A stretch of DNA of 64,000 nucleotides from Acidimicrobiia bacterium (GTDB taxonomy: Bacteria > Actinomycetota > Acidimicrobiia > IMCC26256 > DASPTH01): positions 28,737 to 92,736 of the forward strand of contig JBBDHW010000027.1 of assembly GCA_040880805.1 (NCBI GenBank), in the 5' to 3' direction. Numbering within the stretch: the stretch's first letter is position 1; every line of letters starts with the position of its first letter. Made by a program: the position numbers and the translations under genes. The notes below the pieces were generated by a model that saw only the letters and a list, made by a program, of their open reading frames with translations, was not told the origin of the DNA and made no database searches. Positions 1 through 64,000 of the stretch are shown one piece after another.

Positions 1-74
1 GCGCCGAGATCATCGCGGTACGAACCGGCCACCGGCCCGCGTCGCTCACCGACACCGCCGGGCCCATCCACTAG
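1..74 (+). CDS. 3' end of an unidentified CDS that runs off the left edge
   Basis: Frame 3 is open from the window edge to TAG at 72-74 (...AEIIAVRTGHRPASLTDTAGPIH*). It is too short to assign a family. Confidence 0.2.
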   Translation, partial: AEIIAVRTGHRPASLTDTAGPIH

Positions 75-90
75 AGAAGCAGGCGGAGAG

Positions 91-813
91 ATGGATCTGG
101 GTATCTCGGGCAAGCGCGCAGCTGTCGCGGCAGCATCGCAGGGACTCGGTCGCGGGACCGCCGCGGCGCTCGCGGCCGAGGGGGTGCAGGTCGTGATCTG
201 TAGCAGGTCGAAGGAGAAGATCGAGGCCGCCGCAGCGGGCATTCCCGGCGCGATACCGCTGGTCGTCGATGTGTCTACCGGCGAGGGCGGGGCGCGGTTC
301 GTGCGGGAGGCGCGCGACGCGCTCGGCGGCATCGACATCCTCGTGGCCAACGGAGGCGGGCCGCCATTCGGCAACTTCGCGTCCACCGACCTCTCGCTCT
401 ACACGGCCGCGTTCGAGCAGAACTGCCTCGCGGTGATCGCGATGTGCAGGGAAGCGGTTCCGGCGATGCAGGCGCAAGGATGGGGCAGGGTGCTCGCGAT
501 CACGTCGGTGTCGGTTCGTCAGCCGATTCCGACCCTCATCCTGTCGAACACGGCGCGCGCCGGGGTGACCGGCTTTCTCAAGACGCTCGCACGCGAAGTG
601 GCGGCCGACGGCGTCACCGTGAACACCATCCAGCCGGGATCCCACGACACCGAACGGATCCGCGCGCTGCGTGGCAGCGCCGGTGGCGGAGATCGGATCG
701 GCGATCCCGACGACTTCGGGAAGATCGCGGCCTTCCTGTGTTCGGAACCGGCGAAGTTCCTCACCGGCGCCGGCGTCCACGTCGACGGCGGCGCCTACGC
801 GGGTCTGCAGTAG
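91..813 (+). CDS. Short-chain dehydrogenase/reductase (SDR, 3-oxoacyl-ACP reductase-like)
   Basis: 240 aa. N-terminal Rossmann motif 'AAVAAASQGLGRGTAAALAAEGVQVVICSR', typical SDR length, and a GGAG-type RBS (ggcggagag) before the ATG. Confidence 0.85.
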   Translation: MDLGISGKRAAVAAASQGLGRGTAAALAAEGVQVVICSRSKEKIEAAAAGIPGAIPLVVDVSTGEGGARFVREARDALGGIDILVANGGGPPFGNFASTDLSLYTAAFEQNCLAVIAMCREAVPAMQAQGWGRVLAITSVSVRQPIPTLILSNTARAGVTGFLKTLAREVAADGVTVNTIQPGSHDTERIRALRGSAGGGDRIGDPDDFGKIAAFLCSEPAKFLTGAGVHVDGGAYAGLQ

Positions 814-852
814 GGCCAGTAGTAGGGCCAGTAGTAGGGCCAGTAGTAGGGA
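811..852. repeat. 12-bp tandem repeat (TAGGGCCAGTAG) x3 plus a partial unit
   Basis: Read directly: tagggccagtag tagggccagtag tagggccagtag taggga. It begins at the SDR stop codon and lies in the 68-nt gap before the next gene. Confidence 0.9.
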
Positions 853-881
853 ACGCGCGAGCGCCTACGCTCTGGGGCGTG

Positions 882-1493
882 ATGGAGCGAGACCAACGCA
901 TCGTCACGATCCCCAACCTCATCTCGGCGGTGCGCCTCCTGTGTGCCCCGGTGTTCGTGTGGCTGCTCGCCGACGACCAGGAGATCGCCGCCGCCGCGGT
1001 GCTCGCGGTGCTCGGCGCGTCCGACTGGGTCGACGGCTGGATCGCCCGCCGCTTCGACCAGGGAAGCAACCTGGGCAAAGTCCTCGACCCGGTGGCCGAT
1101 CGCGTGCTGCTGCTCGTCGCCGCTGTCGCGCTGCTGGTCGACGGCAGCGTGCCGATCCTCGTGGGGCTGCTCGTGCTGATGCGGGAGGCCGTGATCAGCG
1201 TCGCGGTGGTCGTGTTGGCGATAGCGGGTGCGCGTCGCATCGACGTGCAGTGGGCCGGCAAGGCGGGCACGCTGGCCCTGATGTTCTCCCTCCCGCTGTA
1301 CCTGTTGGCCGACAACATCGACTCGGGCCACGACCTCGTGCTCGTCGCGGCGTGGTGCTTCGCCGTGAGCGGCTTGGTGTTGAGCTACTACGCCGCGATC
1401 ATGTACGTGCCGACCGCGCGGGAAGCGCTCCGTGCCGGGCGCCACGAGCGAGCGACGAGTGCGAGCGCGAGTGCGAGGAGCATGACGTCGTGA
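882..1493 (+). CDS. CDP-alcohol phosphatidyltransferase (PgsA/cardiolipin synthase-like)
   Basis: 'NLISAVRLLCAPVFVWLL...GASDWVDGWIARRFDQGSNLGKVLDPVADRVLL' matches the D-G-x2-A-R-x8-G-x3-D-x3-D signature. It is multi-TM. Start is ATG 882 (or GTG 879); the long upstream extension of the ORF was rejected. Confidence 0.85.
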   Translation: MERDQRIVTIPNLISAVRLLCAPVFVWLLADDQEIAAAAVLAVLGASDWVDGWIARRFDQGSNLGKVLDPVADRVLLLVAAVALLVDGSVPILVGLLVLMREAVISVAVVVLAIAGARRIDVQWAGKAGTLALMFSLPLYLLADNIDSGHDLVLVAAWCFAVSGLVLSYYAAIMYVPTAREALRAGRHERATSASASARSMTS

Positions 1494-3970
1494 AAGCAGT
1501 GATCCTGGCCGGCGGTGAGGGCACGCGGCTGCGCCCACTCACGAGCAACACCCCGAAGCCGATGATGCCGCTCGCCAACAAGCCGATGATGGAGCACATC
1601 GTGGCGCTCCTCGCGTTGCATGGCTTCGACGAGATCGTGGTGACGGTCGCGTTCCTCGCCAACCAGATCCGTGACTACTTCGGTGACGGCTCCGACTTCG
1701 GCGTGAGCATGCGCTACGCAACCGAGGACACGCCCCTCGGCACCGCCGGGTCGGTCCGAAACGCGTCCGCCGAGCTCGATGACACGTTCCTCGTCATCTC
1801 GGGCGACGTCCTCACCGATATCGACATCACCGCGTTCGTGAAGGCGCACCGCGACGCGAACGCGTCGGCGTCGATCGCGTTGAAGCACGTCGACGACCCG
1901 CTCGAGTTCGGCATCGTGATCACCAAGCCCGACGGCAGCATCGAACGCTTCCTCGAGAAGCCGTCGTGGGGAGAGGTGTTCTCCGACACGATCAACACCG
2001 GCATCTACGTGCTCGAGCCCGACGTCTTCGACTTCATCCCGCAAGACGAAGTGATCGACTTCTCCGGTGACGTGTTCCCGGCGCTGCTCGCGGCCGGACA
2101 CACGATGCACGGGCACATCATCGACGACTACTGGGAGGACGTCGGCACCCTCGACGCCTACATCCGCGCGCACACCGACGTCCTCGACGGTCATGTGAAG
2201 GTCGAGATCGCCGGGTTCCGCCTCGGCGACAATCAGTGGATCGGCAGCGACGTCGAGATCAGCCCGCAGTCTCGCATCGACGGGCCGGTCGTGATCGGCG
2301 ACAGCTGCCGCATCGAAGCGGGAGCTCACCTGCGCGAGTACACCGTGCTCGGCACCGACGTGATCGTGAAGGCCGACGCGTTCCTGGAGCGCGCGGTGTG
2401 CCACGACCACGTCTACGTCGGCCCCGGCACCAACCTGCGCGGCTGCGTGATCGGGCGCAACACCGATCTTCGGGCCCACGTCCGTGTGGAGGACGGCACC
2501 GTCATCGGCAACGAGTGTTTCGTCGGCCAAGACGCGGTGATCAACCCGAACGTCAAGATCTACCCGTTCAAGACGGTGGAGTCGGGCGCGATCGTCACGT
2601 CGTCGATCGTGTGGGAGAGCCGTGGCGCGCGCACGCTGTTCGGGCGCCGAGGTGTGCGTGGGCTCGCCAACGTCGACATCGGCCCCGAGGTAGTGGCGCG
2701 GCTCGCGATGGCCTACGGCACCGCTCTCCCGAAGGGTTCCACTATCAGTACGAGTCGCGACACCAGCCGGCTCGCGCGTGCGCTCAAGCGCGGGCTGATC
2801 AGTGGCCTCAACCTCTCCGGCATCAACGTGGAGGACATCGAGCTCGCGACCGTTCCGCTCACGCGCTTCCAGGTGCGCAACGGGACCTCCCAGGGTGGGA
2901 TCACGGTGCGGCTCGCCACCGGCGACCCCGACACCGTGGAGATGCGCTTCTTCGGCAGCGACGGCCGCGACATCGACCCGTCGATCCAGCGCAAGATCGA
3001 GCGACTGCTCAACCGCGAAGACTTCCGCCGGGCGTTCGGCGGCGACATCGGCGACATCGCGTTCCCACCGCGGTCGCTCGAGTTCTACACCGCGGCGCTC
3101 GAGCAGGTCGTCGACATCGACATGGTCCGCCGGCGCGGGTTCAAGATCGTGCTCGACTACTCGTTCGGCGCGGTGTCGATCGTGATGCCCAACCTCCTCA
3201 CCAAGCTCCGGGCGGAGGTGCTCGCGGTGAACCCGTTCGCGAGCACGCTGGCCGCGACCTCCGATTCCGGCGACACGAACGTGGTGCGGGTCGCGGAGCT
3301 GGTGAAGGCGTCGGGCAGCGATCTCGGGTTCGTGATCGATCCCGACGGTGAGCTCTCCACCGTCGTCGACGACACCGGTCACATCCTCGAGCCGGAGGAG
3401 CTGCTGCTCGCGATCTGCGCGTTGCTCGCCGAGGCGGTTCCCGACGCGCGGGTTGCGGTCCCGGTGAACGTCACCGGCGCGGTCGAGGAGTTGCTCGGCG
3501 CCGACGCCGTCGTCCGCACGAAGCTCGCGAGCGCGAACCTCATGGAGGTGGCCGCAGGCGGGAACGTGATCTTCGCGGGTGCGTCCGACGGCGGCTGCAT
3601 CTGGCCCGACTTCCTCCCGGCGTACGACGCCGCCGCCACGTTGGTGAAGCTCCTCGACCTGCTCGCAACGGTCGACCGGCCGCTCTCCACAGTGTGCGCG
3701 GGCCTCCCGCCGGTGTACGTCGCGCACGAGACGATCGTCACGCCGTGGGAGCGCAAGGGCACCGTCATGCGCGAGATCGTCGAACTGGTGAGCTCACGCA
3801 AGGTCGAGCTGGTCGACGGGGTCAAGGTCTGGGACGTTGGCCGGTGGGCACTCGTGCTGCCCGACCCGGAGGACGCGCTCACACACGTCTGGGCGGAAGC
3901 GGGGAGCACCGCCGATGCGCGGCGCCTCGCGCAGGAGTACGTGCAGCGCATCCGCCAGGTCCTGCGCTGA
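1490..3970 (+). CDS. Sugar-phosphate nucleotidyltransferase fused to a left-handed beta-helix and a phosphomannomutase/phosphoglucomutase-like C-terminal region
   Basis: The GTG at 1490 overlaps the upstream stop (GTGA). The N-terminus 'KAVILAGGEGTRLRPLTSNTPKPMMPL' is the NTP-transferase G-loop. The middle has hexapeptide-repeat character. The C-terminal half resembles PGM/PMM domains I-IV but lacks a recognisable TASHNP phosphoserine loop. Confidence 0.8.
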   Translation: MKAVILAGGEGTRLRPLTSNTPKPMMPLANKPMMEHIVALLALHGFDEIVVTVAFLANQIRDYFGDGSDFGVSMRYATEDTPLGTAGSVRNASAELDDTFLVISGDVLTDIDITAFVKAHRDANASASIALKHVDDPLEFGIVITKPDGSIERFLEKPSWGEVFSDTINTGIYVLEPDVFDFIPQDEVIDFSGDVFPALLAAGHTMHGHIIDDYWEDVGTLDAYIRAHTDVLDGHVKVEIAGFRLGDNQWIGSDVEISPQSRIDGPVVIGDSCRIEAGAHLREYTVLGTDVIVKADAFLERAVCHDHVYVGPGTNLRGCVIGRNTDLRAHVRVEDGTVIGNECFVGQDAVINPNVKIYPFKTVESGAIVTSSIVWESRGARTLFGRRGVRGLANVDIGPEVVARLAMAYGTALPKGSTISTSRDTSRLARALKRGLISGLNLSGINVEDIELATVPLTRFQVRNGTSQGGITVRLATGDPDTVEMRFFGSDGRDIDPSIQRKIERLLNREDFRRAFGGDIGDIAFPPRSLEFYTAALEQVVDIDMVRRRGFKIVLDYSFGAVSIVMPNLLTKLRAEVLAVNPFASTLAATSDSGDTNVVRVAELVKASGSDLGFVIDPDGELSTVVDDTGHILEPEELLLAICALLAEAVPDARVAVPVNVTGAVEELLGADAVVRTKLASANLMEVAAGGNVIFAGASDGGCIWPDFLPAYDAAATLVKLLDLLATVDRPLSTVCAGLPPVYVAHETIVTPWERKGTVMREIVELVSSRKVELVDGVKVWDVGRWALVLPDPEDALTHVWAEAGSTADARRLAQEYVQRIRQVLR

Positions 3971-4003
3971 CGCTCGCTCGCGCGGAAGAATTAGTCTGCG
4001 CCC

Positions 4004-4387
4004 ATGCATTTTCCCGACGACCTCCGGTACAGCACCGAGCACGAGTGGGTGTCGGTCGACGGCGTGCGTGCCCGCATCGGCATCACCGACTACGCGCAGG
4101 ACGCGCTCGGCGACGTCGTCTACGTCGACCTGCCCGCCATCGGTCTCGCAGTGGTCGCGGGGTCCACGTGCGCCGAGGTCGAATCGACGAAGTCGGTGTC
4201 GGAGATCTACTCGCCGCTCACGGGGGTCGTCGTCGAGGCCAACCAGACACTCGTCGACGCGCCCGAGCACATCAATCAGGAGCCGTACGGAACCGGGTGG
4301 ATCTTCGCGGTCGAGATCGCCGACGCAGCCGAGCTCGACGGCCTCCTCGACGCGGCTGCGTACCGCCGGCTCGTCGAGGAGGAGTAG
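4004..4387 (+). CDS. gcvH: Glycine cleavage system H protein
   Basis: 127 aa. 'RYSTEHEWV...GITDYAQDALGDVVYVDLP...VESTKSVSEIYSPLTG' includes the lipoyl-lysine motif (E-S-T-K). Confidence 0.95.
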   Translation: MHFPDDLRYSTEHEWVSVDGVRARIGITDYAQDALGDVVYVDLPAIGLAVVAGSTCAEVESTKSVSEIYSPLTGVVVEANQTLVDAPEHINQEPYGTGWIFAVEIADAAELDGLLDAAAYRRLVEEE

Positions 4388-4446
4388 CGATTCCGCGCTG
4401 GCGCCTCCTCGACCGGCTCGCTGCCTCCGTCGGCGCGGAGGAACAG

Positions 4447-5103
4447 ATGGCCTTGGATATGGCGCTCCTGGCGAGTGTTGCCGGGGGTGCGCGCCCGGCG
4501 TTGCGCCTGTACACGTGGGCGCGGCCCGCGTTGTCGCTGGGACGATTTCAGTCCGACGACGAGGTCGACCGCAACGCGTGCGAACAACTCGGCGTGGAGG
4601 TGGTGCGTCGGCCCACCGGCGGTAAGGCACTGCTGCACGGCGCCGATCTCACGTACGCGGTGGCGATCCCGCGGCCCGAGGGCGCAGCGGGGAAGGTCGA
4701 CGCCGTCTACTGCTCGCTCGCGAGCGCGCTGGTCGCCGGGCTCGCGCGGCTCGGCGTGGAGTCGGCGATCGCTCGCCATGCCGGCGGTGCGGGCAAGGGG
4801 CCGGTGTGCTTCACGACGATGCAGGGCGCCGACCTGCGGGTGGGGGCGCGGAAACTGTGTGGTTCGGCGCAGGTCCGCCGCGGCGGGGCCGTCCTCCAGC
4901 ACGGGTCGATCCTCCTCGACCGCCTCCCCTTCGACGAGACCAGCTTGTTACGCAGCCGGAGCGGGGAGACGGTCCCGGACCGCGGCGATTTGCGCCGGGT
5001 CACGGTGACGGTGCGTGAGCTCGGTGCACCGCACGATCCTCAGGCTGTGGGTGCGGCGCTGGTGGAGGGGTTCCGTGAGACCCTCGACGTCGAGTTCACC
5101 TGA
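4447..5103 (+). CDS. Lipoate-protein ligase family protein (LplA/LipB-type BPL catalytic domain)
   Basis: 'LRLYTWARPALSLGRFQ...VVRRPTGGKALLHG.DLTY...KLCGSAQVRRGGAVLQHGSILLD' includes the conserved catalytic Lys context. The start is uncertain: family members usually begin near 'RLLD', about 50 nt upstream, but I see no canonical start codon there. Confidence 0.75.
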   Translation: MALDMALLASVAGGARPALRLYTWARPALSLGRFQSDDEVDRNACEQLGVEVVRRPTGGKALLHGADLTYAVAIPRPEGAAGKVDAVYCSLASALVAGLARLGVESAIARHAGGAGKGPVCFTTMQGADLRVGARKLCGSAQVRRGGAVLQHGSILLDRLPFDETSLLRSRSGETVPDRGDLRRVTVTVRELGAPHDPQAVGAALVEGFRETLDVEFT

Positions 5104-5180
5104 CGGATCCAACCCTCGACCTCGGCTCCACGTGCAGGCCACACCACTGATCGGGGCGCGGTCGGGGTACCCTCTCGTGC

Positions 5181-5651
5181 ATGCGATGCCGCCGGTGCGG
5201 CCACGACAACGAGGCAGGCGCGAATTTCTGCTCCTCGTGCGGGCAGCCGTTGCCCCGTGAGGAGGAGACCACGCTCAGCCTCACGGAGCTTGCCGAGCGC
5301 CTCGAGCTCGACGAGGAGATGGGCGTTGCGCTGTCCGAGCTCCCCGACGGAATGGGCATGCTCGTCGTCCGCCGCGGGCCGAACGCCGGGAGCCGATTCG
5401 TCCTCGACGCCGATCTCACCGCCCTCGGCCGTCACCCGGAGTCCGACATCTTCCTCGACGACATCACGGTGTCGCGCCGCCACGCCACCATCCAGCGCGT
5501 CGCCGTCGGATACGAGGTGAGTGACGCGGGTTCCTTGAACGGCACCTACGTCGACCATCACCGGGTCGACACAGCGCCGCTGCATCACCTCGCCGACCTC
5601 CAGATCGGCCGGTTCGTGCTCGTGTTCCTCGTGGGAGGTCAGCCCGCGTGA
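5181..5651 (+). CDS. FHA-domain protein with an N-terminal zinc ribbon (GarA/OdhI-like position)
   Basis: 'CRRCGHDNEAGANFCSSCG' is a zinc ribbon. 'RFVLDADLTALGRHPESDIFLDDITVSRRHATIQ...SLNGTYVD' is an FHA core. It sits in the gcvH-garA synteny of actinobacteria. Confidence 0.85.
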   Translation: MRCRRCGHDNEAGANFCSSCGQPLPREEETTLSLTELAERLELDEEMGVALSELPDGMGMLVVRRGPNAGSRFVLDADLTALGRHPESDIFLDDITVSRRHATIQRVAVGYEVSDAGSLNGTYVDHHRVDTAPLHHLADLQIGRFVLVFLVGGQPA

Positions 5652-6508
5652 GCAGCGATGCAACCAGCGGGAGCCACCTGTCGATCGGTGAGGTGCTCGC
5701 CGAGCTGCGCGACGAGTTCCCCGACATCACGATCTCGAAGATCCGCTTCCTCGAGAGCCAGGGGCTCATCGATCCCGAACGCACGCCGTCGGGGTACCGG
5801 AAGTTCTACCACCAGGACCTCGCGCGCCTCCGCTGGATCCTCCAGCAGCAGAAGGAGCACTTCCTCCCGCTCAAGGTGATCAAGGAGCGTCTCGACCAGC
5901 TCGGCCCGGGAGACGAGCTGCCCTTCGCACCTCCTGCCGCTGATCCAAGTGGTGTGGGGGAGACGGCCGCGACCGTGTCCACCGGGATACAGGAACCAGC
6001 CCGGTCGGTAGCGCCATCCGCGCCGACCCGCGCACCGCTTCGCCCGGCGGCCCGCACGAGGCCACCTGCGTTCGTGCCCACCCTGCCGATCGACGACGGC
6101 GACGACGACCTCGGCTCGTCCGGAGACGAGCACTACTCGCGCGGAGAGCTCGCCGGCGCCGCCGGTCTCGAAGCCGGGCAGGTGGAGCAGCTCGAAAGCT
6201 TCGCCTTGATCACGCCCGCGCTCGAGATCGGGGGCGAGCCGCGCTACGACGCAGAGGCACTCGAGGTCGCGCGCGCCGCCGCCGGCTTTTTCGCCCGAGG
6301 TGTGGAAGCCCGGCACTTGCGCATGTACCGCACGTTCGCCGAACGGGAGGCGGTGCTCTTCGGGCAGGTGTTGCTGCCGTTCGTGCGCCAGCGCAATCCC
6401 GAGGCGAGGGCCCGGCTCCAAGACGAGCTCGTCGAGCTCTCCGTGCTCGGCCGTCGTCTGCGTACCGCGCTGCTGCGCGAGGCTGTTCGCGACTCGCTCA
6501 GCGAGTGA
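5648..6508 (+). CDS. MerR-family transcriptional regulator (Rv1828-like)
   Basis: 'LSIGEVLAELRDEFPDITISKIRFLESQGLIDPERTPSGYRKFYHQDLARLRWIL' is a MerR HTH. The GTG start overlaps the FHA gene stop (GTGA). Confidence 0.85.
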   Translation: MSSDATSGSHLSIGEVLAELRDEFPDITISKIRFLESQGLIDPERTPSGYRKFYHQDLARLRWILQQQKEHFLPLKVIKERLDQLGPGDELPFAPPAADPSGVGETAATVSTGIQEPARSVAPSAPTRAPLRPAARTRPPAFVPTLPIDDGDDDLGSSGDEHYSRGELAGAAGLEAGQVEQLESFALITPALEIGGEPRYDAEALEVARAAAGFFARGVEARHLRMYRTFAEREAVLFGQVLLPFVRQRNPEARARLQDELVELSVLGRRLRTALLREAVRDSLSE

Positions 6509-7065
6509 CTGTCCCGACCACGTTGCTCGACGAAACCGCGATCCAGGAGTGCGTGGCCCGTGTCGCCGCGGAGATCGCTGCCGATCATCCCGACGGTGTG
6601 ATCCTCGTCGGGGTGCTCAAAGGGGCGCTCATCTTCCTCGCCGACCTGGCACGCGCGCTGTCCGGCGTCGACGTCGCCGTCGACTTCATCGCGATCTCCC
6701 GCTACGCCCCCGATTCGGGGCGCGTGCGCATCCTCCACGACGTCGGGCTCGACCTCACGGGTCGTGACGTGGTGCTCGTCGAGGATCTCGTCGACACCGG
6801 GCTCACGATCGCGTACCTCCTCGACCATCTCCGTGCCCGCGGGCCGCGTGAGCTCGACGTGTGTGCGCTGCTCGACCGTTCCGCGCGGCGCATCGTGCCG
6901 CTGCCCGTGCGCTACGTCGGCATGGTGATTCCCGACGTCTTCGTGCTCGGCTACGGCTTGCACCTCGCCGACTTGTACCGGAACGTTCCGAGGGTGGTGG
7001 AAGCCGACCGCCACATCGTCCAGCACGAACCCGGCGCCTACGTGGGCGCCCTCTACGGGCCCTGA
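6505..7065 (+). CDS. hpt: Hypoxanthine phosphoribosyltransferase
   Basis: 'ILVGVLKGALIFLADLARAL...DFIAISRY...VVLVEDLVDTGLTIAYL' is the PRPP-binding motif. GTGA overlap with the upstream gene. Confidence 0.9.
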   Translation: MTVPTTLLDETAIQECVARVAAEIAADHPDGVILVGVLKGALIFLADLARALSGVDVAVDFIAISRYAPDSGRVRILHDVGLDLTGRDVVLVEDLVDTGLTIAYLLDHLRARGPRELDVCALLDRSARRIVPLPVRYVGMVIPDVFVLGYGLHLADLYRNVPRVVEADRHIVQHEPGAYVGALYGP

Positions 7066-7124
7066 CGGGTTGCACGGGTCAGGGCCTGAGGTCGCGGGGG
7101 AGGGGAAAGGAGGCCGGTGCTACT

Positions 7125-7643
7125 GTGACCGCGGACGATCCGGAGGCGCCCGTGATCCCGATGTCCCTGGTAGGTGTTCGAGTGGAGGTTCCCTCGAACC
7201 AGCCGATCGTGTTGCTGCGCGAGCACGAAGGCCAGCGCTACCTACCGATCTACATCGGTCCGCCGGAGGCAACGGCGATCGTCTACGCGCTCCAGGGCAT
7301 GGAGACGCCCCGGCCCATGACCCACGACCTCTTCAAGACCGTGCTCGACGACCTCGGCGCCAAGCTGGTCCAGGTCGTCATCACGGAGCTGCACGACGGC
7401 ACCTTCTACGCCGAGATCGAGATCTCGCGGGCCGAGGGCTCCACCCGGCTGTCCTCCCGCCCCTCCGACGCCATCGCCCTGGCTGTCCGCTATCCCGAGC
7501 CAGTGCCGATCTTCGCCAAGGAAGAGGTGCTGGAGGAGGCAGGTGTGCTCTTCGAGCAGGACGACGACGAGCAGTTGATCGAGCAATTCACCGAGTTCCT
7601 CGACCAGGTCCGCCCCGAAGACTTCGCCCACGGCACCGAGTAG
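7125..7643 (+). CDS. Bifunctional nuclease family protein (BFN/DUF151, Rv1829-like)
   Basis: 'VGVRVEVPSNQPIVLLRE..GQRYLPIYIGPPEATAIVYALQGMETPRPMTHDLF...ELHDGTFYAEI'. GTG start at 7125 with RBS ggaaaggagg about 12 nt upstream; the longer ORF start at 6861 was rejected. Confidence 0.8.
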   Translation: MTADDPEAPVIPMSLVGVRVEVPSNQPIVLLREHEGQRYLPIYIGPPEATAIVYALQGMETPRPMTHDLFKTVLDDLGAKLVQVVITELHDGTFYAEIEISRAEGSTRLSSRPSDAIALAVRYPEPVPIFAKEEVLEEAGVLFEQDDDEQLIEQFTEFLDQVRPEDFAHGTE

Positions 7644-7671
7644 TCCACCCCGTTTCGGGTAGCCGCGTTCG

Positions 7672-7700
7672 TTGACGGGCCTCGCCGATGCGGCTAACCT
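7672..7700 (+). promoter_or_regulatory. Candidate sigma-A-type promoter for the downstream MerR gene
   Basis: TTGACG (7672-7677), a 17-nt spacer, then TAACCT (7695-7700). This fits TTGACA/TANNNT and lies 70 nt upstream of ATG 7771 in a 127-nt gap. Confidence 0.4.
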
Positions 7701-7770
7701 GACACTCCCGTAACTACGACCGTGTACTTCAGGGTCATCCCCCCTCGAGTACCGCTGGAGTGTCGTCACG

Positions 7771-8262
7771 ATGCAGCAGAGGCTCGACGGTTTCGACGGT
7801 TCGGAAATCGACGCTTCGGAAGCGGTGCCGGTCAACTCGGGATTCCGCGGCCCGCAGGTGTGCGCGATCGTCGGCATCACGTACCGGCAACTCGACTACT
7901 GGGCGCGCACTGATCTCGTGCGGCCGTCGATCGCCGACGCGCGGGGGAGCGGCACGCAACGCGCGTACTCCTATCGCGACCTCGTGCGGTTGAAGGTCGT
8001 GAAGAACCTCCTCGACGCGGGCGTGAAGCTCCAGGCCGCGCGCAGAGCGATCGAGTATCTCCGCGAAGACCTCGGTGACAGCTGGGCCACCGCGAGCCTC
8101 GTGCTCGACGGCGCCGGCTCCGTGCTCGCGCGCACCGACGACGCGTTGATCGACCTCGTGCGCCGCGGCCAGGGTGTGCTCAACATCGTGCCGCTCGGGC
8201 AAGTGGTACAGGAGCTCGACGCGCGCATCCACGAGCTCATGCCGACCGGCACCGGAGGCTGA
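7771..8262 (+). CDS. MerR-family transcriptional regulator (Rv1830-like)
   Basis: 'VCAIVGITYRQLDYWARTDLVRPS...RAYSYRDLVRLKVVKNLLDAGVKLQAARRAIEYL' is a MerR HTH. Confidence 0.85.
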   Translation: MQQRLDGFDGSEIDASEAVPVNSGFRGPQVCAIVGITYRQLDYWARTDLVRPSIADARGSGTQRAYSYRDLVRLKVVKNLLDAGVKLQAARRAIEYLREDLGDSWATASLVLDGAGSVLARTDDALIDLVRRGQGVLNIVPLGQVVQELDARIHELMPTGTGG

Positions 8263-8288
8263 CCATCTCGCAACTGCCTCACGAGCAG

Positions 8289-8717
8289 GTGCGCTTCGCG
8301 CACAACTCCGAACGGCAGTTCGCGAAGCTCCTCGACTTCTACGCGATCGAGTGGAGCTACGAGCCGCGTACGTTCGTGCTCGAATCAAATCGCGACGGCA
8401 ACCCGCAGCAGGCGTTCACTCCCGACTTCTACCTCCCCGCGTACGACCTCTATATCGAGATCACCACGCTCAACCAGAAGCTCGTCACGAAAAAGAACCG
8501 CAAGGCGCGCCGCGTACAGGAGCTCTACCCCGAAGTGCACGTGCGCGTGCTCTACCAGCGTGACTACCTGCACCTGCTCGTGAAGTACGGGCTCGAGCTG
8601 CCGTCGCAACTCGTGGAAGACGGTCTCGCGGGAACGGAACCGCAACCGCTCGATCTCGCTCCGCCGGCTCCGCACCCGAGCGGCGAATCACCGCAAGCCA
8701 CCGCCGAGTCTGCCTGA
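8289..8717 (+). CDS. Conserved hypothetical protein with a possible PD-(D/E)XK-like nuclease motif
   Basis: 142 aa with a GTG start and coding-like composition. 'TPDFYLPAYDLYIEITTLNQK' resembles a D...E-x-K nuclease core, but this is only by eye. It ends 1 nt before gcvT. Confidence 0.45.
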   Translation: MRFAHNSERQFAKLLDFYAIEWSYEPRTFVLESNRDGNPQQAFTPDFYLPAYDLYIEITTLNQKLVTKKNRKARRVQELYPEVHVRVLYQRDYLHLLVKYGLELPSQLVEDGLAGTEPQPLDLAPPAPHPSGESPQATAESA

Positions 8718-8718
8718 G

Positions 8719-9792
8719 GTGGCGCTGCGCCACAGCCCGCTCGACGCGGAGCACCGCGCGCTCCACGCACGGATGGCCGAGTTCGGCGGGTGGGAGATGC
8801 CGATCCAGTACCGCGGCGTGCTCGAGGAGCACCGCGCGTGCCGCGAGCGGGCCGTCGTGTTCGACGTGTCGCACCTCGGAACGCTCCGCGTGCACGGCGA
8901 GGGTGCGCTTGCCCTGTTGCAATGGGCGTTCACGAACGACCTCGACCGCATCGAGCCGGGGCGCGCGCAGTACACCCACCTGCTCGATCCCGACGACGCG
9001 CACGTCGTCGACGACCTCATCGTGTGGTGGGTCGCTCCCCGTGACTTCCTCGTGATGCCCAACGCGTCGAACACGAGACCCCTGCTCGACGCGCTGCACG
9101 AGGGACCGGGGATGGAAGTGGCGGTGGAGGACATCACCGCGGGCCGGGTGGTGCTCGCGGTGCAGGGACCACACGCACGTGAGCTCCTCGGGGGGGTCGC
9201 GCCCGGCGCGGCCGCGGTCGGCCGGTTCCGGGTGGCGCCGGTCACGTACCCCCGAGGCGCGGGCGGTTGGGCGGCCGGCACCGGGTACACCGGAGAGGAC
9301 GGCGTGGAGCTCCACGTGCCCACGGAGGCCGCGGTCGCGGTGTGGCAGGCCGTGATGCACGCGGGGATCGCACCCGCAGGGCTCGGCGCCCGTGACACGC
9401 TCCGGTTAGAAGCGGGCTTGCCACTGCATGGCCACGAGCTCGGGCCGGGAATCACGCCCTTCCAGGCCGGGTTGGGGTGGGTCGTGCGCTTCGACAAGGG
9501 CGACTTCCGCGGCCGCGCCGCGCTGGAGGCAGAGAAGCAACGGGGCATCGCGCGGCGGTTACGGGGCCTGCTGCTCGACGGACGGCAGATCCCGCGCGCA
9601 GGGCACGACGTGCTCCGCGACGGCGAGGTGGTGGGTGCGGTCACCAGCGGCAACTTCTCGCCGACGCTCGAGCGGGGGATCGCCCTCGCGTTCGTGCCGC
9701 CCGACGTCGTTCCCGGCGACGCGCTCGCCGTCGACATCCGCGGCAAGAGTGTGGCGGCGACAGTGGCGGAACTTCCGTTTGTCCGCCGGTAG
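8719..9792 (+). CDS. gcvT: Glycine cleavage system T protein (aminomethyltransferase)
   Basis: 'SPLDAEHRALHARMAEFGGWEMPIQYRGVLEEHRACRERAVVFDVSHLG', 357 aa. Confidence 0.95.
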   Translation: MALRHSPLDAEHRALHARMAEFGGWEMPIQYRGVLEEHRACRERAVVFDVSHLGTLRVHGEGALALLQWAFTNDLDRIEPGRAQYTHLLDPDDAHVVDDLIVWWVAPRDFLVMPNASNTRPLLDALHEGPGMEVAVEDITAGRVVLAVQGPHARELLGGVAPGAAAVGRFRVAPVTYPRGAGGWAAGTGYTGEDGVELHVPTEAAVAVWQAVMHAGIAPAGLGARDTLRLEAGLPLHGHELGPGITPFQAGLGWVVRFDKGDFRGRAALEAEKQRGIARRLRGLLLDGRQIPRAGHDVLRDGEVVGAVTSGNFSPTLERGIALAFVPPDVVPGDALAVDIRGKSVAATVAELPFVRR

Positions 9793-9804
9793 CCTCTGAA
9801 CGGT

Positions 9805-12567
<2,763 letters not shown>

Positions 12568-12570
12568 CCG

Positions 12571-13470
12571 ATGGCAGTTCCGCAACCCGGGATCTTCGCT
12601 CAGGGCACGCGTTCGCACTACCACCTCGAGTTCGACGCGCGTCCTGGCGCGACCGACGCCGAGATCTGCGCCGCGCTCGCCGGCTTGCGTGAGCCGTCGG
12701 TGACCGCCGGCGGGTCGAACATCGTCGTCGGCTTCGGCGCCGACCTCTGGCGCCGGCTCCGACCCGACGACGCGCCCGACGATCTGCAGCCGTTCGAGAC
12801 GATCCAGGGCGTTGGCCGCGCCGCGCCCGCCACCCAACACGACATCTGGGTGTGGAGCCACGGCACCGGCGAAGATGTCGAGCTCGACGTTGCACGCGGC
12901 GTCGTCGCGGCCCTCACGCCCGTGGCCACCCTCGCGCTCGAGCAACCCGGCTTCGTCTACCGCGACAGCCGCGACCTCACGGGCTTCATCGACGGCACCG
13001 AGAACCCGCCGGTCGAGGAGGCCCACGACGTCGCGATCGTGCCCGACGGCCAACCTGGTGCGGGCGGCGCGTACGTGATCGCAATGCGGTGGGTGCACAA
13101 TCTCGCGGCGTTCCACGCCCAGCCCGTCGACGACCAGCAAGCCACGATCGGTCGCACCAAGCCCGTCAGCGTCGAGCTCGACGACAAGCCGCCCACCGCG
13201 CACATCAGCCGCGTCGTGATCGAAGAAGACGGCGAGGAGCTCGAGATCTACCGCCGCAGTGTCCCGTACGGCCGCGTCGGAGAGCTCGGCCTCTACTTCA
13301 TCGCGTTCAGCGCCGACCCGAGCCGCTTCACGAAGATGCTCGCGAACATGTTCGGCACGAGCGGCGACGGTGTCCACGACCGCCTTACCGACTTCACCAC
13401 ACCGGTGAGCGGTTCCTTCTTCTTCGCGCCCTCCCTCGACGCGCTGGACGGCATCCTCCCGAGCGACTGA
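12571..13470 (+). CDS. Dye-decolorizing (DyP-type) peroxidase
   Basis: 'PQPGIF...' at the N-terminus and the 'RDLTGFIDGTENP' GXXDG motif; 299 aa. Confidence 0.85.
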   Translation: MAVPQPGIFAQGTRSHYHLEFDARPGATDAEICAALAGLREPSVTAGGSNIVVGFGADLWRRLRPDDAPDDLQPFETIQGVGRAAPATQHDIWVWSHGTGEDVELDVARGVVAALTPVATLALEQPGFVYRDSRDLTGFIDGTENPPVEEAHDVAIVPDGQPGAGGAYVIAMRWVHNLAAFHAQPVDDQQATIGRTKPVSVELDDKPPTAHISRVVIEEDGEELEIYRRSVPYGRVGELGLYFIAFSADPSRFTKMLANMFGTSGDGVHDRLTDFTTPVSGSFFFAPSLDALDGILPSD

Positions 13471-13479
13471 CCCGCGACG

Positions 13480-14679
13480 TCACGGCGGGCCGCGTTCCTT
13501 GCGCTGGCCGTTGAGGAGCCCGGCTTGCCGGTCGCGTTCGGTCTTCTCGACGTGGTGGGGGTAGCAGAGCGGTTGGAAGTTTTCCGCGCTGCTGGGTCCA
13601 TCGTTGGCGACCGGATCCTTGTGATCCCACTGGAGCCCGAAACGCCGGTCGCAGCCTTCTTCGGCGCAGGCGACGCCGTCGAAATCGGGTGGGTCGCCGA
13701 GATCGAGCACGGTTTGGAGCAGCGCGGGGCGGCGGCGGCCGTAGTGGACGATGGTGTCGACCTTGGTGCCGTCGTGTAAGACGACCTTGACGAACGCGTC
13801 CACCGCAAGCTTGCGCGCCAGGGACACCGGGCACGGTCCGCCACCGAGGATGTGACCGACTTCGCCGGGATGGGTGTGCCCGCGTACCCATCCGTTGAGG
13901 TCGTACACGAACACCAGATCAGGGGTTCGCGTGTTGCCGTTTCCCGTGCCCTCGAATAGCCGCTCGAACGCGTCCGCGGCGCATTGCGCGCGGGTCGTGC
14001 TGCGTCCCGCGCGACGGGCTTCGCGCCAGACGCGGTCGGTTTCGGCATCCAACCGGTTCGCGAACCGGGTCCCGAACTCGGGAGTGAAGGCGAAGGTGCC
14101 GCGGCGCATCCCGAGCTCGTCGTTCCAGTGTCGGACCTCGCGGCAGCGGTGCTGCTCGGCGTGGAGGTCTTCGGGATCGATGCTCTCGAGGTGCTTGCGG
14201 CGCGCCTTTCGTTTCAGCGACGACAGGCTCTCGGTGCGCGCCACTTCCAGAAGCTCGGCCTCGCACCCCGGCACGCGTGCGATCTCGGCGGCTTGTGCCA
14301 GTGACACCTCACCCGCCACCAACGCCTTCTTCGTGGCCGGGCACGTCTCGACCGCAGCGACCGTGGCCAGCTCCGTGCGCACTGCACCTTCCGACGACCC
14401 CGCGGCCCGGGCCAACCAGTCGTTCGCGCCCGCGAACCCGCGCTTGCGATGCGCGCCGCACTCCGATGCACGCGCCCCGAAGCGCACTCGCGCCGTGCCG
14501 CATGCCTTCTCCGCGAGTGCGAGGTGCTCCGCGATCTCCGCGCAGTCGTCACCCGAGTAGCGACCCGGCTCCACCCGCGCAAGCTCCGAGCAGAGCTCGC
14601 CAATGAGGTCACGAATACCGGGCACGGGCGCACCTCCTCTCGATCGCGCAGGTGGGAACTCGAAAGGAGAGCCATGCAC
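13480..14679 (-). CDS. HNH endonuclease with an N-terminal DUF222 domain (13E12-repeat-family type)
   Basis: C-terminal 'CAEEGCDRRFGLQWDHKDPVANDGPSSAENFQPLCYPHHVEKT' (HNH), with a DUF222-like N-terminal region. An alternative start is GTG 14625, preceded by the RBS gagaggagg. Confidence 0.8.
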   Translation of the reverse strand: MHGSPFEFPPARSRGGAPVPGIRDLIGELCSELARVEPGRYSGDDCAEIAEHLALAEKACGTARVRFGARASECGAHRKRGFAGANDWLARAAGSSEGAVRTELATVAAVETCPATKKALVAGEVSLAQAAEIARVPGCEAELLEVARTESLSSLKRKARRKHLESIDPEDLHAEQHRCREVRHWNDELGMRRGTFAFTPEFGTRFANRLDAETDRVWREARRAGRSTTRAQCAADAFERLFEGTGNGNTRTPDLVFVYDLNGWVRGHTHPGEVGHILGGGPCPVSLARKLAVDAFVKVVLHDGTKVDTIVHYGRRRPALLQTVLDLGDPPDFDGVACAEEGCDRRFGLQWDHKDPVANDGPSSAENFQPLCYPHHVEKTERDRQAGLLNGQRKERGPP

Positions 14680-14726
14680 GCCAGGCTCTCGAGGCGTGCC
14701 CGCATCATCACACGGGGGTACGACAC

Positions 14727-16013
14727 TTATCCTCCGGTCGCGGTGCTCTGCTCGTGCTTCTGTGACAAGAGATGCCGGGGCACGTGGGCGAGCGGGCTGC
14801 GTGGTGCCGAATCCGCGGGGTCCGCGGTCACGATCGCGGTCGACGAATCCGGCGTGCTCCGATGGAAGCGCACCGCCACTCTCGGCTCCAGGAGGTCGAG
14901 CAGCGCACGCTGGGATCGCTCGTCGACGATGTCACGGTGGTTGTTGCGCACGATGACCGCGACCGGCGCATCGGCCACCATGAGTACGCGCAGCAACAGT
15001 TCGTCGGGCTCACGACGTAGATCGATCACCGCGCCATCCGGTACGAGCGCGGCGGCCGCTTCCCCGGCGGGGGAGTGGGGGTCGCCTCTTGCCGCCCCAG
15101 CTTGCGGACCATGCGTGTAGAGGTTGCGCGCCGCAACCGCGCGTCCGAGTCGTCGCCAGGTGCCCGCGGTGGGACGGCACACGTAGAGATCGCTCCACCC
15201 GCCGATTGCTTGCGCGAGCACGTAGCGGTTGAACGACGGGTAGATCGCTTCGATGACGACGCGGAGCCGCTGCATGCGCTCCTGCACCGCGAGCGCGAGG
15301 TCGGGACGATGGTCGCCCGCGCCGTAGGCGATGACAACGCGGCCGCGGTTACGGTTGGCGAGGGCCGCGAGGGCGCGCTCGAGGAAGAGCGCGACGCCGT
15401 CGGCCGAGTACGGCGGGTCGGTGAACACCAGTGCTGCGGTGCCGTGCAGGACATCGGGAAGACCGTCGCGCAGATCGCCAAAGAGCGTGTGGATTGTCAG
15501 GCTGCGTTCGCGCGCAACACCGTCGATGAACTCCAAAAGCGCTTCGTCGATGTCGACGACGGTGATCTCGGTGCGGGGCATCGCGAGCGCGGCTGCGATC
15601 GACGTGAGGTCGTGGTCGCCGAGGAATAAGAGCTGACCGCCGGCGACGTCGAACTGCGAGCTCAGTAGCGCGGCGCGGGCGACGACCGTCTCGGCGTCGG
15701 CCGGGATCTGGTCCAGCATCGGTCGAGGCGACGGCGCGCGGTCGATGAGGTCGGCGAGCAAGCGAATTGTCTCCGGATCGATGTCGAGATGGGGGAGTCG
15801 GGCGCGATCCGGCGCCGTATCGACGGTAAGCGAGACCGAAGGGTCGACCGCGGCGACGATCCGCTCGACCGTCCGGCGCGACAACCCGCTTGCGTGCACG
15901 AGCTCGTCCGTTGTGGCCGGACCTGCAGCCAAACGGGTCACGACGACACGGGCCCAGCGCGCGTCGGGGCCGAGCTGTACGAGGAGCTCCGGTAGCGACT
16001 TCGCCTCGGTCAC
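14727..16013 (-). CDS. DUF43/BpsA-like putative aminopropyl- or methyltransferase with an N-terminal wHTH-like region and a long C-terminal extension
   Basis: 'LLFLGDHDLTSIAAALA...ITVVDIDEALLEFI...FGDLRDGLP....ALVFTDPPYSADGVALFLERA' resembles the DUF43 / N4-bis(aminopropyl)spermidine synthase core. 4-nt overlap with the upstream kinase gene. Confidence 0.5.
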   Translation of the reverse strand: MTEAKSLPELLVQLGPDARWARVVVTRLAAGPATTDELVHASGLSRRTVERIVAAVDPSVSLTVDTAPDRARLPHLDIDPETIRLLADLIDRAPSPRPMLDQIPADAETVVARAALLSSQFDVAGGQLLFLGDHDLTSIAAALAMPRTEITVVDIDEALLEFIDGVARERSLTIHTLFGDLRDGLPDVLHGTAALVFTDPPYSADGVALFLERALAALANRNRGRVVIAYGAGDHRPDLALAVQERMQRLRVVIEAIYPSFNRYVLAQAIGGWSDLYVCRPTAGTWRRLGRAVAARNLYTHGPQAGAARGDPHSPAGEAAAALVPDGAVIDLRREPDELLLRVLMVADAPVAVIVRNNHRDIVDERSQRALLDLLEPRVAVRFHRSTPDSSTAIVTADPADSAPRSPLAHVPRHLLSQKHEQSTATGG

Positions 16014-16597
16014 CGAGCCCCTTCGATGAAGCCGACGATGGTCGGGTAGTCAGGCCGGTAGCCGTCGGTCGTATCAACCACCAAAGTGGGGATATCGAGC
16101 TCCATCGGTGCGTAGCGGGCCACGTTGAACGGCGTGACTTCCACGTCGAAGTGCACCGGGTGACGCTCGCCGCGCGCCGCCCGGTCGAGCACACGTTCGG
16201 TGATCAGCTCGTCCGGCGCGGTGCAATGCACGAGCACCGCTGTCGACCCGTCTACCAGAGGCACCACTGCATCGGCGAAGGCCTGGTGGAACGCATGATC
16301 CACGACCACTGAGACGCCGAGGTCGAGCTGCCCCTTGACGAGCGCGTACAGGACCTCGACGGACGCCCTGCCGAGTTGCTGGCTGCGCTCCACCGAGTCG
16401 ACGACCAGCGAGTCGCCCAGCGCCTCCTTGATCGTGTCCTTGCCGAGCAGCGGGATCACCAGGTCGGCAGCGAGCCGGCGTGCCAGCGTCGTCTTCCCCG
16501 AGCCCGGGGATCCCGACACGAGCACGAGCAGCGGCGCCATCGCCGGCCATCTTGACCGACCACGGGGGATCGGGTCCCTCCCAAGCGAACCAACCAC
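16010..16597 (-). CDS. P-loop kinase (AAA_33 / chloramphenicol-phosphotransferase-like)
   Basis: Walker A 'LVSGSPGSGKTTLARRLA', 195 aa. Confidence 0.65.
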   Translation of the reverse strand: MVGSLGRDPIPRGRSRWPAMAPLLVLVSGSPGSGKTTLARRLAADLVIPLLGKDTIKEALGDSLVVDSVERSQQLGRASVEVLYALVKGQLDLGVSVVVDHAFHQAFADAVVPLVDGSTAVLVHCTAPDELITERVLDRAARGERHPVHFDVEVTPFNVARYAPMELDIPTLVVDTTDGYRPDYPTIVGFIEGAR

Positions 16598-16628
16598 AAC
16601 TTCACATAACGAGGATTATGGGCGTTGG

Positions 16629-17296
16629 TTACGTCCCGCAGCTGAATCGTGCGCAGAGGAAGGCCGCCGTGCGGTCCAGGATGTCGGCACGTACCCAGGG
16701 CACCTGGGCGACTCCATGGCCTTGTCCCTCGTAATAGTGAGCTTCGACGTCGACACCGCGGGCGCGCAGCGCGGCCTCGAGGTCCTGGGACTGGCTGACC
16801 GGTACCGCGTTGTCGTCGACACCGTGCAGGAGCAGGACGGGCACGTTGATCCCGTCGGCACGCTCGACGATGTTGACCTCGCCGCCGGGGACGACGCTGC
16901 CGATGCCGTTCCAGCCCTCGAGCAGCCCGGCGACGGAGACGACGGGCTCCGGCCGTCCCGCCGAGGCGCGGAGGGCGACGATCCCGCCACCCCGGCTGAA
17001 GCCCATGACGGCAACTTTTGACGGCGCACCGAGGGCATGGGAGACCCCTTCGACCAGCGAGTCGAGATCCGGGACGGCGGCGTCGACCACTCCCTTGAAG
17101 GACGGGGCGTCGGCACAGATGATGCGGAGGGTCGCCGTGGTGTCCTCCTCGGGAAGGGGCAGGTTGGCCCACCAACATCCGAACCCGACGTCAAAGCCTC
17201 GGGCCGAGAGCTCCTCCGCGAACGCGACGTAGTCCGTGTTGAGACCTCGGCGACATGCGTGTCGGACGACAGCACCACGTTGGGCAGCGCGGTCAC
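16629..17296 (-). pseudogene. Alpha/beta hydrolase (dienelactone hydrolase / S9-like) interrupted by a frameshift
   Basis: The catalytic part lies in one frame (...GLNTDYVAFAEELSARGFDV...VAVMGFSRGGG...VLLLHGVDDNAVP...GQGHG). That frame has no start codon between an upstream TAG and GTG 17090. The only start is GTG 17296, which overlaps the Nudix stop as GTGA. It opens a different frame (VTALPNVVLSSDTHVAEV) that must shift between about 17247 and 17290. Confidence 0.6.
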
Positions 17297-17700
17297 GTGA
17301 GCACCTCTACTTCGCGCAGGAACTCGTAGAGGCCGTCGACGAGCCGCAGCTCTGAGAGTTCGTGGAGCGGCACCCACGCGACCTCGGCCGCGTCGTCACC
17401 GGCGACCGCCACTGACGCGCCGGAGTCGAGCACCGTCACTTCGAAGTCGAGTATCACAAAGTGATACGTATCCGCGATCCTCTCCACCCAGCCGAGGAAC
17501 CGGTCGACCACCACCTCGAGGCCTGTCTCTTCGAGCACCTCGCGCACGACAGCCGTGTGCAGCGTCTCCCCCGTCTCCACGCGCCCGCCCGGTACCGACC
17601 ACTCCCCCGCAGCCGGCCCCCTCCCCCGCCGGACGAGGAGCAACGCGCCGTCCTGTACCGCGACCGCGCCCACTGCGACTTCCGGCGACGGCGACGTCAT
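17293..17700 (-). CDS. NUDIX hydrolase
   Basis: Nudix box 'GGRVETGETLHTAVVREVLEETGLEV', 135 aa. Confidence 0.9.
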   Translation of the reverse strand: MTSPSPEVAVGAVAVQDGALLLVRRGRGPAAGEWSVPGGRVETGETLHTAVVREVLEETGLEVVVDRFLGWVERIADTYHFVILDFEVTVLDSGASVAVAGDDAAEVAWVPLHELSELRLVDGLYEFLREVEVLT

Positions 17701-18173
17701 GCGTCAGGCGTGAGCCGGCGGTGCATGGTGAGCGCGCGCGCCGTGAAGTGGTGCTCCTCGAAGAAGTTCTTGGTGGCGCGGTGACCGGGGAGCGCGGTCG
17801 CGTCGATCCCGACGCAGCCGCGCTCGGCGCAGAACACGATCAGGTGGTCGATGATCCCCTCCCCTACCCCGACTTCGCGCGCCCCCTCGTCGACGAAGAG
17901 ATCGGTGACGATGCCGAGATGCGCGCCGGACCGCAGCCGTTCCACCACCACCGCGCCGAACCCGAGCACGACGTCGTCGATGGTGCCCACCACCACACGC
18001 GTGTCGTCACGCGCGAGCAACGCGCGGTACGAATCGTCGAGCGGCTCGGGCCACGCCTCGCGCTCGACCCACAGGGCGCCGCCTCGAATCGCGGCGAGCT
18101 CCGCGCGCATGGCGACGGCGAGCTCGACAATGGGAGCGATGTCGTGCTCGCCGGCGGGCCGGCTGCCTTCCAC
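17697..18173 (-). CDS. GNAT-family N-acetyltransferase
   Basis: Acetyl-CoA binding region 'VDEGAREVGVGEGIIDHLIVFCAERGC' and overall GNAT pattern. GTG 18173 lies 1 nt after the upstream stop; the longer start at 18218 would overlap the upstream gene by 44 nt. ATGA overlap with the Nudix gene. Confidence 0.75.
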   Translation of the reverse strand: MEGSRPAGEHDIAPIVELAVAMRAELAAIRGGALWVEREAWPEPLDDSYRALLARDDTRVVVGTIDDVVLGFGAVVVERLRSGAHLGIVTDLFVDEGAREVGVGEGIIDHLIVFCAERGCVGIDATALPGHRATKNFFEEHHFTARALTMHRRLTPDA

Positions 18174-18174
18174 G

Positions 18175-18792
18175 TCAGGTGAGCTGCGCGATTTTACCGA
18201 GGATCGTGTTGCGGCCACGGTGACCGGCCTCGTACGCGCGGATTGCCTCGAGGGAAGCGGCGTCGAGGCCGTCGAGCCGCTCGATCACCTGTGATGCCGA
18301 GAGCTCGTCGTAGTCGGGAATCGGGAGCTCCTCGACCGTTGGCGCGCTCGCGGCTCGGTCGGCCACAGGGGCGGTCGCGGGAGAGGTGAAGGCGGACGCG
18401 GACGCGCCCGACGCCATCTCGGGCTCGGGCCGCCACGCGGTCGAGTCGGATGCGTTACCCGATTCGCCCGTGCGCCACGACATGAATCCCTGCAGCGCGC
18501 TCCCGGTGACGTCGCGCGCGAGTCCGATTCCGCCGCCCGCGACGCCGCGCGCGCGACCGATGCCTTCACCCATGCGGCGCCGGATGTCGGCGACGTCGGG
18601 AACGGGCACGGGTGGCACCGACGGTATGGGTACGTCCTGGCCGCCGAGGTGCGACGTCACTTCGCGCTTCCCGCGCGACACGAAGATGCCCATCATGCTC
18701 GGGAACATGTCGCGTACGTAGAGCGCCATGCCGACGGGTGCGTACACGAAGAGGTCGAGCGCGCGGTCGATTGGTGGCTTCTCGTCGGGCAC
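18175..18792 (-). CDS. Conserved actinobacterial hypothetical protein
   Basis: Start GTG 18792 (VPDEKPPIDRALDLFVYAPVGMALYV...). The C-terminal 'PIPDYDELSASQVIERLDGLDAASLEAIRAYEAGHRGRNTILGKI' is a recurrent actinobacterial C-terminal module. The long upstream ORF extension was rejected. Confidence 0.5.
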   Translation of the reverse strand: MPDEKPPIDRALDLFVYAPVGMALYVRDMFPSMMGIFVSRGKREVTSHLGGQDVPIPSVPPVPVPDVADIRRRMGEGIGRARGVAGGGIGLARDVTGSALQGFMSWRTGESGNASDSTAWRPEPEMASGASASAFTSPATAPVADRAASAPTVEELPIPDYDELSASQVIERLDGLDAASLEAIRAYEAGHRGRNTILGKIAQLT

Positions 18793-18819
18793 GGTGGTCA
18801 GTCTACGGTGCCGGGCACA

Positions 18820-19578
18820 ATGTCGGTCCTCGAGGCGATCCTGGTCGTCGGCGTCGGCTTCTTCGCGGGCTCGATCAACACCATCGTGGGTTCCGGGTCG
18901 CTCGTGACGTTCCCCACGCTGCTGGCGATCGGGTATTCGCCGGTGGTGGCCAACGTGAGCAACACGGTCGGGCTCGTCTTCGGCTCGATCAGCGGAGCGT
19001 TCGGCTACCGGCGTGAGCTCGTTGGTCAGCAGCGGCGGGCGACGGTCCTCGGCGGCGGGTCCCTCATCGGTGGCCTCACGGGCGCGGTCCTGCTCCTCAC
19101 GCTGCCCAGTTCGGTGTTCGACGCCGTGGTGCCGGTGCTGATCCTGGTTGCGTGCGGGCTCGTGATCGCACAACCGCGGCTGAGCGCGATGATCGCCGCG
19201 AGGCGCACGAAGGTGGTCGAGCACGGTGGGTTCGCACTCTGGATCCTCGTCCTGCTCACCGGCATCTACGGCGGCTACTTCGGCGCCGCCCAGGGCGTGA
19301 TCCTGCTCTCCCTCCTCGGCATCTTCATCGCCGAGGATCTGCAGCGCCTCAACGGCGTGAAGAACATCCTCGCCGCGATCGCCAACGGTGTTGCGGCGTG
19401 TGTCTTCGTGTTCGCGGCCGACGTGGCCTGGGACGTCGCCGCGCTGATCGCGGTGGGATCGATCGCAGGCGCGCAGTTCGGCGCGCACTTCGGACGGCGG
19501 ATGCCGGCACCGCTGTTACGTGGTGTGATCGTCGTGGTCGGTGTGATCGCCGCGATCAAGCTGATCGTCGACTTCTAG
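18820..19578 (+). CDS. TauE/SafE-family (sulfite exporter-like) membrane permease
   Basis: 'LVVGVGFFAGSINTIVGSGSLVTFPTLLAIGYSPVVANVSNTVG' with a repeated half at the C-terminus and multiple TM segments. ATG at 18820. Confidence 0.8.
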   Translation: MSVLEAILVVGVGFFAGSINTIVGSGSLVTFPTLLAIGYSPVVANVSNTVGLVFGSISGAFGYRRELVGQQRRATVLGGGSLIGGLTGAVLLLTLPSSVFDAVVPVLILVACGLVIAQPRLSAMIAARRTKVVEHGGFALWILVLLTGIYGGYFGAAQGVILLSLLGIFIAEDLQRLNGVKNILAAIANGVAACVFVFAADVAWDVAALIAVGSIAGAQFGAHFGRRMPAPLLRGVIVVVGVIAAIKLIVDF

Positions 19579-21220
19579 TGCTCCACACGATCGCGACCAC
19601 GGTGACGGCGACCAACCCGAGCGCGGAGAGCGGCACGATCCAGTCGCCGAAGCGTACGTAGGGTGTCTCTCCGGTCGTGGTCGGGATGGTCGACCGCACG
19701 ATGGCTTGCTCGAACAGGTCGGTGGTGTCGTGCACCGTGCCGTCGGGTTCGATCACCGCGCTGATACCCGACACCGACGCCTGGAGCACCGGGCGCGCGG
19801 TCTCTGCCGCCCGCATCTGGCTGTTCGCCAGATGCTGCTCGGAGTTACCCGACCGGTGGTACGAGCGATTGTTGGTGCTCACCACGATCGCCTCGGCGCC
19901 CGTGCGCACCGAGTCGCGCACGAGCGGGCCGAAGGCAGACTCGAAGCAGATCACGCTCCCGATCTTGTGCTTGCCGGCCCTGAACACGACCGTCTCGTCA
20001 CCGGGCTCGAAGTCGTACGGGATCTGGCGCAGTTCGCCGATGAAACCCAGCGCACCGCGCCACGGCACGTACTCCCCGAACGGTACGAGATGCTGTTTCG
20101 AGTAGATGCCCTGGAACTTGCCGGTGGGCTCGTACATGAGGTTCGAGTTGCGGTCTTTGCCGTCGCCGACCGCCGGCTCCGTGCCTGAACGGGGAGCGGG
20201 AGTGCGGGCGTTCACCAGAAGGCTCGCATGGTGCTTCCGGGCAATCGCGGTGAGCCGGGCACGGAGGTCGGGATCGAGCTGGGGATCCGTGTCGAGCGCG
20301 CCCTCGGGGAACACGATCAGGTCGTAGTCGCCCTCCAGTTCGTCGGCGAGCGCGAGGTGGTTGGCGGTGAGCAACTGCTGCTGCTGGCCGGCGAGTGACA
20401 GCTCCTGGTCGTCGCCCTGGAGTATGGCGACGCGCAGGCGGCCGGTCTCCTGAGGTTCGTACCTCGTCACGTCGGCGAGGAGCGTCACGACGAGCACTGC
20501 GGCAACACCCGACGACGCCAGCACCAGAGCGTGCCGTTCGTGCACGCGCGCCGCGAGCATGAGGTCGAGGAGGAAGCCCGCCGCCGCCACGCACACGAAG
20601 CTCACCAACGGTACGCCCCCGAAGCTCGCCAGTGCGCGGGCGGGTGCGAAGTTGTGGAGCGCGACACCCACGTCGGCCCACGCGAAGCCGCCCAGCGGCG
20701 CCCGGCCCCGGACGGCTTCGAGCGCCACCCAGGCCGCCGCGGTGAGCAACGGCGACGCGATACCCCGCCGCGCGAACACGGCGACGATCACGCCCACGAG
20801 CGCGACGGCCGCGGCCATCGCCGCGACGAACGGCACGATCGCGACCGCGCCGAAGTAGCGAACCCACTCGAGGACGACGCCATACGCGCCGGCGCCGAAC
20901 GCGAAGCCGTAGAGCGCGGCATGGAGCGGGCGTGCGTCGCGCCACGTCCAGAACAGCGCGGCGAGCGGGACGACGATCAGCAGGCCGAGATCGAGGGGCG
21001 GGAAGCAGAATCCGGCGAGCACACCCGCCGCGAGCGCGACGCCGAGGCGCGCGGCGGACAGACGGTCGGGCTTGATCAGCTCAGGCGCAGTCGTCGCAGT
21101 ACTGCCGTTCTTTGTCGGCGAGTCGTCGGCGCGGGAGGACGAGGAAGCACGACTGGCAGAGGAACTCGTCGGGGCGACGGGGGACGATGCGTGTGGACCC
21201 ATCCCCTCGGTCATCGACAT
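19556..21220 (-). CDS. lnt: Apolipoprotein N-acyltransferase
   Basis: N-terminal polytopic region plus a CN-hydrolase domain ('VAILQGD...IVFPEGAL...KQHLVPFGEYVP...GSVICFESAF'). The start is uncertain: the ATG starts (21220/21202) overlap the DUF4193 gene by 120-140 nt. Confidence 0.8.
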   Translation of the reverse strand: MSMTEGMGPHASSPVAPTSSSASRASSSSRADDSPTKNGSTATTAPELIKPDRLSAARLGVALAAGVLAGFCFPPLDLGLLIVVPLAALFWTWRDARPLHAALYGFAFGAGAYGVVLEWVRYFGAVAIVPFVAAMAAAVALVGVIVAVFARRGIASPLLTAAAWVALEAVRGRAPLGGFAWADVGVALHNFAPARALASFGGVPLVSFVCVAAAGFLLDLMLAARVHERHALVLASSGVAAVLVVTLLADVTRYEPQETGRLRVAILQGDDQELSLAGQQQQLLTANHLALADELEGDYDLIVFPEGALDTDPQLDPDLRARLTAIARKHHASLLVNARTPAPRSGTEPAVGDGKDRNSNLMYEPTGKFQGIYSKQHLVPFGEYVPWRGALGFIGELRQIPYDFEPGDETVVFRAGKHKIGSVICFESAFGPLVRDSVRTGAEAIVVSTNNRSYHRSGNSEQHLANSQMRAAETARPVLQASVSGISAVIEPDGTVHDTTDLFEQAIVRSTIPTTTGETPYVRFGDWIVPLSALGLVAVTVVAIVWSTRSRRSA

Positions 21221-21575
21221 CGATCTCTTCGTCCTCGAGCTCCTCTTCGTCGTCCTCGAGGGTAGCGCTCGCCGTGCGTTCCTGGAGGAGGACGTCGAGC
21301 GGCTCCTCGACGTCGTCGGGATGGAGCTCCTCCTCGAGATCGAGGACGTCGTCCTCCTCGTCCTCTGCGGTCTCGGTGGCGGTGTCGTCGGTGACGACCA
21401 CGACCGGAGCTTCGGGACCGAGCTCGAGGGCGTCCGAGTCGTCGGTCTCGTCGAGCAGCACGACCTCGTCGACGACGTCGAGGGCGTCCGAGTCGTCGGC
21501 CTCGAGCACGTCCTCGTCGAGGTTCGCCTCGTTGAGTTCGAGACCGCCGGTGTCTTCGAAGTCGTCTTCGCTCAT
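21081..21575 (-). CDS. DUF4193-family protein (acidic N-terminus, C-terminal zinc ribbon)
   Basis: A highly acidic D/E-rich region is followed by 'RRPDEFLCQSCFLVLPRRRLADKERQYCDDC'. There is an internal duplication of about 57 nt in the acidic part. Confidence 0.75.
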   Translation of the reverse strand: MSEDDFEDTGGLELNEANLDEDVLEADDSDALDVVDEVVLLDETDDSDALELGPEAPVVVVTDDTATETAEDEEDDVLDLEEELHPDDVEEPLDVLLQERTASATLEDDEEELEDEEIDVDDRGDGSTRIVPRRPDEFLCQSCFLVLPRRRLADKERQYCDDCA

Positions 21576-22060
21576 GGTCTCTTCGGGGGTCGAGGGGCGC
21601 GGACTCTACACCGGCGTCCGGGATTCGTCGCGCACCAAACCGCGGACGTACGGGGGCTATTCCCGGAGACCTACGAAACGCGTGAGCGAAGGGATGGCGC
21701 GAATCCCCGCCCGGTGCCGGCCAGTGAATGGTGCGGGTCATGGTGCGGGCGCGTGGTGGGGGGTCCAGGAGACCGTTGGGGCCACTGTTTGGCCCGACCT
21801 GACCGAGCAGGCGGGTTATTCCAGCGTTCTCTACTTGGTCTCCTGAACCCCCGATGCCCCTACTGCTCCAGGCGCTGCGGGAGATACACGACCGGGCCGG
21901 CAAGGACGCCTTAGTACGCCCGAAGCGGGGGGTCCCTGTCAAGCTGTACCTGCCTTCGCGGCGACGCCGTGACCTGCACCGACGCGCGTCGATCCTGGTC
22001 AGAGCAGACGAAACTTTTTTCGCGCGGAAGCGTTGAGCCGGAGGCGTTTGGTCGGAGACG

Positions 22061-23725
22061 TCAGACGGGGTCGGCGGTACGCCGGGCGTCGGCCGCGCGC
22101 TCGGCCGCGAGACGTTCGAGCTCGTAGGTGGTGTGGTCGACGTGCGACATCGCCGCGGCGATTGCACGGTGACCCGCCTGCTCGGCGATGAGATGGTGCA
22201 TCTCCTGCGCGACCTGGCGGTACGCGGGATGCCCCGACGGCATGGTGCGCAACTCGATCAGGTGCATCGCCTCACGCGCGTTCATCTGCATCGCGAACCG
22301 GATCCGGTACGCGAGCGACACCGCGTACGACGCCTGCTCGGGGAACGGGCCAGCGAGCGCGTCGTAGAGATCGGCGGAACGCGCCATCGCGTCGTCGAAC
22401 TCATCGCGCAATCCGGCCTCGTCGATCGCCTCGGGTACGTCGTAGCCGTGGAGCGTGCACAGCGGCTGCCATTCGATCGTGAGCATCCGGTGGCGCTGCA
22501 GGTCGCGGAACGCGCCGTAGTCGGCGACGATGTCGAACCGGTAGTCGACCCGCTCGAAGGCGCGGCCGGGGCGGTGGCGGCGGTTCTCGCGCTCTCCCAC
22601 GTACGCCCGGAGCAGCTCGACCCGCTCCCCCTCCCCCAACGTCCGCACCCGCGCCAGGATCTGGTCGTCGGGAAGCTGGGTGTACGGGTAGCAGATAGCG
22701 GCGAGGAGCTTGTCCTCGGCGTCGGGATCGAAGTCGGTGAGCGTGACCGAGGGGCGAGGCTCGGGCTCGGCGGCGGCGAAGATGCGATGGACGAGATCCG
22801 ACGTGCGGTTGCGCGTCTCCGCGAGGTACGCGCTCCACGCGACGCCACGATCGATGCGGTCGACGCGCGCGACGAACGACGGGATGACCTTGCGCAGCTC
22901 CTCGAGGATCATCGTCGCGTACGTCTGGGCTTCGGGCAGCGGGTGGGCGCGCATGCGGAGCAGCAGTGCCTCGAACGCCTGACCACTGCCGTACACGCCG
23001 ACGTTCGACAGCGTGGCCGCGGGCAGGATGCCGCGCGCCGCGTCACACGCCTTCGCTTTGATGCTCTGCTTGTAGGCGAAATGCGAGTCGGCGGGATCCA
23101 TCGGGTAGCGCTCGCGCGCCCAGTCGAGGAGCTTCGGCAGCATGCTGGCGTAGGTGTCGAAGAGCCCGTCGAGATCGGCGATGTAGCGCCACGCGAGGTT
23201 GGGGTCGGCGAGCACGGCGCGGTCGCGGTAGTAGCGGTAGCGGCCGCCGAGCTTGCCGTCGTAGTTGATGTAGCGGGTGGACTGCTCCATGTACGACATC
23301 ACGCGACCCCACTCGAGGATCTTCGTGAGCACGTTCGACGCCTGCTCGCACGCGAGGTGCACGCCACCGAGTTGCGCGACCGAGTCGTCCCCGTATTCGA
23401 GGAAGATGCGCTCGTAGAGCTCTTCGGCGCGCTTCAGGCCGACGGCCGCATCGACGGTGAGGTCGCCGGTGAGGTCGAGGTCGGCGACGAACTCGTCGAG
23501 GAACAGTCGCCGGAGGCTCTTCGGGCTCCGCGAGTAGCGAGCGAACAGGGCGCCCTTCACCACCTCGGGCAAGTTGACCACTCCGAACACCGGACGATCG
23601 AGGTTGGTGAAGTACGGCCGGAGGATGGCTTCCTCGCCGTCGGTGAACTGCTCCATGGGGTATACGCCCACTGCTTCCGCCTCCGTCACCATGTGCGGCT
23701 CGCTCACGCTCGCTGCCGTCACCAC
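22061..23725 (-). CDS. Tandem-domain ThyX-like (FAD-dependent thymidylate synthase family) protein
   Basis: 554 aa, about twice ThyX length. The second half carries 'FRDLQRHRMLTIEWQ' (RHR motif). The first half carries a degenerate 'FARYSRSPKSLRRLF'. Confidence 0.6.
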   Translation of the reverse strand: MVTAASVSEPHMVTEAEAVGVYPMEQFTDGEEAILRPYFTNLDRPVFGVVNLPEVVKGALFARYSRSPKSLRRLFLDEFVADLDLTGDLTVDAAVGLKRAEELYERIFLEYGDDSVAQLGGVHLACEQASNVLTKILEWGRVMSYMEQSTRYINYDGKLGGRYRYYRDRAVLADPNLAWRYIADLDGLFDTYASMLPKLLDWARERYPMDPADSHFAYKQSIKAKACDAARGILPAATLSNVGVYGSGQAFEALLLRMRAHPLPEAQTYATMILEELRKVIPSFVARVDRIDRGVAWSAYLAETRNRTSDLVHRIFAAAEPEPRPSVTLTDFDPDAEDKLLAAICYPYTQLPDDQILARVRTLGEGERVELLRAYVGERENRRHRPGRAFERVDYRFDIVADYGAFRDLQRHRMLTIEWQPLCTLHGYDVPEAIDEAGLRDEFDDAMARSADLYDALAGPFPEQASYAVSLAYRIRFAMQMNAREAMHLIELRTMPSGHPAYRQVAQEMHHLIAEQAGHRAIAAAMSHVDHTTYELERLAAERAADARRTADPV

Positions 23726-23783
23726 GGACCGGCGATCGTATCGGCGGCCCGCCGCCGCTTCGCGGACCCGAATCCGAGGCGGA

Positions 23784-24470
23784 TTACACCAGCAGCGTAA
23801 AGGCCGCCGGGGCGACCGCCACCATCACTACCCGTGCCGCCGTGGCGGGTACGCCGTCGACCTCGACCTCGAGCGGCCGGCCGGCTCCGTGCCTGAACGG
23901 AAAACCCGTGGCCCGGACCTCGACCCGCCGACCGGTCACCGACCGGATCCGCGGGTGGGGAACGTGCGTGCCGAGCGGCAGCCGCGAGCGCATCGTCGCG
24001 CGCTCGCGTCGCGCGACGGCGTACACCTGTACCTCGATGCGGCCGTCGCCGGGATGGCCGCGCGGCACGACGTCAGCGCCGCGCAGGTACTGGCCGCTTG
24101 CCGCGACGATCGCGACCGCGTCGCCAGCGTGCACGACGCGGTCGTCAACCTGCACGACGATCCGCGACGCGCGGGTCCACCATCGCTGGCGATCGGGTGG
24201 TACCCCGACCACCACCATGTTCACGGCGGTGTGTGCGACGCCATCCAACTCGACCTGCAGCGCGTCGCACGGAAGCTCCGTGGTGTTCGTACTCACCTCG
24301 GACAGCCCCACGGCGCGCGCGAGGTCGGAGCCGTGTGCTGGAGAGAACGCGATCCGAGCGTGCGGATGCGCGGCAACCGCGCGCGCCAGCGCGTCGTCGC
24401 CACCCTCGACGACGAGATCGGCGGGCCCGCCGGCCGGACGTCCCCAGGGTTCTCCCTTGCTGATACTCAT
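23784..24470 (-). CDS. Hypothetical protein resembling the accessory (beta-sandwich) domain of the diacylglycerol/NAD-kinase family
   Basis: ATG 24470 overlaps the helY stop (ATGA). 'ASGQYLRGADVVPRGHPGDGRIEVQV...PLEVEVDGVP' resembles the DAGK accessory-domain pattern. No intact GGDG catalytic motif was seen. Confidence 0.45.
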   Translation of the reverse strand: MSISKGEPWGRPAGGPADLVVEGGDDALARAVAAHPHARIAFSPAHGSDLARAVGLSEVSTNTTELPCDALQVELDGVAHTAVNMVVVGVPPDRQRWWTRASRIVVQVDDRVVHAGDAVAIVAASGQYLRGADVVPRGHPGDGRIEVQVYAVARRERATMRSRLPLGTHVPHPRIRSVTGRRVEVRATGFPFRHGAGRPLEVEVDGVPATAARVVMVAVAPAAFTLLV

Positions 24471-27103
24471 CCGGCCACCCCCGACGCGGCCACAACGCCG
24501 CGGTGACACGCGTCGGCCGCGTCTCGGGCACGCGCCCGAGTGGTGTCTTCGGTCGCGACCTCGGCGATCTGACGGAGCAGGTCGATGCACTGCTTGACGT
24601 TGCGCACGAAGTCGCCGCCCGTCATCTCGTCGTCGTCGAGGACGTCGGCGAGCGCGTCGCCGGCCGCCCAGTCGTACACGTAGGGAGTGAAGCCCGGATC
24701 CGGAGCGCGGGTCTCCGGCAGACCGGCGTCGTCCTCGTTGGCGTTGAGCTCGCCCGCGATCCGCTCGAGTGCCCGCGCCCGCTGCGCGACGGTCTTGGTG
24801 GGCCACCGCGCCGGCGCCATCGGCTGCTGCCCGTCGGGGCCGCGCCGCTCGTACGTGAAGCACGACACGACCGCCGCAAGCTCCGGCGCGCGCAATCCGT
24901 CGAGCAGTCCTCCGCCGATCGCTTCGGTGACGAGCAGGTCGGTCTCGGTGTACACGCGCGCGAGTCGCTCGCCTGCCGGGGTGAGCGCCCAACCTTCGAC
25001 GTACCCCCACGCTTCGAGGACGCGCAGCACGCGGTCGAATTGACGAGCCAGGCTCTCGCTCCGACCGCGCACGCGGCGTTCGAGCCGGTTCACCTCGCGT
25101 TCGAGACGTTCGATCGCCTCCGACGCGCGCAGGCGGGTGGCGAGCTCGGGATCGCTCGCCGCCGGGTGGTTCGCGAGGGACTGCTCGAGTTCGGTGATGT
25201 GTGCGTCGGCGCGCCGGGAGCGGCCGTCTTCGTGGAGCGTCGCGTGTCGCAGCCGCTCGGCTGCCTGGCGGCGGAACGCCGGGTTGCGCGGCGCGAACGG
25301 ATCCGGCAACTGGATCGTGGCCGCGCGGCGCGGCGGTGTCTCGAAGTCGTCGGCCCCGAGCCGCACGACCTGGCGATCCGCGCTCAGTCCGACGATGCGA
25401 GGCGAACCGCTCCGCCGGTGCTCGTGGCTCAGCACCACGACGCGCCCGCCGTAGCGCCGGGCCACGATGACGTCACCCGGCCGGAGCGCGTCGATCGCCT
25501 CGGCGACCCGCCGGACGTTGCCGCGATTCTTGCGCGCCGTCCCGAGCGCGCTCTGGAGGCGGCGGTACTCGTCGACGTCGCCTTGCTCGCTCTGCGCGGC
25601 GGCGCGGCGCCGCTCGAGTATCTGCCGGCTGCGGTCGAGCTGCCGTTCGAGTGCGACGACGTCGCGGTCGGCATGGAATTGCGCGAACGACAGGTTGAGG
25701 AGATGGTGTGCCTCGAACTGCGAGTAGCGGCGCACGAGGTTCGTCGCCATGTTGTACGTGGGCCGGAACGACGAACGCAGCGCGTCCGTACGCCGCGACG
25801 CGAGCGACGCGACCTGCTCGAAGGGTACGAACGGGCTCCAGCAGACGATCGCGTACCCGAGCGCGTCGATGCCCCGGCGGCCCGCCCGGCCGGTGAGCTG
25901 GGTGTACTCCCCCGGCGTGAGGAACTCGTGGCGTTCGCCCGTGAACTTCGAGACCTTCTCGATCACCACCGACCGTGCCGGCATGTTGATGCCGAGCGCC
26001 AGCGTCTCCGTAGCGAAGACCACCTTCGCGAGACCGGACGCGAACGCCTCCTCCACCGCCTCCTTCATCGGCGGCACCATTCCTGCGTGATGGGCGGCGA
26101 ACCCTGCCTCGAGGCCGGCGAGCCACTCGCCGTAGCGCAGGACGTCGAGGTCGTCGTCGGCGAGCGATTGGGTCTTGGCCTCCGCGATCGCGCGGATCTG
26201 CGCGCGCTCGGCCGGATCGGTGAGGCGAAGTCCGGCGGCGAGGCACTGCTGCACAGCCTGGTCACAACCTGCCCGACTGAAGACGAAAGCGATCGCCGGG
26301 AGCATCTCTTCGACGTCGAGCCGCTCGACCGTCTCCACGCGACCGGGTGTGCGCAGCGGCGTGCGCGGGCGGCCCCGGTGACCTGCGTGACGTGAAGCGC
26401 GCGCGTCGAGTTTCGCCGCGTCAGGATTCGGACGGAGCTGGCCGTGCTGGGTGACGAACGTGGGCAAGAGGTGAAGCGTGTCCCGACCGCGCTCCCCCAC
26501 CAGGTAGCGGTGCTCGAGGGTGACCGGACGGTGTTCCTCGATGACCGCGGCGGTGGGCCCGCGCACGGTCTCGATCCACGCGGCGACCTCTTCGGCGTTC
26601 GACACCGTGGCCGACAGGCACACGAGCTCGACCGACGAGTCGAGGTGCACGATGACCTCTTCCCATACCGGACCGCGGTAGCGATCCTGGAGGTAGTGCA
26701 CCTCGTCGAGCACCACCGAGCGCAGGCCGCCGAGCGCAGGTGACGCAGCGTAGATCATGTTGCGGAGCACTTCGGTGGTCATGACGATGATCGGCGCGTC
26801 GCTGTTCACCGAGTTGTCGCCGGTGAGGAGCCCGACACGCCTGGTTCCATGAGCACGCACGAAATCGGTGTACTTCTGGTTCGAGAGTGCTTTGAGCGGC
26901 GTGGTGTAGAAGGCCTTCGCTCCGGCCGCGAGCGCCCGCTCCACCGCGTACTCGGCGACGACTGTCTTGCCCGACCCGGTTGGCGCGGCAACCAGCACGT
27001 GCTCGCCGGCATCGAGCGCGTCGAGGGCGCGCTGCTGGTACGGGTCCAGCGGGAAGCCCCGCGTCGCCTCGAAGTGCTTCCGGAGGTCGTCGGGCGGTGT
27101 CAC
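24467..27103 (-). CDS. helY: Ski2-like DEAD/DEAH-box helicase (HelY)
   Basis: 878 aa. 'PYQQRALDAL..GEHVLVAAPTGSGKT' (motif I), 'VVLDEVHYL' (DEVH), 'TETLALGINMPARSVV', and a position downstream of tatC as in mycobacteria. Confidence 0.9.
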   Translation of the reverse strand: MTPPDDLRKHFEATRGFPLDPYQQRALDALDAGEHVLVAAPTGSGKTVVAEYAVERALAAGAKAFYTTPLKALSNQKYTDFVRAHGTRRVGLLTGDNSVNSDAPIIVMTTEVLRNMIYAASPALGGLRSVVLDEVHYLQDRYRGPVWEEVIVHLDSSVELVCLSATVSNAEEVAAWIETVRGPTAAVIEEHRPVTLEHRYLVGERGRDTLHLLPTFVTQHGQLRPNPDAAKLDARASRHAGHRGRPRTPLRTPGRVETVERLDVEEMLPAIAFVFSRAGCDQAVQQCLAAGLRLTDPAERAQIRAIAEAKTQSLADDDLDVLRYGEWLAGLEAGFAAHHAGMVPPMKEAVEEAFASGLAKVVFATETLALGINMPARSVVIEKVSKFTGERHEFLTPGEYTQLTGRAGRRGIDALGYAIVCWSPFVPFEQVASLASRRTDALRSSFRPTYNMATNLVRRYSQFEAHHLLNLSFAQFHADRDVVALERQLDRSRQILERRRAAAQSEQGDVDEYRRLQSALGTARKNRGNVRRVAEAIDALRPGDVIVARRYGGRVVVLSHEHRRSGSPRIVGLSADRQVVRLGADDFETPPRRAATIQLPDPFAPRNPAFRRQAAERLRHATLHEDGRSRRADAHITELEQSLANHPAASDPELATRLRASEAIERLEREVNRLERRVRGRSESLARQFDRVLRVLEAWGYVEGWALTPAGERLARVYTETDLLVTEAIGGGLLDGLRAPELAAVVSCFTYERRGPDGQQPMAPARWPTKTVAQRARALERIAGELNANEDDAGLPETRAPDPGFTPYVYDWAAGDALADVLDDDEMTGGDFVRNVKQCIDLLRQIAEVATEDTTRARARDAADACHRGVVAASGVAG

Positions 27104-27115
27104 CGTGGCGCTCCC

Positions 27116-27364
27116 TCAGGGAGTTTCCGCCGGCGTCGTATCAGCGGGTGTGGTGTCGGTGGGCGCGACTGTCGTGGAGGTCGGCGCGGTCGTGACGACG
27201 GGGGTGGTCGTGATCGGCTGCGTCCCCGAGTCCTTGTTGGGTCGCAGGACCCATACCAGCACCGCTACGGCCACGATGATCCCAAGGGACGACAGCACCG
27301 CCACGGTGAGCTCCCGGCGGTTGCGGGGCGCCTTGTACGTGCTGCGTCGTCGAGGGGGACTCAT
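27116..27364 (-). CDS. Small membrane-anchored Thr/Pro-rich protein
   Basis: 82 aa. Basic N-terminus, one TM ('LTVAVLSSLGIIVAVAVLVWVL'), then a T/P-rich tail. The ATG overlaps the tatC stop (ATGA). Confidence 0.55.
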   Translation of the reverse strand: MSPPRRRSTYKAPRNRRELTVAVLSSLGIIVAVAVLVWVLRPNKDSGTQPITTTPVVTTAPTSTTVAPTDTTPADTTPAETP

Positions 27365-28110
27365 CGTTTCAATATCCTCCCGATCAGGATCGAGGCCTCA
27401 TAGAACAGGTACATGGGTATCGCCATCGCGAACAGCGAGTAGGGATCCTGGCTCGGGGTGATCACCGCGGCGAAGATCACGATGACCACCGCCGCGTACC
27501 GGCGCCAGCTTCGCAGCTGCGCAGTGGTGAGGACGCGGGCGATGAGGAGGAACACGAGCACCACTGGGAACTCGAAGGAGATCCCGAAGGCCACGATCAT
27601 GAGCGAGACCAGCGAGATGTACCTGTCGGCGGCGAGCAGCGGTTTGAGATCGGATCCGCCGATGGTCAGCAGGAAGTGCAGCGCGGGCTCGAGGGTGACG
27701 AGCGCGACGGCTGCCCCGCACACGAAGAGGAACAGCGAGAAGAACAGGAACGGAACCGCGTAGCGCTTCTCGGTGGGGTTGAGCCCAGGGGTGATGAAGC
27801 GCCAGAGCTCCCACAGCCACACCGGCGACGCGACCACGATGCCGCCGTAGGTCGCGATCTTGAGGCGGGTGGCGAACGCGTCGAGCGGCCCGGTGAAGAT
27901 GAGGGCGTTCCGTTTGCCCTCGGTGGCGTCTCGGTAGAACCGCACCAAGAAGCTGATGATCTGCGGCGCGAAGATGAAGCAGATCGTCGCGCCCACCGCC
28001 AGCGCGATCAGCGAGATCACGAGTCGCGATCGCAGTTCGGTGAGGTGCTCGACGACCGTCATGCGGCCTTCGGGCATCCGGCCGTCGGGACTGGTACGCC
28101 GGTGCGCCAC
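27361..28110 (-). CDS. tatC: Twin-arginine translocase subunit TatC
   Basis: 'MTVVEHLTELRSRLVISLIALAVGATICF...' with six TM segments. The true start may be an internal Met. Confidence 0.9.
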   Translation of the reverse strand: MAHRRTSPDGRMPEGRMTVVEHLTELRSRLVISLIALAVGATICFIFAPQIISFLVRFYRDATEGKRNALIFTGPLDAFATRLKIATYGGIVVASPVWLWELWRFITPGLNPTEKRYAVPFLFFSLFLFVCGAAVALVTLEPALHFLLTIGGSDLKPLLAADRYISLVSLMIVAFGISFEFPVVLVFLLIARVLTTAQLRSWRRYAAVVIVIFAAVITPSQDPYSLFAMAIPMYLFYEASILIGRILKR

Positions 28111-28119
28111 GGTGCGGGG

Positions 28120-28455
28120 TCAGGCGGGTTCCGCGGGTGGCGACAGCGGGGCCTCGCCGGTGGAACCGGGCGCGTCCGGGAGAGGGCTCGGGCTGGTGTC
28201 GGGGATCGGCGTGTCCTTGGGCGGAAGCGTCGGCGGCGGGTCGCCGCCAGGGGTGGGTTCCGGAGACGTCGCCGGGTTCAGGTCGAGCTCGGAGACGACG
28301 CCCTGCAACTCGCTGCTCAGATGCTGCTGGACCTTGCGGAACTCGCGGACACCGCGTGCGAGCTGCCTTCCGATCTCGGGCATCTTGTCGGGGCCGAAGA
28401 CGAGCAACACGACCACGAGGATCACCAGGATCTCGGCCGGGCCGAGCGAGGGCAT
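28120..28455 (-). CDS. tatA: Twin-arginine translocase subunit TatA/E
   Basis: 'LGPAEILVILVVVLLVFGPDKMPEIGRQLARGVREFRK'. Confidence 0.9.
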   Translation of the reverse strand: MPSLGPAEILVILVVVLLVFGPDKMPEIGRQLARGVREFRKVQQHLSSELQGVVSELDLNPATSPEPTPGGDPPPTLPPKDTPIPDTSPSPLPDAPGSTGEAPLSPPAEPA

Positions 28456-28543
28456 CGGGATCCTTTCCGCCGGGCTGAGCCGCTCGCAGCCTACAAGGGC
28501 AAATGGGTGGCGGCTCGCCGGGAGCTCCTGCCACAGTGCACCT

Positions 28544-29275
28544 GTGCCAAAGATCTACTTCGACGAACGGATAGCCGAGGGGTACGACGCGGCCTCAGCT
28601 GACATGTTCGAGCCTGCGGTCGTTGACGCGGCTGTGAGCTGTCTCGCCGATCTGGCGGGAGAAGGCGGCGCCCTCGAGCTGGGCATCGGCACCGGCCGTA
28701 TCGCGTTGCCGCTCAGCCAACGGGGTGTTCACGTGCACGGGATTGATCTGTCCCCGGCCATGGTCGCGCGGCTGCGGGCGAAGCCGGGCGCGGACGACAT
28801 CAGCGTAACGATCGGCGACTTCGCCACCACCAAGGTGGGCGGCACCTTCAGGCTCGCCTACCTCGTGTTCAACACGATCATGAACCTGACGACGCAGGAC
28901 GAACAGGTTGAGTGCTTCCGCAACGTCGCCGCGCATCTCGAACTCGGCGGGCGTTTCGTGATCGAGGTAGGGGTTCCTGCGCTCCAGCGGCTCCCGCCCG
29001 GCGAGACCGTCCGGGCGTTCACCGTGAGCCCGACGAGGCTCGGCTTCGACGAGTACGACATCGCAGCGCAAATCCTCTTCTCTCACCACTACTGGGTTGT
29101 CGACGGCCAACTCGAAGTCTTCTCGGCGCCGTATCGCTACGTATGGCCGTCGGAGCTCGACCTGATGGCGCGACTCGCCGGGATGACCTTGCGCGAGCGC
29201 TGGAGTGGCTGGAAGCGTGAGCCCTTCACGAGCGACAGCACGACACACGTTTCGGTCTGGGAGAAGACGGCGTAG
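28544..29275 (+). CDS. Class I SAM-dependent methyltransferase
   Basis: GTG 28544. Motif I 'ALELGIGTGRIALPLSQRGVHVHGIDLSPAMV'; 'LVFNTIMNLTTQDEQVECFRNVAAHLELGGRFVIE'. Confidence 0.8.
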   Translation: MPKIYFDERIAEGYDAASADMFEPAVVDAAVSCLADLAGEGGALELGIGTGRIALPLSQRGVHVHGIDLSPAMVARLRAKPGADDISVTIGDFATTKVGGTFRLAYLVFNTIMNLTTQDEQVECFRNVAAHLELGGRFVIEVGVPALQRLPPGETVRAFTVSPTRLGFDEYDIAAQILFSHHYWVVDGQLEVFSAPYRYVWPSELDLMARLAGMTLRERWSGWKREPFTSDSTTHVSVWEKTA

Positions 29276-29280
29276 CGGTT

Positions 29281-29508
29281 TTAGGTGGTGGCGTCGGAGT
29301 CGTCGAGGCGCGCGTCGTGCGGGCGGTCGGTATGGCGACCGGTCGTGCGCGTATCGGCGCGAACTCCGGCCACTTGCTGCGAGAGGGCGTCGCGGAACTC
29401 CGCGAACTCTCGCACGGTGGGCTCGATCTCGGCGGCATGGCGTCGAGATGCCAGTGCCGCGGCAATTGCCCCTACCCCGATGACGCCGACAACCACCCAT
29501 ACGGCCAT
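29281..29508 (-). CDS. Small single-TM hypothetical protein
   Basis: 75 aa with N-terminal TM 'VWVVVGVIGVGAIAAALA'. It lies 9 nt downstream of the zinc-ribbon gene. Confidence 0.4.
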   Translation of the reverse strand: MAVWVVVGVIGVGAIAAALASRRHAAEIEPTVREFAEFRDALSQQVAGVRADTRTTGRHTDRPHDARLDDSDATT

Positions 29509-29517
29509 GGGGGGATG

Positions 29518-29862
29518 CTACTCCGGGGTCGTTCGACGCACCAAGGCCACGAGCTCGTCGAACCAGCCCTCGTTGGCCAGTAGCACGTGCAGGTCGAGCA
29601 GGTCGTCGGGCGTGAGCGCCGGGCCGTCCGGTCGCTCGGCGAGCTCGGCGGGCCAACGCCAGAGCTCGTGCAATGCGCCGGCTGACACGAGGAGGTCGAC
29701 GATCCTCGCGCTGGCGGTCCGGTGCACGGTCTCGTCGCAAATCGGACACTGGAACCGGTAAGCACCCGGCGTGGACTCGTCGACACAGACGCGGACGGTC
29801 AGGTCGCCGATCTGGAGCTTCACGTCTCCGCACGCCGGGCATTGGGCTCGGACGGTCGTCAT
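29518..29862 (-). CDS. Small zinc-ribbon protein (CPxCG...CPxC), function unknown
   Basis: ATG 29862 is preceded by the RBS gggaggtggg. 'CPACGDVKLQ...YRFQCPICDETV'; 114 aa. Confidence 0.55.
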   Translation of the reverse strand: MTTVRAQCPACGDVKLQIGDLTVRVCVDESTPGAYRFQCPICDETVHRTASARIVDLLVSAGALHELWRWPAELAERPDGPALTPDDLLDLHVLLANEGWFDELVALVRRTTPE

Positions 29863-29877
29863 GCTGGCCCACCTCCC

Positions 29878-29919
29878 AGTCCTCTCGGCCAAGTCCTCTC
29901 GGCCAAGTCGTCTCGGAGC
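29878..29919. repeat. 14-bp tandem repeat x3 (AGTCCTCTCGGCCA, third unit degenerate)
   Basis: Read directly: agtcctctcggcca agtcctctcggcca agtcgtctcggagc. It lies immediately upstream of the RBS of the minus-strand zinc-ribbon gene, in a 178-bp divergent region. Confidence 0.9.
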
Positions 29920-30040
29920 ACTGCTGACAAAGGACTTCGGCATGCCGGGAAACGCACTTGAGGGAGACCCCGGTTCCGAAAGCGCCCCGGGAGTGACCGC
30001 GGCCACGAAGCGGCCACAGCGTTTGGGCAAGGATGGGCGC

Positions 30041-30736
30041 GTGCGGCCGATCACCTTTGCCCATCGAGGCGGACGTGCCGACGGCCCGGAGAACACGCTT
30101 CCGCTGTTCCGCCGCGCCCTCGCGCACGGCGCCACCGGTGTCGAGTCGGACGCCCGCCTCACCGCCGACGGCGAGGTCGTGCTGATCCACGATGCCGTCG
30201 CGCGCCACGGTCCTGTGGGGAGGAGGAGGCGAGTCGACCAGTCGACGGCCGCACAGCTGGGTGCCCTCGACGTGCCTCGCCTCGCCGACCTCTACGCGGA
30301 GCTCGGCACCGACTACGAGCTCTCGCTCGATCTCTACGACCCGGCCGCGCGTGTGCCGGTGCTGGAGGTCGCGAGCGCGGCCGACGCGGCGAATCGGCTG
30401 TGGGTCTGTGCGGGCGGGATCGACACGCTCGTGGAGCTCGGCACCCACACCACCGGCGCGCACCTCGTGCACTCGACCCGTCGGCAGCGCATCACTGGGT
30501 CGGTGGAGCGCCACGCGGCTCGTCTCGCGGAAGAGGGAATCGCTGCGTGCAACATGCACCACACCGACTGGACCGCGGGGTTGGTCCAGCTCTACCACCG
30601 ATTCGACGTGCTCACGTTCGCGTGGGACGTCCAAGAAGTCCGACACCTACGGGCGATCCTGGCGATGGGCATGGACGCGGTGTACTCCGACCACGTCGAC
30701 CGCATGGTGGCCACGGTCGCCGAATGGAGCGAGTGA
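30041..30736 (+). CDS. Glycerophosphodiester phosphodiesterase family protein
   Basis: GTG 30041. 'RPITFAHRGGRADGPENTLPLFRRALAHGATGVESDARLTADGEVVLIHD'. Confidence 0.8.
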   Translation: MRPITFAHRGGRADGPENTLPLFRRALAHGATGVESDARLTADGEVVLIHDAVARHGPVGRRRRVDQSTAAQLGALDVPRLADLYAELGTDYELSLDLYDPAARVPVLEVASAADAANRLWVCAGGIDTLVELGTHTTGAHLVHSTRRQRITGSVERHAARLAEEGIAACNMHHTDWTAGLVQLYHRFDVLTFAWDVQEVRHLRAILAMGMDAVYSDHVDRMVATVAEWSE

Positions 30737-30803
30737 CCGAACATGGGTCTCTCTCGGCGAACCGGGATACCCGCTTCGCAGCCGTTCGCTCCTCTGCGGG
30801 GAA

Positions 30804-31541
30804 CTACAGGAAACCGAGGCGGTTCAGAGGCCAGATACGCACGAAGACGCGGCCCACGATGCTCGAGCCCTTGATCGGACCGTGGTCGCGGGCGTCGGAT
30901 GACTCGTTCCGGTTGTCGCCCATCACGAAGTACTCGCCGGCGGGCACGGTGCATCCACCCTTGGGGCTGTTCGCCGCGCACCCGCGGATCGCCGCGTCGG
31001 GTTGGTTGCTGTTCGGGTCGACGGTGCCGTGGTACAGGTCCGTCGCGGTCTCCTTCGGCAGGTAGCCCTCCTTCAGGAGCCTGCCGTCGATGCAGAGCCG
31101 TCCCGTCTGGCATTCCGTGACGGTCTCACCCGGAAGCGCGATCACGCGCTTTACCAGATCGTCGATCCCGGCGCGCTGCCAGTCTTGGTTCGGTTCGGCT
31201 TCGAACACCACGATGTCGCCGCGGTTGACGTCGTGGAGGTCGTAGCTCAGCTTGTTGACGAGCACGCGGTCGCCGACCTCGAGCGTGGGGACCATCGAGC
31301 GTGACGGGATGTAGAAGGCCTGGAAGAGGAACTGCTTGATGACGAGCGCGATGAGGATCGCGGCGACGACGAGCACGACCCACTCGATGACCGTACGGTT
31401 GATGCCCTTCTTGACGCCACGAGCGACGGGTTCCTCGTGATCGTCACTGGGGGGTGGTGGGGCGCCGTCGCTGCCGTTCGCTCCGCCACCCGCCGTGCCC
31501 AAGAGCGATTCGGTACTCGTTTCCACCGCTTCGTCGGTCAC
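30804..31541 (-). CDS. lepB: Signal peptidase I
   Basis: GTG 31541. 'FYIPSRSMVPTLEVGDRVLVNK' (catalytic Ser box), 'KRVIALPGETV', 'YFVMGDNRNESSDAR'. Confidence 0.9.
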   Translation of the reverse strand: MTDEAVETSTESLLGTAGGGANGSDGAPPPPSDDHEEPVARGVKKGINRTVIEWVVLVVAAILIALVIKQFLFQAFYIPSRSMVPTLEVGDRVLVNKLSYDLHDVNRGDIVVFEAEPNQDWQRAGIDDLVKRVIALPGETVTECQTGRLCIDGRLLKEGYLPKETATDLYHGTVDPNSNQPDAAIRGCAANSPKGGCTVPAGEYFVMGDNRNESSDARDHGPIKGSSIVGRVFVRIWPLNRLGFL

Positions 31542-31594
31542 GGGCGCTGCTCCACTCCCCCATCCTCGCACGCCGGTGCACTCATTCCCGACGC

Positions 31595-31682
31595 GGGAGC
31601 CGCGCGTCCGCGGCGCAGGTACCCTGCGCCGCAGCGAGGCGGGGCCCGAGCGGCCCGGCGCCGCAGGCGCCGAGAGCGGGAA
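31595..31682 (+). repeat. Three-hairpin GC-rich intergenic repeat, copy A (full length)
   Basis: H1 GCGGCGCAGG-tac-CCTGCGCCGC (31610-31632). H2 GGGCC-cgagc-GGCCC (31642-31656). H3 GGCGCC-gca-GGCGCC (31657-31671). Tail gagagcgggaag. It lies between the pafC 3' end and the lepB start, antisense to both. Confidence 0.85.
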
Positions 31683-31717
31683 GCGGGAGCCGTGGGCACC
31701 TGAACCTCGTCTTACAC

Positions 31718-32653
31718 TTACCGGTAGCGAGTGAGGATGCGCGCGGCAGCTTTGGGTGCGATGCCGGCGGCGTCCTCCGGTCCGACGACGGTGGCGTCGG
31801 GGCCGAGCGAGAGCAGGAGCCGCTCGAGCCAGGCCGGTTCGCTCACCGCGAGCACGACCTGCCAGGAGCCGTCCGTGAGCTGAACGGCTGCCTCGTGGGG
31901 GTAGCTCTCCACCACCCACTCGGCGCTGGGCGCGAGCCGCAGCGTGACTCTCAGGTCGTCAGGCCGCGGTCGGTAGACGAGGTCGGCCATGTCGGCACCG
32001 CGGTCAACCGCATCGAAGTGCTCACCGGTGGAGCGGACGGCGCGCACACGATCGACCCGGAACAGCCGCTCGGCCGACGCGCGGTGGCACCAGGCCGCGA
32101 GGTACCACGCGCCGAACGCGTGGAACACGCGCCACGGGTCGACCACGCGCGTCGTCATCTCGTCGCGTGCGAACGAGTAGTAGTGGAGCTCGACTTGCTC
32201 CGATGCCGCGGCCGCGTTCTGCAGTTCTTCGAGGTGATCGCTCCCTCCGACGTCGACGGCGAGGCGGCCGCGGGCGTCGAGCGCATCCTCGAGCTTGTCG
32301 AGCGCAGTCGCCAGCGGCCCGCCCTCGTCGGATCCCGGGACCGACAGCAACGCGCGGCCGGCCGCGAGGAGCGCGAGGCCTTCGGCCGGCGTGAGGCGCA
32401 GCGGTCGCTCGAAGTACTCCGCGAGGCGGATCTCCACCGCGCCGTCGACGACCCACACGTCGATCAGCCGGTCGGCCGTGTACGGCGGGAGCCCACAGAG
32501 CGGCAGGAGCGCCAGATCGCGCTCGAGCTCGTCCTCCGACACTTCAAAGCGTTCGGCGAGCTCGGCGATCGTGACACCCGGGTGCGCGAGCACGTAGGGC
32601 ACGAGCGCGAGCACGCGCCGCAGCCGCGGCCCGACGAGCGGGCGTGGGCTCAC
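31718..32653 (-). CDS. pafC: Proteasome accessory factor C (HTH/WYL regulator)
   Basis: GTG 32653 overlaps the pafB stop (GTGA). 'LRRVLALVPYVLAHPGVTIAELAERFEVSEDELERDLALLPLCGLPPY'. Confidence 0.85.
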   Translation of the reverse strand: MSPRPLVGPRLRRVLALVPYVLAHPGVTIAELAERFEVSEDELERDLALLPLCGLPPYTADRLIDVWVVDGAVEIRLAEYFERPLRLTPAEGLALLAAGRALLSVPGSDEGGPLATALDKLEDALDARGRLAVDVGGSDHLEELQNAAAASEQVELHYYSFARDEMTTRVVDPWRVFHAFGAWYLAAWCHRASAERLFRVDRVRAVRSTGEHFDAVDRGADMADLVYRPRPDDLRVTLRLAPSAEWVVESYPHEAAVQLTDGSWQVVLAVSEPAWLERLLLSLGPDATVVGPEDAAGIAPKAAARILTRYR

Positions 32654-33597
32654 GATGTCCCTCGCTGCGCGACTGCTTGTAGCCACGCGACCAGATCGTC
32701 GCGGAGCTCGTGGGGACCGAGAACTTCGGCGTGATCGAGGAGATCGAGCACCCACGAACGGAACGCGGCGCGGTTGACGACCGGCAGCGCGACCTCCGCC
32801 GCGCCGTCGTCGCGCCGCTCGACAACCGACTCCTCGCCGAGCTGCTCGACGACCCACCCCGCGCGTGACGCGTCGACGAGGACCCGCGCCTCGACCGGGC
32901 GGTCCTCGCCGTACGTGAGCGGGTCGTCGCGTACGAACCGGGCGGGGTCGATGCCGGGTGGCGGCTCGAACGATCCGGGCGAACCGACCTCGGGATCGGC
33001 GTCGATCCGGTCGATGCGGAACGCGCGCGGCGCGTCGCGTTCGAGGTCGTGGCCGACGACGTACCAGTGGCCCCAACGCAGCACGACGCCGTACGGTTCG
33101 AGACTCCGGTTCTCACCCCGGTACTCGAACGTGATCGCGGCGCGGCGGCTCACCGCGTCGAAGAGCGCCGCCACGGCCGGCGTGACGGCCACCTCGGCCA
33201 TCGCCTCGTCGACGCCCTTTCCTGCGAGCCCGCCGAGCTTGGCGAGACCCTCGCGGCCATACCCGCCTTCGAGCCGCACCGCGCTCACCGCCAGATGCAG
33301 CGCGGCAAGCTCGGCATCGGTGAGCGAGAGCTCGGGCAGGTAGTAGTCCTTCGGGTTGATCCGGTAGGCCTGCTCGGCGCCGATGCCGTCGACCGCCTCC
33401 ACGCTGATGGGAACACCGAGCTCGCGCAGCGTCTCCTTGTCGCGCTCGAACTGGCGACGGCGTGAGCCCTTCTCTTTGGGGTACCGCGGCTCGACGCGCT
33501 CCGCGAGCTCGTCGAGCGTGAGGGGGCGGCGGGTGTCGAGCAGCGTGGCCGTGAGGTTGACCAGCCGCTCGAGCCGATCAGCCATCGAGCCGGTCAA
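32650..33597 (-). CDS. pafB: Proteasome accessory factor B (HTH/WYL regulator)
   Basis: 'ADRLERLVNLTATLLDTRRPLTLDELAERV...RRQFERDKETLRELGVPI'. Paired with pafC downstream of pafA. Confidence 0.85.
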   Translation of the reverse strand: MTGSMADRLERLVNLTATLLDTRRPLTLDELAERVEPRYPKEKGSRRRQFERDKETLRELGVPISVEAVDGIGAEQAYRINPKDYYLPELSLTDAELAALHLAVSAVRLEGGYGREGLAKLGGLAGKGVDEAMAEVAVTPAVAALFDAVSRRAAITFEYRGENRSLEPYGVVLRWGHWYVVGHDLERDAPRAFRIDRIDADPEVGSPGSFEPPPGIDPARFVRDDPLTYGEDRPVEARVLVDASRAGWVVEQLGEESVVERRDDGAAEVALPVVNRAAFRSWVLDLLDHAEVLGPHELRDDLVAWLQAVAQRGTS

Positions 33598-34661
33598 CCA
33601 TCGACGTGCGACGCGGCCAACGCGCCGGCCGCCGCGGCGGCCTGGAACAGCGCGGGGTCTTCATCGGCCGAGCGCCCCATCGATTGCACGTGGAGGTCGT
33701 GCTTGGCGAGCAGTTCCAGCGCGTCGGGCGCGTCGACTTCAACGAGCTCGTGCTTCCCGGAGATGCCCGCGGCGTCGAGGTCGGCCCAGAGGCGGACCGA
33801 CTGCTCGGGTTCCTCGAGGTTCGGCACCGCGACCAGCACGCACTCCCGAGTGGCGACCCGGAGCGCGGTCGCGCTGTGATGGGACAATCCGTAGTGACGC
33901 GGGCGCTCGTCGGCGAACGACACGCGCAGGCATGCGATCGGAACACCGCCGAGCGCGTGCGCGGCGTCGAGGATGGTGCCAACCTCCATGCCACTGAACC
34001 CGAGCCGGGTGTTGGTACCGACGATGCCGGGCCCCATGGCCACCACCACCGCGTCGGCCTCGGCGACGTGTCGCGCCACCGCGAGCGCGGAGTAGACCGA
34101 GACAGCCTCGTAGTCGCCGCCGAACGCGTGGCCGCACGTGATGGTCGTGTCGACGAGCCCCCGCTCGCACAGCGTGGCGACGAGGTCTGACAGCGCGAGC
34201 GGCAAGCCGGCGCCGTCGGTCATCACGTACGCGAGCCGCGCGCCGGGCAGGCGCTCCTTGAACGCGGCCGCGACCGCCGGGACCTGGCTGTGCAGCGCAG
34301 CCGCGACCACCGGCATGCCGTCGATCGACTCCACCTCGGCGAGCGACTCGAGGTGCTCCTCGGCGCTGCCCACGTCGCTCTGGATGCTCGTGTAGCGGCC
34401 CTTGATGATGTGGCCGGGGCCGCGCTCGTGCCACTCGTCGCGTGCGAGGTTCCAGTGCACGACGTGCCATCCGCCGGTGCCGAGCCCGAGCTCGACCGCG
34501 GTGGTGTTCACGACGACGCGGTCGCCCACCGAGACCGGGCCCGTGAGCTGCGGGAGTGCGTACGCGCGCTCGGGGCCGTCTCCGAGATCGACTTCGACAC
34601 GCTGAAGACCGGGGCGCTCCTCGAGCAGTCGCACGACGTTGCCGGTTCGAAACGACGGCAT
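33594..34661 (-). CDS. DUF3866-family protein
   Basis: 355 aa. 'VGDRVVVNTTAVELGLGTGGWHVVHWNL' matches my recollection of the DUF3866 signature. Its stop overlaps the pafB start (ATGA). Confidence 0.65.
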   Translation of the reverse strand: MPSFRTGNVVRLLEERPGLQRVEVDLGDGPERAYALPQLTGPVSVGDRVVVNTTAVELGLGTGGWHVVHWNLARDEWHERGPGHIIKGRYTSIQSDVGSAEEHLESLAEVESIDGMPVVAAALHSQVPAVAAAFKERLPGARLAYVMTDGAGLPLALSDLVATLCERGLVDTTITCGHAFGGDYEAVSVYSALAVARHVAEADAVVVAMGPGIVGTNTRLGFSGMEVGTILDAAHALGGVPIACLRVSFADERPRHYGLSHHSATALRVATRECVLVAVPNLEEPEQSVRLWADLDAAGISGKHELVEVDAPDALELLAKHDLHVQSMGRSADEDPALFQAAAAAGALAASHVDG

Positions 34662-34718
34662 CCTATTTCCTGGTCGCGCTCGCTGCGGCGCAGGGTACCG
34701 GCGCCGCGGTCGCTCGCC
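34662..34718 (-). repeat. GC-rich intergenic repeat, copy C (truncated: hairpin 1 module only)
   Basis: Minus-strand reading: GCGGCGCCGG-tac-CCTGCGCCGC agcgagcgcgaccaggaaatagg ATG (the DUF3866 start). One mismatch in the stem. It lies between the pafA stop and the DUF3866 start. Confidence 0.75.
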
Positions 34719-34769
34719 GCTCCTGCGAGCTTCCTTCGTTCGCTCCGCTCACTCCGGTCGCCGCCTCGC

Positions 34770-36128
34770 TTAGAGGCTGGCGATCAGGCGCTCGACGCGG
34801 TCGTCGCGCGACTTGAACGGGTCCTTGCACAGCACGGTGCGTTGCGCCTGGTCGTTCAGCTTGAGGTGCACCCAGTCGACGGTGAAGTCGCGCTTGCGCT
34901 CCTTGGCCCGCTTGATGAACGCGCCCCGCAGCCGCGCGCGCGTGGTCTGCGGCGGCGTGATCATCGCTTCGTCGATGTCTTCGTCGGTGGCAGTGCGTTC
35001 GACGAGACCGCGCCGCTGGAGCAGGTAGAAGAGCGAACGCGAACGTGTGACATCGTGATACGCGAGGTCGAGCAGCGCGACGCGCGGGTGCGTGAGTGGG
35101 AGGTCGTGCTTCTCGCGGTAGGCCTCGATCATGTGGTACTTGATCACCCAGTCGACCTCGGACGAGAGCTTCAGCGGGTCGTTCTCGAGGTGGGTCATCA
35201 CGTGCTCCCACATCGCGAGGGCCTGCTCCTCGAGCGGTGACACACCACGCCGCTTCGCGAACTGGAGCGCGCGCGACAGGTATTCGGCCTGCATTTCGAC
35301 GGCCGAGAGCTCACGACCGTTCGCGAGGCGCACGCGGCGCCGGCACGTGACGTCGTGGCTGATCTCGCGGATGGCGCGGATCGGGTTCTCGAGCGTGAGG
35401 TCGCGCCAGGGGCGCGAGTCCTCTTCGAGCATGCGCAGCACGATCGCCGTGGCGCCGACCTTGAGGAAGGTGGTGTACTCGCTCATGTTCGAGTCGCCGA
35501 CGATCACGTGCAGGCGCCGAAACCGCTCGGCATCGGCGTGCGGCTCGTCGCGCGTGTTGATGATCGGGCGCGAGCGTGTGGTGGCACTCGACACCCCCTC
35601 CCAGATGTGCTCTGCGCGCTGGCTGACGCAGTACATCGCGCCGCGCGCGGTCTGCAGCACCTTGCCCGCGCCGGCGTACACCTGACGGGTGACGAGGAAC
35701 GGGATCAGCACGTCGGTGAACTTCGTGAAGTCGCCGTCGCGCTCGACCAGGTAGTTCTCGTGGCAGCCGTACGAGTTGCCCGCGGAGTCGGTGTTGTTCT
35801 TGAAGAGATAGACCTCGCCGCGGATGCCTTCCTCGCGCAGCCGTTGCTCGGCACTCCGAACGAGACCTTCGAGATATCGCTCTCCCGCCTTGTCGTGCAC
35901 GACGAGGTCGGCGATGGAATCGCACTCGGGGGTCGCGTACTCGGGGTGGCTGCCGACGTCGAGGTAGAGACGGGCGCCGTTCTCGAGGAAGACGTTGCTC
36001 GACCGGCCCCACGACACGACCCGGCGGAACAGGTAGCGGGCCACTTCGTCGGGGCTCAGGCGGCGCTGACCGCGCAGCGTGCACGTGACCCCGTACTCGT
36101 TCTCGAGTCCGAAGATCCGGCGTTCCAC
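34770..36128 (-). CDS. pafA: Pup--protein ligase PafA
   Basis: '[14 protein letters not shown]...[22 protein letters not shown]', 452 aa. Confidence 0.95.
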
Positions 36129-36169
36129 AGGCCCACGCTACTGCGGAGCCGGACGGAGCCGGTACCGCA

Positions 36170-36751
36170 TCAGCTGTCGGTGAGGAACGAGCAGGCGGGC
36201 TCCGCGTTGAACGCGTCATCGAGTTCGCCGCCCTTGTCGAGGGTGTCGATGTCGCTGATGTCCTCGCCGGCCTTGGCGAGGTCACTGTCGACCTCGGCGG
36301 AGACCGTCTTCACCTTGGCGCGGAACTTCTTCGGATCGGTCGACGCCTTCGCCACCGCGTCCTTCGCGTCGCTGAATGCCTCCGCCGTGTCACCGATGGC
36401 CGTGGCAATCGTGGTCGAGATCTTGGAGCCGTTCGCCACGGCGGGTGCCCCGAGGTCCTTCACCGCCTTGCTCGTACTCGTCGATTTCTTGCTCGCGGCC
36501 GCGAGCGCGTCGACGATCTTCTTCTGGGCGGACTTGGCCTTCGAGGAGCTGCTGACCCCGTTCTCGATCACGTTGTCGACCAGGTCGTGCGCTTTCAAGG
36601 CCGTGGTCTGCCAGTCCTCGACGGCGTTGCAGAAGCCCTCGGCCCACTCGTCGACGTCGACGGTCTTGGCGCTCGCCATCGGCGCCGACGCGACCATCAA
36701 CCCGACGGAAGCGACCAGTGCGGCGATGGCGATCCCGGCATGCCGGCGCAT
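36170..36751 (-). CDS. Secreted hypothetical protein (signal peptide; Ala/Ser/Lys-rich)
   Basis: 'MRRHAGIAIAALVASVGLMVASAPMASAKT' is a signal peptide. RBS gggaggg lies 5 nt before ATG 36751. A conserved Cys pair sits near the two ends. Confidence 0.55.
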   Translation of the reverse strand: MRRHAGIAIAALVASVGLMVASAPMASAKTVDVDEWAEGFCNAVEDWQTTALKAHDLVDNVIENGVSSSSKAKSAQKKIVDALAAASKKSTSTSKAVKDLGAPAVANGSKISTTIATAIGDTAEAFSDAKDAVAKASTDPKKFRAKVKTVSAEVDSDLAKAGEDISDIDTLDKGGELDDAFNAEPACSFLTDS

Positions 36752-36810
36752 CCTGCCCTCCCAGCTCGGCAACGAAGGTGAGCGTAACTCCCTGGCGTCC
36801 TACGATCGTA

Positions 36811-36890
36811 GCGAGCGTCCGCGACGCAGGTACGCTGCGCCGCAGCGAGCGGGGCCGAGCGGCCCGGCGCCCGAGGCGCCAAGAGCGGAG
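36811..36890 (+). repeat. Three-hairpin GC-rich intergenic repeat, copy B
   Basis: GCGACGCAGG-tac-GCTGCGCCGC (imperfect), GGGCC-gagc-GGCCC, GGCGCC-cga-GGCGCC, tail aagagcggag. The tail directly abuts ATG 36891/36896 of the downstream + strand gene. Confidence 0.85.
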
Positions 36891-36895
36891 ATGGG

Positions 36896-37261
36896 ATGCC
36901 GGCGGGAAGGCTGACTCAGGTCACGTCGGTCAACGGCGCGTTCGGGGCGCGGGTACTCAAGGCGCGACTCGAATCGTGCGGGATCGATGCCCGCCTCACC
37001 GGCGCGCTCGACGGGGTCTACGGATTCACCGTGGGTGACATGGCCCGGGTCGACGTGTACGTCCCCGAGGAACAACTCGACGACGCGCGCTACATCCTGC
37101 TCGCCGGCGAGGTCGACGCCGCGCTCGCGGCGCCGAGCGAGTGGTGGGACTCAGGGGTCGAACCGCGGCGCCGGGCGCGCTGGCCGTGGTGGGTCGCGGT
37201 GGCGCTGCTGATGATGGTGGTGCTCGGCCCGCTGCTCGGCCTGTACGTCAGGAACTGGTAG
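36896..37261 (+). CDS. DUF2007-like small protein with a C-terminal TM segment
   Basis: 'GARVLKARLESCGIDARLTG....VDVYVPEEQLDDARYIL' (DUF2007-like fold pattern), then TM 'WWVAVALLMMVVLGPLLGLYV'. It converges on prcA with a 14-nt overlap. Confidence 0.5.
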   Translation: MPAGRLTQVTSVNGAFGARVLKARLESCGIDARLTGALDGVYGFTVGDMARVDVYVPEEQLDDARYILLAGEVDAALAAPSEWWDSGVEPRRRARWPWWVAVALLMMVVLGPLLGLYVRNW

Positions 37262-37940
37262 TCGCGGCGAGGATCTCCGCGAGCTCGGGGCCTTCGATTC
37301 TCCTGAACGCGCGGCGCGGCCGCGAGCGGTCGAGGATCGCGACCTCGAGCTGCGCGGGGCCGAGCGAACCGTCGGGACCGGCGAGCAGCTCCACGCAGAG
37401 GCGGATCGCCGCGTCGGCCTCCATGCCCTGCTCGAAGCGCGTGCCGAGCCCCTCGGAGAGCGTCTCCGCGCGCCCGCCGAGCACGGTGCAGCCCTCTTCG
37501 TCCATGACGGTGCCGTCGTAGGTGATGTGGTACAGCTTGTCGTCGGTGGGTGTGACGCCGACCTCGGCGAGCAGGATCTCCACCTCGTACGGCTTCATCT
37601 CGTGCGTGAACACCTGTCCGAGTGTTTGCCCGTACGCGTTGGCGAGTGAGCGCGCGTTCACGTCTTCGCGGGAGAATTGGTATCCCTTCAGGTCGGCCTG
37701 CCGCACACCCCCGACCCGCAGCATCTCGAACTCGTTGTACTTGCCGACGCCACCGAACGCGATGCGGTCGTAAATCTCGCTGATCTTGTAGAGCGTGCGG
37801 AACTGATTCTCGGTGACGATGACGATGCCCTCGGCCGCGCTGCACGCGATGAGGTCACGCCCGCGCGCGATGTTCTTGCGCGCGTAATCCGCGCGGTCCT
37901 TCATCAGCTGTTCCGGCGGCACGTAGAACGGCATGCTCAC
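37248..37940 (-). CDS. prcA: Proteasome alpha subunit
   Basis: 'PFYVPPEQLMKDRADYARKNIARGRDLIA...YKISEIYDRIAFGGVGKYNEFE'. The start (GTG 37940 or ATG 37934) overlaps or abuts the prcB stop. Confidence 0.95.
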   Translation of the reverse strand: MSMPFYVPPEQLMKDRADYARKNIARGRDLIACSAAEGIVIVTENQFRTLYKISEIYDRIAFGGVGKYNEFEMLRVGGVRQADLKGYQFSREDVNARSLANAYGQTLGQVFTHEMKPYEVEILLAEVGVTPTDDKLYHITYDGTVMDEEGCTVLGGRAETLSEGLGTRFEQGMEADAAIRLCVELLAGPDGSLGPAQLEVAILDRSRPRRAFRRIEGPELAEILAATTSS

Positions 37941-38767
37941 AGGCCTGCGCCCTCCTCACGCCCGCCGAGGAGCGCGGTGGCGCGCGCGGCGATCACGTCG
38001 TCGGGGATCGCCTCGAAGCCGGACACCGAGATCGCGGCGACGGTCGGGAAGATCCCGCGCACGATGTCGGGGCCGCCGGTGGCCGTGTCCTCGTCGGCGG
38101 CGGCGAACAACGCCCGCAGCGAGAGATCGACCACGTCGTCGCGGGTCATGCCCTCGCTCCACGCAGCCTTGATCCAGTTGCGCGCGTGCACGCCGCCGGA
38201 GCCGTTGGTCTGGAAGTCGGCTTCCTCGTACTTGCCGCCGGTGGCGTCGTAGCTGAACACGCGCCCGCGCGCCCGGCGGTCGTCGTAACCGGCGAAGAGC
38301 GGGACGACAACGAAGCCCTGCATCGCCGCGGGGAGGTTGGCTCGCACGAGCTGGCCGAGCTGGTTCGCTTTGCCCTCGAGCGAGAGGATCTCGCCCTCGA
38401 TCTTCTCGTAGTGCTCGAGCTGTACCTGGAAGAGCTTGACCAGCTCGACAGCCGGCCCGGCCGCTCCCGCGATGGCGACGCCGGAGTAGTCGTCGGCCGC
38501 GAACACCTTCTCCACGCGGCGGTTGGCGATCGTGTAGCCCGCCGTGGCCCGACGGTCGCCGGCCATCACGACGCCGCCGTCGTAGCGGACCGCGAGCACG
38601 GTGGTGCCGTGCACGATCTCGACGGCTCCCGTGGCGGGCGAGTCGAGCCCGGCGCTCGGCAGGTTCTCGGGCGCGACCCGGCGGAGGAGGTCGACGAACG
38701 ACGACCCCGGCCCGCGCCCGAACCCGTATGGAGGGGGCCCGAACGAGGGAGGAGATGACTCGAACAT
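37937..38767 (-). CDS. prcB: Proteasome beta subunit (with propeptide)
   Basis: A propeptide is followed by 'HGTTVLAVRYDGGVVMAGDRRATAG' (G/T processing site, catalytic Thr). Confidence 0.95.
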   Translation of the reverse strand: MFESSPPSFGPPPYGFGRGPGSSFVDLLRRVAPENLPSAGLDSPATGAVEIVHGTTVLAVRYDGGVVMAGDRRATAGYTIANRRVEKVFAADDYSGVAIAGAAGPAVELVKLFQVQLEHYEKIEGEILSLEGKANQLGQLVRANLPAAMQGFVVVPLFAGYDDRRARGRVFSYDATGGKYEEADFQTNGSGGVHARNWIKAAWSEGMTRDDVVDLSLRALFAAADEDTATGGPDIVRGIFPTVAAISVSGFEAIPDDVIAARATALLGGREEGAGL

Positions 38768-38778
38768 CGCGGGCGAGC

Positions 38779-39234
38779 CTATACGGACGTTGTACGCAAC
38801 TCCCCCGCCCGCTTGCGAGCACGGTCGCGGAGCTCGCGCGCCTCAGGATCGTGTGTGCCGAGGTACGCGGCGGCGTTCACCAGCGAGTCGATCGAGTCCT
38901 TGAACTGCCCGAGCCCGCCATTGCAGTTGAAGCACAGGATCCCGCGGACCGCGCCGGTGTCGTGACTGTGAGCGACGTGCTCGGGATCTTCCTTGCCGCA
39001 GATCGCGCACACCCCACCCTGCTGGACGACGAGCGCATCAAAGTCGTCCGCGCCGATGCCGTAGCGACGCTTGAGGTGGTAGTGCCGACTGCCGCCGTAC
39101 AGGCGTTGCTTCGATTCCTTGCCACGCGCGTTGTGGCAGACCTTGCACTCCGATCGGTGGCCGTCCCTCATGCCAGCCGCTCGGTAGAACTCGGAGTAGG
39201 GCTTGGCCTCGCCGCATTTCTTGCAGCGTTTCAT
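38779..39234 (-). CDS. Recombination endonuclease VII-domain protein (HNH-type)
   Basis: 'CKKCGEAKPYSEF...HRSECKVCHNAR' plus 'GVCAICGKEDPEHVAHSHDTGAVRGILCFNCNGGLGQFKD' fits the Endonuclease_7 pattern. It sits between pup and prcB. Confidence 0.8.
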   Translation of the reverse strand: MKRCKKCGEAKPYSEFYRAAGMRDGHRSECKVCHNARGKESKQRLYGGSRHYHLKRRYGIGADDFDALVVQQGGVCAICGKEDPEHVAHSHDTGAVRGILCFNCNGGLGQFKDSIDSLVNAAAYLGTHDPEARELRDRARKRAGELRTTSV

Positions 39235-39283
39235 GCCCCAATTGTACGGAAAGGGTATGACACCTACGTCTTGTGGATAACTT

Positions 39284-39478
39284 TCATTGGCCGCCCTTCT
39301 GTACGTACGATTTTACAAATTCCTCTGCGTTGGCCTCGAGCACGGAGTCGATCTCGTCCAGGAGATCGTCGAGCTCTTCCTTCAACTCCTCGCCCTGCTT
39401 CGCCGGCGCGGCGACATCGACCTCTTCCTCGACGCGCTCCTTCGGAGCCGATCGCTGCTTCCGCTCACGCTCGGGCAT
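39284..39478 (-). CDS. pup: Prokaryotic ubiquitin-like protein Pup
   Basis: 64 aa from ATG 39478 (RBS gagagggag upstream). It ends '...[12 protein letters not shown]'; the C-terminal GGQ requires Dop deamidation. Confidence 0.95.
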
Positions 39479-39496
39479 TGCGCAACTCCCTCTCAC

Positions 39497-40984
39497 TCAC
39501 TCCTGTAACCGGGCGACCAGTTCGGCGGGGCTGTTCACCTCGGCGAACAACGGCCCCACGTGTGCTTTCGTTCCCCGCAACGGTTCCATCATCGGTATCC
39601 GCCGCAACGGATCTGAGCCTACGTCGAGGATCACACTGTCCCAGTTCGCCGCCACCACCGCGTCGGGCCAGCGCGTCAGGCACTCGCCCCGGAAGTAGGC
39701 GCGGGTCGACGCCGGCGGCACCGTCATCGCCTCGACGACCTCGGCCTCGGTGACCATCCGCTCGATCTTGCCCGCCCGCACCAGCCGTTCGTACAGCGAG
39801 CGGTCGGGGCGCACATCGTGGTACTGGAGGTCGAGCAGCGCCAGCTTCGGGTCGGCCCACTCGAGCCCGTCGCGGTCGACGTAGGCCCGGAGGAGCGACC
39901 ACTTCGTGACCCAGTCGAGCTGGCCGTCGAGCGCGATCGGGTCGCGTTCGAGCTCGGTGAGCACCGCTTCCCAGCGCGCGAGCACCAGCGCGCCAACGTC
40001 GTCGCCCCCGCACGCGTCGAGCCCGATCTCGTCGGAGTACTTCTGCGCCAGGCGCAGGAACTCCCACTGCAACTCCACTGCGGTGAGCCGCCCGCCGTCG
40101 AGGAGCTCCACGGTTGCGTGGCACGTGGGGTCGTGGGAGACCGTGCGCATCGCCGCGACCGGACCGATGATCGACAGGTCCTTGGCGATGAAGTCGTCTT
40201 CGATCATCGCGAGCACGATCGCGGTGGTACCCACCTTGAGGAACGTTGCAACCTCGCAGAGGTTCGCGTCACCGACGATCACGTGCAGGCGTCGGTACCG
40301 TTGCGGGTCCGCGTGCGGCTCGTCGCGGGTGTTGATGATCGGGCGCTTCAGCGTGGTCTCGAGCCCCACTTCCTCTTCGAAGAAGTCGGCGCGCTGGCTG
40401 ATCTGGTAGTCGACGGCCGATGCGCCGTTCTCGGTGCCCACCTTCCCCGCGCCCGTGAACACCTGCCGGCTGCAGAACCACGGCAGCAGGTGACGCACGA
40501 GCGACGCGAACGGCACCGACCGGTCGACGAGATAGTTCTCGTGCGTGCCGTAGGAGTTGCCCTTGCTGTCGGAGTTGTTCTTGTAGACGACGATCTCCTG
40601 GCCCGCGCCGATGAGGCGGCTGGCGGCGTGCATCGACCGGGCGAGGATGCGCTCCCCCGCCTTGTCGGCGCACACGAGCTCCAGCGCGTTCGCGCACTCG
40701 GGAGTGGAGTACTCGGGGTGCGCGTGGTCGACGTAGTAGCGCGCGCCGTTGGTGAGCACGGTGTTCACGAGGTGGGTCTCGATCTCAGGGGGCATGGCGC
40801 CCTCACGCGCGAAGCCGCGCGCATCACGCCCCGGCGATTCGTCTTCGAAGTTCCAGCCGATGCGGTGCCCCTCGACGTAGCCGTTGATGAGCATCGACGA
40901 CGCGAGCACCGGGTTGGGATCGGCCGCGCCGCGGAGCACCACTCCGTACTCGGTCTCGATCCCGCACACCTTGGCGATCGCCAC
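39497..40984 (-). CDS. dop: Pup deamidase/depupylase Dop
   Basis: 'KVCGIETEYGV...GARYYVDHAHPEYSTPEC', 495 aa. PafA paralogue located immediately upstream of pup. Confidence 0.95.
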   Translation of the reverse strand: MAIAKVCGIETEYGVVLRGAADPNPVLASSMLINGYVEGHRIGWNFEDESPGRDARGFAREGAMPPEIETHLVNTVLTNGARYYVDHAHPEYSTPECANALELVCADKAGERILARSMHAASRLIGAGQEIVVYKNNSDSKGNSYGTHENYLVDRSVPFASLVRHLLPWFCSRQVFTGAGKVGTENGASAVDYQISQRADFFEEEVGLETTLKRPIINTRDEPHADPQRYRRLHVIVGDANLCEVATFLKVGTTAIVLAMIEDDFIAKDLSIIGPVAAMRTVSHDPTCHATVELLDGGRLTAVELQWEFLRLAQKYSDEIGLDACGGDDVGALVLARWEAVLTELERDPIALDGQLDWVTKWSLLRAYVDRDGLEWADPKLALLDLQYHDVRPDRSLYERLVRAGKIERMVTEAEVVEAMTVPPASTRAYFRGECLTRWPDAVVAANWDSVILDVGSDPLRRIPMMEPLRGTKAHVGPLFAEVNSPAELVARLQE

Positions 40985-41021
40985 AAGCCGAGCCTACCGG
41001 CCCCTACGAGCGATCCGGGCG

Positions 41022-42791
41022 TTACAGGTACTGACCGGTACTGACGCGCTCGATCTGGCGACCGCCGTGCTCTTCCGAACCGTCGGACATGAGCGTGCGC
41101 ACGAACACGATGCGCTCGCCCTTCTTGCCCGAGATCTTCGCCCAATCGTCCGGGTTCGTCGTGTTCGGGAGATCCTCGTGCTCGCGGAACTCCTGGCGGA
41201 TCGAATCGAGCAGGTCCTGCGTGGAGATGCCCTTGTCGCCGCCTGCGATCTGCCGCTTGATCGACAGCTTCTTCGCGCGCCGCACCATGTTCTCGATCAT
41301 GGCGCCCGACGAGAAGTCCTTGAAGTAGAGGACCTCCTTGTCGCCGTTCTGGTACGTGACCTCGAGGAAGCGGTTGGCGTCGTCGACTGAATACATGCGC
41401 GCGACGGCGGCTTCGATCATTTTCTCGACGGCCGTCGTGGGCTCGCCGTGCTGTGCGGTCTCCTCGTCGGCGATCGGCAGATCGGGCGTGAGGTACTGGG
41501 CGAAGATCTGCTTCGCGCTGTCTTCGTTCGGGCGTTCGATCTTGATCTTCACGTCGAGGCGGCCCGGACGCAGGATCGCGGGGTCGATGAGATCCTCGCG
41601 GTTCGAAGCACCGATCACGATCACGTTCTTCAAGCTCTCGACGCCGTCGATCTCGGCGAGGAGCTGCGGCACGATCGTGCTCTCGATGTCGGACGAGATT
41701 CCGGTGCCGCGGGTGCGGAACAGGGAGTCCATCTCGTCGAAGAACACGATGACCGGGTTGCCCTCCTCGGACTTTTCGCGCGCACGCTGGAAGATCAAGC
41801 GGATCTGGCGCTCGGTCTCACCGACGTACTTGTTGAGCAGCTCAGGGCCCTTGATGTTGAGGAAGTACGAGCGCGCCTCGGCGTTGCCGGTCTTCTCCGC
41901 GACGCGGTGGGCGAGCGAGTTGGCAACCGCTTTCGCGATGAGCGTCTTGCCGCAGCCGGGCGGACCGTAGAGGAGGATGCCCTTCGGCGCTTGCAGCCGA
42001 TGCTCGAGGAACATCTCCGAGTAGAGGTACGGCAGCTCGACTGCGTCTTGGATCTGCTCGATCTGCTCGTCGAGACCGCCGACGTCGGCGTAGGTGATGT
42101 CGGGAACCTCCTCGAGCACGAGCTCCTCGACCTCGGGGCGGGGCAGCCGCTCGGTGAGCAGGCTCGAACGCGGGTCCATCAGGACGTGGTCACCGGCGCG
42201 CAGCTTCACGCCGATCAACGCCTCGGAGAGCTCGCACACGCGCTCTTCGTCGGCGCGGCCGATCACGAGCGCGCGGTCGCCGCTCGCCAAGATCTCCTTG
42301 AGCACGACGACCTCGCCCGAAACGTCGGCGCCCCGCGCGAGCACGACGCTCAGCGATTCGTTGAGCGCGACCTCGGCACCGCTGCGGATGCCGTCGAGGT
42401 CGACTTCCGGGTGGACGGACACCCGCATCTTGCGGCCGGCGGTCATGATGTCGACGGTGCCGTCGTCGTTGGCGCCGACGTAGGTGCCGTAGGCCGACGG
42501 CGGCATCGTGAGCTTCTCGACTTCTTCGCGCAGCGCCGCGATGTGCTCGCGCGCCTCGCGGAGCGTGGCGGAGAGGCGCTCGTTCTGCGAGACGGCTTGG
42601 GCGAGCTGGCCCTTCGTCTCGAGGACGCGCTCCTCGAGGGTCCGCACCCGCTTCGGAGCGTCCTGCAGCCGGCGGCGCAGGACCACGACCTCTTCTTCGA
42701 GAGTCTTCAGCTGCGACTGGAGATCGCCCACTTGGCGCTCGTACTCGGCCAGCCGCCGCTCGTGCTCTGAAGCCACGTAGGTCACCTCCAT
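41022..42791 (-). CDS. mpa: Proteasome-associated AAA ATPase (Mpa/ARC)
   Basis: Coiled-coil N-terminus, Walker A '[18 protein letters not shown]', and the C-terminal 'TGQYL' proteasome-docking motif. Start is ATG 42791 (or GTG 42797); the 99-codon upstream extension of the ORF covers repeat E and was rejected. Confidence 0.95.
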
Positions 42792-42873
42792 CTTCACGCT
42801 CTCGGCGCCTTCGGCGCCGGGCCGCTCAGGCCCCGCTTCGGTGCTCGGCGGGGTACCCGCCTCGCGGACCCTC
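42792..42873 (-). repeat. Three-hairpin GC-rich intergenic repeat, copy E
   Basis: Minus-strand reading: GGCGGG-tac-CCCGCC ... GGGCC-tgagc-GGCCC GGCGCC-gaa-GGCGCC gagagcgtgaag ATG (the mpa start). Confidence 0.85.
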
Positions 42874-43086
42874 ACCTCCAGGAACGCTGCCGGGGGCCTC
42901 GCGTCGGACCTTACACCGGCACTTCGGCAGGTCTGTGCCACCTTTCGGCGACGTGGTGTGACCCCCTCAGATTTCCCCTGCTTTGGCTTGAGAAATCCCC
43001 CTGCGCCAACTACGCTGGGGATCTCGACCGGCTGCCCTTGACTGGCCGTCCCGGCCCACGTTCGGCCCATGTTTCGGAAGGACACC

Positions 43087-43323
43087 ATGAAGGTCTGGAT
43101 CGATCAGGACCTCTGTACCGGCGATGGTCTCTGTGAGGAGATCGCCCCGGCGGTCTTCACCCTCCTCGACGACGGCCTCGCCTACGTCAAACAGGGCGAC
43201 AAGGTCTTCAGCGACCCCGGCGGAGCCGTTGGTCTGGCCGACGTGCCCGGGGGCATGGAGGAGGCCGTGATCGAGTCGGCCGAGGAGTGCCCCGGCGAGT
43301 GCATCTTCATCGAGGTCGACTGA
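43087..43323 (+). CDS. Small ferredoxin (3Fe-4S/4Fe-4S single-cluster type)
   Basis: '[24 protein letters not shown]...[10 protein letters not shown]'. RBS ggaagga precedes ATG 43087. Confidence 0.85.
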
Positions 43324-43347
43324 GCCGGCGGAGTTCGCTCCCCGCGT

Positions 43348-43386
43348 GAACGATCCGGGCCGGTAGCCCGGGTCGTTCTGTTCTTG
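43348..43386 (+). terminator. Intrinsic terminator downstream of the ferredoxin gene
   Basis: 13-bp stem GAACGATCCGGGC / GCCCGGGTCGTTC (one G-U pair), loop cggta, then the T-rich tail tgttcttg. It lies 25 nt after the stop codon. Confidence 0.65.
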
Positions 43387-43623
43387 CGTTCCGCATGACG
43401 CAGCGGTCGACGACTTGTGCTCTTCGCGTTGAAGTGTGGAGGACCGTCGCGCGGCACACGGCCGAGGCGCGGCGTGCCGGGCCGTTCCCGCGACAGCGCC
43501 TGGCTGAGTACCGGGCCCGCCTCACCGACGGCCTTCGGCAATGTTGTGAGCCGGGTGTGGCCGATCCGACGAGAACGTACGATGTTCGTCGTTGTCTTGA
43601 TCACGGAAAGACGAACAACTCGG

Positions 43624-44769
43624 ATGCCCGCATCGCGTACCGGGCGAGTCGGCAGAGTCGTGGCGCTCGCGGCGGCCGTCACCTTCGTGGCCGGGGCCGG
43701 GTGCGTCTCCGCCACCCGCGGAGCCCGGAGGAGCGTTGCAGTTCGGCTGAACGATCTGCAGGTCGTGGGAACACACAACAGCTACCACGTCGAGCCTGCA
43801 TCCGCTGCGCTCAACGTGATCACGAGCGTCGACCCCGAACTGATCAACCTCGCGGTGACGCATCCGCGGCTCGCGACGCAGCTCGGGCACGAAGCGGTGC
43901 GGCAAGTCGAGCTCGACGTGTTCGCGGATCCCGACGGGACGCTCTGGCGCCCGCTCGGAACGCCGGGCTTCAAGGTATTCCACATGGAGCAGGTCGATAT
44001 GGGCTCGACGTGCGAGACGTTCGTGGTCTGCCTGGGGGCGCTTCAGCACTGGTCGGACGCGCATCCGAGCCACCTACCCGTCTTCGTGCTCGTGCAACCG
44101 AAAGGCGAGGTGGTTCTCCCGGGCCCGCCCAACCCCGTGCCGCTCACGACAGGGATCCTCGACGCTCTCGACGCGGAGATCCGCTTGGTGATGAAGCCGA
44201 GTGATTTGATCACTCCCGACCGAGTGCGCGGGAAGAGTCCCACGGTCGAGGTGGCTGTGCTCGCCAACGGATGGACCAAGCTCCACGACGCGCGCGGCAA
44301 GTTCGTGTTCCTCCTGCTTCCCGAGTTCCGGGATCTGTACATCGAGGATCATCCGAACCTCGAAGGGCGCGTGATGTTCCCGGCCGCGACCCCCGGGCAG
44401 CCCGACGCGGCATTCATCCAAGTCGACGACCCGCGTGGGGCGAACGAGGCGACGATCAGCGACCTCGTCCGGAAGGGGTACCTGGTTCGCACGCGAGCCG
44501 ACGAGGCCGTCGTGACACCCCGATCCGGCGACCCGACGCAGCGCGACGCAGCGTTCGCGAGCGGCGCGCAGATCGTGAGCACGGACTACCCGGTACGGGG
44601 GCTCGCGGCCCGGTGGGGTTCCGACTACGTGGCACAACTCCCGGGCGGCGTCCTCGCCCGCTGCAATCCGATCCGCGCTCCACGGGCGTGCCGGGCGCGC
44701 GACCTCATGGAGCCGGGGATCAGCCGAGGCGCAAAGAAGTCTCGAGCGGCTCGAGGAGGGCTGCCTTGA
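43624..44769 (+). CDS. PI-PLC X-domain-like phosphodiesterase, probable lipoprotein
   Basis: A signal/lipobox-like 'VALAAAVTFVAGAGC' is followed by 'VVGTHNSYH', the PI-PLC catalytic His motif. ATG 43624; the upstream part of the ORF was rejected. Confidence 0.55.
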   Translation: MPASRTGRVGRVVALAAAVTFVAGAGCVSATRGARRSVAVRLNDLQVVGTHNSYHVEPASAALNVITSVDPELINLAVTHPRLATQLGHEAVRQVELDVFADPDGTLWRPLGTPGFKVFHMEQVDMGSTCETFVVCLGALQHWSDAHPSHLPVFVLVQPKGEVVLPGPPNPVPLTTGILDALDAEIRLVMKPSDLITPDRVRGKSPTVEVAVLANGWTKLHDARGKFVFLLLPEFRDLYIEDHPNLEGRVMFPAATPGQPDAAFIQVDDPRGANEATISDLVRKGYLVRTRADEAVVTPRSGDPTQRDAAFASGAQIVSTDYPVRGLAARWGSDYVAQLPGGVLARCNPIRAPRACRARDLMEPGISRGAKKSRAARGGLP

Positions 44770-44810
44770 CCGATGGGTATCGCCCGGCGATCACCGGTTG
44801 CCAGGAAACC

Positions 44811-44841
44811 GACGTCCCCGAAAGCCAATCATTCGGGCGTC
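44811..44841. terminator. Hairpin between convergent genes (possible bidirectional terminator)
   Basis: GACG(tc)CCCGAA-agccaatca-TTCGGGCGTC. On the minus strand it is followed by ggtttcc. It lies in the 127-nt gap between the PI-PLC-like and marP-like gene ends. Confidence 0.3.
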
Positions 44842-44896
44842 AAGAAAGTGAAACGGTGCGGCCCAGCGCTCCCCACTCGACCGCGTGGAGCCCGAA

Positions 44897-46078
44897 CTAT
44901 TCGGAGAGGCAGGCTCCGGTGGAGACGGGCTCGTGTCGTGCGCTCGAGAGCACCGGATCGAGCACGGCGTTCAACTCGGAATTGGTGAGGGCGTAGGCGG
45001 TGGTGGGGCGGCTCAGGTCGAACGCAAAGAGGACGCCGAGGACCTTGCCCTCTTGGTCGACGACCGGGGCGCCCGAGTCACCGGGCTCGGTGACGGCGGC
45101 GAGGACGAACACTTCGCGCCGCGTCGCGGCGGTGCGCTCGATGTTCGTGCCCTTGGCGACGATCTGCTCGGCGATGCGCATCGGCGACTCGCGCAACGGT
45201 CCACCCGCGGGGTGGCCGAAGAGCGATCCGCGGTCGTCGACATGACCGTCGCCGCGCGCGAGTGCCGGTAGGTGGAGTCCGGAGACCTCGAGCACCGCGA
45301 GGTCGCGGTCGGGGTCGAACGCGACCACGTCGGTCTCGAAGTGCGTCCCGTCGAGTGTGGAGATGCGCGTGCGCGACTCCCCGGCCACGACGTGCGCGTT
45401 CGTCACGATCAGGCCGGTACCGGCGACGAATCCGGTGCCCTCCTGCTCCCGGTCGCACGCAGCGCCTTCGACCTTCACGACCGAGCCGCTCACCCGCCGC
45501 CCGACCTCGGTTGGAATCCCGTGCTGCGGAGGCGAGCCCGCGTCGGGCGAGGTGAGGGTGTCGAAGACCTCGGGGAAGCTCTCGTCGCCGACGAGCCGGC
45601 CGAGCGTCTGGGCTTCGGAGGGCGGGTCGGGAGCGATCCGGTCGATCGCGCGCGCGACCGCCGAGTCGCGCACCGCGCGCGCCGGCCAGCCCGGCGAGCT
45701 TGCCAGCGCGGGGATGAGCAGCCACATCAGGGCGAGCACACCGGTGACGCCGACGATCGCGCCCGCGACACGGTCGCCCGTGTGCAGAGCGGGGCTCGCG
45801 CTGCGGCCGAAGTGTCGGTGCAGCGCCCCCCCGGACGCGTACCCGATCGCATGCCCGATGGTCGCGACGAGCAGCACGAACGCGAGCGCGCCGAGGAGTC
45901 GAGTGCGCGGCGGCGTCCCGCGTAACGCCTCGGCCACGTTGTCGACCAACACGACCGCGAGGACCACACCCGCGAGCAGCCCGCCCCACGACGCGACGCG
46001 CCGCACGAACCCCAATCGGTGGCCGATCCAGCCGGCTGCGACCGCAGCCGCGATGACCAGCAGGTCGAGGAAGTTCAC
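44897..46078 (-). CDS. MarP-like membrane serine protease (CvpA-type TM domain plus trypsin-like domain)
   Basis: GTG 46078 overlaps the trmI stop (GTGA). N-terminal TM helices; 'GTGFVAGTGLIVTNAHVVAG' (His box), 'DLAVLEV' (Asp), 'TEPGDSGAPVV' (Ser). Confidence 0.8.
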   Translation of the reverse strand: MNFLDLLVIAAAVAAGWIGHRLGFVRRVASWGGLLAGVVLAVVLVDNVAEALRGTPPRTRLLGALAFVLLVATIGHAIGYASGGALHRHFGRSASPALHTGDRVAGAIVGVTGVLALMWLLIPALASSPGWPARAVRDSAVARAIDRIAPDPPSEAQTLGRLVGDESFPEVFDTLTSPDAGSPPQHGIPTEVGRRVSGSVVKVEGAACDREQEGTGFVAGTGLIVTNAHVVAGESRTRISTLDGTHFETDVVAFDPDRDLAVLEVSGLHLPALARGDGHVDDRGSLFGHPAGGPLRESPMRIAEQIVAKGTNIERTAATRREVFVLAAVTEPGDSGAPVVDQEGKVLGVLFAFDLSRPTTAYALTNSELNAVLDPVLSSARHEPVSTGACLSE

Positions 46079-46860
46079 GCGCCGGGCGCGAGCAGCCGGG
46101 CGTGGGTGAGGAAGCCGGTGTGGGCGACCATCCGGTGGTCGGGTCGCACCGACTGGCCGTCGACGTGCCACGTTCGCTGCAGCACCTCGAGTGTCTCGAT
46201 CATGCCGAACGTGGATCCCGCGAGCTCCTCGCGCAGCCGCGCGACCTGGCCGATCGTGGGGAGGTACGCGAGCAGGATGCCGCCCGTGTGCATCGCCTCC
46301 TCGGCGTGCTTGACGACGCGCCACGGCTCGGGCAGATCGAGCAGCACGCGGTCGAGGGCGGTCGCGTCGATGCCCTCGTACACGTCGCGCACCTCGACCG
46401 TGAGCGGCAGGTCGGGTCCGAGGAAGCCCGCGACATTCGCCTGTGCGCGGCGCGCGAAGTCGTCGCGGATCTCGTAACCAGTGACGTGACCGGTGGTACC
46501 GATCGCGCGCAGGAGGGCGAGCGTGAGCGCGCCGGAGCCGACCCCGGATTCGAGCACCTGCGCACCGGGAAAGACGTCGGCGAGGATCAGGATCGGGCCG
46601 AGGTCCTTCGGGTAGATGACCTGCGCGCCGCGCGGCATCTCGAGCACGTACTCGGCCAGGGTCGGCCGGACCGCGACGAGCCGCGACCCGAGCGTGGTGC
46701 GCACGGTCGAGCCCTCGGGCGTGCCGATGAGCGCGTCGTGCTCGAGCACCCCGGTGTGCGTGTGGAACTGGCCCCCGACCGCGAGCGTGACGAGGTGACG
46801 GCGACGCTTGGCGTCGACGAGCAGCACGCGGTCGCCGGCGGCGAACGTTCGCGCCACCAC
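46075..46860 (-). CDS. trmI: tRNA (adenine58-N1)-methyltransferase
   Basis: 'GDRVLLVD.KRRRHLVTL..G..FHTHTGVLEHDALIG...GAQVIYPKDLGPILILADVFPGAQVLESGVGSGALTLALL' is GCD14/TrmI family. Neighbourhood as for Rv2118c near mpa. Confidence 0.85.
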   Translation of the reverse strand: MVARTFAAGDRVLLVDAKRRRHLVTLAVGGQFHTHTGVLEHDALIGTPEGSTVRTTLGSRLVAVRPTLAEYVLEMPRGAQVIYPKDLGPILILADVFPGAQVLESGVGSGALTLALLRAIGTTGHVTGYEIRDDFARRAQANVAGFLGPDLPLTVEVRDVYEGIDATALDRVLLDLPEPWRVVKHAEEAMHTGGILLAYLPTIGQVARLREELAGSTFGMIETLEVLQRTWHVDGQSVRPDHRMVAHTGFLTHARLLAPGA

Positions 46861-46862
46861 CC

Positions 46863-47816
46863 CTACCTCCTGCCCGTGATCGTGATCGTGACCGCTTGCC
46901 GTTCAGCCACGGAGGCGGCTGCGGCCTTCTCGCGCAGGCGGCAGAACGCGCACACGTCGCCCGGTGTGGGCGCGCCACACACGGAGCACGCGCGCAACGC
47001 CTCGCGCTCCACGTTGGCATCAGGCGCGAAGCGTTCGTGGCCGCGCTCGAGGAACCCGAAGAGGAACGCGGCCTTCGTGCCGGGCGAGGAACTCTCGAGT
47101 GTGTTCAGCACGTCTTTGAACCCGAGGTGACGGTTACCGGCCGCCATCGGGCACTCCTCGACCTGATAGTCGATCCGGCGCAGCACGCAATACGCCGCGG
47201 TTTCGCGCTCGCCGAGCCGCACGAGCGGCTTCACCTTGCGCACGAAGCCGGGCGCGGCCGGCAGGATCGGATACTGACGGCCGAGGTACGCGGTGTCCCA
47301 ACGCAACACGTTGCCGAGCAGCACCGCGGCCTCGTCGTCGAGGTTGTGCCCGGTGGCGACGACGTCGTAGCCGTTGTCGAGCGCGGCCGAGTTGAACAGA
47401 TGGCGCTTCGAGAGCCCGCACGCGCCGCATGGTGCGCGCCGGGTGGCCGCCGCGGCGCCGGGAATGTCGTAGCCGTAGTCGCGCGCGAGGTCGATCTCGA
47501 TGAGCGGCCGACCGACGGCGCGCGCGTGCTCACGCGCGTAGGTGGTCGATTCGTCGGAGTACTCGCCGATACCGAGGCCGAGATAGAGGCCGTCGGCCGC
47601 ATAGCCGAGCCGGAGGAGGAGGTCCCACAGCGCGAGCGAGTCCTTGCCGCCCGACACCGCGACGAGCACGCGCTCCCCCGACGTGAGCATTCCGTGGGCG
47701 TCGATCGCACGCCGCACCTGCTCCTCGCAGTGGTGGAGGAAGTGATCGCGGCAGAACGCGGCATTGTGGCGGCGCACGTCGACGACTGCCGGCTCGCGGC
47801 ACACGCGGCACTTCAT
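46863..47816 (-). CDS. ttuA: tRNA-5-methyluridine(54) 2-sulfurtransferase (TtuA-type PP-loop ATPase)
   Basis: N-terminal CxxC...CxxH zinc finger, PP-loop 'VLVAVSGGKDSLALWDLL', 'CGACGLSKRH', 'VATGHNLDDEAAVLLGNVL', C-terminal 'CSVCGAPTPGDVCAFC'. Close to my recollection of Thermus TtuA. Confidence 0.85.
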   Translation of the reverse strand: MKCRVCREPAVVDVRRHNAAFCRDHFLHHCEEQVRRAIDAHGMLTSGERVLVAVSGGKDSLALWDLLLRLGYAADGLYLGLGIGEYSDESTTYAREHARAVGRPLIEIDLARDYGYDIPGAAAATRRAPCGACGLSKRHLFNSAALDNGYDVVATGHNLDDEAAVLLGNVLRWDTAYLGRQYPILPAAPGFVRKVKPLVRLGERETAAYCVLRRIDYQVEECPMAAGNRHLGFKDVLNTLESSSPGTKAAFLFGFLERGHERFAPDANVEREALRACSVCGAPTPGDVCAFCRLREKAAAASVAERQAVTITITGRR

Positions 47817-48022
47817 TCGAAGCCCCCGGAGCCCCCGGAGATCACCGGGCGTATCTCGACCGCGGCCTCGTCGTCGATGCGGATGTCGCGGGTGACGAGC
47901 TCGTCACCGACGATCACGAGCACCGATTCGGGGTTGAGCTCGAAGTGCTCGAGGAGCCGGGCAACTGTCATGGGCCCGCGCAACTCGACCTCGCGGCGCG
48001 GGTTGCGCAGCAGCACCTTCAC
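47813..48022 (-). CDS. ttuB: TtuB-like ubiquitin-fold sulfur carrier (ThiS/MoaD family) with a C-terminal extension beyond the di-glycine
   Basis: 69 aa: 'MKVLLRNPRREVELRG...LNPESVLVIVGDELVTRD..IDDEAAVEIRPVISGG-SGGFE'. The stop overlaps the ttuA start (ATGA). It resembles Thermus TtuB, which ends ...ISGG. Confidence 0.75.
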   Translation of the reverse strand: MKVLLRNPRREVELRGPMTVARLLEHFELNPESVLVIVGDELVTRDIRIDDEAAVEIRPVISGGSGGFE

Positions 48023-48061
48023 CGAAGACGACCTCTTGGCACTGAAACCAGGCTACCGGCC

Positions 48062-48150
48062 GAGTTTCCCGCTCTCGGCGGCTGCGCCGCCGGGCCGCTT
48101 GGGCCACGCCTCGCTGCGCCGCAGGGTACCTGCGGCGCGGACGCCCGGCT
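48062..48150 (-). repeat. Three-hairpin GC-rich intergenic repeat, copy D
   Basis: Minus-strand reading: GCGCCGCAGG-tac-CCTGCGGCGC agcgaggcg TGGCC-caagc-GGCCC GGCGGC-gca-GCCGCC gagagcgggaaa. It starts right after the upstream stop codon and ends about 40 nt before the ttuB-like GTG. Confidence 0.85.
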
Positions 48151-48432
48151 CTACTTTGCGCGCGGAATCTCGCGAATCTCGATGCCCTCACCGGGCCGGA
48201 GTTTCACGCGGAATACCTCGGGCTTGGCTGTCACCACGCGCTGGAGCAGTCGCAGTCCCTGCGCGGCGGCCGCGACGTAGAGCCAGCCGCGGGAACCGCT
48301 CCGCATCCCGCGCCGGAGCGCCGTGGTCGCGACTCGCGAGGTGACCCGGGCGGACCATCCGCGACGGAAGATATGGGCGGCTTCGGCGGCAGCACCGGCG
48401 GCGATCAAGTAGTCGCGGTTCGAGCGGGCCAT
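48151..48432 (-). CDS. Small hypothetical protein, third gene of the holin-like triad
   Basis: 93 aa. The ATG shares one nt with the upstream stop (TGATG). Arg-rich with an amphipathic/TM-like middle. Confidence 0.4.
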   Translation of the reverse strand: MARSNRDYLIAAGAAAEAAHIFRRGWSARVTSRVATTALRRGMRSGSRGWLYVAAAAQGLRLLQRVVTAKPEVFRVKLRPGEGIEIREIPRAK

Positions 48433-48656
48433 CAGATCCGCCGTACCTCGACGATCGTGCTGCGCTTCCGGCCGCGGCGTCGCCCGACCAGGAAGGCAAC
48501 GACGACGACACCGACCCCGAGAATGACGAGCGCCGGCTTCGCGGCCCCTCGTGCCACTTCCGTCGTGGTGTCGGTGAGCCCGCGGATCTCTTGGAGCTTG
48601 GCCTCGATGTCGGCGCGCGTCACCGTGGACTGTCCGTTTCCGGTCGCGACTGTCAT
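48432..48656 (-). CDS. Small membrane protein, DUF3618-like
   Basis: ATG 48656 overlaps the upstream stop (ATGA) and RBS aaggagg is present. 'TRADIEAKLQEIRGLTD' is followed by TM 'ALVILGVGVVVVAFLVG'. Confidence 0.5.
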   Translation of the reverse strand: MTVATGNGQSTVTRADIEAKLQEIRGLTDTTTEVARGAAKPALVILGVGVVVVAFLVGRRRGRKRSTIVEVRRI

Positions 48657-49033
48657 CGTGCCTCCTTCTCGGCGCGTGAAGCGGTGCGCAACAGCCACAC
48701 CGACGCTCCCCCGAGGATCAACGCGACCACCATGATCACGTAGGGCACCCACGACCAGTCGTCGGAAAAGGTGCCGTTGGTCTCGGTCTGGAGCGCGCGC
48801 AGGCCCGACAGGGCGAGGAACACCACACCGAAGCCGAGCAGGAGCGACCCGAGCAGCCCGAATCCGACGTAGCGACCGAGCTGCTTCAGCGGGACGAGCG
48901 TCTGTTGCTTGACGTAGGTGACAACCAGGTCGCGGAGCTCGGTGACGAGCTGCGGGAGCGGCGGCGGCCGCCGGTTGCCACTCGCGCCGGTGCGGGCCGG
49001 CTCGGTCGGGCTCGCGCTCGGATCAGGATCCAT
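48653..49033 (-). CDS. Phage-holin-family-like (actinobacterial holin-X type) membrane protein
   Basis: 'LVTELRDLVVTYVKQQTLVPLKQLGRYVGFGLLGSLLLGFGVVFLALSGL' plus a second TM. RBS gaggag precedes the ATG. Confidence 0.5.
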   Translation of the reverse strand: MDPDPSASPTEPARTGASGNRRPPPLPQLVTELRDLVVTYVKQQTLVPLKQLGRYVGFGLLGSLLLGFGVVFLALSGLRALQTETNGTFSDDWSWVPYVIMVVALILGGASVWLLRTASRAEKEAR

Positions 49034-49075
49034 CGGGGCTCCTCGTTCGGTCGGGGATCATCGCCCGCCACCGCG

Positions 49076-49118
49076 CCCGATGCAAGGACCCGATGCGAGG
49101 AGACCCGATGCAAGGAGA
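49076..49118. repeat. Three direct repeats CCCGATGC(A/G)AGGA(GA) with 13/15-bp period
   Basis: Read directly: cccgatgcaagga cccgatgcgaggaga cccgatgcaaggaga. They lie 43-85 nt upstream of the holin-like gene start. On the minus strand each unit reads (TC)TCCT(T/C)GCATCGGG. Confidence 0.85.
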
Positions 49119-49138
49119 AAGGTGCACGGAGCGGCGCC

Positions 49139-50530
49139 TCACCCTGCGGGCCCGGGAACGAGCTCGTCGGCCGTCGGGGCATCGGGATAGGTCGCGATGA
49201 GGGTGGCGGCATGGGCGCGCAGTCCCGCCGCCTTGCTCTCGGAGAAGTCCCCGTTGTCGAGGAACGCGAAACGCAACGACCGCCCGAGATCGACCATGCC
49301 GAGGAGCCCGCTGACGCCGTCGAGCGAGCCGGTCTTGCCGCGCATCTTCCCCGCAAGCGGTGTGTCGCCCAACTGGTCGAACAGCGTGCCGTTCCGTCCG
49401 GCCACGGGGAGCCCGTCCCAGAGCGCCCGCATCCCCGGCTGGTCACCGAGACCGAGCGTGGCAACGAGGATCCGGCACGTCACCCGGTTGTCGCGGTCGA
49501 GACCGGAGCCGTCGGTGAGGCTGAGGCCGTCCTCCGGCACCCCGAGCTCGGACAGCTTGGCGGCGGTCGCCGCCGTCCCGGCCGCGGTCGAGCCCTGCTG
49601 CCCCGGACGCACGCCGAGCTCCTTCGCGAACAGCTCGGCGCTCAGGTTGTCGCTCGAGCTGAGCATCGAGCTCACGACCGCGCGCAGCGGTTCGGAGTTG
49701 ACCTTCGCCACCGGGGTCGCGTCCGCCGGTGCGTTCCCGCGCGTGGGTGCGCCCACCTGCACGCCGCGCGCGGCGAGCAGCCGGGTGAGCTCGCTGGCCG
49801 CGTACGCGGCCGGGTCGGTGACCGCGACCTTCCGCGGCGTCCACGTGCGGAAGCCGTCGTTCACGGTGAGCGCGCCGAGCGGGCCGACGTCACCGTCGGT
49901 GCGATACGAGTCTTTCCACGTCGGGACGTAGCGCTGGTCGTCGTAGCGCGAGTCGTCGGCGACGATCCCACCCGGGATCTGCTTCACTCCCGCGTCGACG
50001 ATGCCGTCGGCGAGCGCCTCGAGGCTCGTGGTGACGTCGCCCTTTGTCTTGTCCTGCGTCTGGAGGAAGTCGCGGTACTCGTTCGTCGCGAGCACCGGGT
50101 CCCCGCTCCCGACCAGCCACACGTGGTCGACCGATCCGTCGGCCGGCGCAGCCGGTGCGACCACTTTCGTCTCGTAGGTGAAGTCGGGCCCGAACGTGGC
50201 GAGCATCGCCGCCGCGACGAGCACCTTCTGTGTCGACGCGCCGATGAACGGGGCGTCGGCGTTGTGGCTGGCGAGCTCGGCGCCGCTGCCGTCGACCAGG
50301 AAGCACGTTCCGTCGCCGCCGATCTCGGAGTCGAGCACGCGCTGGAGTCGTTGCGCGCCGACCGCGTCGACCAGTGGTTGCGGGACGCGCCGAGCCGACC
50401 AGAGCGGTGTGGTGGCTGCGGCCGGCGGAGTTGCGCTGCCCGCTTCGTCGCCGTCGGCGAACGCGAAGACGACGGCCAGGACGGCGCCGATCGCGAACAC
50501 CGCGGCCATGATGCGCTGCCCAATACTCAT
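49139..50530 (-). CDS. dacB: D-alanyl-D-alanine carboxypeptidase/endopeptidase (PBP4, peptidase S13)
   Basis: 'GASTQKV' (SxxK), 'SSSDNLSAELFAKELG' (SxN), 'GKTGSL' (KTG). N-terminal TM/signal from ATG 50530. Confidence 0.85.
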   Translation of the reverse strand: MSIGQRIMAAVFAIGAVLAVVFAFADGDEAGSATPPAAATTPLWSARRVPQPLVDAVGAQRLQRVLDSEIGGDGTCFLVDGSGAELASHNADAPFIGASTQKVLVAAAMLATFGPDFTYETKVVAPAAPADGSVDHVWLVGSGDPVLATNEYRDFLQTQDKTKGDVTTSLEALADGIVDAGVKQIPGGIVADDSRYDDQRYVPTWKDSYRTDGDVGPLGALTVNDGFRTWTPRKVAVTDPAAYAASELTRLLAARGVQVGAPTRGNAPADATPVAKVNSEPLRAVVSSMLSSSDNLSAELFAKELGVRPGQQGSTAAGTAATAAKLSELGVPEDGLSLTDGSGLDRDNRVTCRILVATLGLGDQPGMRALWDGLPVAGRNGTLFDQLGDTPLAGKMRGKTGSLDGVSGLLGMVDLGRSLRFAFLDNGDFSESKAAGLRAHAATLIATYPDAPTADELVPGPAG

Positions 50531-50555
50531 GATTTGGTGCTCATAATTTGGCACT

Positions 50556-52031
50556 TCATAGTTGGCCCCGCCGTTGTAAGAAGCGCGCGCGCCGCCAGAG
50601 GTGCTCGAGCGCGGTGACGGCACGACTGGCAGACCAGTAGCAGAGCTTCCCCGTGTCACGGACCGTTCGGGGCCCCGGGTTGTCGGGGTCGGTGGCAGCG
50701 AGCTCGGTTGCCACGAGGACGGGCTTGCCCGAAGCGGCGGAGACCGCGGCCGCGACCTGCGCGTACCGCGCGTCCTGACGCTCGTGGAACTCGATGATGC
50801 GCTCGAGGCCGTGTCCCGACGAGAACTGGCCGCTGCGCATGAGCTTCGCCTGGTTCGACTGCACCCCGGACCCGAGGAAGATCACCGCGTGAACCGCGGG
50901 GTGCTTCCCGAGCAGCTCGAGCACGTCCGGGATCGTGTCGCGGCTCTCGGACGCCGCGAGATCGATCGGGTTGCCGTGGCTCCATCGCGGCGGGAGCAGC
51001 GCGTCGATCGCGGCGCGCAGGTCGTCGGGCAACGTGAGCAGTGAGAGCTCCGAGCGGACGAGCGAATCGGCGGTGAGCACGCCCCAACCGCCGGCGGTGG
51101 TGAGCACCGCGACGTTGGGCCCGCGCGGGAGCGGCTGGGTCGCGAAGGTGGCTGCGGCGTCGAACGCCTCCTCGACGGTCGCCGCGAGGTTCACGCCCGC
51201 TTGCCGGCACATGCCCGAGAAGATGCGCTCGTTGCTCGCGAGCGCGCCGGTGTGTGACGCCGCGGCCCGTCGCCCCCCGGCGGTCGCTCCGCCCTGCACG
51301 AGGACCAGCGGCTGTTCGCGCGCGGCGCGGCGAAGCGCCTCGAAGAGCGCGCGGCCGTCGCGCACGCCTTCGAGGTACGCGAGTCCCACATCGGTCGCGG
51401 GATCGGCTGCGAAGAACTCGAGATAGTCGGCGATGCCGACCACGGCGGCGTTTCCCGCGGATACCGCACGGCTCACGCCGATGCCGCTCCGGATCGCGAG
51501 GTTCTCGAAACTCGACACGATGTTCCCCGACTGGCTGGCGATGCCGATGCGGCCGGGTGGTGGGTACGGGGCGACCATCTGCGCGCAGAGTGACGACGGC
51601 GTGGACACGATCCCCTGCCCGTTGGGCCCGGCGAGCAGGATCCCGACTTCCTCGGCTACCGACGCGAGCTCGGCTTCGGCGCGGCGGCCCTCGTCACCGG
51701 TTTCGGCGTAGCCGCTCGTCATCACGAACGCCGCACGTACCCCTTTGCGCGCGCACGCGCGCAGCAGCTCGGCGTTGGCGCCGATCGGCGTGCACACGAA
51801 CACGAGGTCGGCGACGCCGTCGGGGATGCAGTCGACGCCGGTGTGCGCGGTGACGCCGAGGATCTCGCCGCCTTCCCTGTTGGTCGCGAAGACGCGGCCC
51901 CGGTATGCGTGTCGGAGAATGTTGTGCAGAACGACAAAGCCGAACTTGCCCGGGTGTGACGACGCGCCCGCGACGATCACGCCCCCGGGGTCGAACAACG
52001 CCGCGAACGCACTGGCGTCGCGCGCGCTCAC
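50556..52031 (-). CDS. ADP-forming acyl-CoA synthetase, CoA-binding/ligase (alpha-type) subunit
   Basis: 'GGVIVAGASSHPGKFGFVVLHNI' (CoA-binding Rossmann), 'ASQSGN', 'GGRRAAASHTGALA' (phospho-His loop). Confidence 0.8.
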   Translation of the reverse strand: MSARDASAFAALFDPGGVIVAGASSHPGKFGFVVLHNILRHAYRGRVFATNREGGEILGVTAHTGVDCIPDGVADLVFVCTPIGANAELLRACARKGVRAAFVMTSGYAETGDEGRRAEAELASVAEEVGILLAGPNGQGIVSTPSSLCAQMVAPYPPPGRIGIASQSGNIVSSFENLAIRSGIGVSRAVSAGNAAVVGIADYLEFFAADPATDVGLAYLEGVRDGRALFEALRRAAREQPLVLVQGGATAGGRRAAASHTGALASNERIFSGMCRQAGVNLAATVEEAFDAAATFATQPLPRGPNVAVLTTAGGWGVLTADSLVRSELSLLTLPDDLRAAIDALLPPRWSHGNPIDLAASESRDTIPDVLELLGKHPAVHAVIFLGSGVQSNQAKLMRSGQFSSGHGLERIIEFHERQDARYAQVAAAVSAASGKPVLVATELAATDPDNPGPRTVRDTGKLCYWSASRAVTALEHLWRRARFLQRRGQL

Positions 52032-52723
52032 GTCGTCTCGACGAGCGCGTCGACCGCGATCGGTGCGCCGTCCTCGACGACGAGCGGGTTGATGTCGACG
52101 GACACGACGTTCGGTTCGGCGTCGGCGAGACGCGACAGCGCGAGCAGCACGTCGACGAGCGCGGCGCGGTCGACCGCGGGCTCCCCGCGGACGGGACCGA
52201 GCAGCTCCTGGCAGCGCAGCTCGTCGAGCATCTCGGCCGCGTCGGTCGCGTCGAGGGGCGCGAGCCGGAACACGACGTCGCCGAGGGCAACGGTGAGGAC
52301 ACCGCCGACGCCCACCATCACACAGCGGCCGAACTGCGGGTCGGTGTGGAGGCCGGCCACGAGCTCGCGCGCGCCGGAGACCATGTGCGCGACGAGCAGG
52401 TCGACGTCGCCGTCGTCCGGTTGCGCGGCGTCGAGCAGCGCGACCGCCGCCGCGTGGACCGCGCCGGCGTCGGCGAGGCCGAGCCGCACGAGGTCGCGCT
52501 CGGTCTTGTGCGCGAGGTGCGGGCTGTTCAGCTTCACCACCACCGGGTATCCGACCTCGCCCGATGCCACGACCGCGTCGTCGGGCGTGCGCACCCGGCG
52601 CGATTCGGCCGTCGGCACCCCGTGTCGAGCGACGAGCTGGGCCGAGTCGGCCTCGGAGAGCGTGTGCGTGGCGGCCACGGGACTGAGCAGTCTACGGCCA
52701 CCGGTTCGGCCGGCTCCCGTCAC
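52028..52723 (-). CDS. ADP-forming acyl-CoA synthetase, ATP-grasp (beta-type) subunit
   Basis: 'LSEADSAQLVARHGVPTAE...GYPVVVKL.SP.LAHKTE...VSVDINPLVV' (ATP-grasp_5-like). GTGA overlap with the upstream GT2 gene and 4-nt overlap with the downstream subunit. Confidence 0.75.
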   Translation of the reverse strand: MTGAGRTGGRRLLSPVAATHTLSEADSAQLVARHGVPTAESRRVRTPDDAVVASGEVGYPVVVKLNSPHLAHKTERDLVRLGLADAGAVHAAAVALLDAAQPDDGDVDLLVAHMVSGARELVAGLHTDPQFGRCVMVGVGGVLTVALGDVVFRLAPLDATDAAEMLDELRCQELLGPVRGEPAVDRAALVDVLLALSRLADAEPNVVSVDINPLVVEDGAPIAVDALVETT

Positions 52724-53757
52724 TCATGGGACCCGACAGTCATCCAGCTTGGCTCGTGCACGAGACGAGGCGGTCGTGCGCGAGCCAGCGACGCCCGGTG
52801 CCGCTCGAGGACACGTCGCTGAGCGAGACGATCGATGACGTCGACGATCCGGTGCGCCGTGGCGCCGGGGATACGGTTCAGTGGCGAGACGTAGGGGCGG
52901 TAAGCGTAGCGGCGGTGCAGTTGGTGCCAGTCGGAGCGGTTCGCCACGGTTGGATCGTCCCGGGCGAGCGCCCATTTCTCGGAGAATTGGCGGAGGCTGG
53001 TCTCTGTCCAGGCGTCGCACCAGCGGAGGATCCAGTACTGCCGGTCGTGCCGCGACACGAAGCGCGGGACGATGTAGGTCACCCGTGCGCTGGGCTCGAA
53101 CCACACCTCGCCGCCGGCCACCCGAACCTGCATGCACAGGTCGCAGTGCTCGAGCGTCGATTGCAGCCGCTCGTCGAGCGGCCCCAGTCGCTCGAACACC
53201 TCGCGGCGCACGAGCAGGCAGTGGAACTCCCCCTCCTCGGTCTGGGTCCGTTCGAGCGCGAGCGCCTCTGTAGGGTCCAGATCCTGGTAGCCGTGGCTCT
53301 CGACGAACCACTGCCGTTGCGCATCGACGTGGGCGTCACCGCCGGCGTGGTGGATCAGCTGTGTGCCCGGCGCGCCTGCGAGGTACAGGGGGCTCACGAC
53401 CCAGGCGCCGGTCTCGCGCGCACAGCGCTCGAGCGCGTCGAGCCAGCCGGGTTCCACGACAATGTCATTGTCGACGAACGCCACGAACTCAGTGTCCACG
53501 TACCCAAGCGCGAGGTTGCGCGCCTCGTTCGGCGTGAGGAAGTGATCGGTGCGCACGACTGCAACGTCGTGCGCTCGCGCGAGGCGCGCCAACTCGTCTG
53601 CCACGGGCGATGCCGAGCCTGCGTCGATGCAGACGATGCGTGTTCCTGGTCTGGCGTCGGCGGTCAAGCTCGCGAGTGCACGCCGGGTGTGGCTCAGGGT
53701 CTGGCGGGGCACGACCACGATCGTGGATGCCGGAGGCGTGTCGGAAGGGAGTGCCAT
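52720..53757 (-). CDS. Family 2 glycosyltransferase
   Basis: ATG 53757 with RBS aggaggg. 'IVVVPRQTLSHTRRALASL...VCIDAGS...NEARNLALGYVDTEFVAFVDNDIVVEPGWL' (DxD). Confidence 0.75.
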   Translation of the reverse strand: MALPSDTPPASTIVVVPRQTLSHTRRALASLTADARPGTRIVCIDAGSASPVADELARLARAHDVAVVRTDHFLTPNEARNLALGYVDTEFVAFVDNDIVVEPGWLDALERCARETGAWVVSPLYLAGAPGTQLIHHAGGDAHVDAQRQWFVESHGYQDLDPTEALALERTQTEEGEFHCLLVRREVFERLGPLDERLQSTLEHCDLCMQVRVAGGEVWFEPSARVTYIVPRFVSRHDRQYWILRWCDAWTETSLRQFSEKWALARDDPTVANRSDWHQLHRRYAYRPYVSPLNRIPGATAHRIVDVIDRLAQRRVLERHRASLARARPPRLVHEPSWMTVGSHE

Positions 53758-53924
53758 GTCTTCGCGCCCTCCTGCGCACGCATCCGTCCCCTGCCGTCCG
53801 ACCGTCGTGGCCTTCAGGCGGAGTGTTGCCCACGGGTCTATCTTTCGGAACGAGCAGCTCGGCACCGACGTTACTGGGTCGGTGCTCGGGCACTGACTGG
53901 CTGTCGCCGACCGGTGGGGGCGTG

Positions 53925-54896
53925 ATGCCCGATGACGTCAACCCCGATGACGTCAACCCCGATGACGTCAACCCCGATGACGTCAACCCCGATGACGTCA
54001 ACCTGGTCGTGGCAGCGGACAGCTCGTACGTCAAGCAACTTGCCGTGACCATCAGCGGAATCTCTGCGACGGCCGGCGGCCGGCGTCATGTCGTCCACCT
54101 GCTTCACGACGCCGCGGAGCGCCGGCACCTCGATCCGGTGGCTGCCTGCGCGTCCGACGAAGTCGAGCTCAGTTGGATCGACGTCCGCGCGACCGCGCGA
54201 CGGGACTCGATACCCGCTGCCCTGGCCTATCCGAGCTTCTATCGCCTGCACGCGGAGCGGCTGCTGCCCGAGACTCTCGACAGGATCCTCTACCTCGATA
54301 TCGATGTGATCATTCGCAGGCCGCTCGCCGAACTGTGGGAGCTCGACCTCGGTTCGGCGATGGTCGGCGCGGTGCGCGACGCGTATCGCCACTCGATGGT
54401 GCGAGCGCTTCCATGGCGTGAGCTGGGACTGGAGCCCAGCCTGCCGTACTTCAACTCGGGGGTGTTGTGCATCCCCCTGGATCGCTGGCGCGTCGAGGGG
54501 ATCGGAGCGCAAGCGGAGGACCTCGTCGTGCGCGGGGTTGTGGGTCCCAGCGACCAGGATGCGCTGAACATCGTGCTTGCCGGTCGCGCCCAACCGATCG
54601 ATCCCCGCTGGAACGTGCAGACTCATCATCTCGTCGGTGACACGTGCCCGGCGTGGGAGACCGAGCCGAGGGAACTTCTCGAGGCTGCGTTGGCCGACCC
54701 CGCGATCGTGCACTTCTGCGGAGGGACGTTCAACCGTCCGTGGGTCGAGCCATCGCGCAACCCCTACCGGCAAGAATGGTTCGAATGGCTGGATCGCACG
54801 CCGTGGGCGGGGTGGCGTCCCCGGCGGGAGTCCGCGATGCGCAGGGCGCTGCGCCGCGCCGGCCGCGCGGGCCGTGTGCTCACCAGAGGTGGTTGA
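53925..54896 (+). CDS. Family 8 glycosyltransferase with an N-terminal (DDVNP)x5 repeat
   Basis: 'YLDIDVIIRRPLAELW' (DxD), 'YFNSGVLCIPLDRWR', 'DQDALNIVL'. ATG 53925 (or GTG 53922). Confidence 0.8.
   Translation: MPDDVNPDDVNPDDVNPDDVNPDDVNLVVAADSSYVKQLAVTISGISATAGGRRHVVHLLHDAAERRHLDPVAACASDEVELSWIDVRATARRDSIPAALAYPSFYRLHAERLLPETLDRILYLDIDVIIRRPLAELWELDLGSAMVGAVRDAYRHSMVRALPWRELGLEPSLPYFNSGVLCIPLDRWRVEGIGAQAEDLVVRGVVGPSDQDALNIVLAGRAQPIDPRWNVQTHHLVGDTCPAWETEPRELLEAALADPAIVHFCGGTFNRPWVEPSRNPYRQEWFEWLDRTPWAGWRPRRESAMRRALRRAGRAGRVLTRGG
53931..54003. repeat. Perfect 15-bp tandem repeat (GATGACGTCAACCCC) x about 5
   Basis: Read directly. Each unit contains the 8-bp palindrome TGACGTCA. It is in frame and encodes DDVNP x5 at codons 3-27 of the GT8 gene. 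Confidence 0.95.
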
Positions 54897-54932
54897 GCGG
54901 GAGATCTGACCGGCCGCTCGTAGCATGCCCGC

Positions 54933-56090
54933 GTGGCGAATTACGCGTTCGCGCTCTCGCAGCACCCCGTTGCCGCGCACGCCGTCGGCGAGGCCGCGGG
55001 GCAGATCCTCGAAGCGTTTGCGGGCGAGGAGCCCGACCTCGTCGTGTGCTTCGTGTCCCCGCACTTCGTCGGCGCGTTCGACGACGTCGCGTTCGCGCTC
55101 GGCAACCTGCTCCGACCCGGAATTCTGATCGGCACGACCGCGGTCGCGATCATCGGGGGCGCGCACGAGATCGAGGACGGCCCGGCCGTGTCCTTGTTCG
55201 CGGCGCGATTACCCGGCGCGCGGCTGACGCCGCTGTCGCTCACGGTCGAGGCCACCCCTGACGGTCACGCGATCGCGGGCTGGCCCGACCTCGACCACGA
55301 CCCGGCCACGATGTTGCTGCTCACCGACCCGTTCAGCTTCCCCACCGACGGCTTCTTGCGCCAGCTCGGCGTGGCGCGCCCCGGGCTCCAGGCGATCGGC
55401 GGCGCGGCTTCGGCCGCGCACGGGCCCGGCGGGAACCGTCTGTTGCTCGACGGGCGCGTCCACGCGTCGGGCGCGGTCGGCGTGCTGATCGACGGTGTCG
55501 ACGTCCGCACCGTGGTATCGCAGGGATGCCGACCGCTCGGCCGTCCGTATGTGGTGACGCGCGCGGAACGCAACCGCGTCGAGGAGCTTGCAGGGAAATC
55601 CGCGCTCGCGCGGCTGCAGGACTGCGCGACCGCGGCGAGCGACGAAGATCGCGAGCTCATCCGGAACGGTCTGCACGTCGGGCTCGTCGTCGACGAGCAC
55701 AAGGCAGAGTTCGAACGCGGTGACTTCCTCGTGCGCAACGTGGTCGGTGCCGACCCCGAGTCGGGCGCGCTCGCGGTCGGTGACGAGGTGAGCGTGGGTC
55801 AAACCGTGCAGTTCCACGTGCGCGACGCCGCCGCGGCCCACGAGGACCTCCACGCGTTGCTCGCGGGCCACGATGCCGCCGAACACGATGCGAAGGGCGC
55901 ATTGCTGTTCACGTGCAACGGGCGCGGGCGCAGTTTCTTCGGCGCACCCGATCACGACGCCGGCATGGTCGACGCGCTGCTCGGGCCACTCCCGCTCGCC
56001 GGCGCACTCTGCGCCGGTGAGATCGGCCCGGTCGGCGGTCGGAACTTCGTGCACGGGTTCACCGCCAGCCTCGCCCTGTTCAGCGGCTGA
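54933..56090 (+). CDS. FIST-domain (N and C) sensory protein
   Basis: 385 aa. C-terminal 'ALCAGEIGPVGGRNFVHGFTASLALF' and overall pattern recalled from FIST_C proteins. Confidence 0.6.
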   Translation: MANYAFALSQHPVAAHAVGEAAGQILEAFAGEEPDLVVCFVSPHFVGAFDDVAFALGNLLRPGILIGTTAVAIIGGAHEIEDGPAVSLFAARLPGARLTPLSLTVEATPDGHAIAGWPDLDHDPATMLLLTDPFSFPTDGFLRQLGVARPGLQAIGGAASAAHGPGGNRLLLDGRVHASGAVGVLIDGVDVRTVVSQGCRPLGRPYVVTRAERNRVEELAGKSALARLQDCATAASDEDRELIRNGLHVGLVVDEHKAEFERGDFLVRNVVGADPESGALAVGDEVSVGQTVQFHVRDAAAAHEDLHALLAGHDAAEHDAKGALLFTCNGRGRSFFGAPDHDAGMVDALLGPLPLAGALCAGEIGPVGGRNFVHGFTASLALFSG

Positions 56091-56177
56091 TCACGGCCAG
56101 TCGCGATCCCAGGTAGTAGCCGCGCGCGCGCGGTCGCGTCGTAGTCTGGCTGCGACATCACGGGCGAAGGGGAAACG

Positions 56178-58178
56178 ATGGCGGCAACCAGTACCGAATT
56201 GGGGGTCGAACAGCTCGGTATCAACGTGATCCGTGGCCTCGCCATGGACGCGGTGGAGAGGGCGGGCAACGGGCATCCCGGTACGGCAATGGCGCTCGCG
56301 CCGCTCGCTCACGTCCTGTGGACCCGGATCATGCAGTACGACGCGTCGACCCCCGACTGGCCCGACCGCGACCGGTTCGTCCTGTCGAACGGACACGCGT
56401 CGATCATTCTCTACAACATGCTCTACCTCACCGGCTACGGGGTCGAGCTCGACGACCTCCGTTCGCTACGCCAATGGGGGTCGCGGACGCCTGGCCACCC
56501 CGAGTACCGCCACCTCCAGGGCGTCGAGGTGACCACCGGCCCGCTCGGCCAGGGCTTCGCCAACGGCGTCGGCATGGGCCTCGCCGAGGCGAACCTGCGC
56601 AGCCGCTTCGGCCCCGAGGTGATCGATCACCACACCTTCGTGGTGTGTGGCGACGGGTGCCTCGAAGAGGGCGTGAGTCACGAGGCCGCATCGCTCGCCG
56701 GGCACCTCGGCCTCGGTCGCCTCGTCTACGTCTACGACGACAACCACATCACCATCGACGGTCCCACCGAGCTCGCGTACAGCGACAACGTCCCGAAGCG
56801 ATTCGCCGGGTACGGGTGGCACGTGGTCGAGCTCGGAGAGGTCGCCAACGACGTGGACACGATCGAAGCGGGGATCCGCGCGGGCATGGCCGAGGCGGAA
56901 CGCCCGAGCATCGTGATCCTGCGCAGCCACATCGGCTGGCCGTCGCCGAAGTACACCGACACGGCCTTCGCGCACGGCAACGCGCTCGGAGCCGACGAAG
57001 TGGCGGCGGTCAAGGACATCCTCGGGCTGCCACAAGACGACTTCTACGCGCCTGACGACGTCGTGCGGTACTACCGCGAAGCCGGTGCCCGCGGGCGCGC
57101 CGCGCGCGCCGACTGGGAGCGTCGCCGCGCCGCGTTCCGCGAGCGTGAGCAGAGTCTCAGCGACGAGTTCGACGCATGCCTCGAGCAGCGCGGGCTCCCC
57201 GGTTGGGAGGCGAAGCTCCCCACCTGGGACGCGGGCGACGCGATCCCCACGCGCCGGGCGTCGGGCAAGATCCTCGAAGCGATCGTCGACGTCGTGCCCG
57301 GGCTCCTCGCGGGTGGCGCTGACTTGAGCGAGAACACCGGCACGCTGCTCGAGGGTGCCCCCGTCGTCTCCACGCACCAGTTCGGCGGGCGCCAACTGCA
57401 CTTCGGCGTCCGCGAGCACGGCATGGGCTCGGTGATGAACGGCATGTCGGTGAGCGGCACGATCCCGGCGGGCGGCACGTTCTTCATCTTCAGCGACTAC
57501 ATGCGCCCGGCTGTCCGGCTCGCCGCGCTGTCGCGGTACAAGACGGCGTTCGTGTGGACGCACGATTCGATCGGTGTCGGCGAGGACGGGCCCACGCACC
57601 AGCCGATCGAGCACCTCGCGTCGTTGCGGGCCATGCCCCAGCTCAACGTCATCCGCCCGGCCGACGCCAACGAGTGCGCGCAGGCGTGGCGGTTCCATAT
57701 CGACGGGCAACACCCCACCGCCATCGTGCTCGCTCGGCAGAGTGTGCCCGTGCTCGCGGGCACGGCGGAGCGCTCACCCGAAGGCCTCCCGAGGGGTGGC
57801 TACGTGCTCGTCGACGAATCCGCTGCGCTCGACATCATCCTCATCGGCACCGGGTCGGAAGTCTCGCTCTGCGTCGAAGCACGCGAGTTGCTCGCAGCCG
57901 ACGGGCACTCCGCGCGCGTCGTGTCGTTGCCGTGCTGGGAACTGTTCGACGCGCAAGACGCCACCTACCGCGACGCGGTGCTCCCACCCGGCGTGCCGAA
58001 GCTCGCGGTGGAAGCGGCGGCGAGCTTCGGGTGGGACCACTACGCCGACGACGTCGTCGCCATCGACCACTACGGCGCGTCGGCACCGGGTGGCACCGCC
58101 ATGAAGGAATTCGGCTTCACGCCGGAGAACGTCGCGGCGCGCGCACGCGCGCTGCTCCGAGCAGGAGGCTCTCGATGA
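56178..58178 (+). CDS. tkt: Transketolase
   Basis: 'GHPGTAMALAPLAHVLW', 'GPLGQGFANGVGMGLAE', 'GDGCLEEGVSHEAASLAGHLGLGRL', 666 aa. Confidence 0.95.
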   Translation: MAATSTELGVEQLGINVIRGLAMDAVERAGNGHPGTAMALAPLAHVLWTRIMQYDASTPDWPDRDRFVLSNGHASIILYNMLYLTGYGVELDDLRSLRQWGSRTPGHPEYRHLQGVEVTTGPLGQGFANGVGMGLAEANLRSRFGPEVIDHHTFVVCGDGCLEEGVSHEAASLAGHLGLGRLVYVYDDNHITIDGPTELAYSDNVPKRFAGYGWHVVELGEVANDVDTIEAGIRAGMAEAERPSIVILRSHIGWPSPKYTDTAFAHGNALGADEVAAVKDILGLPQDDFYAPDDVVRYYREAGARGRAARADWERRRAAFREREQSLSDEFDACLEQRGLPGWEAKLPTWDAGDAIPTRRASGKILEAIVDVVPGLLAGGADLSENTGTLLEGAPVVSTHQFGGRQLHFGVREHGMGSVMNGMSVSGTIPAGGTFFIFSDYMRPAVRLAALSRYKTAFVWTHDSIGVGEDGPTHQPIEHLASLRAMPQLNVIRPADANECAQAWRFHIDGQHPTAIVLARQSVPVLAGTAERSPEGLPRGGYVLVDESAALDIILIGTGSEVSLCVEARELLAADGHSARVVSLPCWELFDAQDATYRDAVLPPGVPKLAVEAAASFGWDHYADDVVAIDHYGASAPGGTAMKEFGFTPENVAARARALLRAGGSR

Positions 58179-59272
58179 CGAGCGCGATTGCACGCCTGAA
58201 CGACTTCGGCCAGAGCCCCTGGTACGACAACCTGGCGCGTCCATTGCTCACCGGTGGTGGGCTCGCCCGGCTGCTGCAGGAGGACGGCATCCGCGGCGTC
58301 ACCTCGAACCCCACGATCCTCGACAAGGCGATCGACGCGGGTGAGGGATACGACGAGCAGCTCGTGCAGTGCGCGAACGACGGCCTGTCGATCGAAGACA
58401 CGTACTGGGCCGTGGTGCTCCACGACATCGTCGCCGCGACCAAGATCCTCGAGCCCGTGCACGACGCGTCTGGTGGCGGCGACGGCTTCGTGTCGGTCGA
58501 AGTGTCGCCCGAGCTCGCGCGCGACACCTTGGGCACGGTCGAGATGGCGCGTTCGTTGTTCGAGCGGGTCAACCGTCCGAACGTGATGATCAAGATCCCG
58601 GGCACGATCGAGGGGGTTCCGGCCATCGAGGAGTCGATCGCTTCGGGCATGAACGTGAACGTCACCCTCATCTTTTCTCTCGCCCGTCACGAGCTCGTGA
58701 TAGAGGCTTACGTCAAGGGCCTCGAGCGCCTCGCCGAGAGCGGTGGCGACCTCTCGAAGGTCTCGTCCGTAGCGTCGTTCTTCGTGAGCCGGGTCGACAC
58801 CGAGACCGACCGTCGGCTGCCCGAGGGCCACGAGCTGCACGGCAAGGCCGCGGTTGCCAACGCCAAGCTCGCCTACCAGCTCTTCCGGGAGCGGTTCTCG
58901 GGGCCGCGGTGGGAGGCGCTCGCATCGAAGGGCGCGCGGCTACAGCGCCCGCTCTGGGCGTCGACGTCCACGAAGAACCCTGCGTACTCGCCCACGCTGT
59001 ACGTCGACGAGCTGATCGGACCGAACACGGTGAACACGCTGGCACCCGCTTCCATCGAGGTGCTGCAGAAGGGCGAGGGCAACCAGCGCCCGAACACCGT
59101 CAGCGAGCGGATCGAGGTGGCGCTGCAGGTGATCCGCGATCTGGGCCCGGCGGGGGTCGACTTCGACGACGTCACCGACACGCTCGAACGCGAAGGGCTC
59201 GACTCGTTTGCCGATTCGTTCCACGACGCGTTCAACACGATCGAGAAGCGCCGCGCCGAAGTGACCTCCTAA
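58175..59272 (+). CDS. tal: Transaldolase (long actinobacterial type)
   Basis: ATG 58175 overlaps the tkt stop (ATGA). 'GQSPWYDNL...GVTSNPTIL...FVSVEVSP...MIKIPGT'. Confidence 0.95.
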   Translation: MTSAIARLNDFGQSPWYDNLARPLLTGGGLARLLQEDGIRGVTSNPTILDKAIDAGEGYDEQLVQCANDGLSIEDTYWAVVLHDIVAATKILEPVHDASGGGDGFVSVEVSPELARDTLGTVEMARSLFERVNRPNVMIKIPGTIEGVPAIEESIASGMNVNVTLIFSLARHELVIEAYVKGLERLAESGGDLSKVSSVASFFVSRVDTETDRRLPEGHELHGKAAVANAKLAYQLFRERFSGPRWEALASKGARLQRPLWASTSTKNPAYSPTLYVDELIGPNTVNTLAPASIEVLQKGEGNQRPNTVSERIEVALQVIRDLGPAGVDFDDVTDTLEREGLDSFADSFHDAFNTIEKRRAEVTS

Positions 59273-60342
59273 GCGCGCGAGAGCGCGGCGGCAGCGCGGA
59301 GGTGGTCGGTGAGCTCGTCGAGCGGGACGCGCGCGTTGAGCCCACTCGTGTTCGGCATCACGTAAGCGGGGACGGCGCCGAAGCCGTCGGGCTGCACGCC
59401 CGCCTGCGCCTTTCGATCGACCGCGGCGCGCCAGCCGGCGAGGCCGACGAAACACACCGCGCCCGGTTGGAGCCAGCGGACCAGCCGCTCGACGCGTGCG
59501 GCGCCGTCGCGGTACTCGTCGCGGGTGAGCTCGCTGGCGCCCACGCTGGCACGCTTCACGAGATCGGTCATTCCCGTTCCGTGGTGCGCGAGCGCGTGAC
59601 GGGCGTCGCGATCGCGCGACGCGATCCCCGCCGCGAGCGCGGCAGGCCAGAAACGGTTGCCGGGGCGTGCGAAGCCCACGCCGGCGTCCGCCGCGTTCAG
59701 GCTGGGGTTCAGCCCGCAGACGAGGAGACGCATCCCGGGCCCGATGACATCGGGCAGGGTTCGCTCGCGCTGCACGAGCGCGTGGATCCATCCGTTGCGC
59801 GTCCCGTCGTCGAGCACGAGATCGACGATCCTCAACCCGGCGCCGTAGAGCACCTCGGCGAGCTCGTCGGGTTGCCAACGCGCGAAGAACCGCCCCGCGA
59901 AGTCGTCGTCCTCGAATGGCCCCTCCCCGTCACCGTGCATCATCGTGAGGTGTGCGGGCGCGCCCACCGCGAGCGCGTGGTGCAGCTCCATCAGCGCCCA
60001 GGGGAGGCGGACGCGCGCGATGTGGAGATAGCTCGCCCGCGCCCACGCGCCGCCCAACGCGCCGCGACGGAACGGCAGCGCCTCGAGGTCTCCTTGGAGG
60101 ACGGCCCCGTCGGGCGCGGCTTCACGTGCGAGCTCGGCCATCGCGTACGCCGCATCGAGCGCGACCGCGGGCCGCGGGAGGTAGGGCAGGTGGAGGCCGG
60201 CGCCGCACCCCAGGTCGGCGACGACCGCGCCGGGCTCGACCGCGGCGCTCAGGAGCGCGGCACGATCGAGGAACCGCGCGGCGCGGTGGTCGCGCCACTC
60301 TCCCGCGCGCGCCTCGTACACCGCCACGGTGTCGTGATCCAT
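59269..60342 (-). CDS. Fusion protein: class I SAM methyltransferase (N-terminal) plus Mug/TDG-type mismatch uracil-DNA glycosylase (C-terminal)
   Basis: N-terminal 'VVADLGCGAGLHLPYL' (motif I). C-terminal 'LLVCGLNPSLNAADAGVGFARPGNRFWPAL...MPNTSGLNA' (family-2 UDG motifs). Confidence 0.7.
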   Translation of the reverse strand: MDHDTVAVYEARAGEWRDHRAARFLDRAALLSAAVEPGAVVADLGCGAGLHLPYLPRPAVALDAAYAMAELAREAAPDGAVLQGDLEALPFRRGALGGAWARASYLHIARVRLPWALMELHHALAVGAPAHLTMMHGDGEGPFEDDDFAGRFFARWQPDELAEVLYGAGLRIVDLVLDDGTRNGWIHALVQRERTLPDVIGPGMRLLVCGLNPSLNAADAGVGFARPGNRFWPAALAAGIASRDRDARHALAHHGTGMTDLVKRASVGASELTRDEYRDGAARVERLVRWLQPGAVCFVGLAGWRAAVDRKAQAGVQPDGFGAVPAYVMPNTSGLNARVPLDELTDHLRAAAALSRA

Positions 60343-60370
60343 CGCCGTAGTATCGCCGCGTGGTCAGGCA

Positions 60371-61015
60371 GTGAACGGCGAGATCAGGGTCGTCGAACAC
60401 GTGCCGCAGGGGTTCTCGGCGCTCGTGGCCGAGGAGGCGCCCCGCTCGATCGCGCTCTCGGGGGGCGACACCGCCCGTGCCTGTTACGAGCTGCTCGCGG
60501 TGGCCGACGTCGAGTGGGGTGGCGTGACGGTGCTGTTCGGCGACGAGCGGTGGGTTCCCGTCGACGACCCCGACTCCAACGAGGGCATGGCGAGGCATGC
60601 GTTCCTCGACCGGGTCGAGCCCTACGCGGTCCGCTCCATGCGCCACGCGGCCGACACTTGGGAGGGGGCCGCGTCGGCCTACGACGCCCTCCTGCGCGAG
60701 CTCGGACCCGTCGGCTTCGTGCACCTCGGCCTCGGGCCCGACGGCCATACCGCGTCGTTGTTCCCGGGGTCGCCTGCGCTCGATGAGAACGAGCGCCTCG
60801 TGGTGACCAACCCGGCGGACGCGACGCACCCCCACGACCGCCTCACGTTCACCTTCCCGGCCATCGCGCAGGCCGAGCTCGCGGTGTTCACCGTGGACGG
60901 TGCCGAGAAGCGCGACGCATTCGCCCGCGTTCGAGCGGGCAACGCCCTCCCTGCCACGCGGGTCACCGCACAACGAGTGATCTGGCTGGTCGACGCCGCA
61001 GCCATGGGGTCCTGA
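60371..61015 (+). CDS. pgl: 6-phosphogluconolactonase
   Basis: 'ALSGGDTARACYELLA...VLFGDERWVPVDDPDSN...LGLGPDGHTASLFPG'. Confidence 0.9.
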   Translation: MNGEIRVVEHVPQGFSALVAEEAPRSIALSGGDTARACYELLAVADVEWGGVTVLFGDERWVPVDDPDSNEGMARHAFLDRVEPYAVRSMRHAADTWEGAASAYDALLRELGPVGFVHLGLGPDGHTASLFPGSPALDENERLVVTNPADATHPHDRLTFTFPAIAQAELAVFTVDGAEKRDAFARVRAGNALPATRVTAQRVIWLVDAAAMGS

Positions 61016-61035
61016 CGCGCTCTAGGCTGCGCACG

Positions 61036-63402
61036 ATGTCGGGCACAGTGGATCCTGCTGCACTCGTCGACGCGCCACTGCGTGACCTCATGGCCGAGGC
61101 GGCGCGACGGCGCGACACGGTTCACGGCGCCCGGGTGACCTTCTCGCCGAAGGTGTTCATCCCGCTGACGATGCTCTGCCGTGATCGTTGCGGCTACTGC
61201 ACCTTCGCCAAGCCACCGGCGCACCTCCAGAGCCCGTATCTGCCGCTCGACGAGGTGCTCGAGATCGCCCGTCAGGGCGTGGCGCTCGGGTGCCATGAAG
61301 CGCTCTTCACGCTGGGCGAGGCGCCGGAGGATCGCTACCCCGTCGCCACGGAGTGGCTCGCCGCGCATGGCTACCCGTCCACGGTCGACTACCTGGTCGC
61401 AGCCTGTGCGGCGGTGCTGGAGGAGACCGGCCTCCTCCCCCATGCGAACGCCGGCGCGCTGTCGCAGCCGGAGCTCGAACGGCTCCGCGCGGTCTCGCCG
61501 TCGCAGGGAATGATGATCGAGACGCTCGCGGCCCGGCTCTCGGAGCCCGGCGGCCCGCACGCGGGCGCGCCCGACAAGACACCCGAACGCCGGCTCGCCA
61601 CCCTCGAGGCCGCGGGCCGCGCCGCGATCCCGTTCACCACCGGCATCCTCGTGGGGATCGGCGAGACGCGCGCCGAGCGGCTCGACGCGCTGGTCGCCAT
61701 CCGCGACGCGCACGCGCGCTACGGCCACGTGCAGGAAGTGATCATCCAGAACTTCCTGCCCAAGCCGGGTACGGCGATGTGGCGACACGACGCGTGTGAT
61801 CGCGACGAGTTCCTCTGGACGATCGCAGCCGCACGGTTGGTGCTCGGATCGCAGGTGCACCTCCAGGCGCCGCCGAACCTCTCCCAACCCGACGAGCTCG
61901 GCGCGCTGATCGCGGCCGGAATCGACGACTGGGGCGGCGTGTCGCCCGTCACGCCCGACCACGTGAACCCGGAGCGGCCGTGGCCCGCGCTCGACGCTTT
62001 GCGCGACGCCACCGAGGCCGCGGGCAAGACGCTGGCGCCGCGGCTTACCGTCTACTCCGAGTACGTGCGCGACGCCGAGCGCTGGCTCGACCCCGGTGTG
62101 CGCTTCGCCGTGCTCTGCGCGTCGGACTCCGAAGGTCTCGCGCGCGACGACAGCTGGGCCGCCGGCGGCGATATGGCACCGCCCTCACTGATTCCCGCGC
62201 TTGCACCGCCTGCGCGCGCCGGCACTCCGGTCGGGGAGGTGTTGCACGGTGTGCTCGCGGGTGAAGAGGTCGGCGTGCACGAGATCGTCACACTGCTCGA
62301 AGCGCGCGGGTCCGAGTTCCATCGGGTCGCGGAGGTCGCCGACCAACTCCGCCGCGACATCGTGGGCGACGTCGTCACCTTCGTGCGGACGCGCAACATC
62401 AACTACACGAACATCTGCACGTACAAGTGCCGCTTCTGCGCGTTCTCGAAGGGTCCGCTCTCGCTCAACCTGCGCGGCGACCCCTACCTGCTCGATCTCG
62501 AGGAGATCCAGCGCCGCGTCGTCGAAGCGGTCGAGTGCGGCGCCACCGAGGTGTGCCTCCAGGGTGGCATCCATCCCAGCTTCGACGGCGACTATTACCT
62601 GTCGGTGGCGCGCGCGGTAAAAGAGGCCGCGCCCACGATTCACGTGCACGGGTTCACCGCGCTCGAGGTCACCGAGGGTGCGCGCCGGCTCGGGATGCCG
62701 TTACGCGGCTACCTCGTGCTCGCGAAAGAAGCGGGGCTCGCGTCGTTGCCCGGCACCGCGGCCGAGATCCTCGACGACGAAGTGCGCGCCGTCATCTGTC
62801 CCGACAAGGTCAACACCGAAGAGTGGCTCGAGGCGCACCGCCTCGCGCACTCGGTTGGCCTCCGCTCGAACATCACGATCATGGCCGGCCACGTCGAACG
62901 TCCGATCCATGTCGCGCGCCACCTCGTCCGCACGCGCGACCTCCAGAAGGAGACCGGCGGGTTCACGGAGTTCGTGCCGCTCCCCTTCGTGCACATGGCC
63001 ACCCCGATCTACCTGCAACAGAAGTCGCGCCGGGGGCCCACGATGCGCGAGGTGCTCCTCGTGCACGCGGTCGGCCGGATCGCGTACCGCGGCTGGGTCG
63101 ACAACATCCAGGTGTCGTGGCCGAAGTGCGGCATGAAGGGCGCGCGAGAGGCGCTCCGCGCCGGCTGCAACGACCTCGGCGGCACCCTGATGGACGAGAA
63201 CATCTCGCGGGCGGCGGGTGCCGAGCACGGCCAGGAGCTCGACGACAGCGACTTCCACGCCATCGTCGCACCGCTCGGCCGTCCGCTCGAGCAGCGCACG
63301 ACGCTCTACGGGCGGGTCACCACGGTCGGCCGGCGGCTCCGGCCGCGCGAAGACCATGGCGTCCCCGTCAGCATCGGGGGCGTGCCGCGCCCCGTCGCGT
63401 GA
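61036..63402 (+). CDS. fbiC: FO synthase (CofG+CofH fusion) for F420 biosynthesis
   Basis: 788 aa with two radical-SAM cluster motifs, 'CRDRCGYCTF' and 'CTYKCRFCAF'. Confidence 0.9.
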   Translation: MSGTVDPAALVDAPLRDLMAEAARRRDTVHGARVTFSPKVFIPLTMLCRDRCGYCTFAKPPAHLQSPYLPLDEVLEIARQGVALGCHEALFTLGEAPEDRYPVATEWLAAHGYPSTVDYLVAACAAVLEETGLLPHANAGALSQPELERLRAVSPSQGMMIETLAARLSEPGGPHAGAPDKTPERRLATLEAAGRAAIPFTTGILVGIGETRAERLDALVAIRDAHARYGHVQEVIIQNFLPKPGTAMWRHDACDRDEFLWTIAAARLVLGSQVHLQAPPNLSQPDELGALIAAGIDDWGGVSPVTPDHVNPERPWPALDALRDATEAAGKTLAPRLTVYSEYVRDAERWLDPGVRFAVLCASDSEGLARDDSWAAGGDMAPPSLIPALAPPARAGTPVGEVLHGVLAGEEVGVHEIVTLLEARGSEFHRVAEVADQLRRDIVGDVVTFVRTRNINYTNICTYKCRFCAFSKGPLSLNLRGDPYLLDLEEIQRRVVEAVECGATEVCLQGGIHPSFDGDYYLSVARAVKEAAPTIHVHGFTALEVTEGARRLGMPLRGYLVLAKEAGLASLPGTAAEILDDEVRAVICPDKVNTEEWLEAHRLAHSVGLRSNITIMAGHVERPIHVARHLVRTRDLQKETGGFTEFVPLPFVHMATPIYLQQKSRRGPTMREVLLVHAVGRIAYRGWVDNIQVSWPKCGMKGAREALRAGCNDLGGTLMDENISRAAGAEHGQELDDSDFHAIVAPLGRPLEQRTTLYGRVTTVGRRLRPREDHGVPVSIGGVPRPVA

Positions 63403-64000
63403 CCCGGCTCGACGTCGTCGGTATCGGCAACGCTCTCGTCGACGTCCTCAGTCACGAGACCGACGACTTCGTCGCCGCGCAGCAGCTCAACCGGGGCGCG
63501 ATGCAGCTCATCGACACCGAGCGGGCCGAGCAGCTCTACGCGGCGATGGGACCGGCCACCGAGATCTCGGGAGGGTCGGCGGCGAACACGATGGTCGGGG
63601 TCGCGTCGCTCGGCGGCACGTCCGCGTTCGTCGGCCGTGTGAACCAGGACCAGCTCGGCGCGGTGTTCGGCCACGACCTGCGTGCCGCGGGTGTGGAGTA
63701 CACCACCGCCACCGCGAGAGGCGGCGTTCCCACCGGCCGCTGCCTCATCGTCGTCACCCCCGACGCCCAACGCACGTTGAACACGTATCTCGGCGCGTCG
63801 GCGCAATTGGGGCCCGACGATCTCGACGACGAGCTCGTCGCGAGCGCGCAGGTCCTCTACTTGGAGGGCTACCTGTGGGACGAGCCCGACGCCAAGGAAG
63901 CGTTCCGGAGTGCAGCGCGCACCGCGCACGAGGCGGGAAACCGGGTCGCGTTCACGCTGTCGGACGGCTTCTGCGTCGACCGGCATCGCGCCGAGTTCCT
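63399..64000 (+). CDS. PfkB-family carbohydrate/adenosine kinase (5' part, runs off the window)
   Basis: GTG 63399 overlaps the fbiC stop (GTGA). My own translation reads 'LDVVGIGNALVDVLS...EISGGSAANTMVGVASLGG..AFVGRV..D.LG'. It is absent from the ORF track because there is no stop in the window. Confidence 0.7.
   Translation, partial: MTRLDVVGIGNALVDVLSHETDDFVAAQQLNRGAMQLIDTERAEQLYAAMGPATEISGGSAANTMVGVASLGGTSAFVGRVNQDQLGAVFGHDLRAAGVEYTTATARGGVPTGRCLIVVTPDAQRTLNTYLGASAQLGPDDLDDELVASAQVLYLEGYLWDEPDAKEAFRSAARTAHEAGNRVAFTLSDGFCVDRHRAEF

Follow-up and report, generated by a model that had tools for sequence, protein, structure and literature searches.

BOX elements of Streptococcus are made up of boxA, boxB and boxC units in varying combinations and numbers, and the RPE of Rickettsia are found inserted in frame into protein-coding genes. 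MIRU of Mycobacterium (Supply et al., 1997, via PMC3184786 and PMC12548453) are GC-rich units of 40–100 bp with internal inverted repeats, located between genes in operons, mostly oriented with the genes and either single or in tandem. The same sources give their flanking direct repeats as tetranucleotides and describe, at start codons, an ORF that runs through the unit and ends in ATGA, overlapping the gene start (PMC3184786, PMC12548453). CGTC families of palindromes have 8–9 bp stems starting with A·T, loops of 4–5 nt and a CCA tail (Di Nocera et al., 2013; PMC3733652), and none is reported there from Actinobacteria.

Here we analyse five GC-rich hairpin repeats (copies A–E) in a 64 kb stretch of acidimicrobial DNA (the window). 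We consider it probable (about 0.75) that each is a copy of a small mobile DNA element, modular in build and non-autonomous, with a wide distribution in Acidimicrobiia. The copies in the window are recent insertions, comparable to mycobacterial MIRU, and not a proteasome-specific control element; the best reading of the family is as a new, non-autonomous, MIRU/MITE-like one, MIRU being compared by layout and description and not by sequence. The observation made in an earlier note is confirmed, and its interpretation is partly supported.

Copies in the window

The window holds exactly five copies, located from 31.6 to 48.2 kb, where the earlier note had placed them; a covariance model of the family found none besides A–E in the 64 kb, with rounded bit scores of 88 for E, 85 for D, 84 for A, 77 for B and 35 for the short copy C. 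Two independent degenerate patterns matched four copies each (expected 0.00 from 100 dinucleotide shuffles), and pairwise identities given by a repeat finder were 78–92% over 86–94 nt. All five are single units, not arrays, and the count of five refers to the 64 kb window and not to the source genome as a whole.

Copy A (31603–31682, + strand; 84.1 bits) is an 80 nt full element consisting, in order, of a GCGTCC lead, hairpin 1, a AGCGAGGCG linker, hairpins 2 and 3 and a GAGAGCGGGAA tail. Its neighbours, pafC and lepB, both run antisense to it, so that the ‘gene-parallel’ orientation proposed previously is true of four copies only. A 10 bp target-site duplication, GCGGGAGCCG, lies to its left (31593–31602, +) and right (31683–31692, +). 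Copy C (34666–34718, − strand; 35.1 bits, E=2e-4) is a short form with hairpin 1 (34685–34707) and GAGCG flanks, lacking hairpins 2 and 3, in the 108 nt pafA–DUF3866 spacer (34662–34769), which also has degenerate TGAGCGGAGCGAAC-type motifs. We reject the idea that C is a truncated A: it combines a GAGCGGAGCGAAC-type module upstream with hairpin 1, a different module combination that is found again in locus L204. Copy B (36815–36890, + strand; 76.8 bits) is a full but degenerate element in which hairpin 1 has two mismatches and hairpin 2 is shortened. Most of a 123 nt divergent intergenic region is taken up by this copy, whose end lies only 5 nt from the ATG of a DUF2007 gene, so that its GGAG tail falls at the Shine–Dalgarno position of that gene; inspection of its flanks by eye revealed no recognizable target duplication.

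Copy E (42791–42871, − strand; 88.4 bits), an 81 nt full element, has a hairpin 1 of a second subtype, GGCGGG-tac-CCCGCC with tandem G·A pairs, and is located in the arc 5′ leader immediately upstream of the arc Shine–Dalgarno sequence. Its 9 bp target-site duplication, TGGAGGTGA, is present upstream (42872–42880, −) and downstream (42782–42790, −), the downstream copy being the retained arc ribosome-binding site; the GTG start of arc is at 42776. Copy D (48065–48144, − strand; 85.2 bits), an 80 nt full element in sense orientation, separates the stop codon of a 93-aa ORF from a ThiS/TtuB-like gene. It is bordered by a degenerate 9 bp duplication, the left part of which (TAGAGCCGG; 48145–48153, −) includes the upstream TAG stop and the right part of which (CTCGGCCGG; 48056–48064, −) is identical to the left at 5/9 positions.

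Empty sites in relatives

All five sites are empty in those relatives whose loci cover them (L121, L201–L206). L201–L203, with PafA 95–96% identical, have orthologous sites without the element and zero family matches within their loci, and the orthologous sites of L204–L206 also lack it. Alignments of filled with empty sites reveal precise insertions of 81 nt plus a 9 bp duplication for E, 80 nt plus a 10 bp duplication for A, and 80 nt with a degenerate 9 bp duplication for D. For copy A the clear alignment is that with L203 (L201 aligns poorly there), which has one related copy of the duplicated word, GACCCCGCGTC, on the opposite strand. L121, whose Arc is 90% identical, lacks copy E, as do L202 and L203, and the empty arc sites have GGAGGTGA once; copy D is absent from L204, L205 and L206, the spacer being ~43–45 nt in L204 and L206 and L205 having a single TAGCCCGG. 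Copy C belongs to a ~100 nt insertion that expanded its spacer, the distance from the pafA stop to the DUF3866 ATG in relatives being only 4–20 nt, and L202 and L203 lack the whole 36129–36895 segment, which comprises a 200-aa ORF and copy B. In this lineage insertion occurred at gene boundaries with duplication of ~9–10 bp of target, clearly for A and E and in degenerate form for D, and the duplication keeps an intact signal beside the gene, as with the Shine–Dalgarno sequence and GTG start of arc downstream of E.

Across the family the longest word shared by the two flanks averages 9.4 nt, versus 5.4 nt for flanks paired across loci, and these repeats are found at fixed positions. Of 26 right flanks, 12 contain TGAG, for which the background is 2.4% (P=2e-13), and such TGAG/GGAG-type motifs occur in Shine–Dalgarno sequences, ATGAG starts and TGA stops. 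Certain of the flanking ‘duplications’ run into sequence that the copies themselves share (TGAGCGAGCG); except at A, D and E, they may represent partial tandem units or microhomology instead of true target duplications.

The grouping of five copies within 16.6 kb, with zero in the remaining 47 kb (a nominal and post-hoc P of ~0.017 for five random points within 16.55 kb of 64 kb), and the presence of some copies in the same region of relatives are what a shared operator or riboregulator dedicated to arc, pafA–pafBC and ttuB would lead one to expect. Such a regulator is nevertheless highly improbable, being contradicted by the empty orthologous sites and by 80 metagenomic arc loci in which nhmmer found no copy (the covariance model gave one weak match there, a tandem array of partial modules in L167). 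Further, copies in relatives occupy different junctions (arc–dop in L205; after the cvpA–protease gene in L204 and L205), copy A is antisense, and in other genomes the genes next to the repeat are unrelated housekeeping ones (SMC, SecY, PGI, aldolase, korB and others). The tie to the Pup-proteasome and ttu genes implied by the title of the earlier note is thus not upheld, and no role specific to Pup-proteasome genes is implied.

Structure and covariation

The family is modular, with elements of ~50–90 nt, and the full unit comprises a GAGCG(T/A)CC lead, hairpin 1, an AGCGAG linker, hairpin 2, hairpin 3 and a purine-rich RAGAGCGGRAR tail, conservation setting in at GCGTCC, ~10 nt before hairpin 1. 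Hairpin 1 has a 6–10 bp stem of at least two subtypes and a TAY loop, hairpin 2 is a near-invariant GGGCC-CGAGC-GGCCC segment, and hairpin 3 has a 6 bp stem closed by C-G around a GNA triloop. The compensatory changes between A and D that had been named before are present, with hairpin 1 arms GCGGCGCAGG/CCTGCGCCGC in A versus GCGCCGCAGG/CCTGCGGCGC in D, and hairpin 3 arms GGCGCC..GGCGCC versus GGCGGC..GCCGCC. In 123 copies among the matches listed, 91.8% of cells are paired, compared with 32–48% when partners are slid, and double changes are seen in 10/10 pairs of hairpin 1 and 4/6 pairs of hairpin 3; at the hairpin 3 position left free by the search pattern, the 119 matches listed have C/G 90 times, G/C 29 times and no mismatch. 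Since hairpin 2 hardly varies it carries no covariation evidence, and the claim that compensation holds the stems stands for hairpins 1 and 3 but not for hairpin 2, which is missing from the minimum-energy folds of A and D.

The stems are kept by double changes, as had been argued, but G·T (28) and A·C (22) mismatches in them are about equal, so there is no RNA-type wobble signature; given also that mobile hairpin repeats keep their stems too, the conserved structure does not point to RNA.

These equal counts fit a duplex palindrome, and a DNA-level site bound by gyrase, a nucleoid-associated protein or a recombination factor of the host through recognition of a hairpin or cruciform, as proposed for enterobacterial REP/BIME, would also account for the BIME-like modular mosaic and for a hairpin 2 and 3 sequence that is nearer to invariance across species than pairing demands. 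This near-invariance of the hairpin 2–3 module spans many species, exceeds that of most REP or MITE families and could reflect binding of a conserved host factor, although the impression is inflated because loci were picked by exact match within that very module. We think a duplex site improbable, since two features, the GNA loop and the tandem G·A pairs, belong to one strand and would be meaningless in duplex DNA, a bias in orientation to genes is unexpected for a purely duplex site, insertion sites are lineage-specific and no candidate protein is known.

Distribution, modularity and gene context

An exact-pattern scan of species-representative genomes gave at least 120 loci, and the family architecture is found in at least 119 copies, at least 103 loci and at least 65 species-level assemblies, labelled almost without exception, among the matches listed, as Acidimicrobiia, Acidimicrobiales, Microthrixaceae or Actinomycetota. 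No transposase was found among the neighbouring genes, and no mobilizing enzyme or autonomous partner in ~2 Mb of loci, the sample of ORFs between element pairs numbering only nine, all housekeeping genes. The loci examined likewise yielded no insertion sequence with matching ends. Copies A, D and E have no convincing terminal inverted repeats (at most TCCGC...GCGGA, 5–6 bp), hence the usual MITE model with transposase in trans is not established. Outside the window, longer ‘type II’ relatives (~150 nt) have inverted ends of the AGAGG...CCTCT type in some copies and include some inverted dimers.

Arrays of two to three units occur in L004, L009, L025, L070, L040, L115 and L167, with periods of 81/82 and 91/92 nt, and hairpin-1-only copies in L026, L064, L074 and L115. 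Two tandem 87 nt units lie in frame with korB in L004, and in L055 a 45 nt module lies in frame within a CN-hydrolase-like gene, the sole in-frame case of that kind. Together with the open frames that run through all copies, these cases might suggest a translated repeat encoding a peptide cassette. That this should be its nature is scarcely credible: a GC content of 69% makes open frames likely in any case, copies differ by single-nucleotide indels that shift the frame (e.g. A, D and E versus B), the array periods are not multiples of 3, and it is base pairing, not codons, that tracks conservation.

With respect to genes, copies between co-directional neighbours are sense in 46 cases and antisense in 16 (P=2e-4, among the matches listed, from crude GC3-based gene calls); this wider sample, too, shows a bias only, about a quarter of such copies, A included, being antisense. 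A start codon follows the tail by 4–12 nt in 20/119 copies, compared with 2/119 on the antisense side, and an ATGA/GTGA layout with an open upstream frame is present in 16/32 start-adjacent copies (both among the matches listed), open frames being common at this GC content; copies A–E do not have this −4 coupling layout. The folds predicted for full copies are very stable (−42 to −56 kcal/mol). The sense bias, the tails at Shine–Dalgarno distance (as in copy B, 5 nt from its ATG), this stability, the strong conservation of stems and GNA loop, and the near-identical hairpin 2–3 module across at least 65 assemblies might all be ascribed to an RNA module selected by the host as a 5′/intercistronic stabilizer, a barrier to processing, a partial terminator or a cassette for translation initiation, whose spread would be secondary. 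We regard this as unlikely, though the least so of the alternatives, considering that close relatives do not keep the sites, that the antisense quarter and the G·T to A·C ratio are at odds with it, that ~83% of copies among the matches listed are away from Shine–Dalgarno distance, that fold z-scores are modest (−0.6 to −2.3) and that the copies have neither T-tract terminators nor an Rfam family.

Rfam returned no match at gathering score and only chance-level matches up to E=5, in line with the earlier failure to name an RNA family, and no published description of the hairpin repeat was found in the literature. We accordingly set aside an Rfam-type cis-regulatory structured RNA, there being no curated-family match and the orthologous positions being empty in relatives. 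An intrinsic terminator is rejected as well: the tails are purine-rich with no T-run after the hairpins, and none of the three terminator-like sites in 31400–48400 coincides with a copy.

A possible mechanism

Returning to a mobile element, we suggest that a putative enzyme supplied in trans makes staggered cuts ~9–10 bp apart, and that the stems may be conserved since the hairpins are needed for mobilization, or for tolerance after insertion. The GNA triloop and tandem G·A pairs suggest that the hairpins would be formed by one particular strand, as single-stranded DNA or as RNA. The sense bias and Shine–Dalgarno-like tail may then represent selection against insertions that disturb expression. 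Each inserted sense copy would give the leader or intercistronic RNA a very stable predicted structure, and sense copies could incidentally stabilize or occlude the transcript.

Relationship to known repeats

The likeness to MIRU/REP-type elements put forward in the earlier note pointed in the right direction. REP/BIME and GTAG/CGTC palindromes (PMC3733652) share with the family an imperfectly palindromic build, short and GC-rich, in which stem changes are compensated, along with mosaics of modules, inverted dimers (here in some type II copies) and occasional intragenic units. Hairpin 1 is often preceded by a CGTC motif (GAGCGTCC), as in the CGTC families, whose stem and loop rules are unlike those of the Acidimicrobiia repeat; moreover, REPs have no target duplications, whereas the repeat has them. 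We therefore do not assign it to REP/REPIN, the CGTC-like head of many copies notwithstanding. BOX is similar in its modular units in differing combinations, and RPE in in-frame insertion, seen once in the family (L055); neither is known to be related to it by sequence, and their hosts are unrelated.

With the MITEs Correia, ERIC/IRU and RUP (PMC3184786) the family has in common small size, lack of coding capacity and of a transposase gene, target-site duplication, intergenic location, stable folds, presence or absence between relatives and the possibility of gene fusion or intragenic position; it differs in that the type found in the window lacks convincing terminal inverted repeats, and in that a related insertion sequence was not identified. 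As with MIRU, the units are small, GC-rich and intergenic (80–81 nt for full copies A, D and E in the window), with internal inverted repeats, in an actinobacterial host; they occupy sites that are empty in relatives, have short direct repeats at their flanks and form tandem arrays of variable unit number (outside the window). The start-overlapping ATGA layout of MIRU may have a counterpart in the ATGA/GTGA layout of 16/32 start-adjacent copies among the matches listed. The family is distinguished from MIRU by its host class, Acidimicrobiia, by flanking repeats of ~9–10 bp in place of tetranucleotides, by an orientation that is a bias and not a rule, and by its three-hairpin modular build with partial-module variants.

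Copies in the window and their surroundings

A covariance model (R1, alignment A6) made from 27 family members finds exactly five matches in the 64-kb window: copies A (31603–31682, plus strand; 84.1 bits), C (34666–34718, minus; 35.1 bits), B (36815–36890, plus; 76.8 bits), E (42791–42871, minus; 88.4 bits) and D (48065–48144, minus; 85.2 bits). Direct reading of the window at these places matches the transcription of five hairpin repeats in an earlier note, whose account of their number and position is thereby confirmed. A degenerate pattern covering hairpin 3 and the tail matches four copies, and a second one, covering hairpin 1 and the linker, also matches four (0.00 expected from dinucleotide shuffles); a repeat finder pairs copies at 78–92% identity over 86–94 nt. 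The conserved stretch starts 5' of hairpin 1, at GCGTCC. Copy C is a hairpin-1-only form with a preceding GAGCGGAGCGAAC-type module, a combination also held by the related locus L204. All five lie inside 16.55 kb (nominal P ~0.017 if five points are placed at random in 64 kb). Open frames traverse every copy in the window; frame-shifting indels, together with array periods not divisible by 3, rule out a coding repeat.

Gene order in the window (69% GC) was taken from Pfam scans and the sequence itself. On the minus strand a holin-like ORF and a 93-aa ORF are followed by copy D, a ThiS/TtuB-like gene, ttuA, trmI and a cvpA–protease fusion; then, after a plus-strand PI-PLC gene, come copy E, arc, dop, pup, an endonuclease VII gene, prcB and prcA; beyond prcA lie DUF2007 (plus strand, with copy B directly upstream), a 200-aa secreted-looking ORF, pafA and copy C, and finally DUF3866, pafB, pafC, copy A and lepB. 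Copies D and C are thus intercistronic and in sense orientation, E occupies the arc leader, B lies within a divergent spacer with its end 5 nt ahead of an ATG, and A is antisense relative to both adjoining genes. No intrinsic terminator or sigma-70 promoter was found at the copies.

Several other features of this region deserve mention. The recombination endonuclease VII gene (PF02945; 38779–39234, minus strand), between pup and prcB in the Pup-proteasome operon, is preceded by an AT-richer spacer, with GC dipping to 0.59 at 39200–39599; a homologue is found in the same place in one relative (L202) and not in another (L203), and the gene has the look of a small insertion in its own right, of mobile or homing type. 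The 200-aa ORF (36170–36772, minus strand) has a signal-peptide-like N-terminus (MRRHAGIAIAALVASVGLMVASAPMASA), a GC3 of 0.92 and no Pfam match; it is missing from close relatives, where DUF2007 directly adjoins pafA, and copy B stands at its upstream edge. The closest PafA homologues (P0001–P0014) are annotated as 473–478 aa, the window protein and most other matches as 452 aa, and the longer call in L202 and L203 abuts the divergent DUF2007 gene; the longer annotations probably reflect start codons called too far upstream. Further along, a minus-strand ORF (52720–53937) has a perfect 15-nt tandem repeat (CCCGATGACGTCAAC, 5.1 units; 53928–54003) at its 5' end or close to it.

Empty sites in relatives

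The pattern of filled and empty sites is what characterises a mobile element that has remained active after the divergence of these lineages. Three contigs (L201–L203), with PafA 95–96% identical and the same gene order, contain no family match, and their alignment to the window is interrupted precisely where copies A, C, B and E lie. At arc, the closest locus (L121) aligns through the leader with a single GGAGGTGA, where the window has TGGAGGTGA, the 81-nt element and TGGAGGTGA repeated; L202 and L203 agree with the empty site of L121. Similarly, the pafC–lepB spacer of L203 is without the 80-nt element and carries one copy of the 10-bp sequence that borders A on both sides, and the pafA–DUF3866 spacer, which holds copy C, measures 108 nt in the window versus 4–20 nt in relatives. 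In the three ttuB-covering contigs (L204–L206) no element is present at site D: the spacer is short in L204 and L206 (~43–45 nt), and L205 has a single TAGCCCGG-like sequence, the window having 80 nt of element flanked by TAGAGCCGG and CTCGGCCGG. Copy B is inside a ~770-nt segment, including the 200-aa ORF, which is altogether missing in relatives.

Relatives in turn carry degenerate or short-form copies at other junctions, between arc and dop in L205 and 3' of the cvpA–protease gene in L204 and L205 (L205 11382–11460; L204 8951–9003; L205 8878–8942), and the Pup-proteasome region has taken up insertions independently on more than one occasion. A conserved element of the arc leader is ruled out, since among 80 metagenomic loci with an Arc 68–90% identical to that of the window nhmmer detected the element in none, and the covariance model gave one weak match, to a tandem partial-module array in L167.

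The cvpA–protease/arc region is a hotspot of gene turnover and repeat insertion. Between these two genes the window has a Ca2+-dependent PI-PLC gene (43417–44769, plus strand), and L203, L204 and L205 have a small ferredoxin gene in its place. A conserved block upstream of arc (42900–43060, minus strand; GATTTCTCAAGCCAAG...GGGGGAAATCT...TGCCGGTGTAAGGTCCGA) is common to relatives, as aligned with L121 and L203; situated ~20–170 nt upstream of the insertion point of copy E, it is a plausible arc promoter or operator.

Flanks of the insertions

Direct repeats at fixed positions also flank single window-type copies in other genomes, the longest shared flank word averaging 9.4 nt as against 5.4 nt for flanks paired between different loci. 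TGAG occurs in 12 of 26 right flanks (2.4% background; P=2e-13). Since TGAG, GGAG and ATGA are parts of stop codons, Shine–Dalgarno sequences and starts, gene boundaries are where the insertions occur, and after duplication an intact translation signal remains beside the gene; at arc, the native Shine–Dalgarno sequence and GTG start are kept downstream of E. Where the start is ATGAG, an ORF traversing the unit terminates in a TGA that overlaps the ATG of the gene, a layout found in 16 of 32 start-adjacent copies and reported for MIRUs in reviews (PMC3184786, PMC12548453). The flanking repeat partly overlaps sequence conserved among copies (TGAGCGAGCG), so that target duplication, microhomology and a partial extra unit are inseparable outside A, D and E. 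The ends of A, D and E have no more than TCCGC/GCGGA in common, which falls short of a convincing terminal inverted repeat.

Distribution, forms and gene context

An exact scan for GGCCCGGCGSCNNNGSCGCCRAGAG, with one genome per species, returned at least 120 loci; the matches listed divide into 119 with the family architecture and 17 that arose by chance. Family copies occur at no fewer than 103 loci in at least 65 assemblies, nearly all labelled Acidimicrobiia, Acidimicrobiales, Microthrixaceae or Actinomycetota. We distrust the labels of those assigned to Bifidobacteriaceae, Bifidobacterium breve or Burkholderiales because their contigs have a GC content of 67–74%, and do not take them to show spread beyond Actinomycetota. 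The hairpin 2–hairpin 3–tail module is near constant and the 5' part variable. Beside two hairpin-1 subtypes, both represented in the window, the forms comprise a type II unit of ~150 nt with a second, inverted hairpin 3, units of hairpin 1 alone, 45-nt units of hairpins 2 and 3 only, and tandem arrays with periods of 45, 58, 63, 81–82, 87 and 91–92 nt. In one further locus (L055, minus strand ~2450–2564), ~1.7 copies of the 45-nt module stand in frame in a CN-hydrolase-like gene, reading ...VAVNRIGSE[GPSGPAAKPPRAGSEGPSGPAAKPP]LTFYGSSF..., which resembles the in-frame insertions of Rickettsia palindromic elements.

The earlier note had placed the repeats around the Pup-proteasome and ttu genes, and the implied link to these genes is not supported: the orthologous sites are empty in the relatives covering them (L121, L201–L206), the 80 arc loci are negative by nhmmer, elsewhere the neighbouring genes are unrelated, and we see no link of the family to any gene function. 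Copies between co-directional genes, as judged by crude GC3-based gene calls, are 46 sense and 16 antisense (P=2e-4), and among the matches listed a start codon lies 4–12 nt past the tail in 20 of 119 copies versus 2 of 119 on the antisense side. No transposase or autonomous partner is among the nine ORFs that were scanned where two copies lie close together (SMC, 2-hydroxyacid dehydrogenase, aldolase, PGI, dehydroquinase, CO-dehydrogenase flavoprotein, SecY, or no match).

Stems, loops and covariation

The compensatory changes between A and D named in the earlier note, at position 4 of hairpin 1 and in the middle of hairpin 3, are both correct, and its wider claim of conserved structure is supported for hairpins 1 and 3, which show double changes; hairpin 2 never varies. 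The search pattern left one hairpin-3 base pair open to any of the four combinations; among the matches listed, family copies have 90 C/G, 29 G/C and no mismatched pair, all mismatched combinations being in chance hits. Copies found without that pattern add the hairpin-3 stems GGCCC-GNA-GGGCC and GGCC-GCA-GGCC. In an alignment of 123 copies, which are kin and were fitted to the covariance model so that the figures are supportive and not a formal test, 91.8% of cells are paired (32–48% with slid partners), with double changes at 10 of 10 pairs of hairpin 1 and 4 of 6 of hairpin 3. Hairpin 2 is invariant, its outer pair is unpaired in 54 of the 123 copies, and the minimum-energy folds of A and D are without it. 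Minimum-energy folds also show the pairing extended to the 5' lead and the linker; this extension is perfect in two variants only (L035 and L066) and was rejected as a general feature.

The loop of hairpin 3 is GNA in 107 of 123 copies, with a C-G closing pair, and some 30 copies have tandem G·A/A·G pairs in an E-type hairpin 1; both are features of one strand. C-GNA-G is an unusually stable DNA mini-hairpin motif. The wobble signature specific to RNA is not seen, G·T (28) and A·C (22) mismatches being about equal. Full copies have predicted RNA folds of −42 to −56 kcal/mol, which are only 0.6–2.3 sd better than shuffles because the background itself is GC-rich. Individual copies may have acquired an exapted role as RNA, for example in stabilising or occluding leaders. 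The data can be accounted for without such a role, which would have no particular tie to the Pup-proteasome genes.

Discussion

The evidence best supports a new family of mobile repeats in Acidimicrobiia that are small, modular and non-autonomous. The insertions and target duplications were observed directly, as were the preference in the flanks, the modularity and the conservation of the stems. We suggest that an enzyme acting in trans would cut with a ~9–10 bp stagger, that the one-strand hairpins may be the feature recognised for mobilisation, and that the orientation bias may stem from purifying selection. A bolder reading, which we consider unlikely, is a MIRU-like mobile class without terminal inverted repeats, in which unrecognised machinery would act on strand-specific hairpins (C-GNA-G, tandem G·A) and integrate at TGAG/GGAG/ATGA with a ~9–10 bp duplication, rebuilding Shine–Dalgarno sequences and starts. 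If that were true, the many recent insertions in dozens of Acidimicrobiia species could expose a mobilisation mechanism shared with mycobacterial MIRUs, and the near-invariant hairpin 2–3 module would be a candidate binding site of a conserved actinobacterial protein.

For annotation, the element gives rise to spurious N-terminal extensions and fused ORFs; close PafA homologues have annotations exceeding the 452-aa window protein by 24–26 aa. The conspicuous hairpins in front of arc, ttuB and DUF3866 result from insertion and should not be taken for conserved regulators. Spanning a class of mostly uncultured bacteria, with clean filled and empty pairs, a strong TGAG preference and no obvious transposase, the modular repeat family lends itself to comparative study of how MIRU-type elements move, a question as yet unsolved. 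For strain typing in Acidimicrobiia, for instance the Microthrix-related wastewater bacteria, the tandem arrays could provide markers.

The family is apparently undescribed, although the kind itself is ordinary. Literature searches turned up neither a description of such repeats in Acidimicrobiia nor a paper that includes their sequence; Rfam gave no family match over the whole window at gathering score and, over 31.4–48.4 kb with E up to 5, only chance-level CRISPR-repeat and viral hairpin matches below threshold. Among known systems, REP/CGTC palindromes share a CGTC-like head with the present repeats, which do not follow the rules for stem and loop in the described families; the paper describing the CGTC-tagged palindromes reports none from Actinobacteria (PMC3733652), and REPs, unlike the present family, lack target duplication. 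MITEs have target duplication in common with it, but not their terminal inverted repeats. The behavioural features of mycobacterial MIRUs are found here wholly or in part, a likeness judged on behaviour. The MIRU/REP analogy originally drawn for these repeats is supported and can be narrowed to a mobile element that duplicates its target, and we file the family among the small interspersed mobile repeats, as a member of no named family and closest in behaviour to mycobacterial MIRUs and MITEs.

Follow-up and report, generated by a model that had tools for sequence, protein, structure and literature searches.

A ttuB-ttuA-trmI gene unit in Acidimicrobiia predicted to modify two bases of the tRNA T-loop

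INTRODUCTION

The closest described counterpart of the locus reported here is the TtuA/TtuB s2T54 pathway of Thermus thermophilus, which also includes TtuC, TtuD and IscS/SufS. The roles of the [4Fe-4S] cluster ligands and of the catalytic Lys137 of TtuA have been described (PMC7025502, PMC7138817), and TtuB binds to the cluster iron through its terminal carboxylate (PMC7138817). In Thermus, sulfur transfer by TtuA is accelerated by m1A58, so that the promotion of 2-thiolation by this methylation, to which the initial annotation of our locus had appealed, is documented (PMC6418473, PMC7912444). The product m5s2U54 is treated in the literature as specific to thermophiles (PMC6418473). Sulfolobus acidocaldarius, which has TtuA and TtuB and no m5U54 methyltransferase, makes s2U54 and not m5s2U54 (PMC7912444). 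Sulfur carriers with residues beyond the Gly-Gly are known as well: in the QbsE/QbsD and CxnE/CxnF systems such tails are cut by JAMM proteases, and MoeZ has been proposed as the actinobacterial E1 (PMC5925218).

Here we describe a locus of an uncultured member of the Acidimicrobiia, contained in a 64 kb stretch of DNA (the window). We consider it likely that its genes ttuB, ttuA and trmI form a co-translated operon that modifies both partners of the reverse-Hoogsteen pair of the tRNA T-loop. We found no paper describing this linkage for Actinomycetota or Acidimicrobiia, in agreement with an earlier remark on this DNA.

RESULTS

Architecture of the locus

Three overlapping or adjacent minus-strand genes had been proposed at 46075-48022, and all three open reading frames were found as described (Table 1). 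Their GC3 values of 0.89-0.93 are those of real genes in a window of 70% GC. The stop codon of ttuB and the ATG of ttuA overlap by 4 nt (ATGA, read from the sequence), the GTG start of trmI lies 2 nt from the ttuA stop, and an AGGAGG stands 6 nt upstream of that GTG. Since the start of the gene for a MarP-like protease overlaps the 3' end of trmI, this gene is probably the fourth of the transcription unit; the trmI-marP junction is overlapping in 40 of 53 scorable relatives. A consensus scan gave no terminator-like site between ttuB and the end of the MarP-like gene. The transcription unit possibly ends at a hairpin further downstream, for which the evidence is weak because the scan gave 2 sites against 1.6 expected by chance.

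Table 1. Coordinates of the ttuB-ttuA-trmI unit and of the Pup-proteasome genes that lie outside it
Feature	Position	Strand	Description
ttuB	47813-48022	minus	69 aa, stop codon included; beta-grasp sulfur-carrier precursor
Gly63-Gly64 codons (GGG GGC)	47831-47836	minus	predicted activation site of TtuB
TtuB C-terminal tail (SGGFE)	47816-47830	minus	follows Gly-Gly
ttuA	46863-47816	minus	317 aa; PP-loop, predicted [4Fe-4S]-dependent tRNA U54 2-sulfurtransferase
trmI	46075-46860	minus	261 aa; predicted tRNA (adenine58-N1)-methyltransferase
MarP-like gene	44897-46093	minus	membrane serine protease; CvpA/Colicin_V and trypsin-like domains (Pfam)
Terminator-like hairpin	44741-44755	minus	about 140 nt 3' of the MarP-like stop; consensus scan only
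Pup-proteasome cluster	34770-43088	minus	context, outside the operon; Pfam
mpa	41022-43088	minus	Pfam
dop	39497-40984	minus	Pfam
pup	39284-39496	minus	Pfam
Endonuclease_7 ORF	38779-39234	minus	Pfam
prcB	37937-38767	minus	Pfam
prcA	37248-37940	minus	Pfam
pafA	34770-36128	minus	Pfam

The PP-loop protein and the methyltransferase

Judged by its sequence, the PP-loop protein is a TtuA, belonging to group II of the TtcA/Ncs6 superfamily, and s2U54 formation is its predicted activity. It carries the N-terminal LIM-type zinc finger that is specific to TtuA (TtuA_LIM_N, PF22082; 43.5 bits, cut-off 27), while the Pfam PP-loop match reaches exactly the cut-off of 27.0 bits. Thermus TtuA is matched with E=2e-90 and 51% identity over 294 residues. 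Among solved structures the scores are 306 bits for Thermus TtuA, 271 for Pyrococcus TtuA and 94 for NcsA, and among NCBIfam models 274 for TtuA, 112 for NcsA and 53 for TtcA. These scores bear out the initial assignment to TtuA and not to TtcA or NcsA. The protein stays below the NCBIfam equivalog cut-off (NF049949, 274.3 against 450 bits), a model named after Pyrococcus, whose name points to the archaeal enzyme; it passes that of TIGR00269 (63.4 against 62.75). The missed NF049949 cut-off may explain why such TtuA proteins appear in NCBI records as 'tRNA(Ile)-lysidine synthetase', 'ATP-binding protein' or 'TIGR00269 family'.

This missed cut-off, together with membership of the wider TtcA/Ncs6 superfamily, could be taken to mean that the enzyme thiolates some other target, be it U34 (as NcsA/Ncs6), C32 (as TtcA) or a substrate that is not tRNA. 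We regard this as quite improbable, given a TtuA score threefold that of NcsA and higher still relative to TtcA, the TtuA-specific zinc finger, and the genes it is paired with, one for a TtuB-type carrier and the other, trmI, for the enzyme that serves the adjacent T-loop base.

The residues point the same way as the assignment to TtuA. Across 81 sequences (the window protein and 80 relatives) the PP-loop motif SGGKDS (residues 55-60) is invariant, as are the cluster ligands C130, C133 and C222 and the residue K137, these four aligning to Thermus residues. The zinc fingers vary slightly: in the N-terminal one (C3/C6/C22/H25), H25 is replaced by Cys in 32 of the 81 sequences, and a single sequence departs from the C-terminal one (C277/C280/C289/C292), with Ala in place of both C289 and C292.

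TrmI consists of a TrmI-like_N domain (PF14801, 77 bits) and a Rossmann SAM domain (GCD14, PF08704, 109 bits). It is matched by M. tuberculosis Rv2118c with E=4.5e-66 and 46% identity over 259 residues; the bit scores are 226 for Rv2118c, 190 for the Pyrococcus type and 154-158 for Thermus TrmI. It is, by these matches and by a synteny with mpa like that in M. tuberculosis, an orthologue of Rv2118c; it falls among the bacterial homotetrameric TrmI enzymes, with m1A58 methylation as its predicted function.

TtuB and its C-terminal tail

TtuB matches the Pfam family ThiS with 31.6 bits (cut-off 22.5) and also SAMP2. Its best sequence match among solved structures is Thermus TtuB (5ztb_E, E=1.4e-8), with 42% identity. 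The AlphaFold model (pLDDT 87.6) is, as predicted, a beta-grasp fold of the ThiS/MoaD/ubiquitin kind; in a Foldseek search of the PDB its five best hits are all chains of Thermus TtuB (TM 0.79-0.82, rmsd 1.3-1.9 A). All three gene identities of the initial annotation hence hold by Pfam and by solved-structure matches.

Gly63-Gly64 aligns with the C-terminal Gly-Gly of Thermus TtuB. The surrounding PVISGG is nearly invariant in 79 relatives, and SGG itself is invariant in alignment A1 and kept in 78 of the 79 Acidimicrobiia TtuB relatives. The two glycine codons probably double as the Shine-Dalgarno element of ttuA: 44 of 79 relatives have GGG or GGA for the first, where background usage is 30% (binomial p=2e-6, a value that ignores relatedness among them), and the commonest distance to the ttuA start is 5 nt.

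The encoded C-terminus, however, is not Gly-Gly, and the tail that follows had been overlooked. It exceeds the usual 2 residues owing to a tandem 9-nt duplication (TCCGGGGGC twice, 47839-47822). Tails are found in 75 of 79 Acidimicrobiia relatives (95%), with a modal length of 2 aa and variable sequence, the first residue being Ala in 52 and Ser in 11; in the closest relative (L001) TtuB ends in GGSE. In the model, residues 63-69 have pLDDT <50. Proteins named TtuB by NCBI also have tails, namely those of Thermus amyloliquefaciens (GGHGV), T. filiformis (GGA) and Marinithermus (GGHGALP). Such a tail implies C-terminal processing. In its encoded form TtuB has no Gly-Gly carboxylate to offer, and this counts against the explanation we favour.

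It might therefore be asked whether the tail blocks activation altogether, the TtuA cluster being loaded from free sulfide and TtuB acting as a regulator or standing idle. The absence of a terminal Gly-Gly from 75 of 79 TtuB sequences would fit, and so would the want of a linked peptidase or E1 gene in the window and in the inserts of relatives; in support of an indirect, cluster-held route, the literature cites TtuA from organisms reportedly without TtuB (PMC7138817). We still think a TtuA without TtuB as donor unlikely. A tail that varies freely behind an almost invariant EIRPVISGG is what a cleaved propeptide would show. In nearly all genomes the translation of ttuA is coupled to that of ttuB, tails also occur on TtuB of Thermus and Marinithermus, and T. 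thermophilus TtuB, ending in Gly-Gly, is the intrinsic sulfur donor (PMC7138817).

Partner genes

A search of the 64 kb window for TtuC/TtuD-like E1, JAMM, rhodanese, cysteine desulfurase and m5U54 methyltransferase genes found none, and no scanned open reading frame in it contains a ThiF/MoeB, JAB/MPN or rhodanese domain. The variable inserts of the relatives' loci are likewise free of these three kinds of domain and of E1, E2 and JAMM genes; they hold Nramp and MgtE_N/CBS genes. The sulfur supply chain is consequently assumed, a second point against the favoured explanation.

Conservation among Acidimicrobiia

All 80 related Acidimicrobiia genomes that were retrieved share the order ttuB-ttuA-trmI-marP-like-mpa-dop-prcBA-pafA, and ttuB-ttuA-trmI is kept in all 80 loci down to 59% TtuA identity. 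In the 79 loci that reach that far, ttuB always adjoins ttuA, mostly with an ATGA or GTGA overlap; the two genes are neighbours in Thermus, Marinithermus and a Methylomirabilales genome as well. The ttuA-trmI junction has a median of -7 nt. The relatives are all metagenome-assembled genomes with habitats taken from record titles only; these name lakes, pasture soil, marine samples, sludge, Microthrixaceae and Ilumatobacteraceae.

From the operon and a DUF43/BpsA-like gene at 14727-16013, the initial annotation had drawn a hint of thermophile-type physiology. The latter gene is real and has a BpsA_C domain, but the hint is unsupported because the same operon is common to a class apparently of ordinary temperatures. 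The operon is a lineage trait of moderate-temperature Acidimicrobiia, not a marker of thermophily, and it seems on balance probable that s2U54 or m5s2U54 is a constitutive tRNA modification of this cosmopolitan mesophilic class. As m5s2U54 is held to be thermophile-specific, there is no known rationale for its use by mesophiles, and this too counts against our explanation.

Some Acidimicrobiia are moderate thermophiles, which might suggest that the operon is left over from a thermophilic ancestor, decaying and no longer functional. That the modification is known from thermophiles (PMC6418473) would agree with such an origin. Decay is nevertheless extremely improbable, for none of the 81 TtuA sequences has lost its catalytic residues, gene order and overlaps are kept across the divergence given above, and no frameshifts were seen except in one divergent TtuB tail region (L007).

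Proximity to the Pup-proteasome cluster

The pup, dop, mpa and prcBA genes are, by Pfam, where the initial annotation had placed them, and ttuB lies 4.7 kb from mpa. The accompanying claim that a second ubiquitin-fold system adjoins the Pup locus stands as far as the fold is concerned (model and Foldseek), whereas the proximity was over-read: ttuBA lies beside the Pup locus because actinobacteria in general have trmI there. Within the M. tuberculosis complex about 1.2 kb separates trmI from mpa, and ttuBA is absent from the site.

Could TtuB then be mainly a ubiquitin-like modifier, its pro-form processed, conjugated to lysines and working with the Mpa-proteasome beside Pup? Thermus TtuB forms conjugates with TtuA, TtuC and further proteins, and these are altered in a JAMM mutant (PMC3980101). 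K137, a conjugation site of Thermus TtuA, is kept here, the precursor tail resembles eukaryotic ubiquitin-like pro-forms, and mpa is near. However, the nearness is accounted for by a trmI-mpa arrangement shared with M. tuberculosis, and neither the window nor the relatives' inserts hold E1, E2 or JAMM genes. K226 of TtuA is not kept and K229 is Arg in most sequences, and the 6 kb flanks examined around ttuBA of Thermus and Marinithermus contain neither Pup nor proteasome genes. We hence judge a main role as modifier highly improbable. Just as small is the chance of a combined form, in which TtuB is a pro-ubiquitin-like protein with a dedicated peptidase and its Gly-Gly serves both the tRNA thiocarboxylate and lysine conjugates handled by the Mpa-proteasome; if true, such a dual-use TtuB would be a second protein tag beside Pup in these bacteria.

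DISCUSSION

In the pathway that we propose for the operon, TrmI would methylate N1 of A58 using SAM, and the presence of trmI in the ttuBA unit would let m1A58 be made together with the thiolase. The PP-loop of TtuA would adenylate C2 of U54 (or m5U54), after which the adenylate would be exchanged for sulfur held on the free iron of the [4Fe-4S] cluster and delivered by TtuB as a C-terminal thiocarboxylate. TtuB would be made as a precursor, so that the tail after Gly-Gly must be removed before activation; the peptidase would be encoded elsewhere and is most plausibly of the JAMM/Mec type. An E1-like enzyme of the MoeZ/ThiF/TtuC type, again encoded elsewhere, would next adenylate and thiocarboxylate the glycine so exposed, together with a rhodanese and a cysteine desulfurase.

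Several known systems resemble parts of this scheme. In the QbsE/QbsD (thioquinolobactin) and CxnE/CxnF (chuangxinmycin) systems a ThiS/MoaD-type carrier loses its post-Gly-Gly residues before adenylation (PMC5925218), as TtuB would here; there, however, the JAMM protease is encoded within a cluster that makes a secondary metabolite, whereas our locus has no linked protease gene and the target would be tRNA. Sulfolobus acidocaldarius is an archaeon and a thermoacidophile, unlike the Acidimicrobiia, but its s2U54 is a possible product if these bacteria are without TrmFO/TrmA. For trmI the nearest parallel is M. tuberculosis, where Rv2118c has the same place and orientation upstream of mpa-dop-pup-prcBA; it has no ttuB/ttuA upstream of trmI, and other genes stand between trmI and mpa. 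A Methylomirabilales metagenome-assembled genome (L081) from a different phylum echoes the Acidimicrobiia neighbourhood with the order CoA-ligase, ATP-grasp, small open reading frames, ttuB (tail GGSADEV), ttuA, glycosyltransferase and trmI. It differs in the glycosyltransferase gene between ttuA and trmI, in a sigma-54 activator and GlnE on the contig, and in the lack of Pup-proteasome genes from its 12 kb locus.

Features are also shared with Thermus. All metal and ATP-site residues of TtuA are kept, TtuB has the same fold, ttuB is directly upstream of ttuA, and a GGAGG-type Gly-Gly codon pair precedes the ttuA start. In Thermus and Marinithermus, on the other hand, the 6 kb flanks of ttuBA contain no trmI, while here it is part of the operon; Gly-Gly is the end of TtuB in T. 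thermophilus, while a tail is the rule in our lineage; and the Acidimicrobiia appear to be a moderate-temperature lineage from their record titles. In conclusion, the operon encodes close relatives of the known Thermus-type enzymes, and it differs from Thermus in its occurrence in an apparently mesophilic class and in the joining of trmI to ttuBA.

Results

The three minus-strand genes are packed in a way that would fit coupled translation: the ttuB stop codon is overlapped by the ttuA ATG (gaATGAag), and the GTG start of trmI lies 2 nt past the end of ttuA, with an AGGAGG 6 nt upstream of it. Reading ORFs and junctions on the minus strand upheld both the coordinates of the initial annotation and its description of the genes as overlapping or adjacent. 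GC3 values of 0.89-0.93 in the three ORFs follow the codon-position pattern of real genes (the window has 70% GC). By the overlap of trmI with the downstream gene for a MarP-like protease, ttuB-ttuA-trmI-MarP-like makes a putative conserved four-gene unit. No promoters were found in a scan of 44500-49300, the terminator scan gave sites at chance level only, and no RNA elements or tRNA genes were detected in the window (Rfam at gathering thresholds; ARAGORN).

Positions of the operon genes and of other features discussed in the text
Feature	Position	Strand	Description
ttuB	47813-48022	-	69-aa ORF
ttuA	46863-47816	-	317-aa ORF
trmI	46075-46860	-	261-aa ORF
MarP-like membrane protease	44897-46093	-	CvpA/Colicin_V and trypsin-like; start lies within the trmI 3' end, as it does in most relatives
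Tandem duplication, ttuB 3' end	47822-47839	-	TCCGGGGGC twice
Three small ORFs	48151-49033	-	93, 106 and 126 aa; between PBP4 and ttuB
Ca2+-dependent PI-PLC-like gene	43417-44769	+	PF16670, 337 bits; between MarP-like gene and mpa
Endonuclease_7 ORF	38779-39234	-	PF02945, 71 bits; between pup and prcB
DUF3866 gene and WYL/WCX-domain regulator	32650-34661	-	DUF3866 385 bits; just past pafA
ThyX-like ORF	22061-23725	-	554 aa; two Thy1 (PF02511) stretches
BpsA_C/DUF43-domain protein	14727-16013	-	PF01861, 112 bits, 428 aa

The products had been named a TtuB-like carrier, a TtuA-type enzyme and TrmI, and domains, matches to solved structures and a fold model of TtuB bear this out; all three are clear members of characterised families. 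TtuA combines a PP-loop domain with the LIM-type zinc finger that is specific to TtuA proteins at their N-terminus. Among solved structures it matches Thermus thermophilus TtuA with 306 bits and Pyrococcus TtuA with 271, and the U34 thiolase NcsA with only 94; in NCBIfam the TtuA model (274 bits) ranks above NcsA (112) and TtcA (53). With TtuA scoring highest, the PP-loop protein does not group with NcsA or TtcA, the outcome that would have spoken against the proposed identity. In the alignment to Thermus TtuA (51% identity) the following residues, whose roles have been described (PMC7025502, PMC7138817), are all retained: C3/C6/C22/H25 as Zn ligands near the N-terminus, SGGKDS as the PP-loop, C130/C133/C222 as [4Fe-4S] ligands, K137, and four Zn cysteines towards the C-terminus. 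The same residues are kept in 80 TtuA homologues of related genomes, except that H25 is Cys in 32 sequences and that one has Ala at both C289 and C292. TtuB passes Pfam ThiS and has Thermus TtuB as its top solved-structure match, with Gly63-Gly64 aligning to the TtuB C-terminus. Its AlphaFold model is a beta-grasp (pLDDT 87.6), and chains of Thermus TtuB take the top five places among its PDB matches (TM about 0.8, rmsd 1.3-1.9 A). TrmI shows the TrmI N-terminal and GCD14 domains and 46% identity to M. tuberculosis Rv2118c.

In NCBI, acidimicrobial TtuA proteins are named 'tRNA(Ile)-lysidine synthetase' or 'ATP-binding protein' (records P0029, P0030, P0045, P0048, P0090, P0102). These names are probably a systematic error, which may stem from scores below the curated cut-off of the NCBIfam TtuA equivalog (450 bits); the window protein has 274 bits. 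Many of these proteins are already labelled correctly in IMG.

A scan for TtuA homologues, with one genome per species, gave at least 582 relatives, the best 80 of which were analysed. All 80 are MAGs of Acidimicrobiia or of unclassified Actinomycetota, barring a few evidently mislabelled titles (e.g. 'Bifidobacterium breve', 'uncultured Burkholderiales bacterium'); the closest among the matches listed has 91% TtuA identity. The top protein matches to TtuA likewise belong to acidimicrobial MAGs throughout, and outside the window an identical TtuA sequence turned up on a single short Logan contig. One order is found at all 80 loci, with genes missing only at contig ends: PBP4 (an S13 carboxypeptidase family gene), small membrane ORFs, ttuB, ttuA, trmI, usually the MarP-like gene, mpa, dop, prcB, prcA and pafA. 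The ttuA-trmI junction of the relatives has a median of -7 nt, and trmI overlaps the MarP-like gene in 40 of 53 scorable cases. Purifying selection on the operon is evident across the 80 retrieved Acidimicrobiia genomes. The three small ORFs upstream of ttuB are syntenic in most Acidimicrobiia loci; two have predicted membrane segments, and none gave a significant Pfam match.

Judging by their record titles, the 80 genomes derive from soil, lake, ocean and sludge samples: lakes appear as Lac Pavin, as a 65 m lake cast and in Mendota-style sample names, and other titles give a pasture field, a marine run accession, Microthrixaceae or Ilumatobacteraceae. This points to habitats of moderate temperature. 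The thermophile-type physiology hinted at in the initial annotation is therefore unsupported, and from these data the operon emerges as a trait conserved in the sampled Acidimicrobiia and not as a sign of thermophily here. The BpsA_C/DUF43 gene, put forward as a further hint, is real; given the moderate-temperature habitats of the relatives it is not yet to be taken as a mark of thermophily.

The TtuB C-terminus reads ...PVISGG-SGGFE, the extra SGG deriving from a perfect 9-nt tandem duplication of a unit that is present once in the closest relative. Only 4 of the 79 relatives scored for ttuB end in Gly-Gly; exactly two extra residues follow in 50, and the other tails range from 1 to about 30. 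The EIRPVISGG before the tail is nearly invariant and the tail itself varies, its first residue being Ala in 52 and Ser in 11. In the modal layout GGN-GGN is followed by 5 nt and then by a ttuA ATG or GTG that overlaps the ttuB stop. For the first Gly, 56% of genomes use GGG or GGA, compared with 30% among the Gly codons of ttuA and trmI (binomial p = 2e-6, shared ancestry uncorrected). We infer that the Gly-Gly codons probably double as the Shine-Dalgarno element of ttuA, thereby setting the tail length. A mere by-product of gene overlap was rejected as the whole story, since 16 of 20 non-overlapping cases are still tailed. Tails are no acidimicrobial invention either: TtuB ends in GGHGV in T. 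amyloliquefaciens, GGA in T. filiformis, GGHGALP in Marinithermus and GGSADEV in a Methylomirabilales MAG.

Judged from its gene, TtuB is encoded as a putative precursor. The TtuA cluster has a unique iron, to which TtuB binds in the Thermus complex through its terminal carboxylate or thiocarboxylate (PMC7138817), so that the tail should need removal. There is precedent in QbsE/QbsD and CxnE/CxnF, in which Gly-Gly is freed by a JAMM protease, with MoeZ as the proposed actinobacterial E1 (PMC5925218). In a Thermus JAMM mutant TtuB conjugates were altered and tRNA thiolation was halved (PMC3980101). Among about 57 window ORFs, Pfam searches found no E1 (ThiF/MoeB), JAMM, rhodanese, cysteine desulfurase or TrmFO/TrmA gene; the 3.4 kb marP-mpa inserts of some relatives contain Nramp and MgtE_N/CBS genes and no partner genes. 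Proteins of the MarP and PBP4 families have their protease and carboxypeptidase domains outside the cytoplasm, and on this expected topology the MarP-like protease and the S13 carboxypeptidase were rejected as tail peptidases.

The ubiquitin-fold carrier does lie near pup, as had been noted. A second ubiquitin-fold system at the Pup locus, however, is unsupported, as the window holds no E1 or JAMM gene and the trmI-mpa neighbourhood is found in M. tuberculosis too. In an M. tuberculosis-complex genome (4.41 Mb) trmI and mpa share one orientation, with trmI about 1.2 kb upstream; dop, a 64-aa gene of the size of pup, prcB and prcA come next, and no ttuA or ttuB lies near trmI. Hence the neighbourhood is common to two distant actinobacterial classes; what Acidimicrobiia have added, or retained, ahead of trmI is ttuBA, and the closeness of the carrier to pup is most simply a by-product.

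Further genes around this locus were recorded. The Endonuclease_7 ORF inside the Pup-proteasome operon seems to be an HNH-type nuclease gene that was inserted variably, since dop and prcB of relatives lie about 0.3 kb apart in some and about 0.8-1 kb apart in others. The PI-PLC-like gene on the opposite strand is absent from the closest relative, and in some other relatives (L011, L014) its position is taken by Nramp and MgtE_N/CBS genes. Beyond pafA, where a PafBC-like regulator pair is the expected neighbour, lie the DUF3866 gene and the WYL/WCX-domain regulator. The ThyX-like ORF, about double the usual ThyX length, may have arisen by tandem fusion of a flavin-dependent thymidylate synthase.

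Discussion

In this study we establish the gene identities, intact active sites, coupled architecture and a conserved gene order in all 80 retrieved Acidimicrobiia genomes. By analogy to Thermus, TrmI would make m1A58, and TtuA would adenylate C2 of U54, with sulfur passing from TtuB-COSH via the [4Fe-4S] cluster. The TtuA step would be sped by m1A58, which gives a rationale for a single operon, and the reverse-Hoogsteen pair of thiolated U54 and m1A58 would stiffen the T-loop. A U54 methyltransferase would decide between m5s2U54 and s2U54 as the product; s2U54 without methylation exists in Sulfolobus acidocaldarius (PMC7912444).

The initial annotation knew of no description of this linkage for Actinomycetota, and our literature search on TtuA in Actinobacteria or Acidimicrobi*, and on Rv2118c with the proteasome, likewise found nothing relevant. 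Several points thus appear to be undescribed in the searchable literature: the operon itself, its conservation next to the Pup-proteasome genes across sampled Acidimicrobiia, the prevalence of tailed TtuB precursors, and the implication that a 'thermophile-specific' modification is upheld in a cosmopolitan, seemingly mesophilic lineage. The literature describes m5s2U54 as a thermophile-specific stiffening of the tRNA elbow (PMC6418473). If Acidimicrobiia make the modification, heat adaptation alone cannot be its role. A TtuB that is often encoded as a precursor points to a further processing step in the tRNA-modification pathway.

The locus is a sound, testable lead for tRNA-modification specialists and not a new kind of system. 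It joins the complete core m5s2U54 machinery and the thiolation-stimulating m1A58 methyltransferase in one operon. In Thermus and Marinithermus, unlike in Acidimicrobiia, ttuB-ttuA has no trmI within 6 kb. Thermus has the same GGAGG before ttuA, but there the stop codon follows immediately. The Methylomirabilales MAG carries ttuB-ttuA, one glycosyltransferase gene and then trmI; hence the link is not limited to one phylum. A CoA-ligase/ATP-grasp pair lies upstream of ttuB both there and in Acidimicrobiia, where the PBP4 gene intervenes. This block of CoA-ligase, ATP-grasp, ttuB, ttuA and trmI (2276-9571 of the MAG locus, L081), common to another phylum and Acidimicrobiia, suggests either an old linkage or block transfer.
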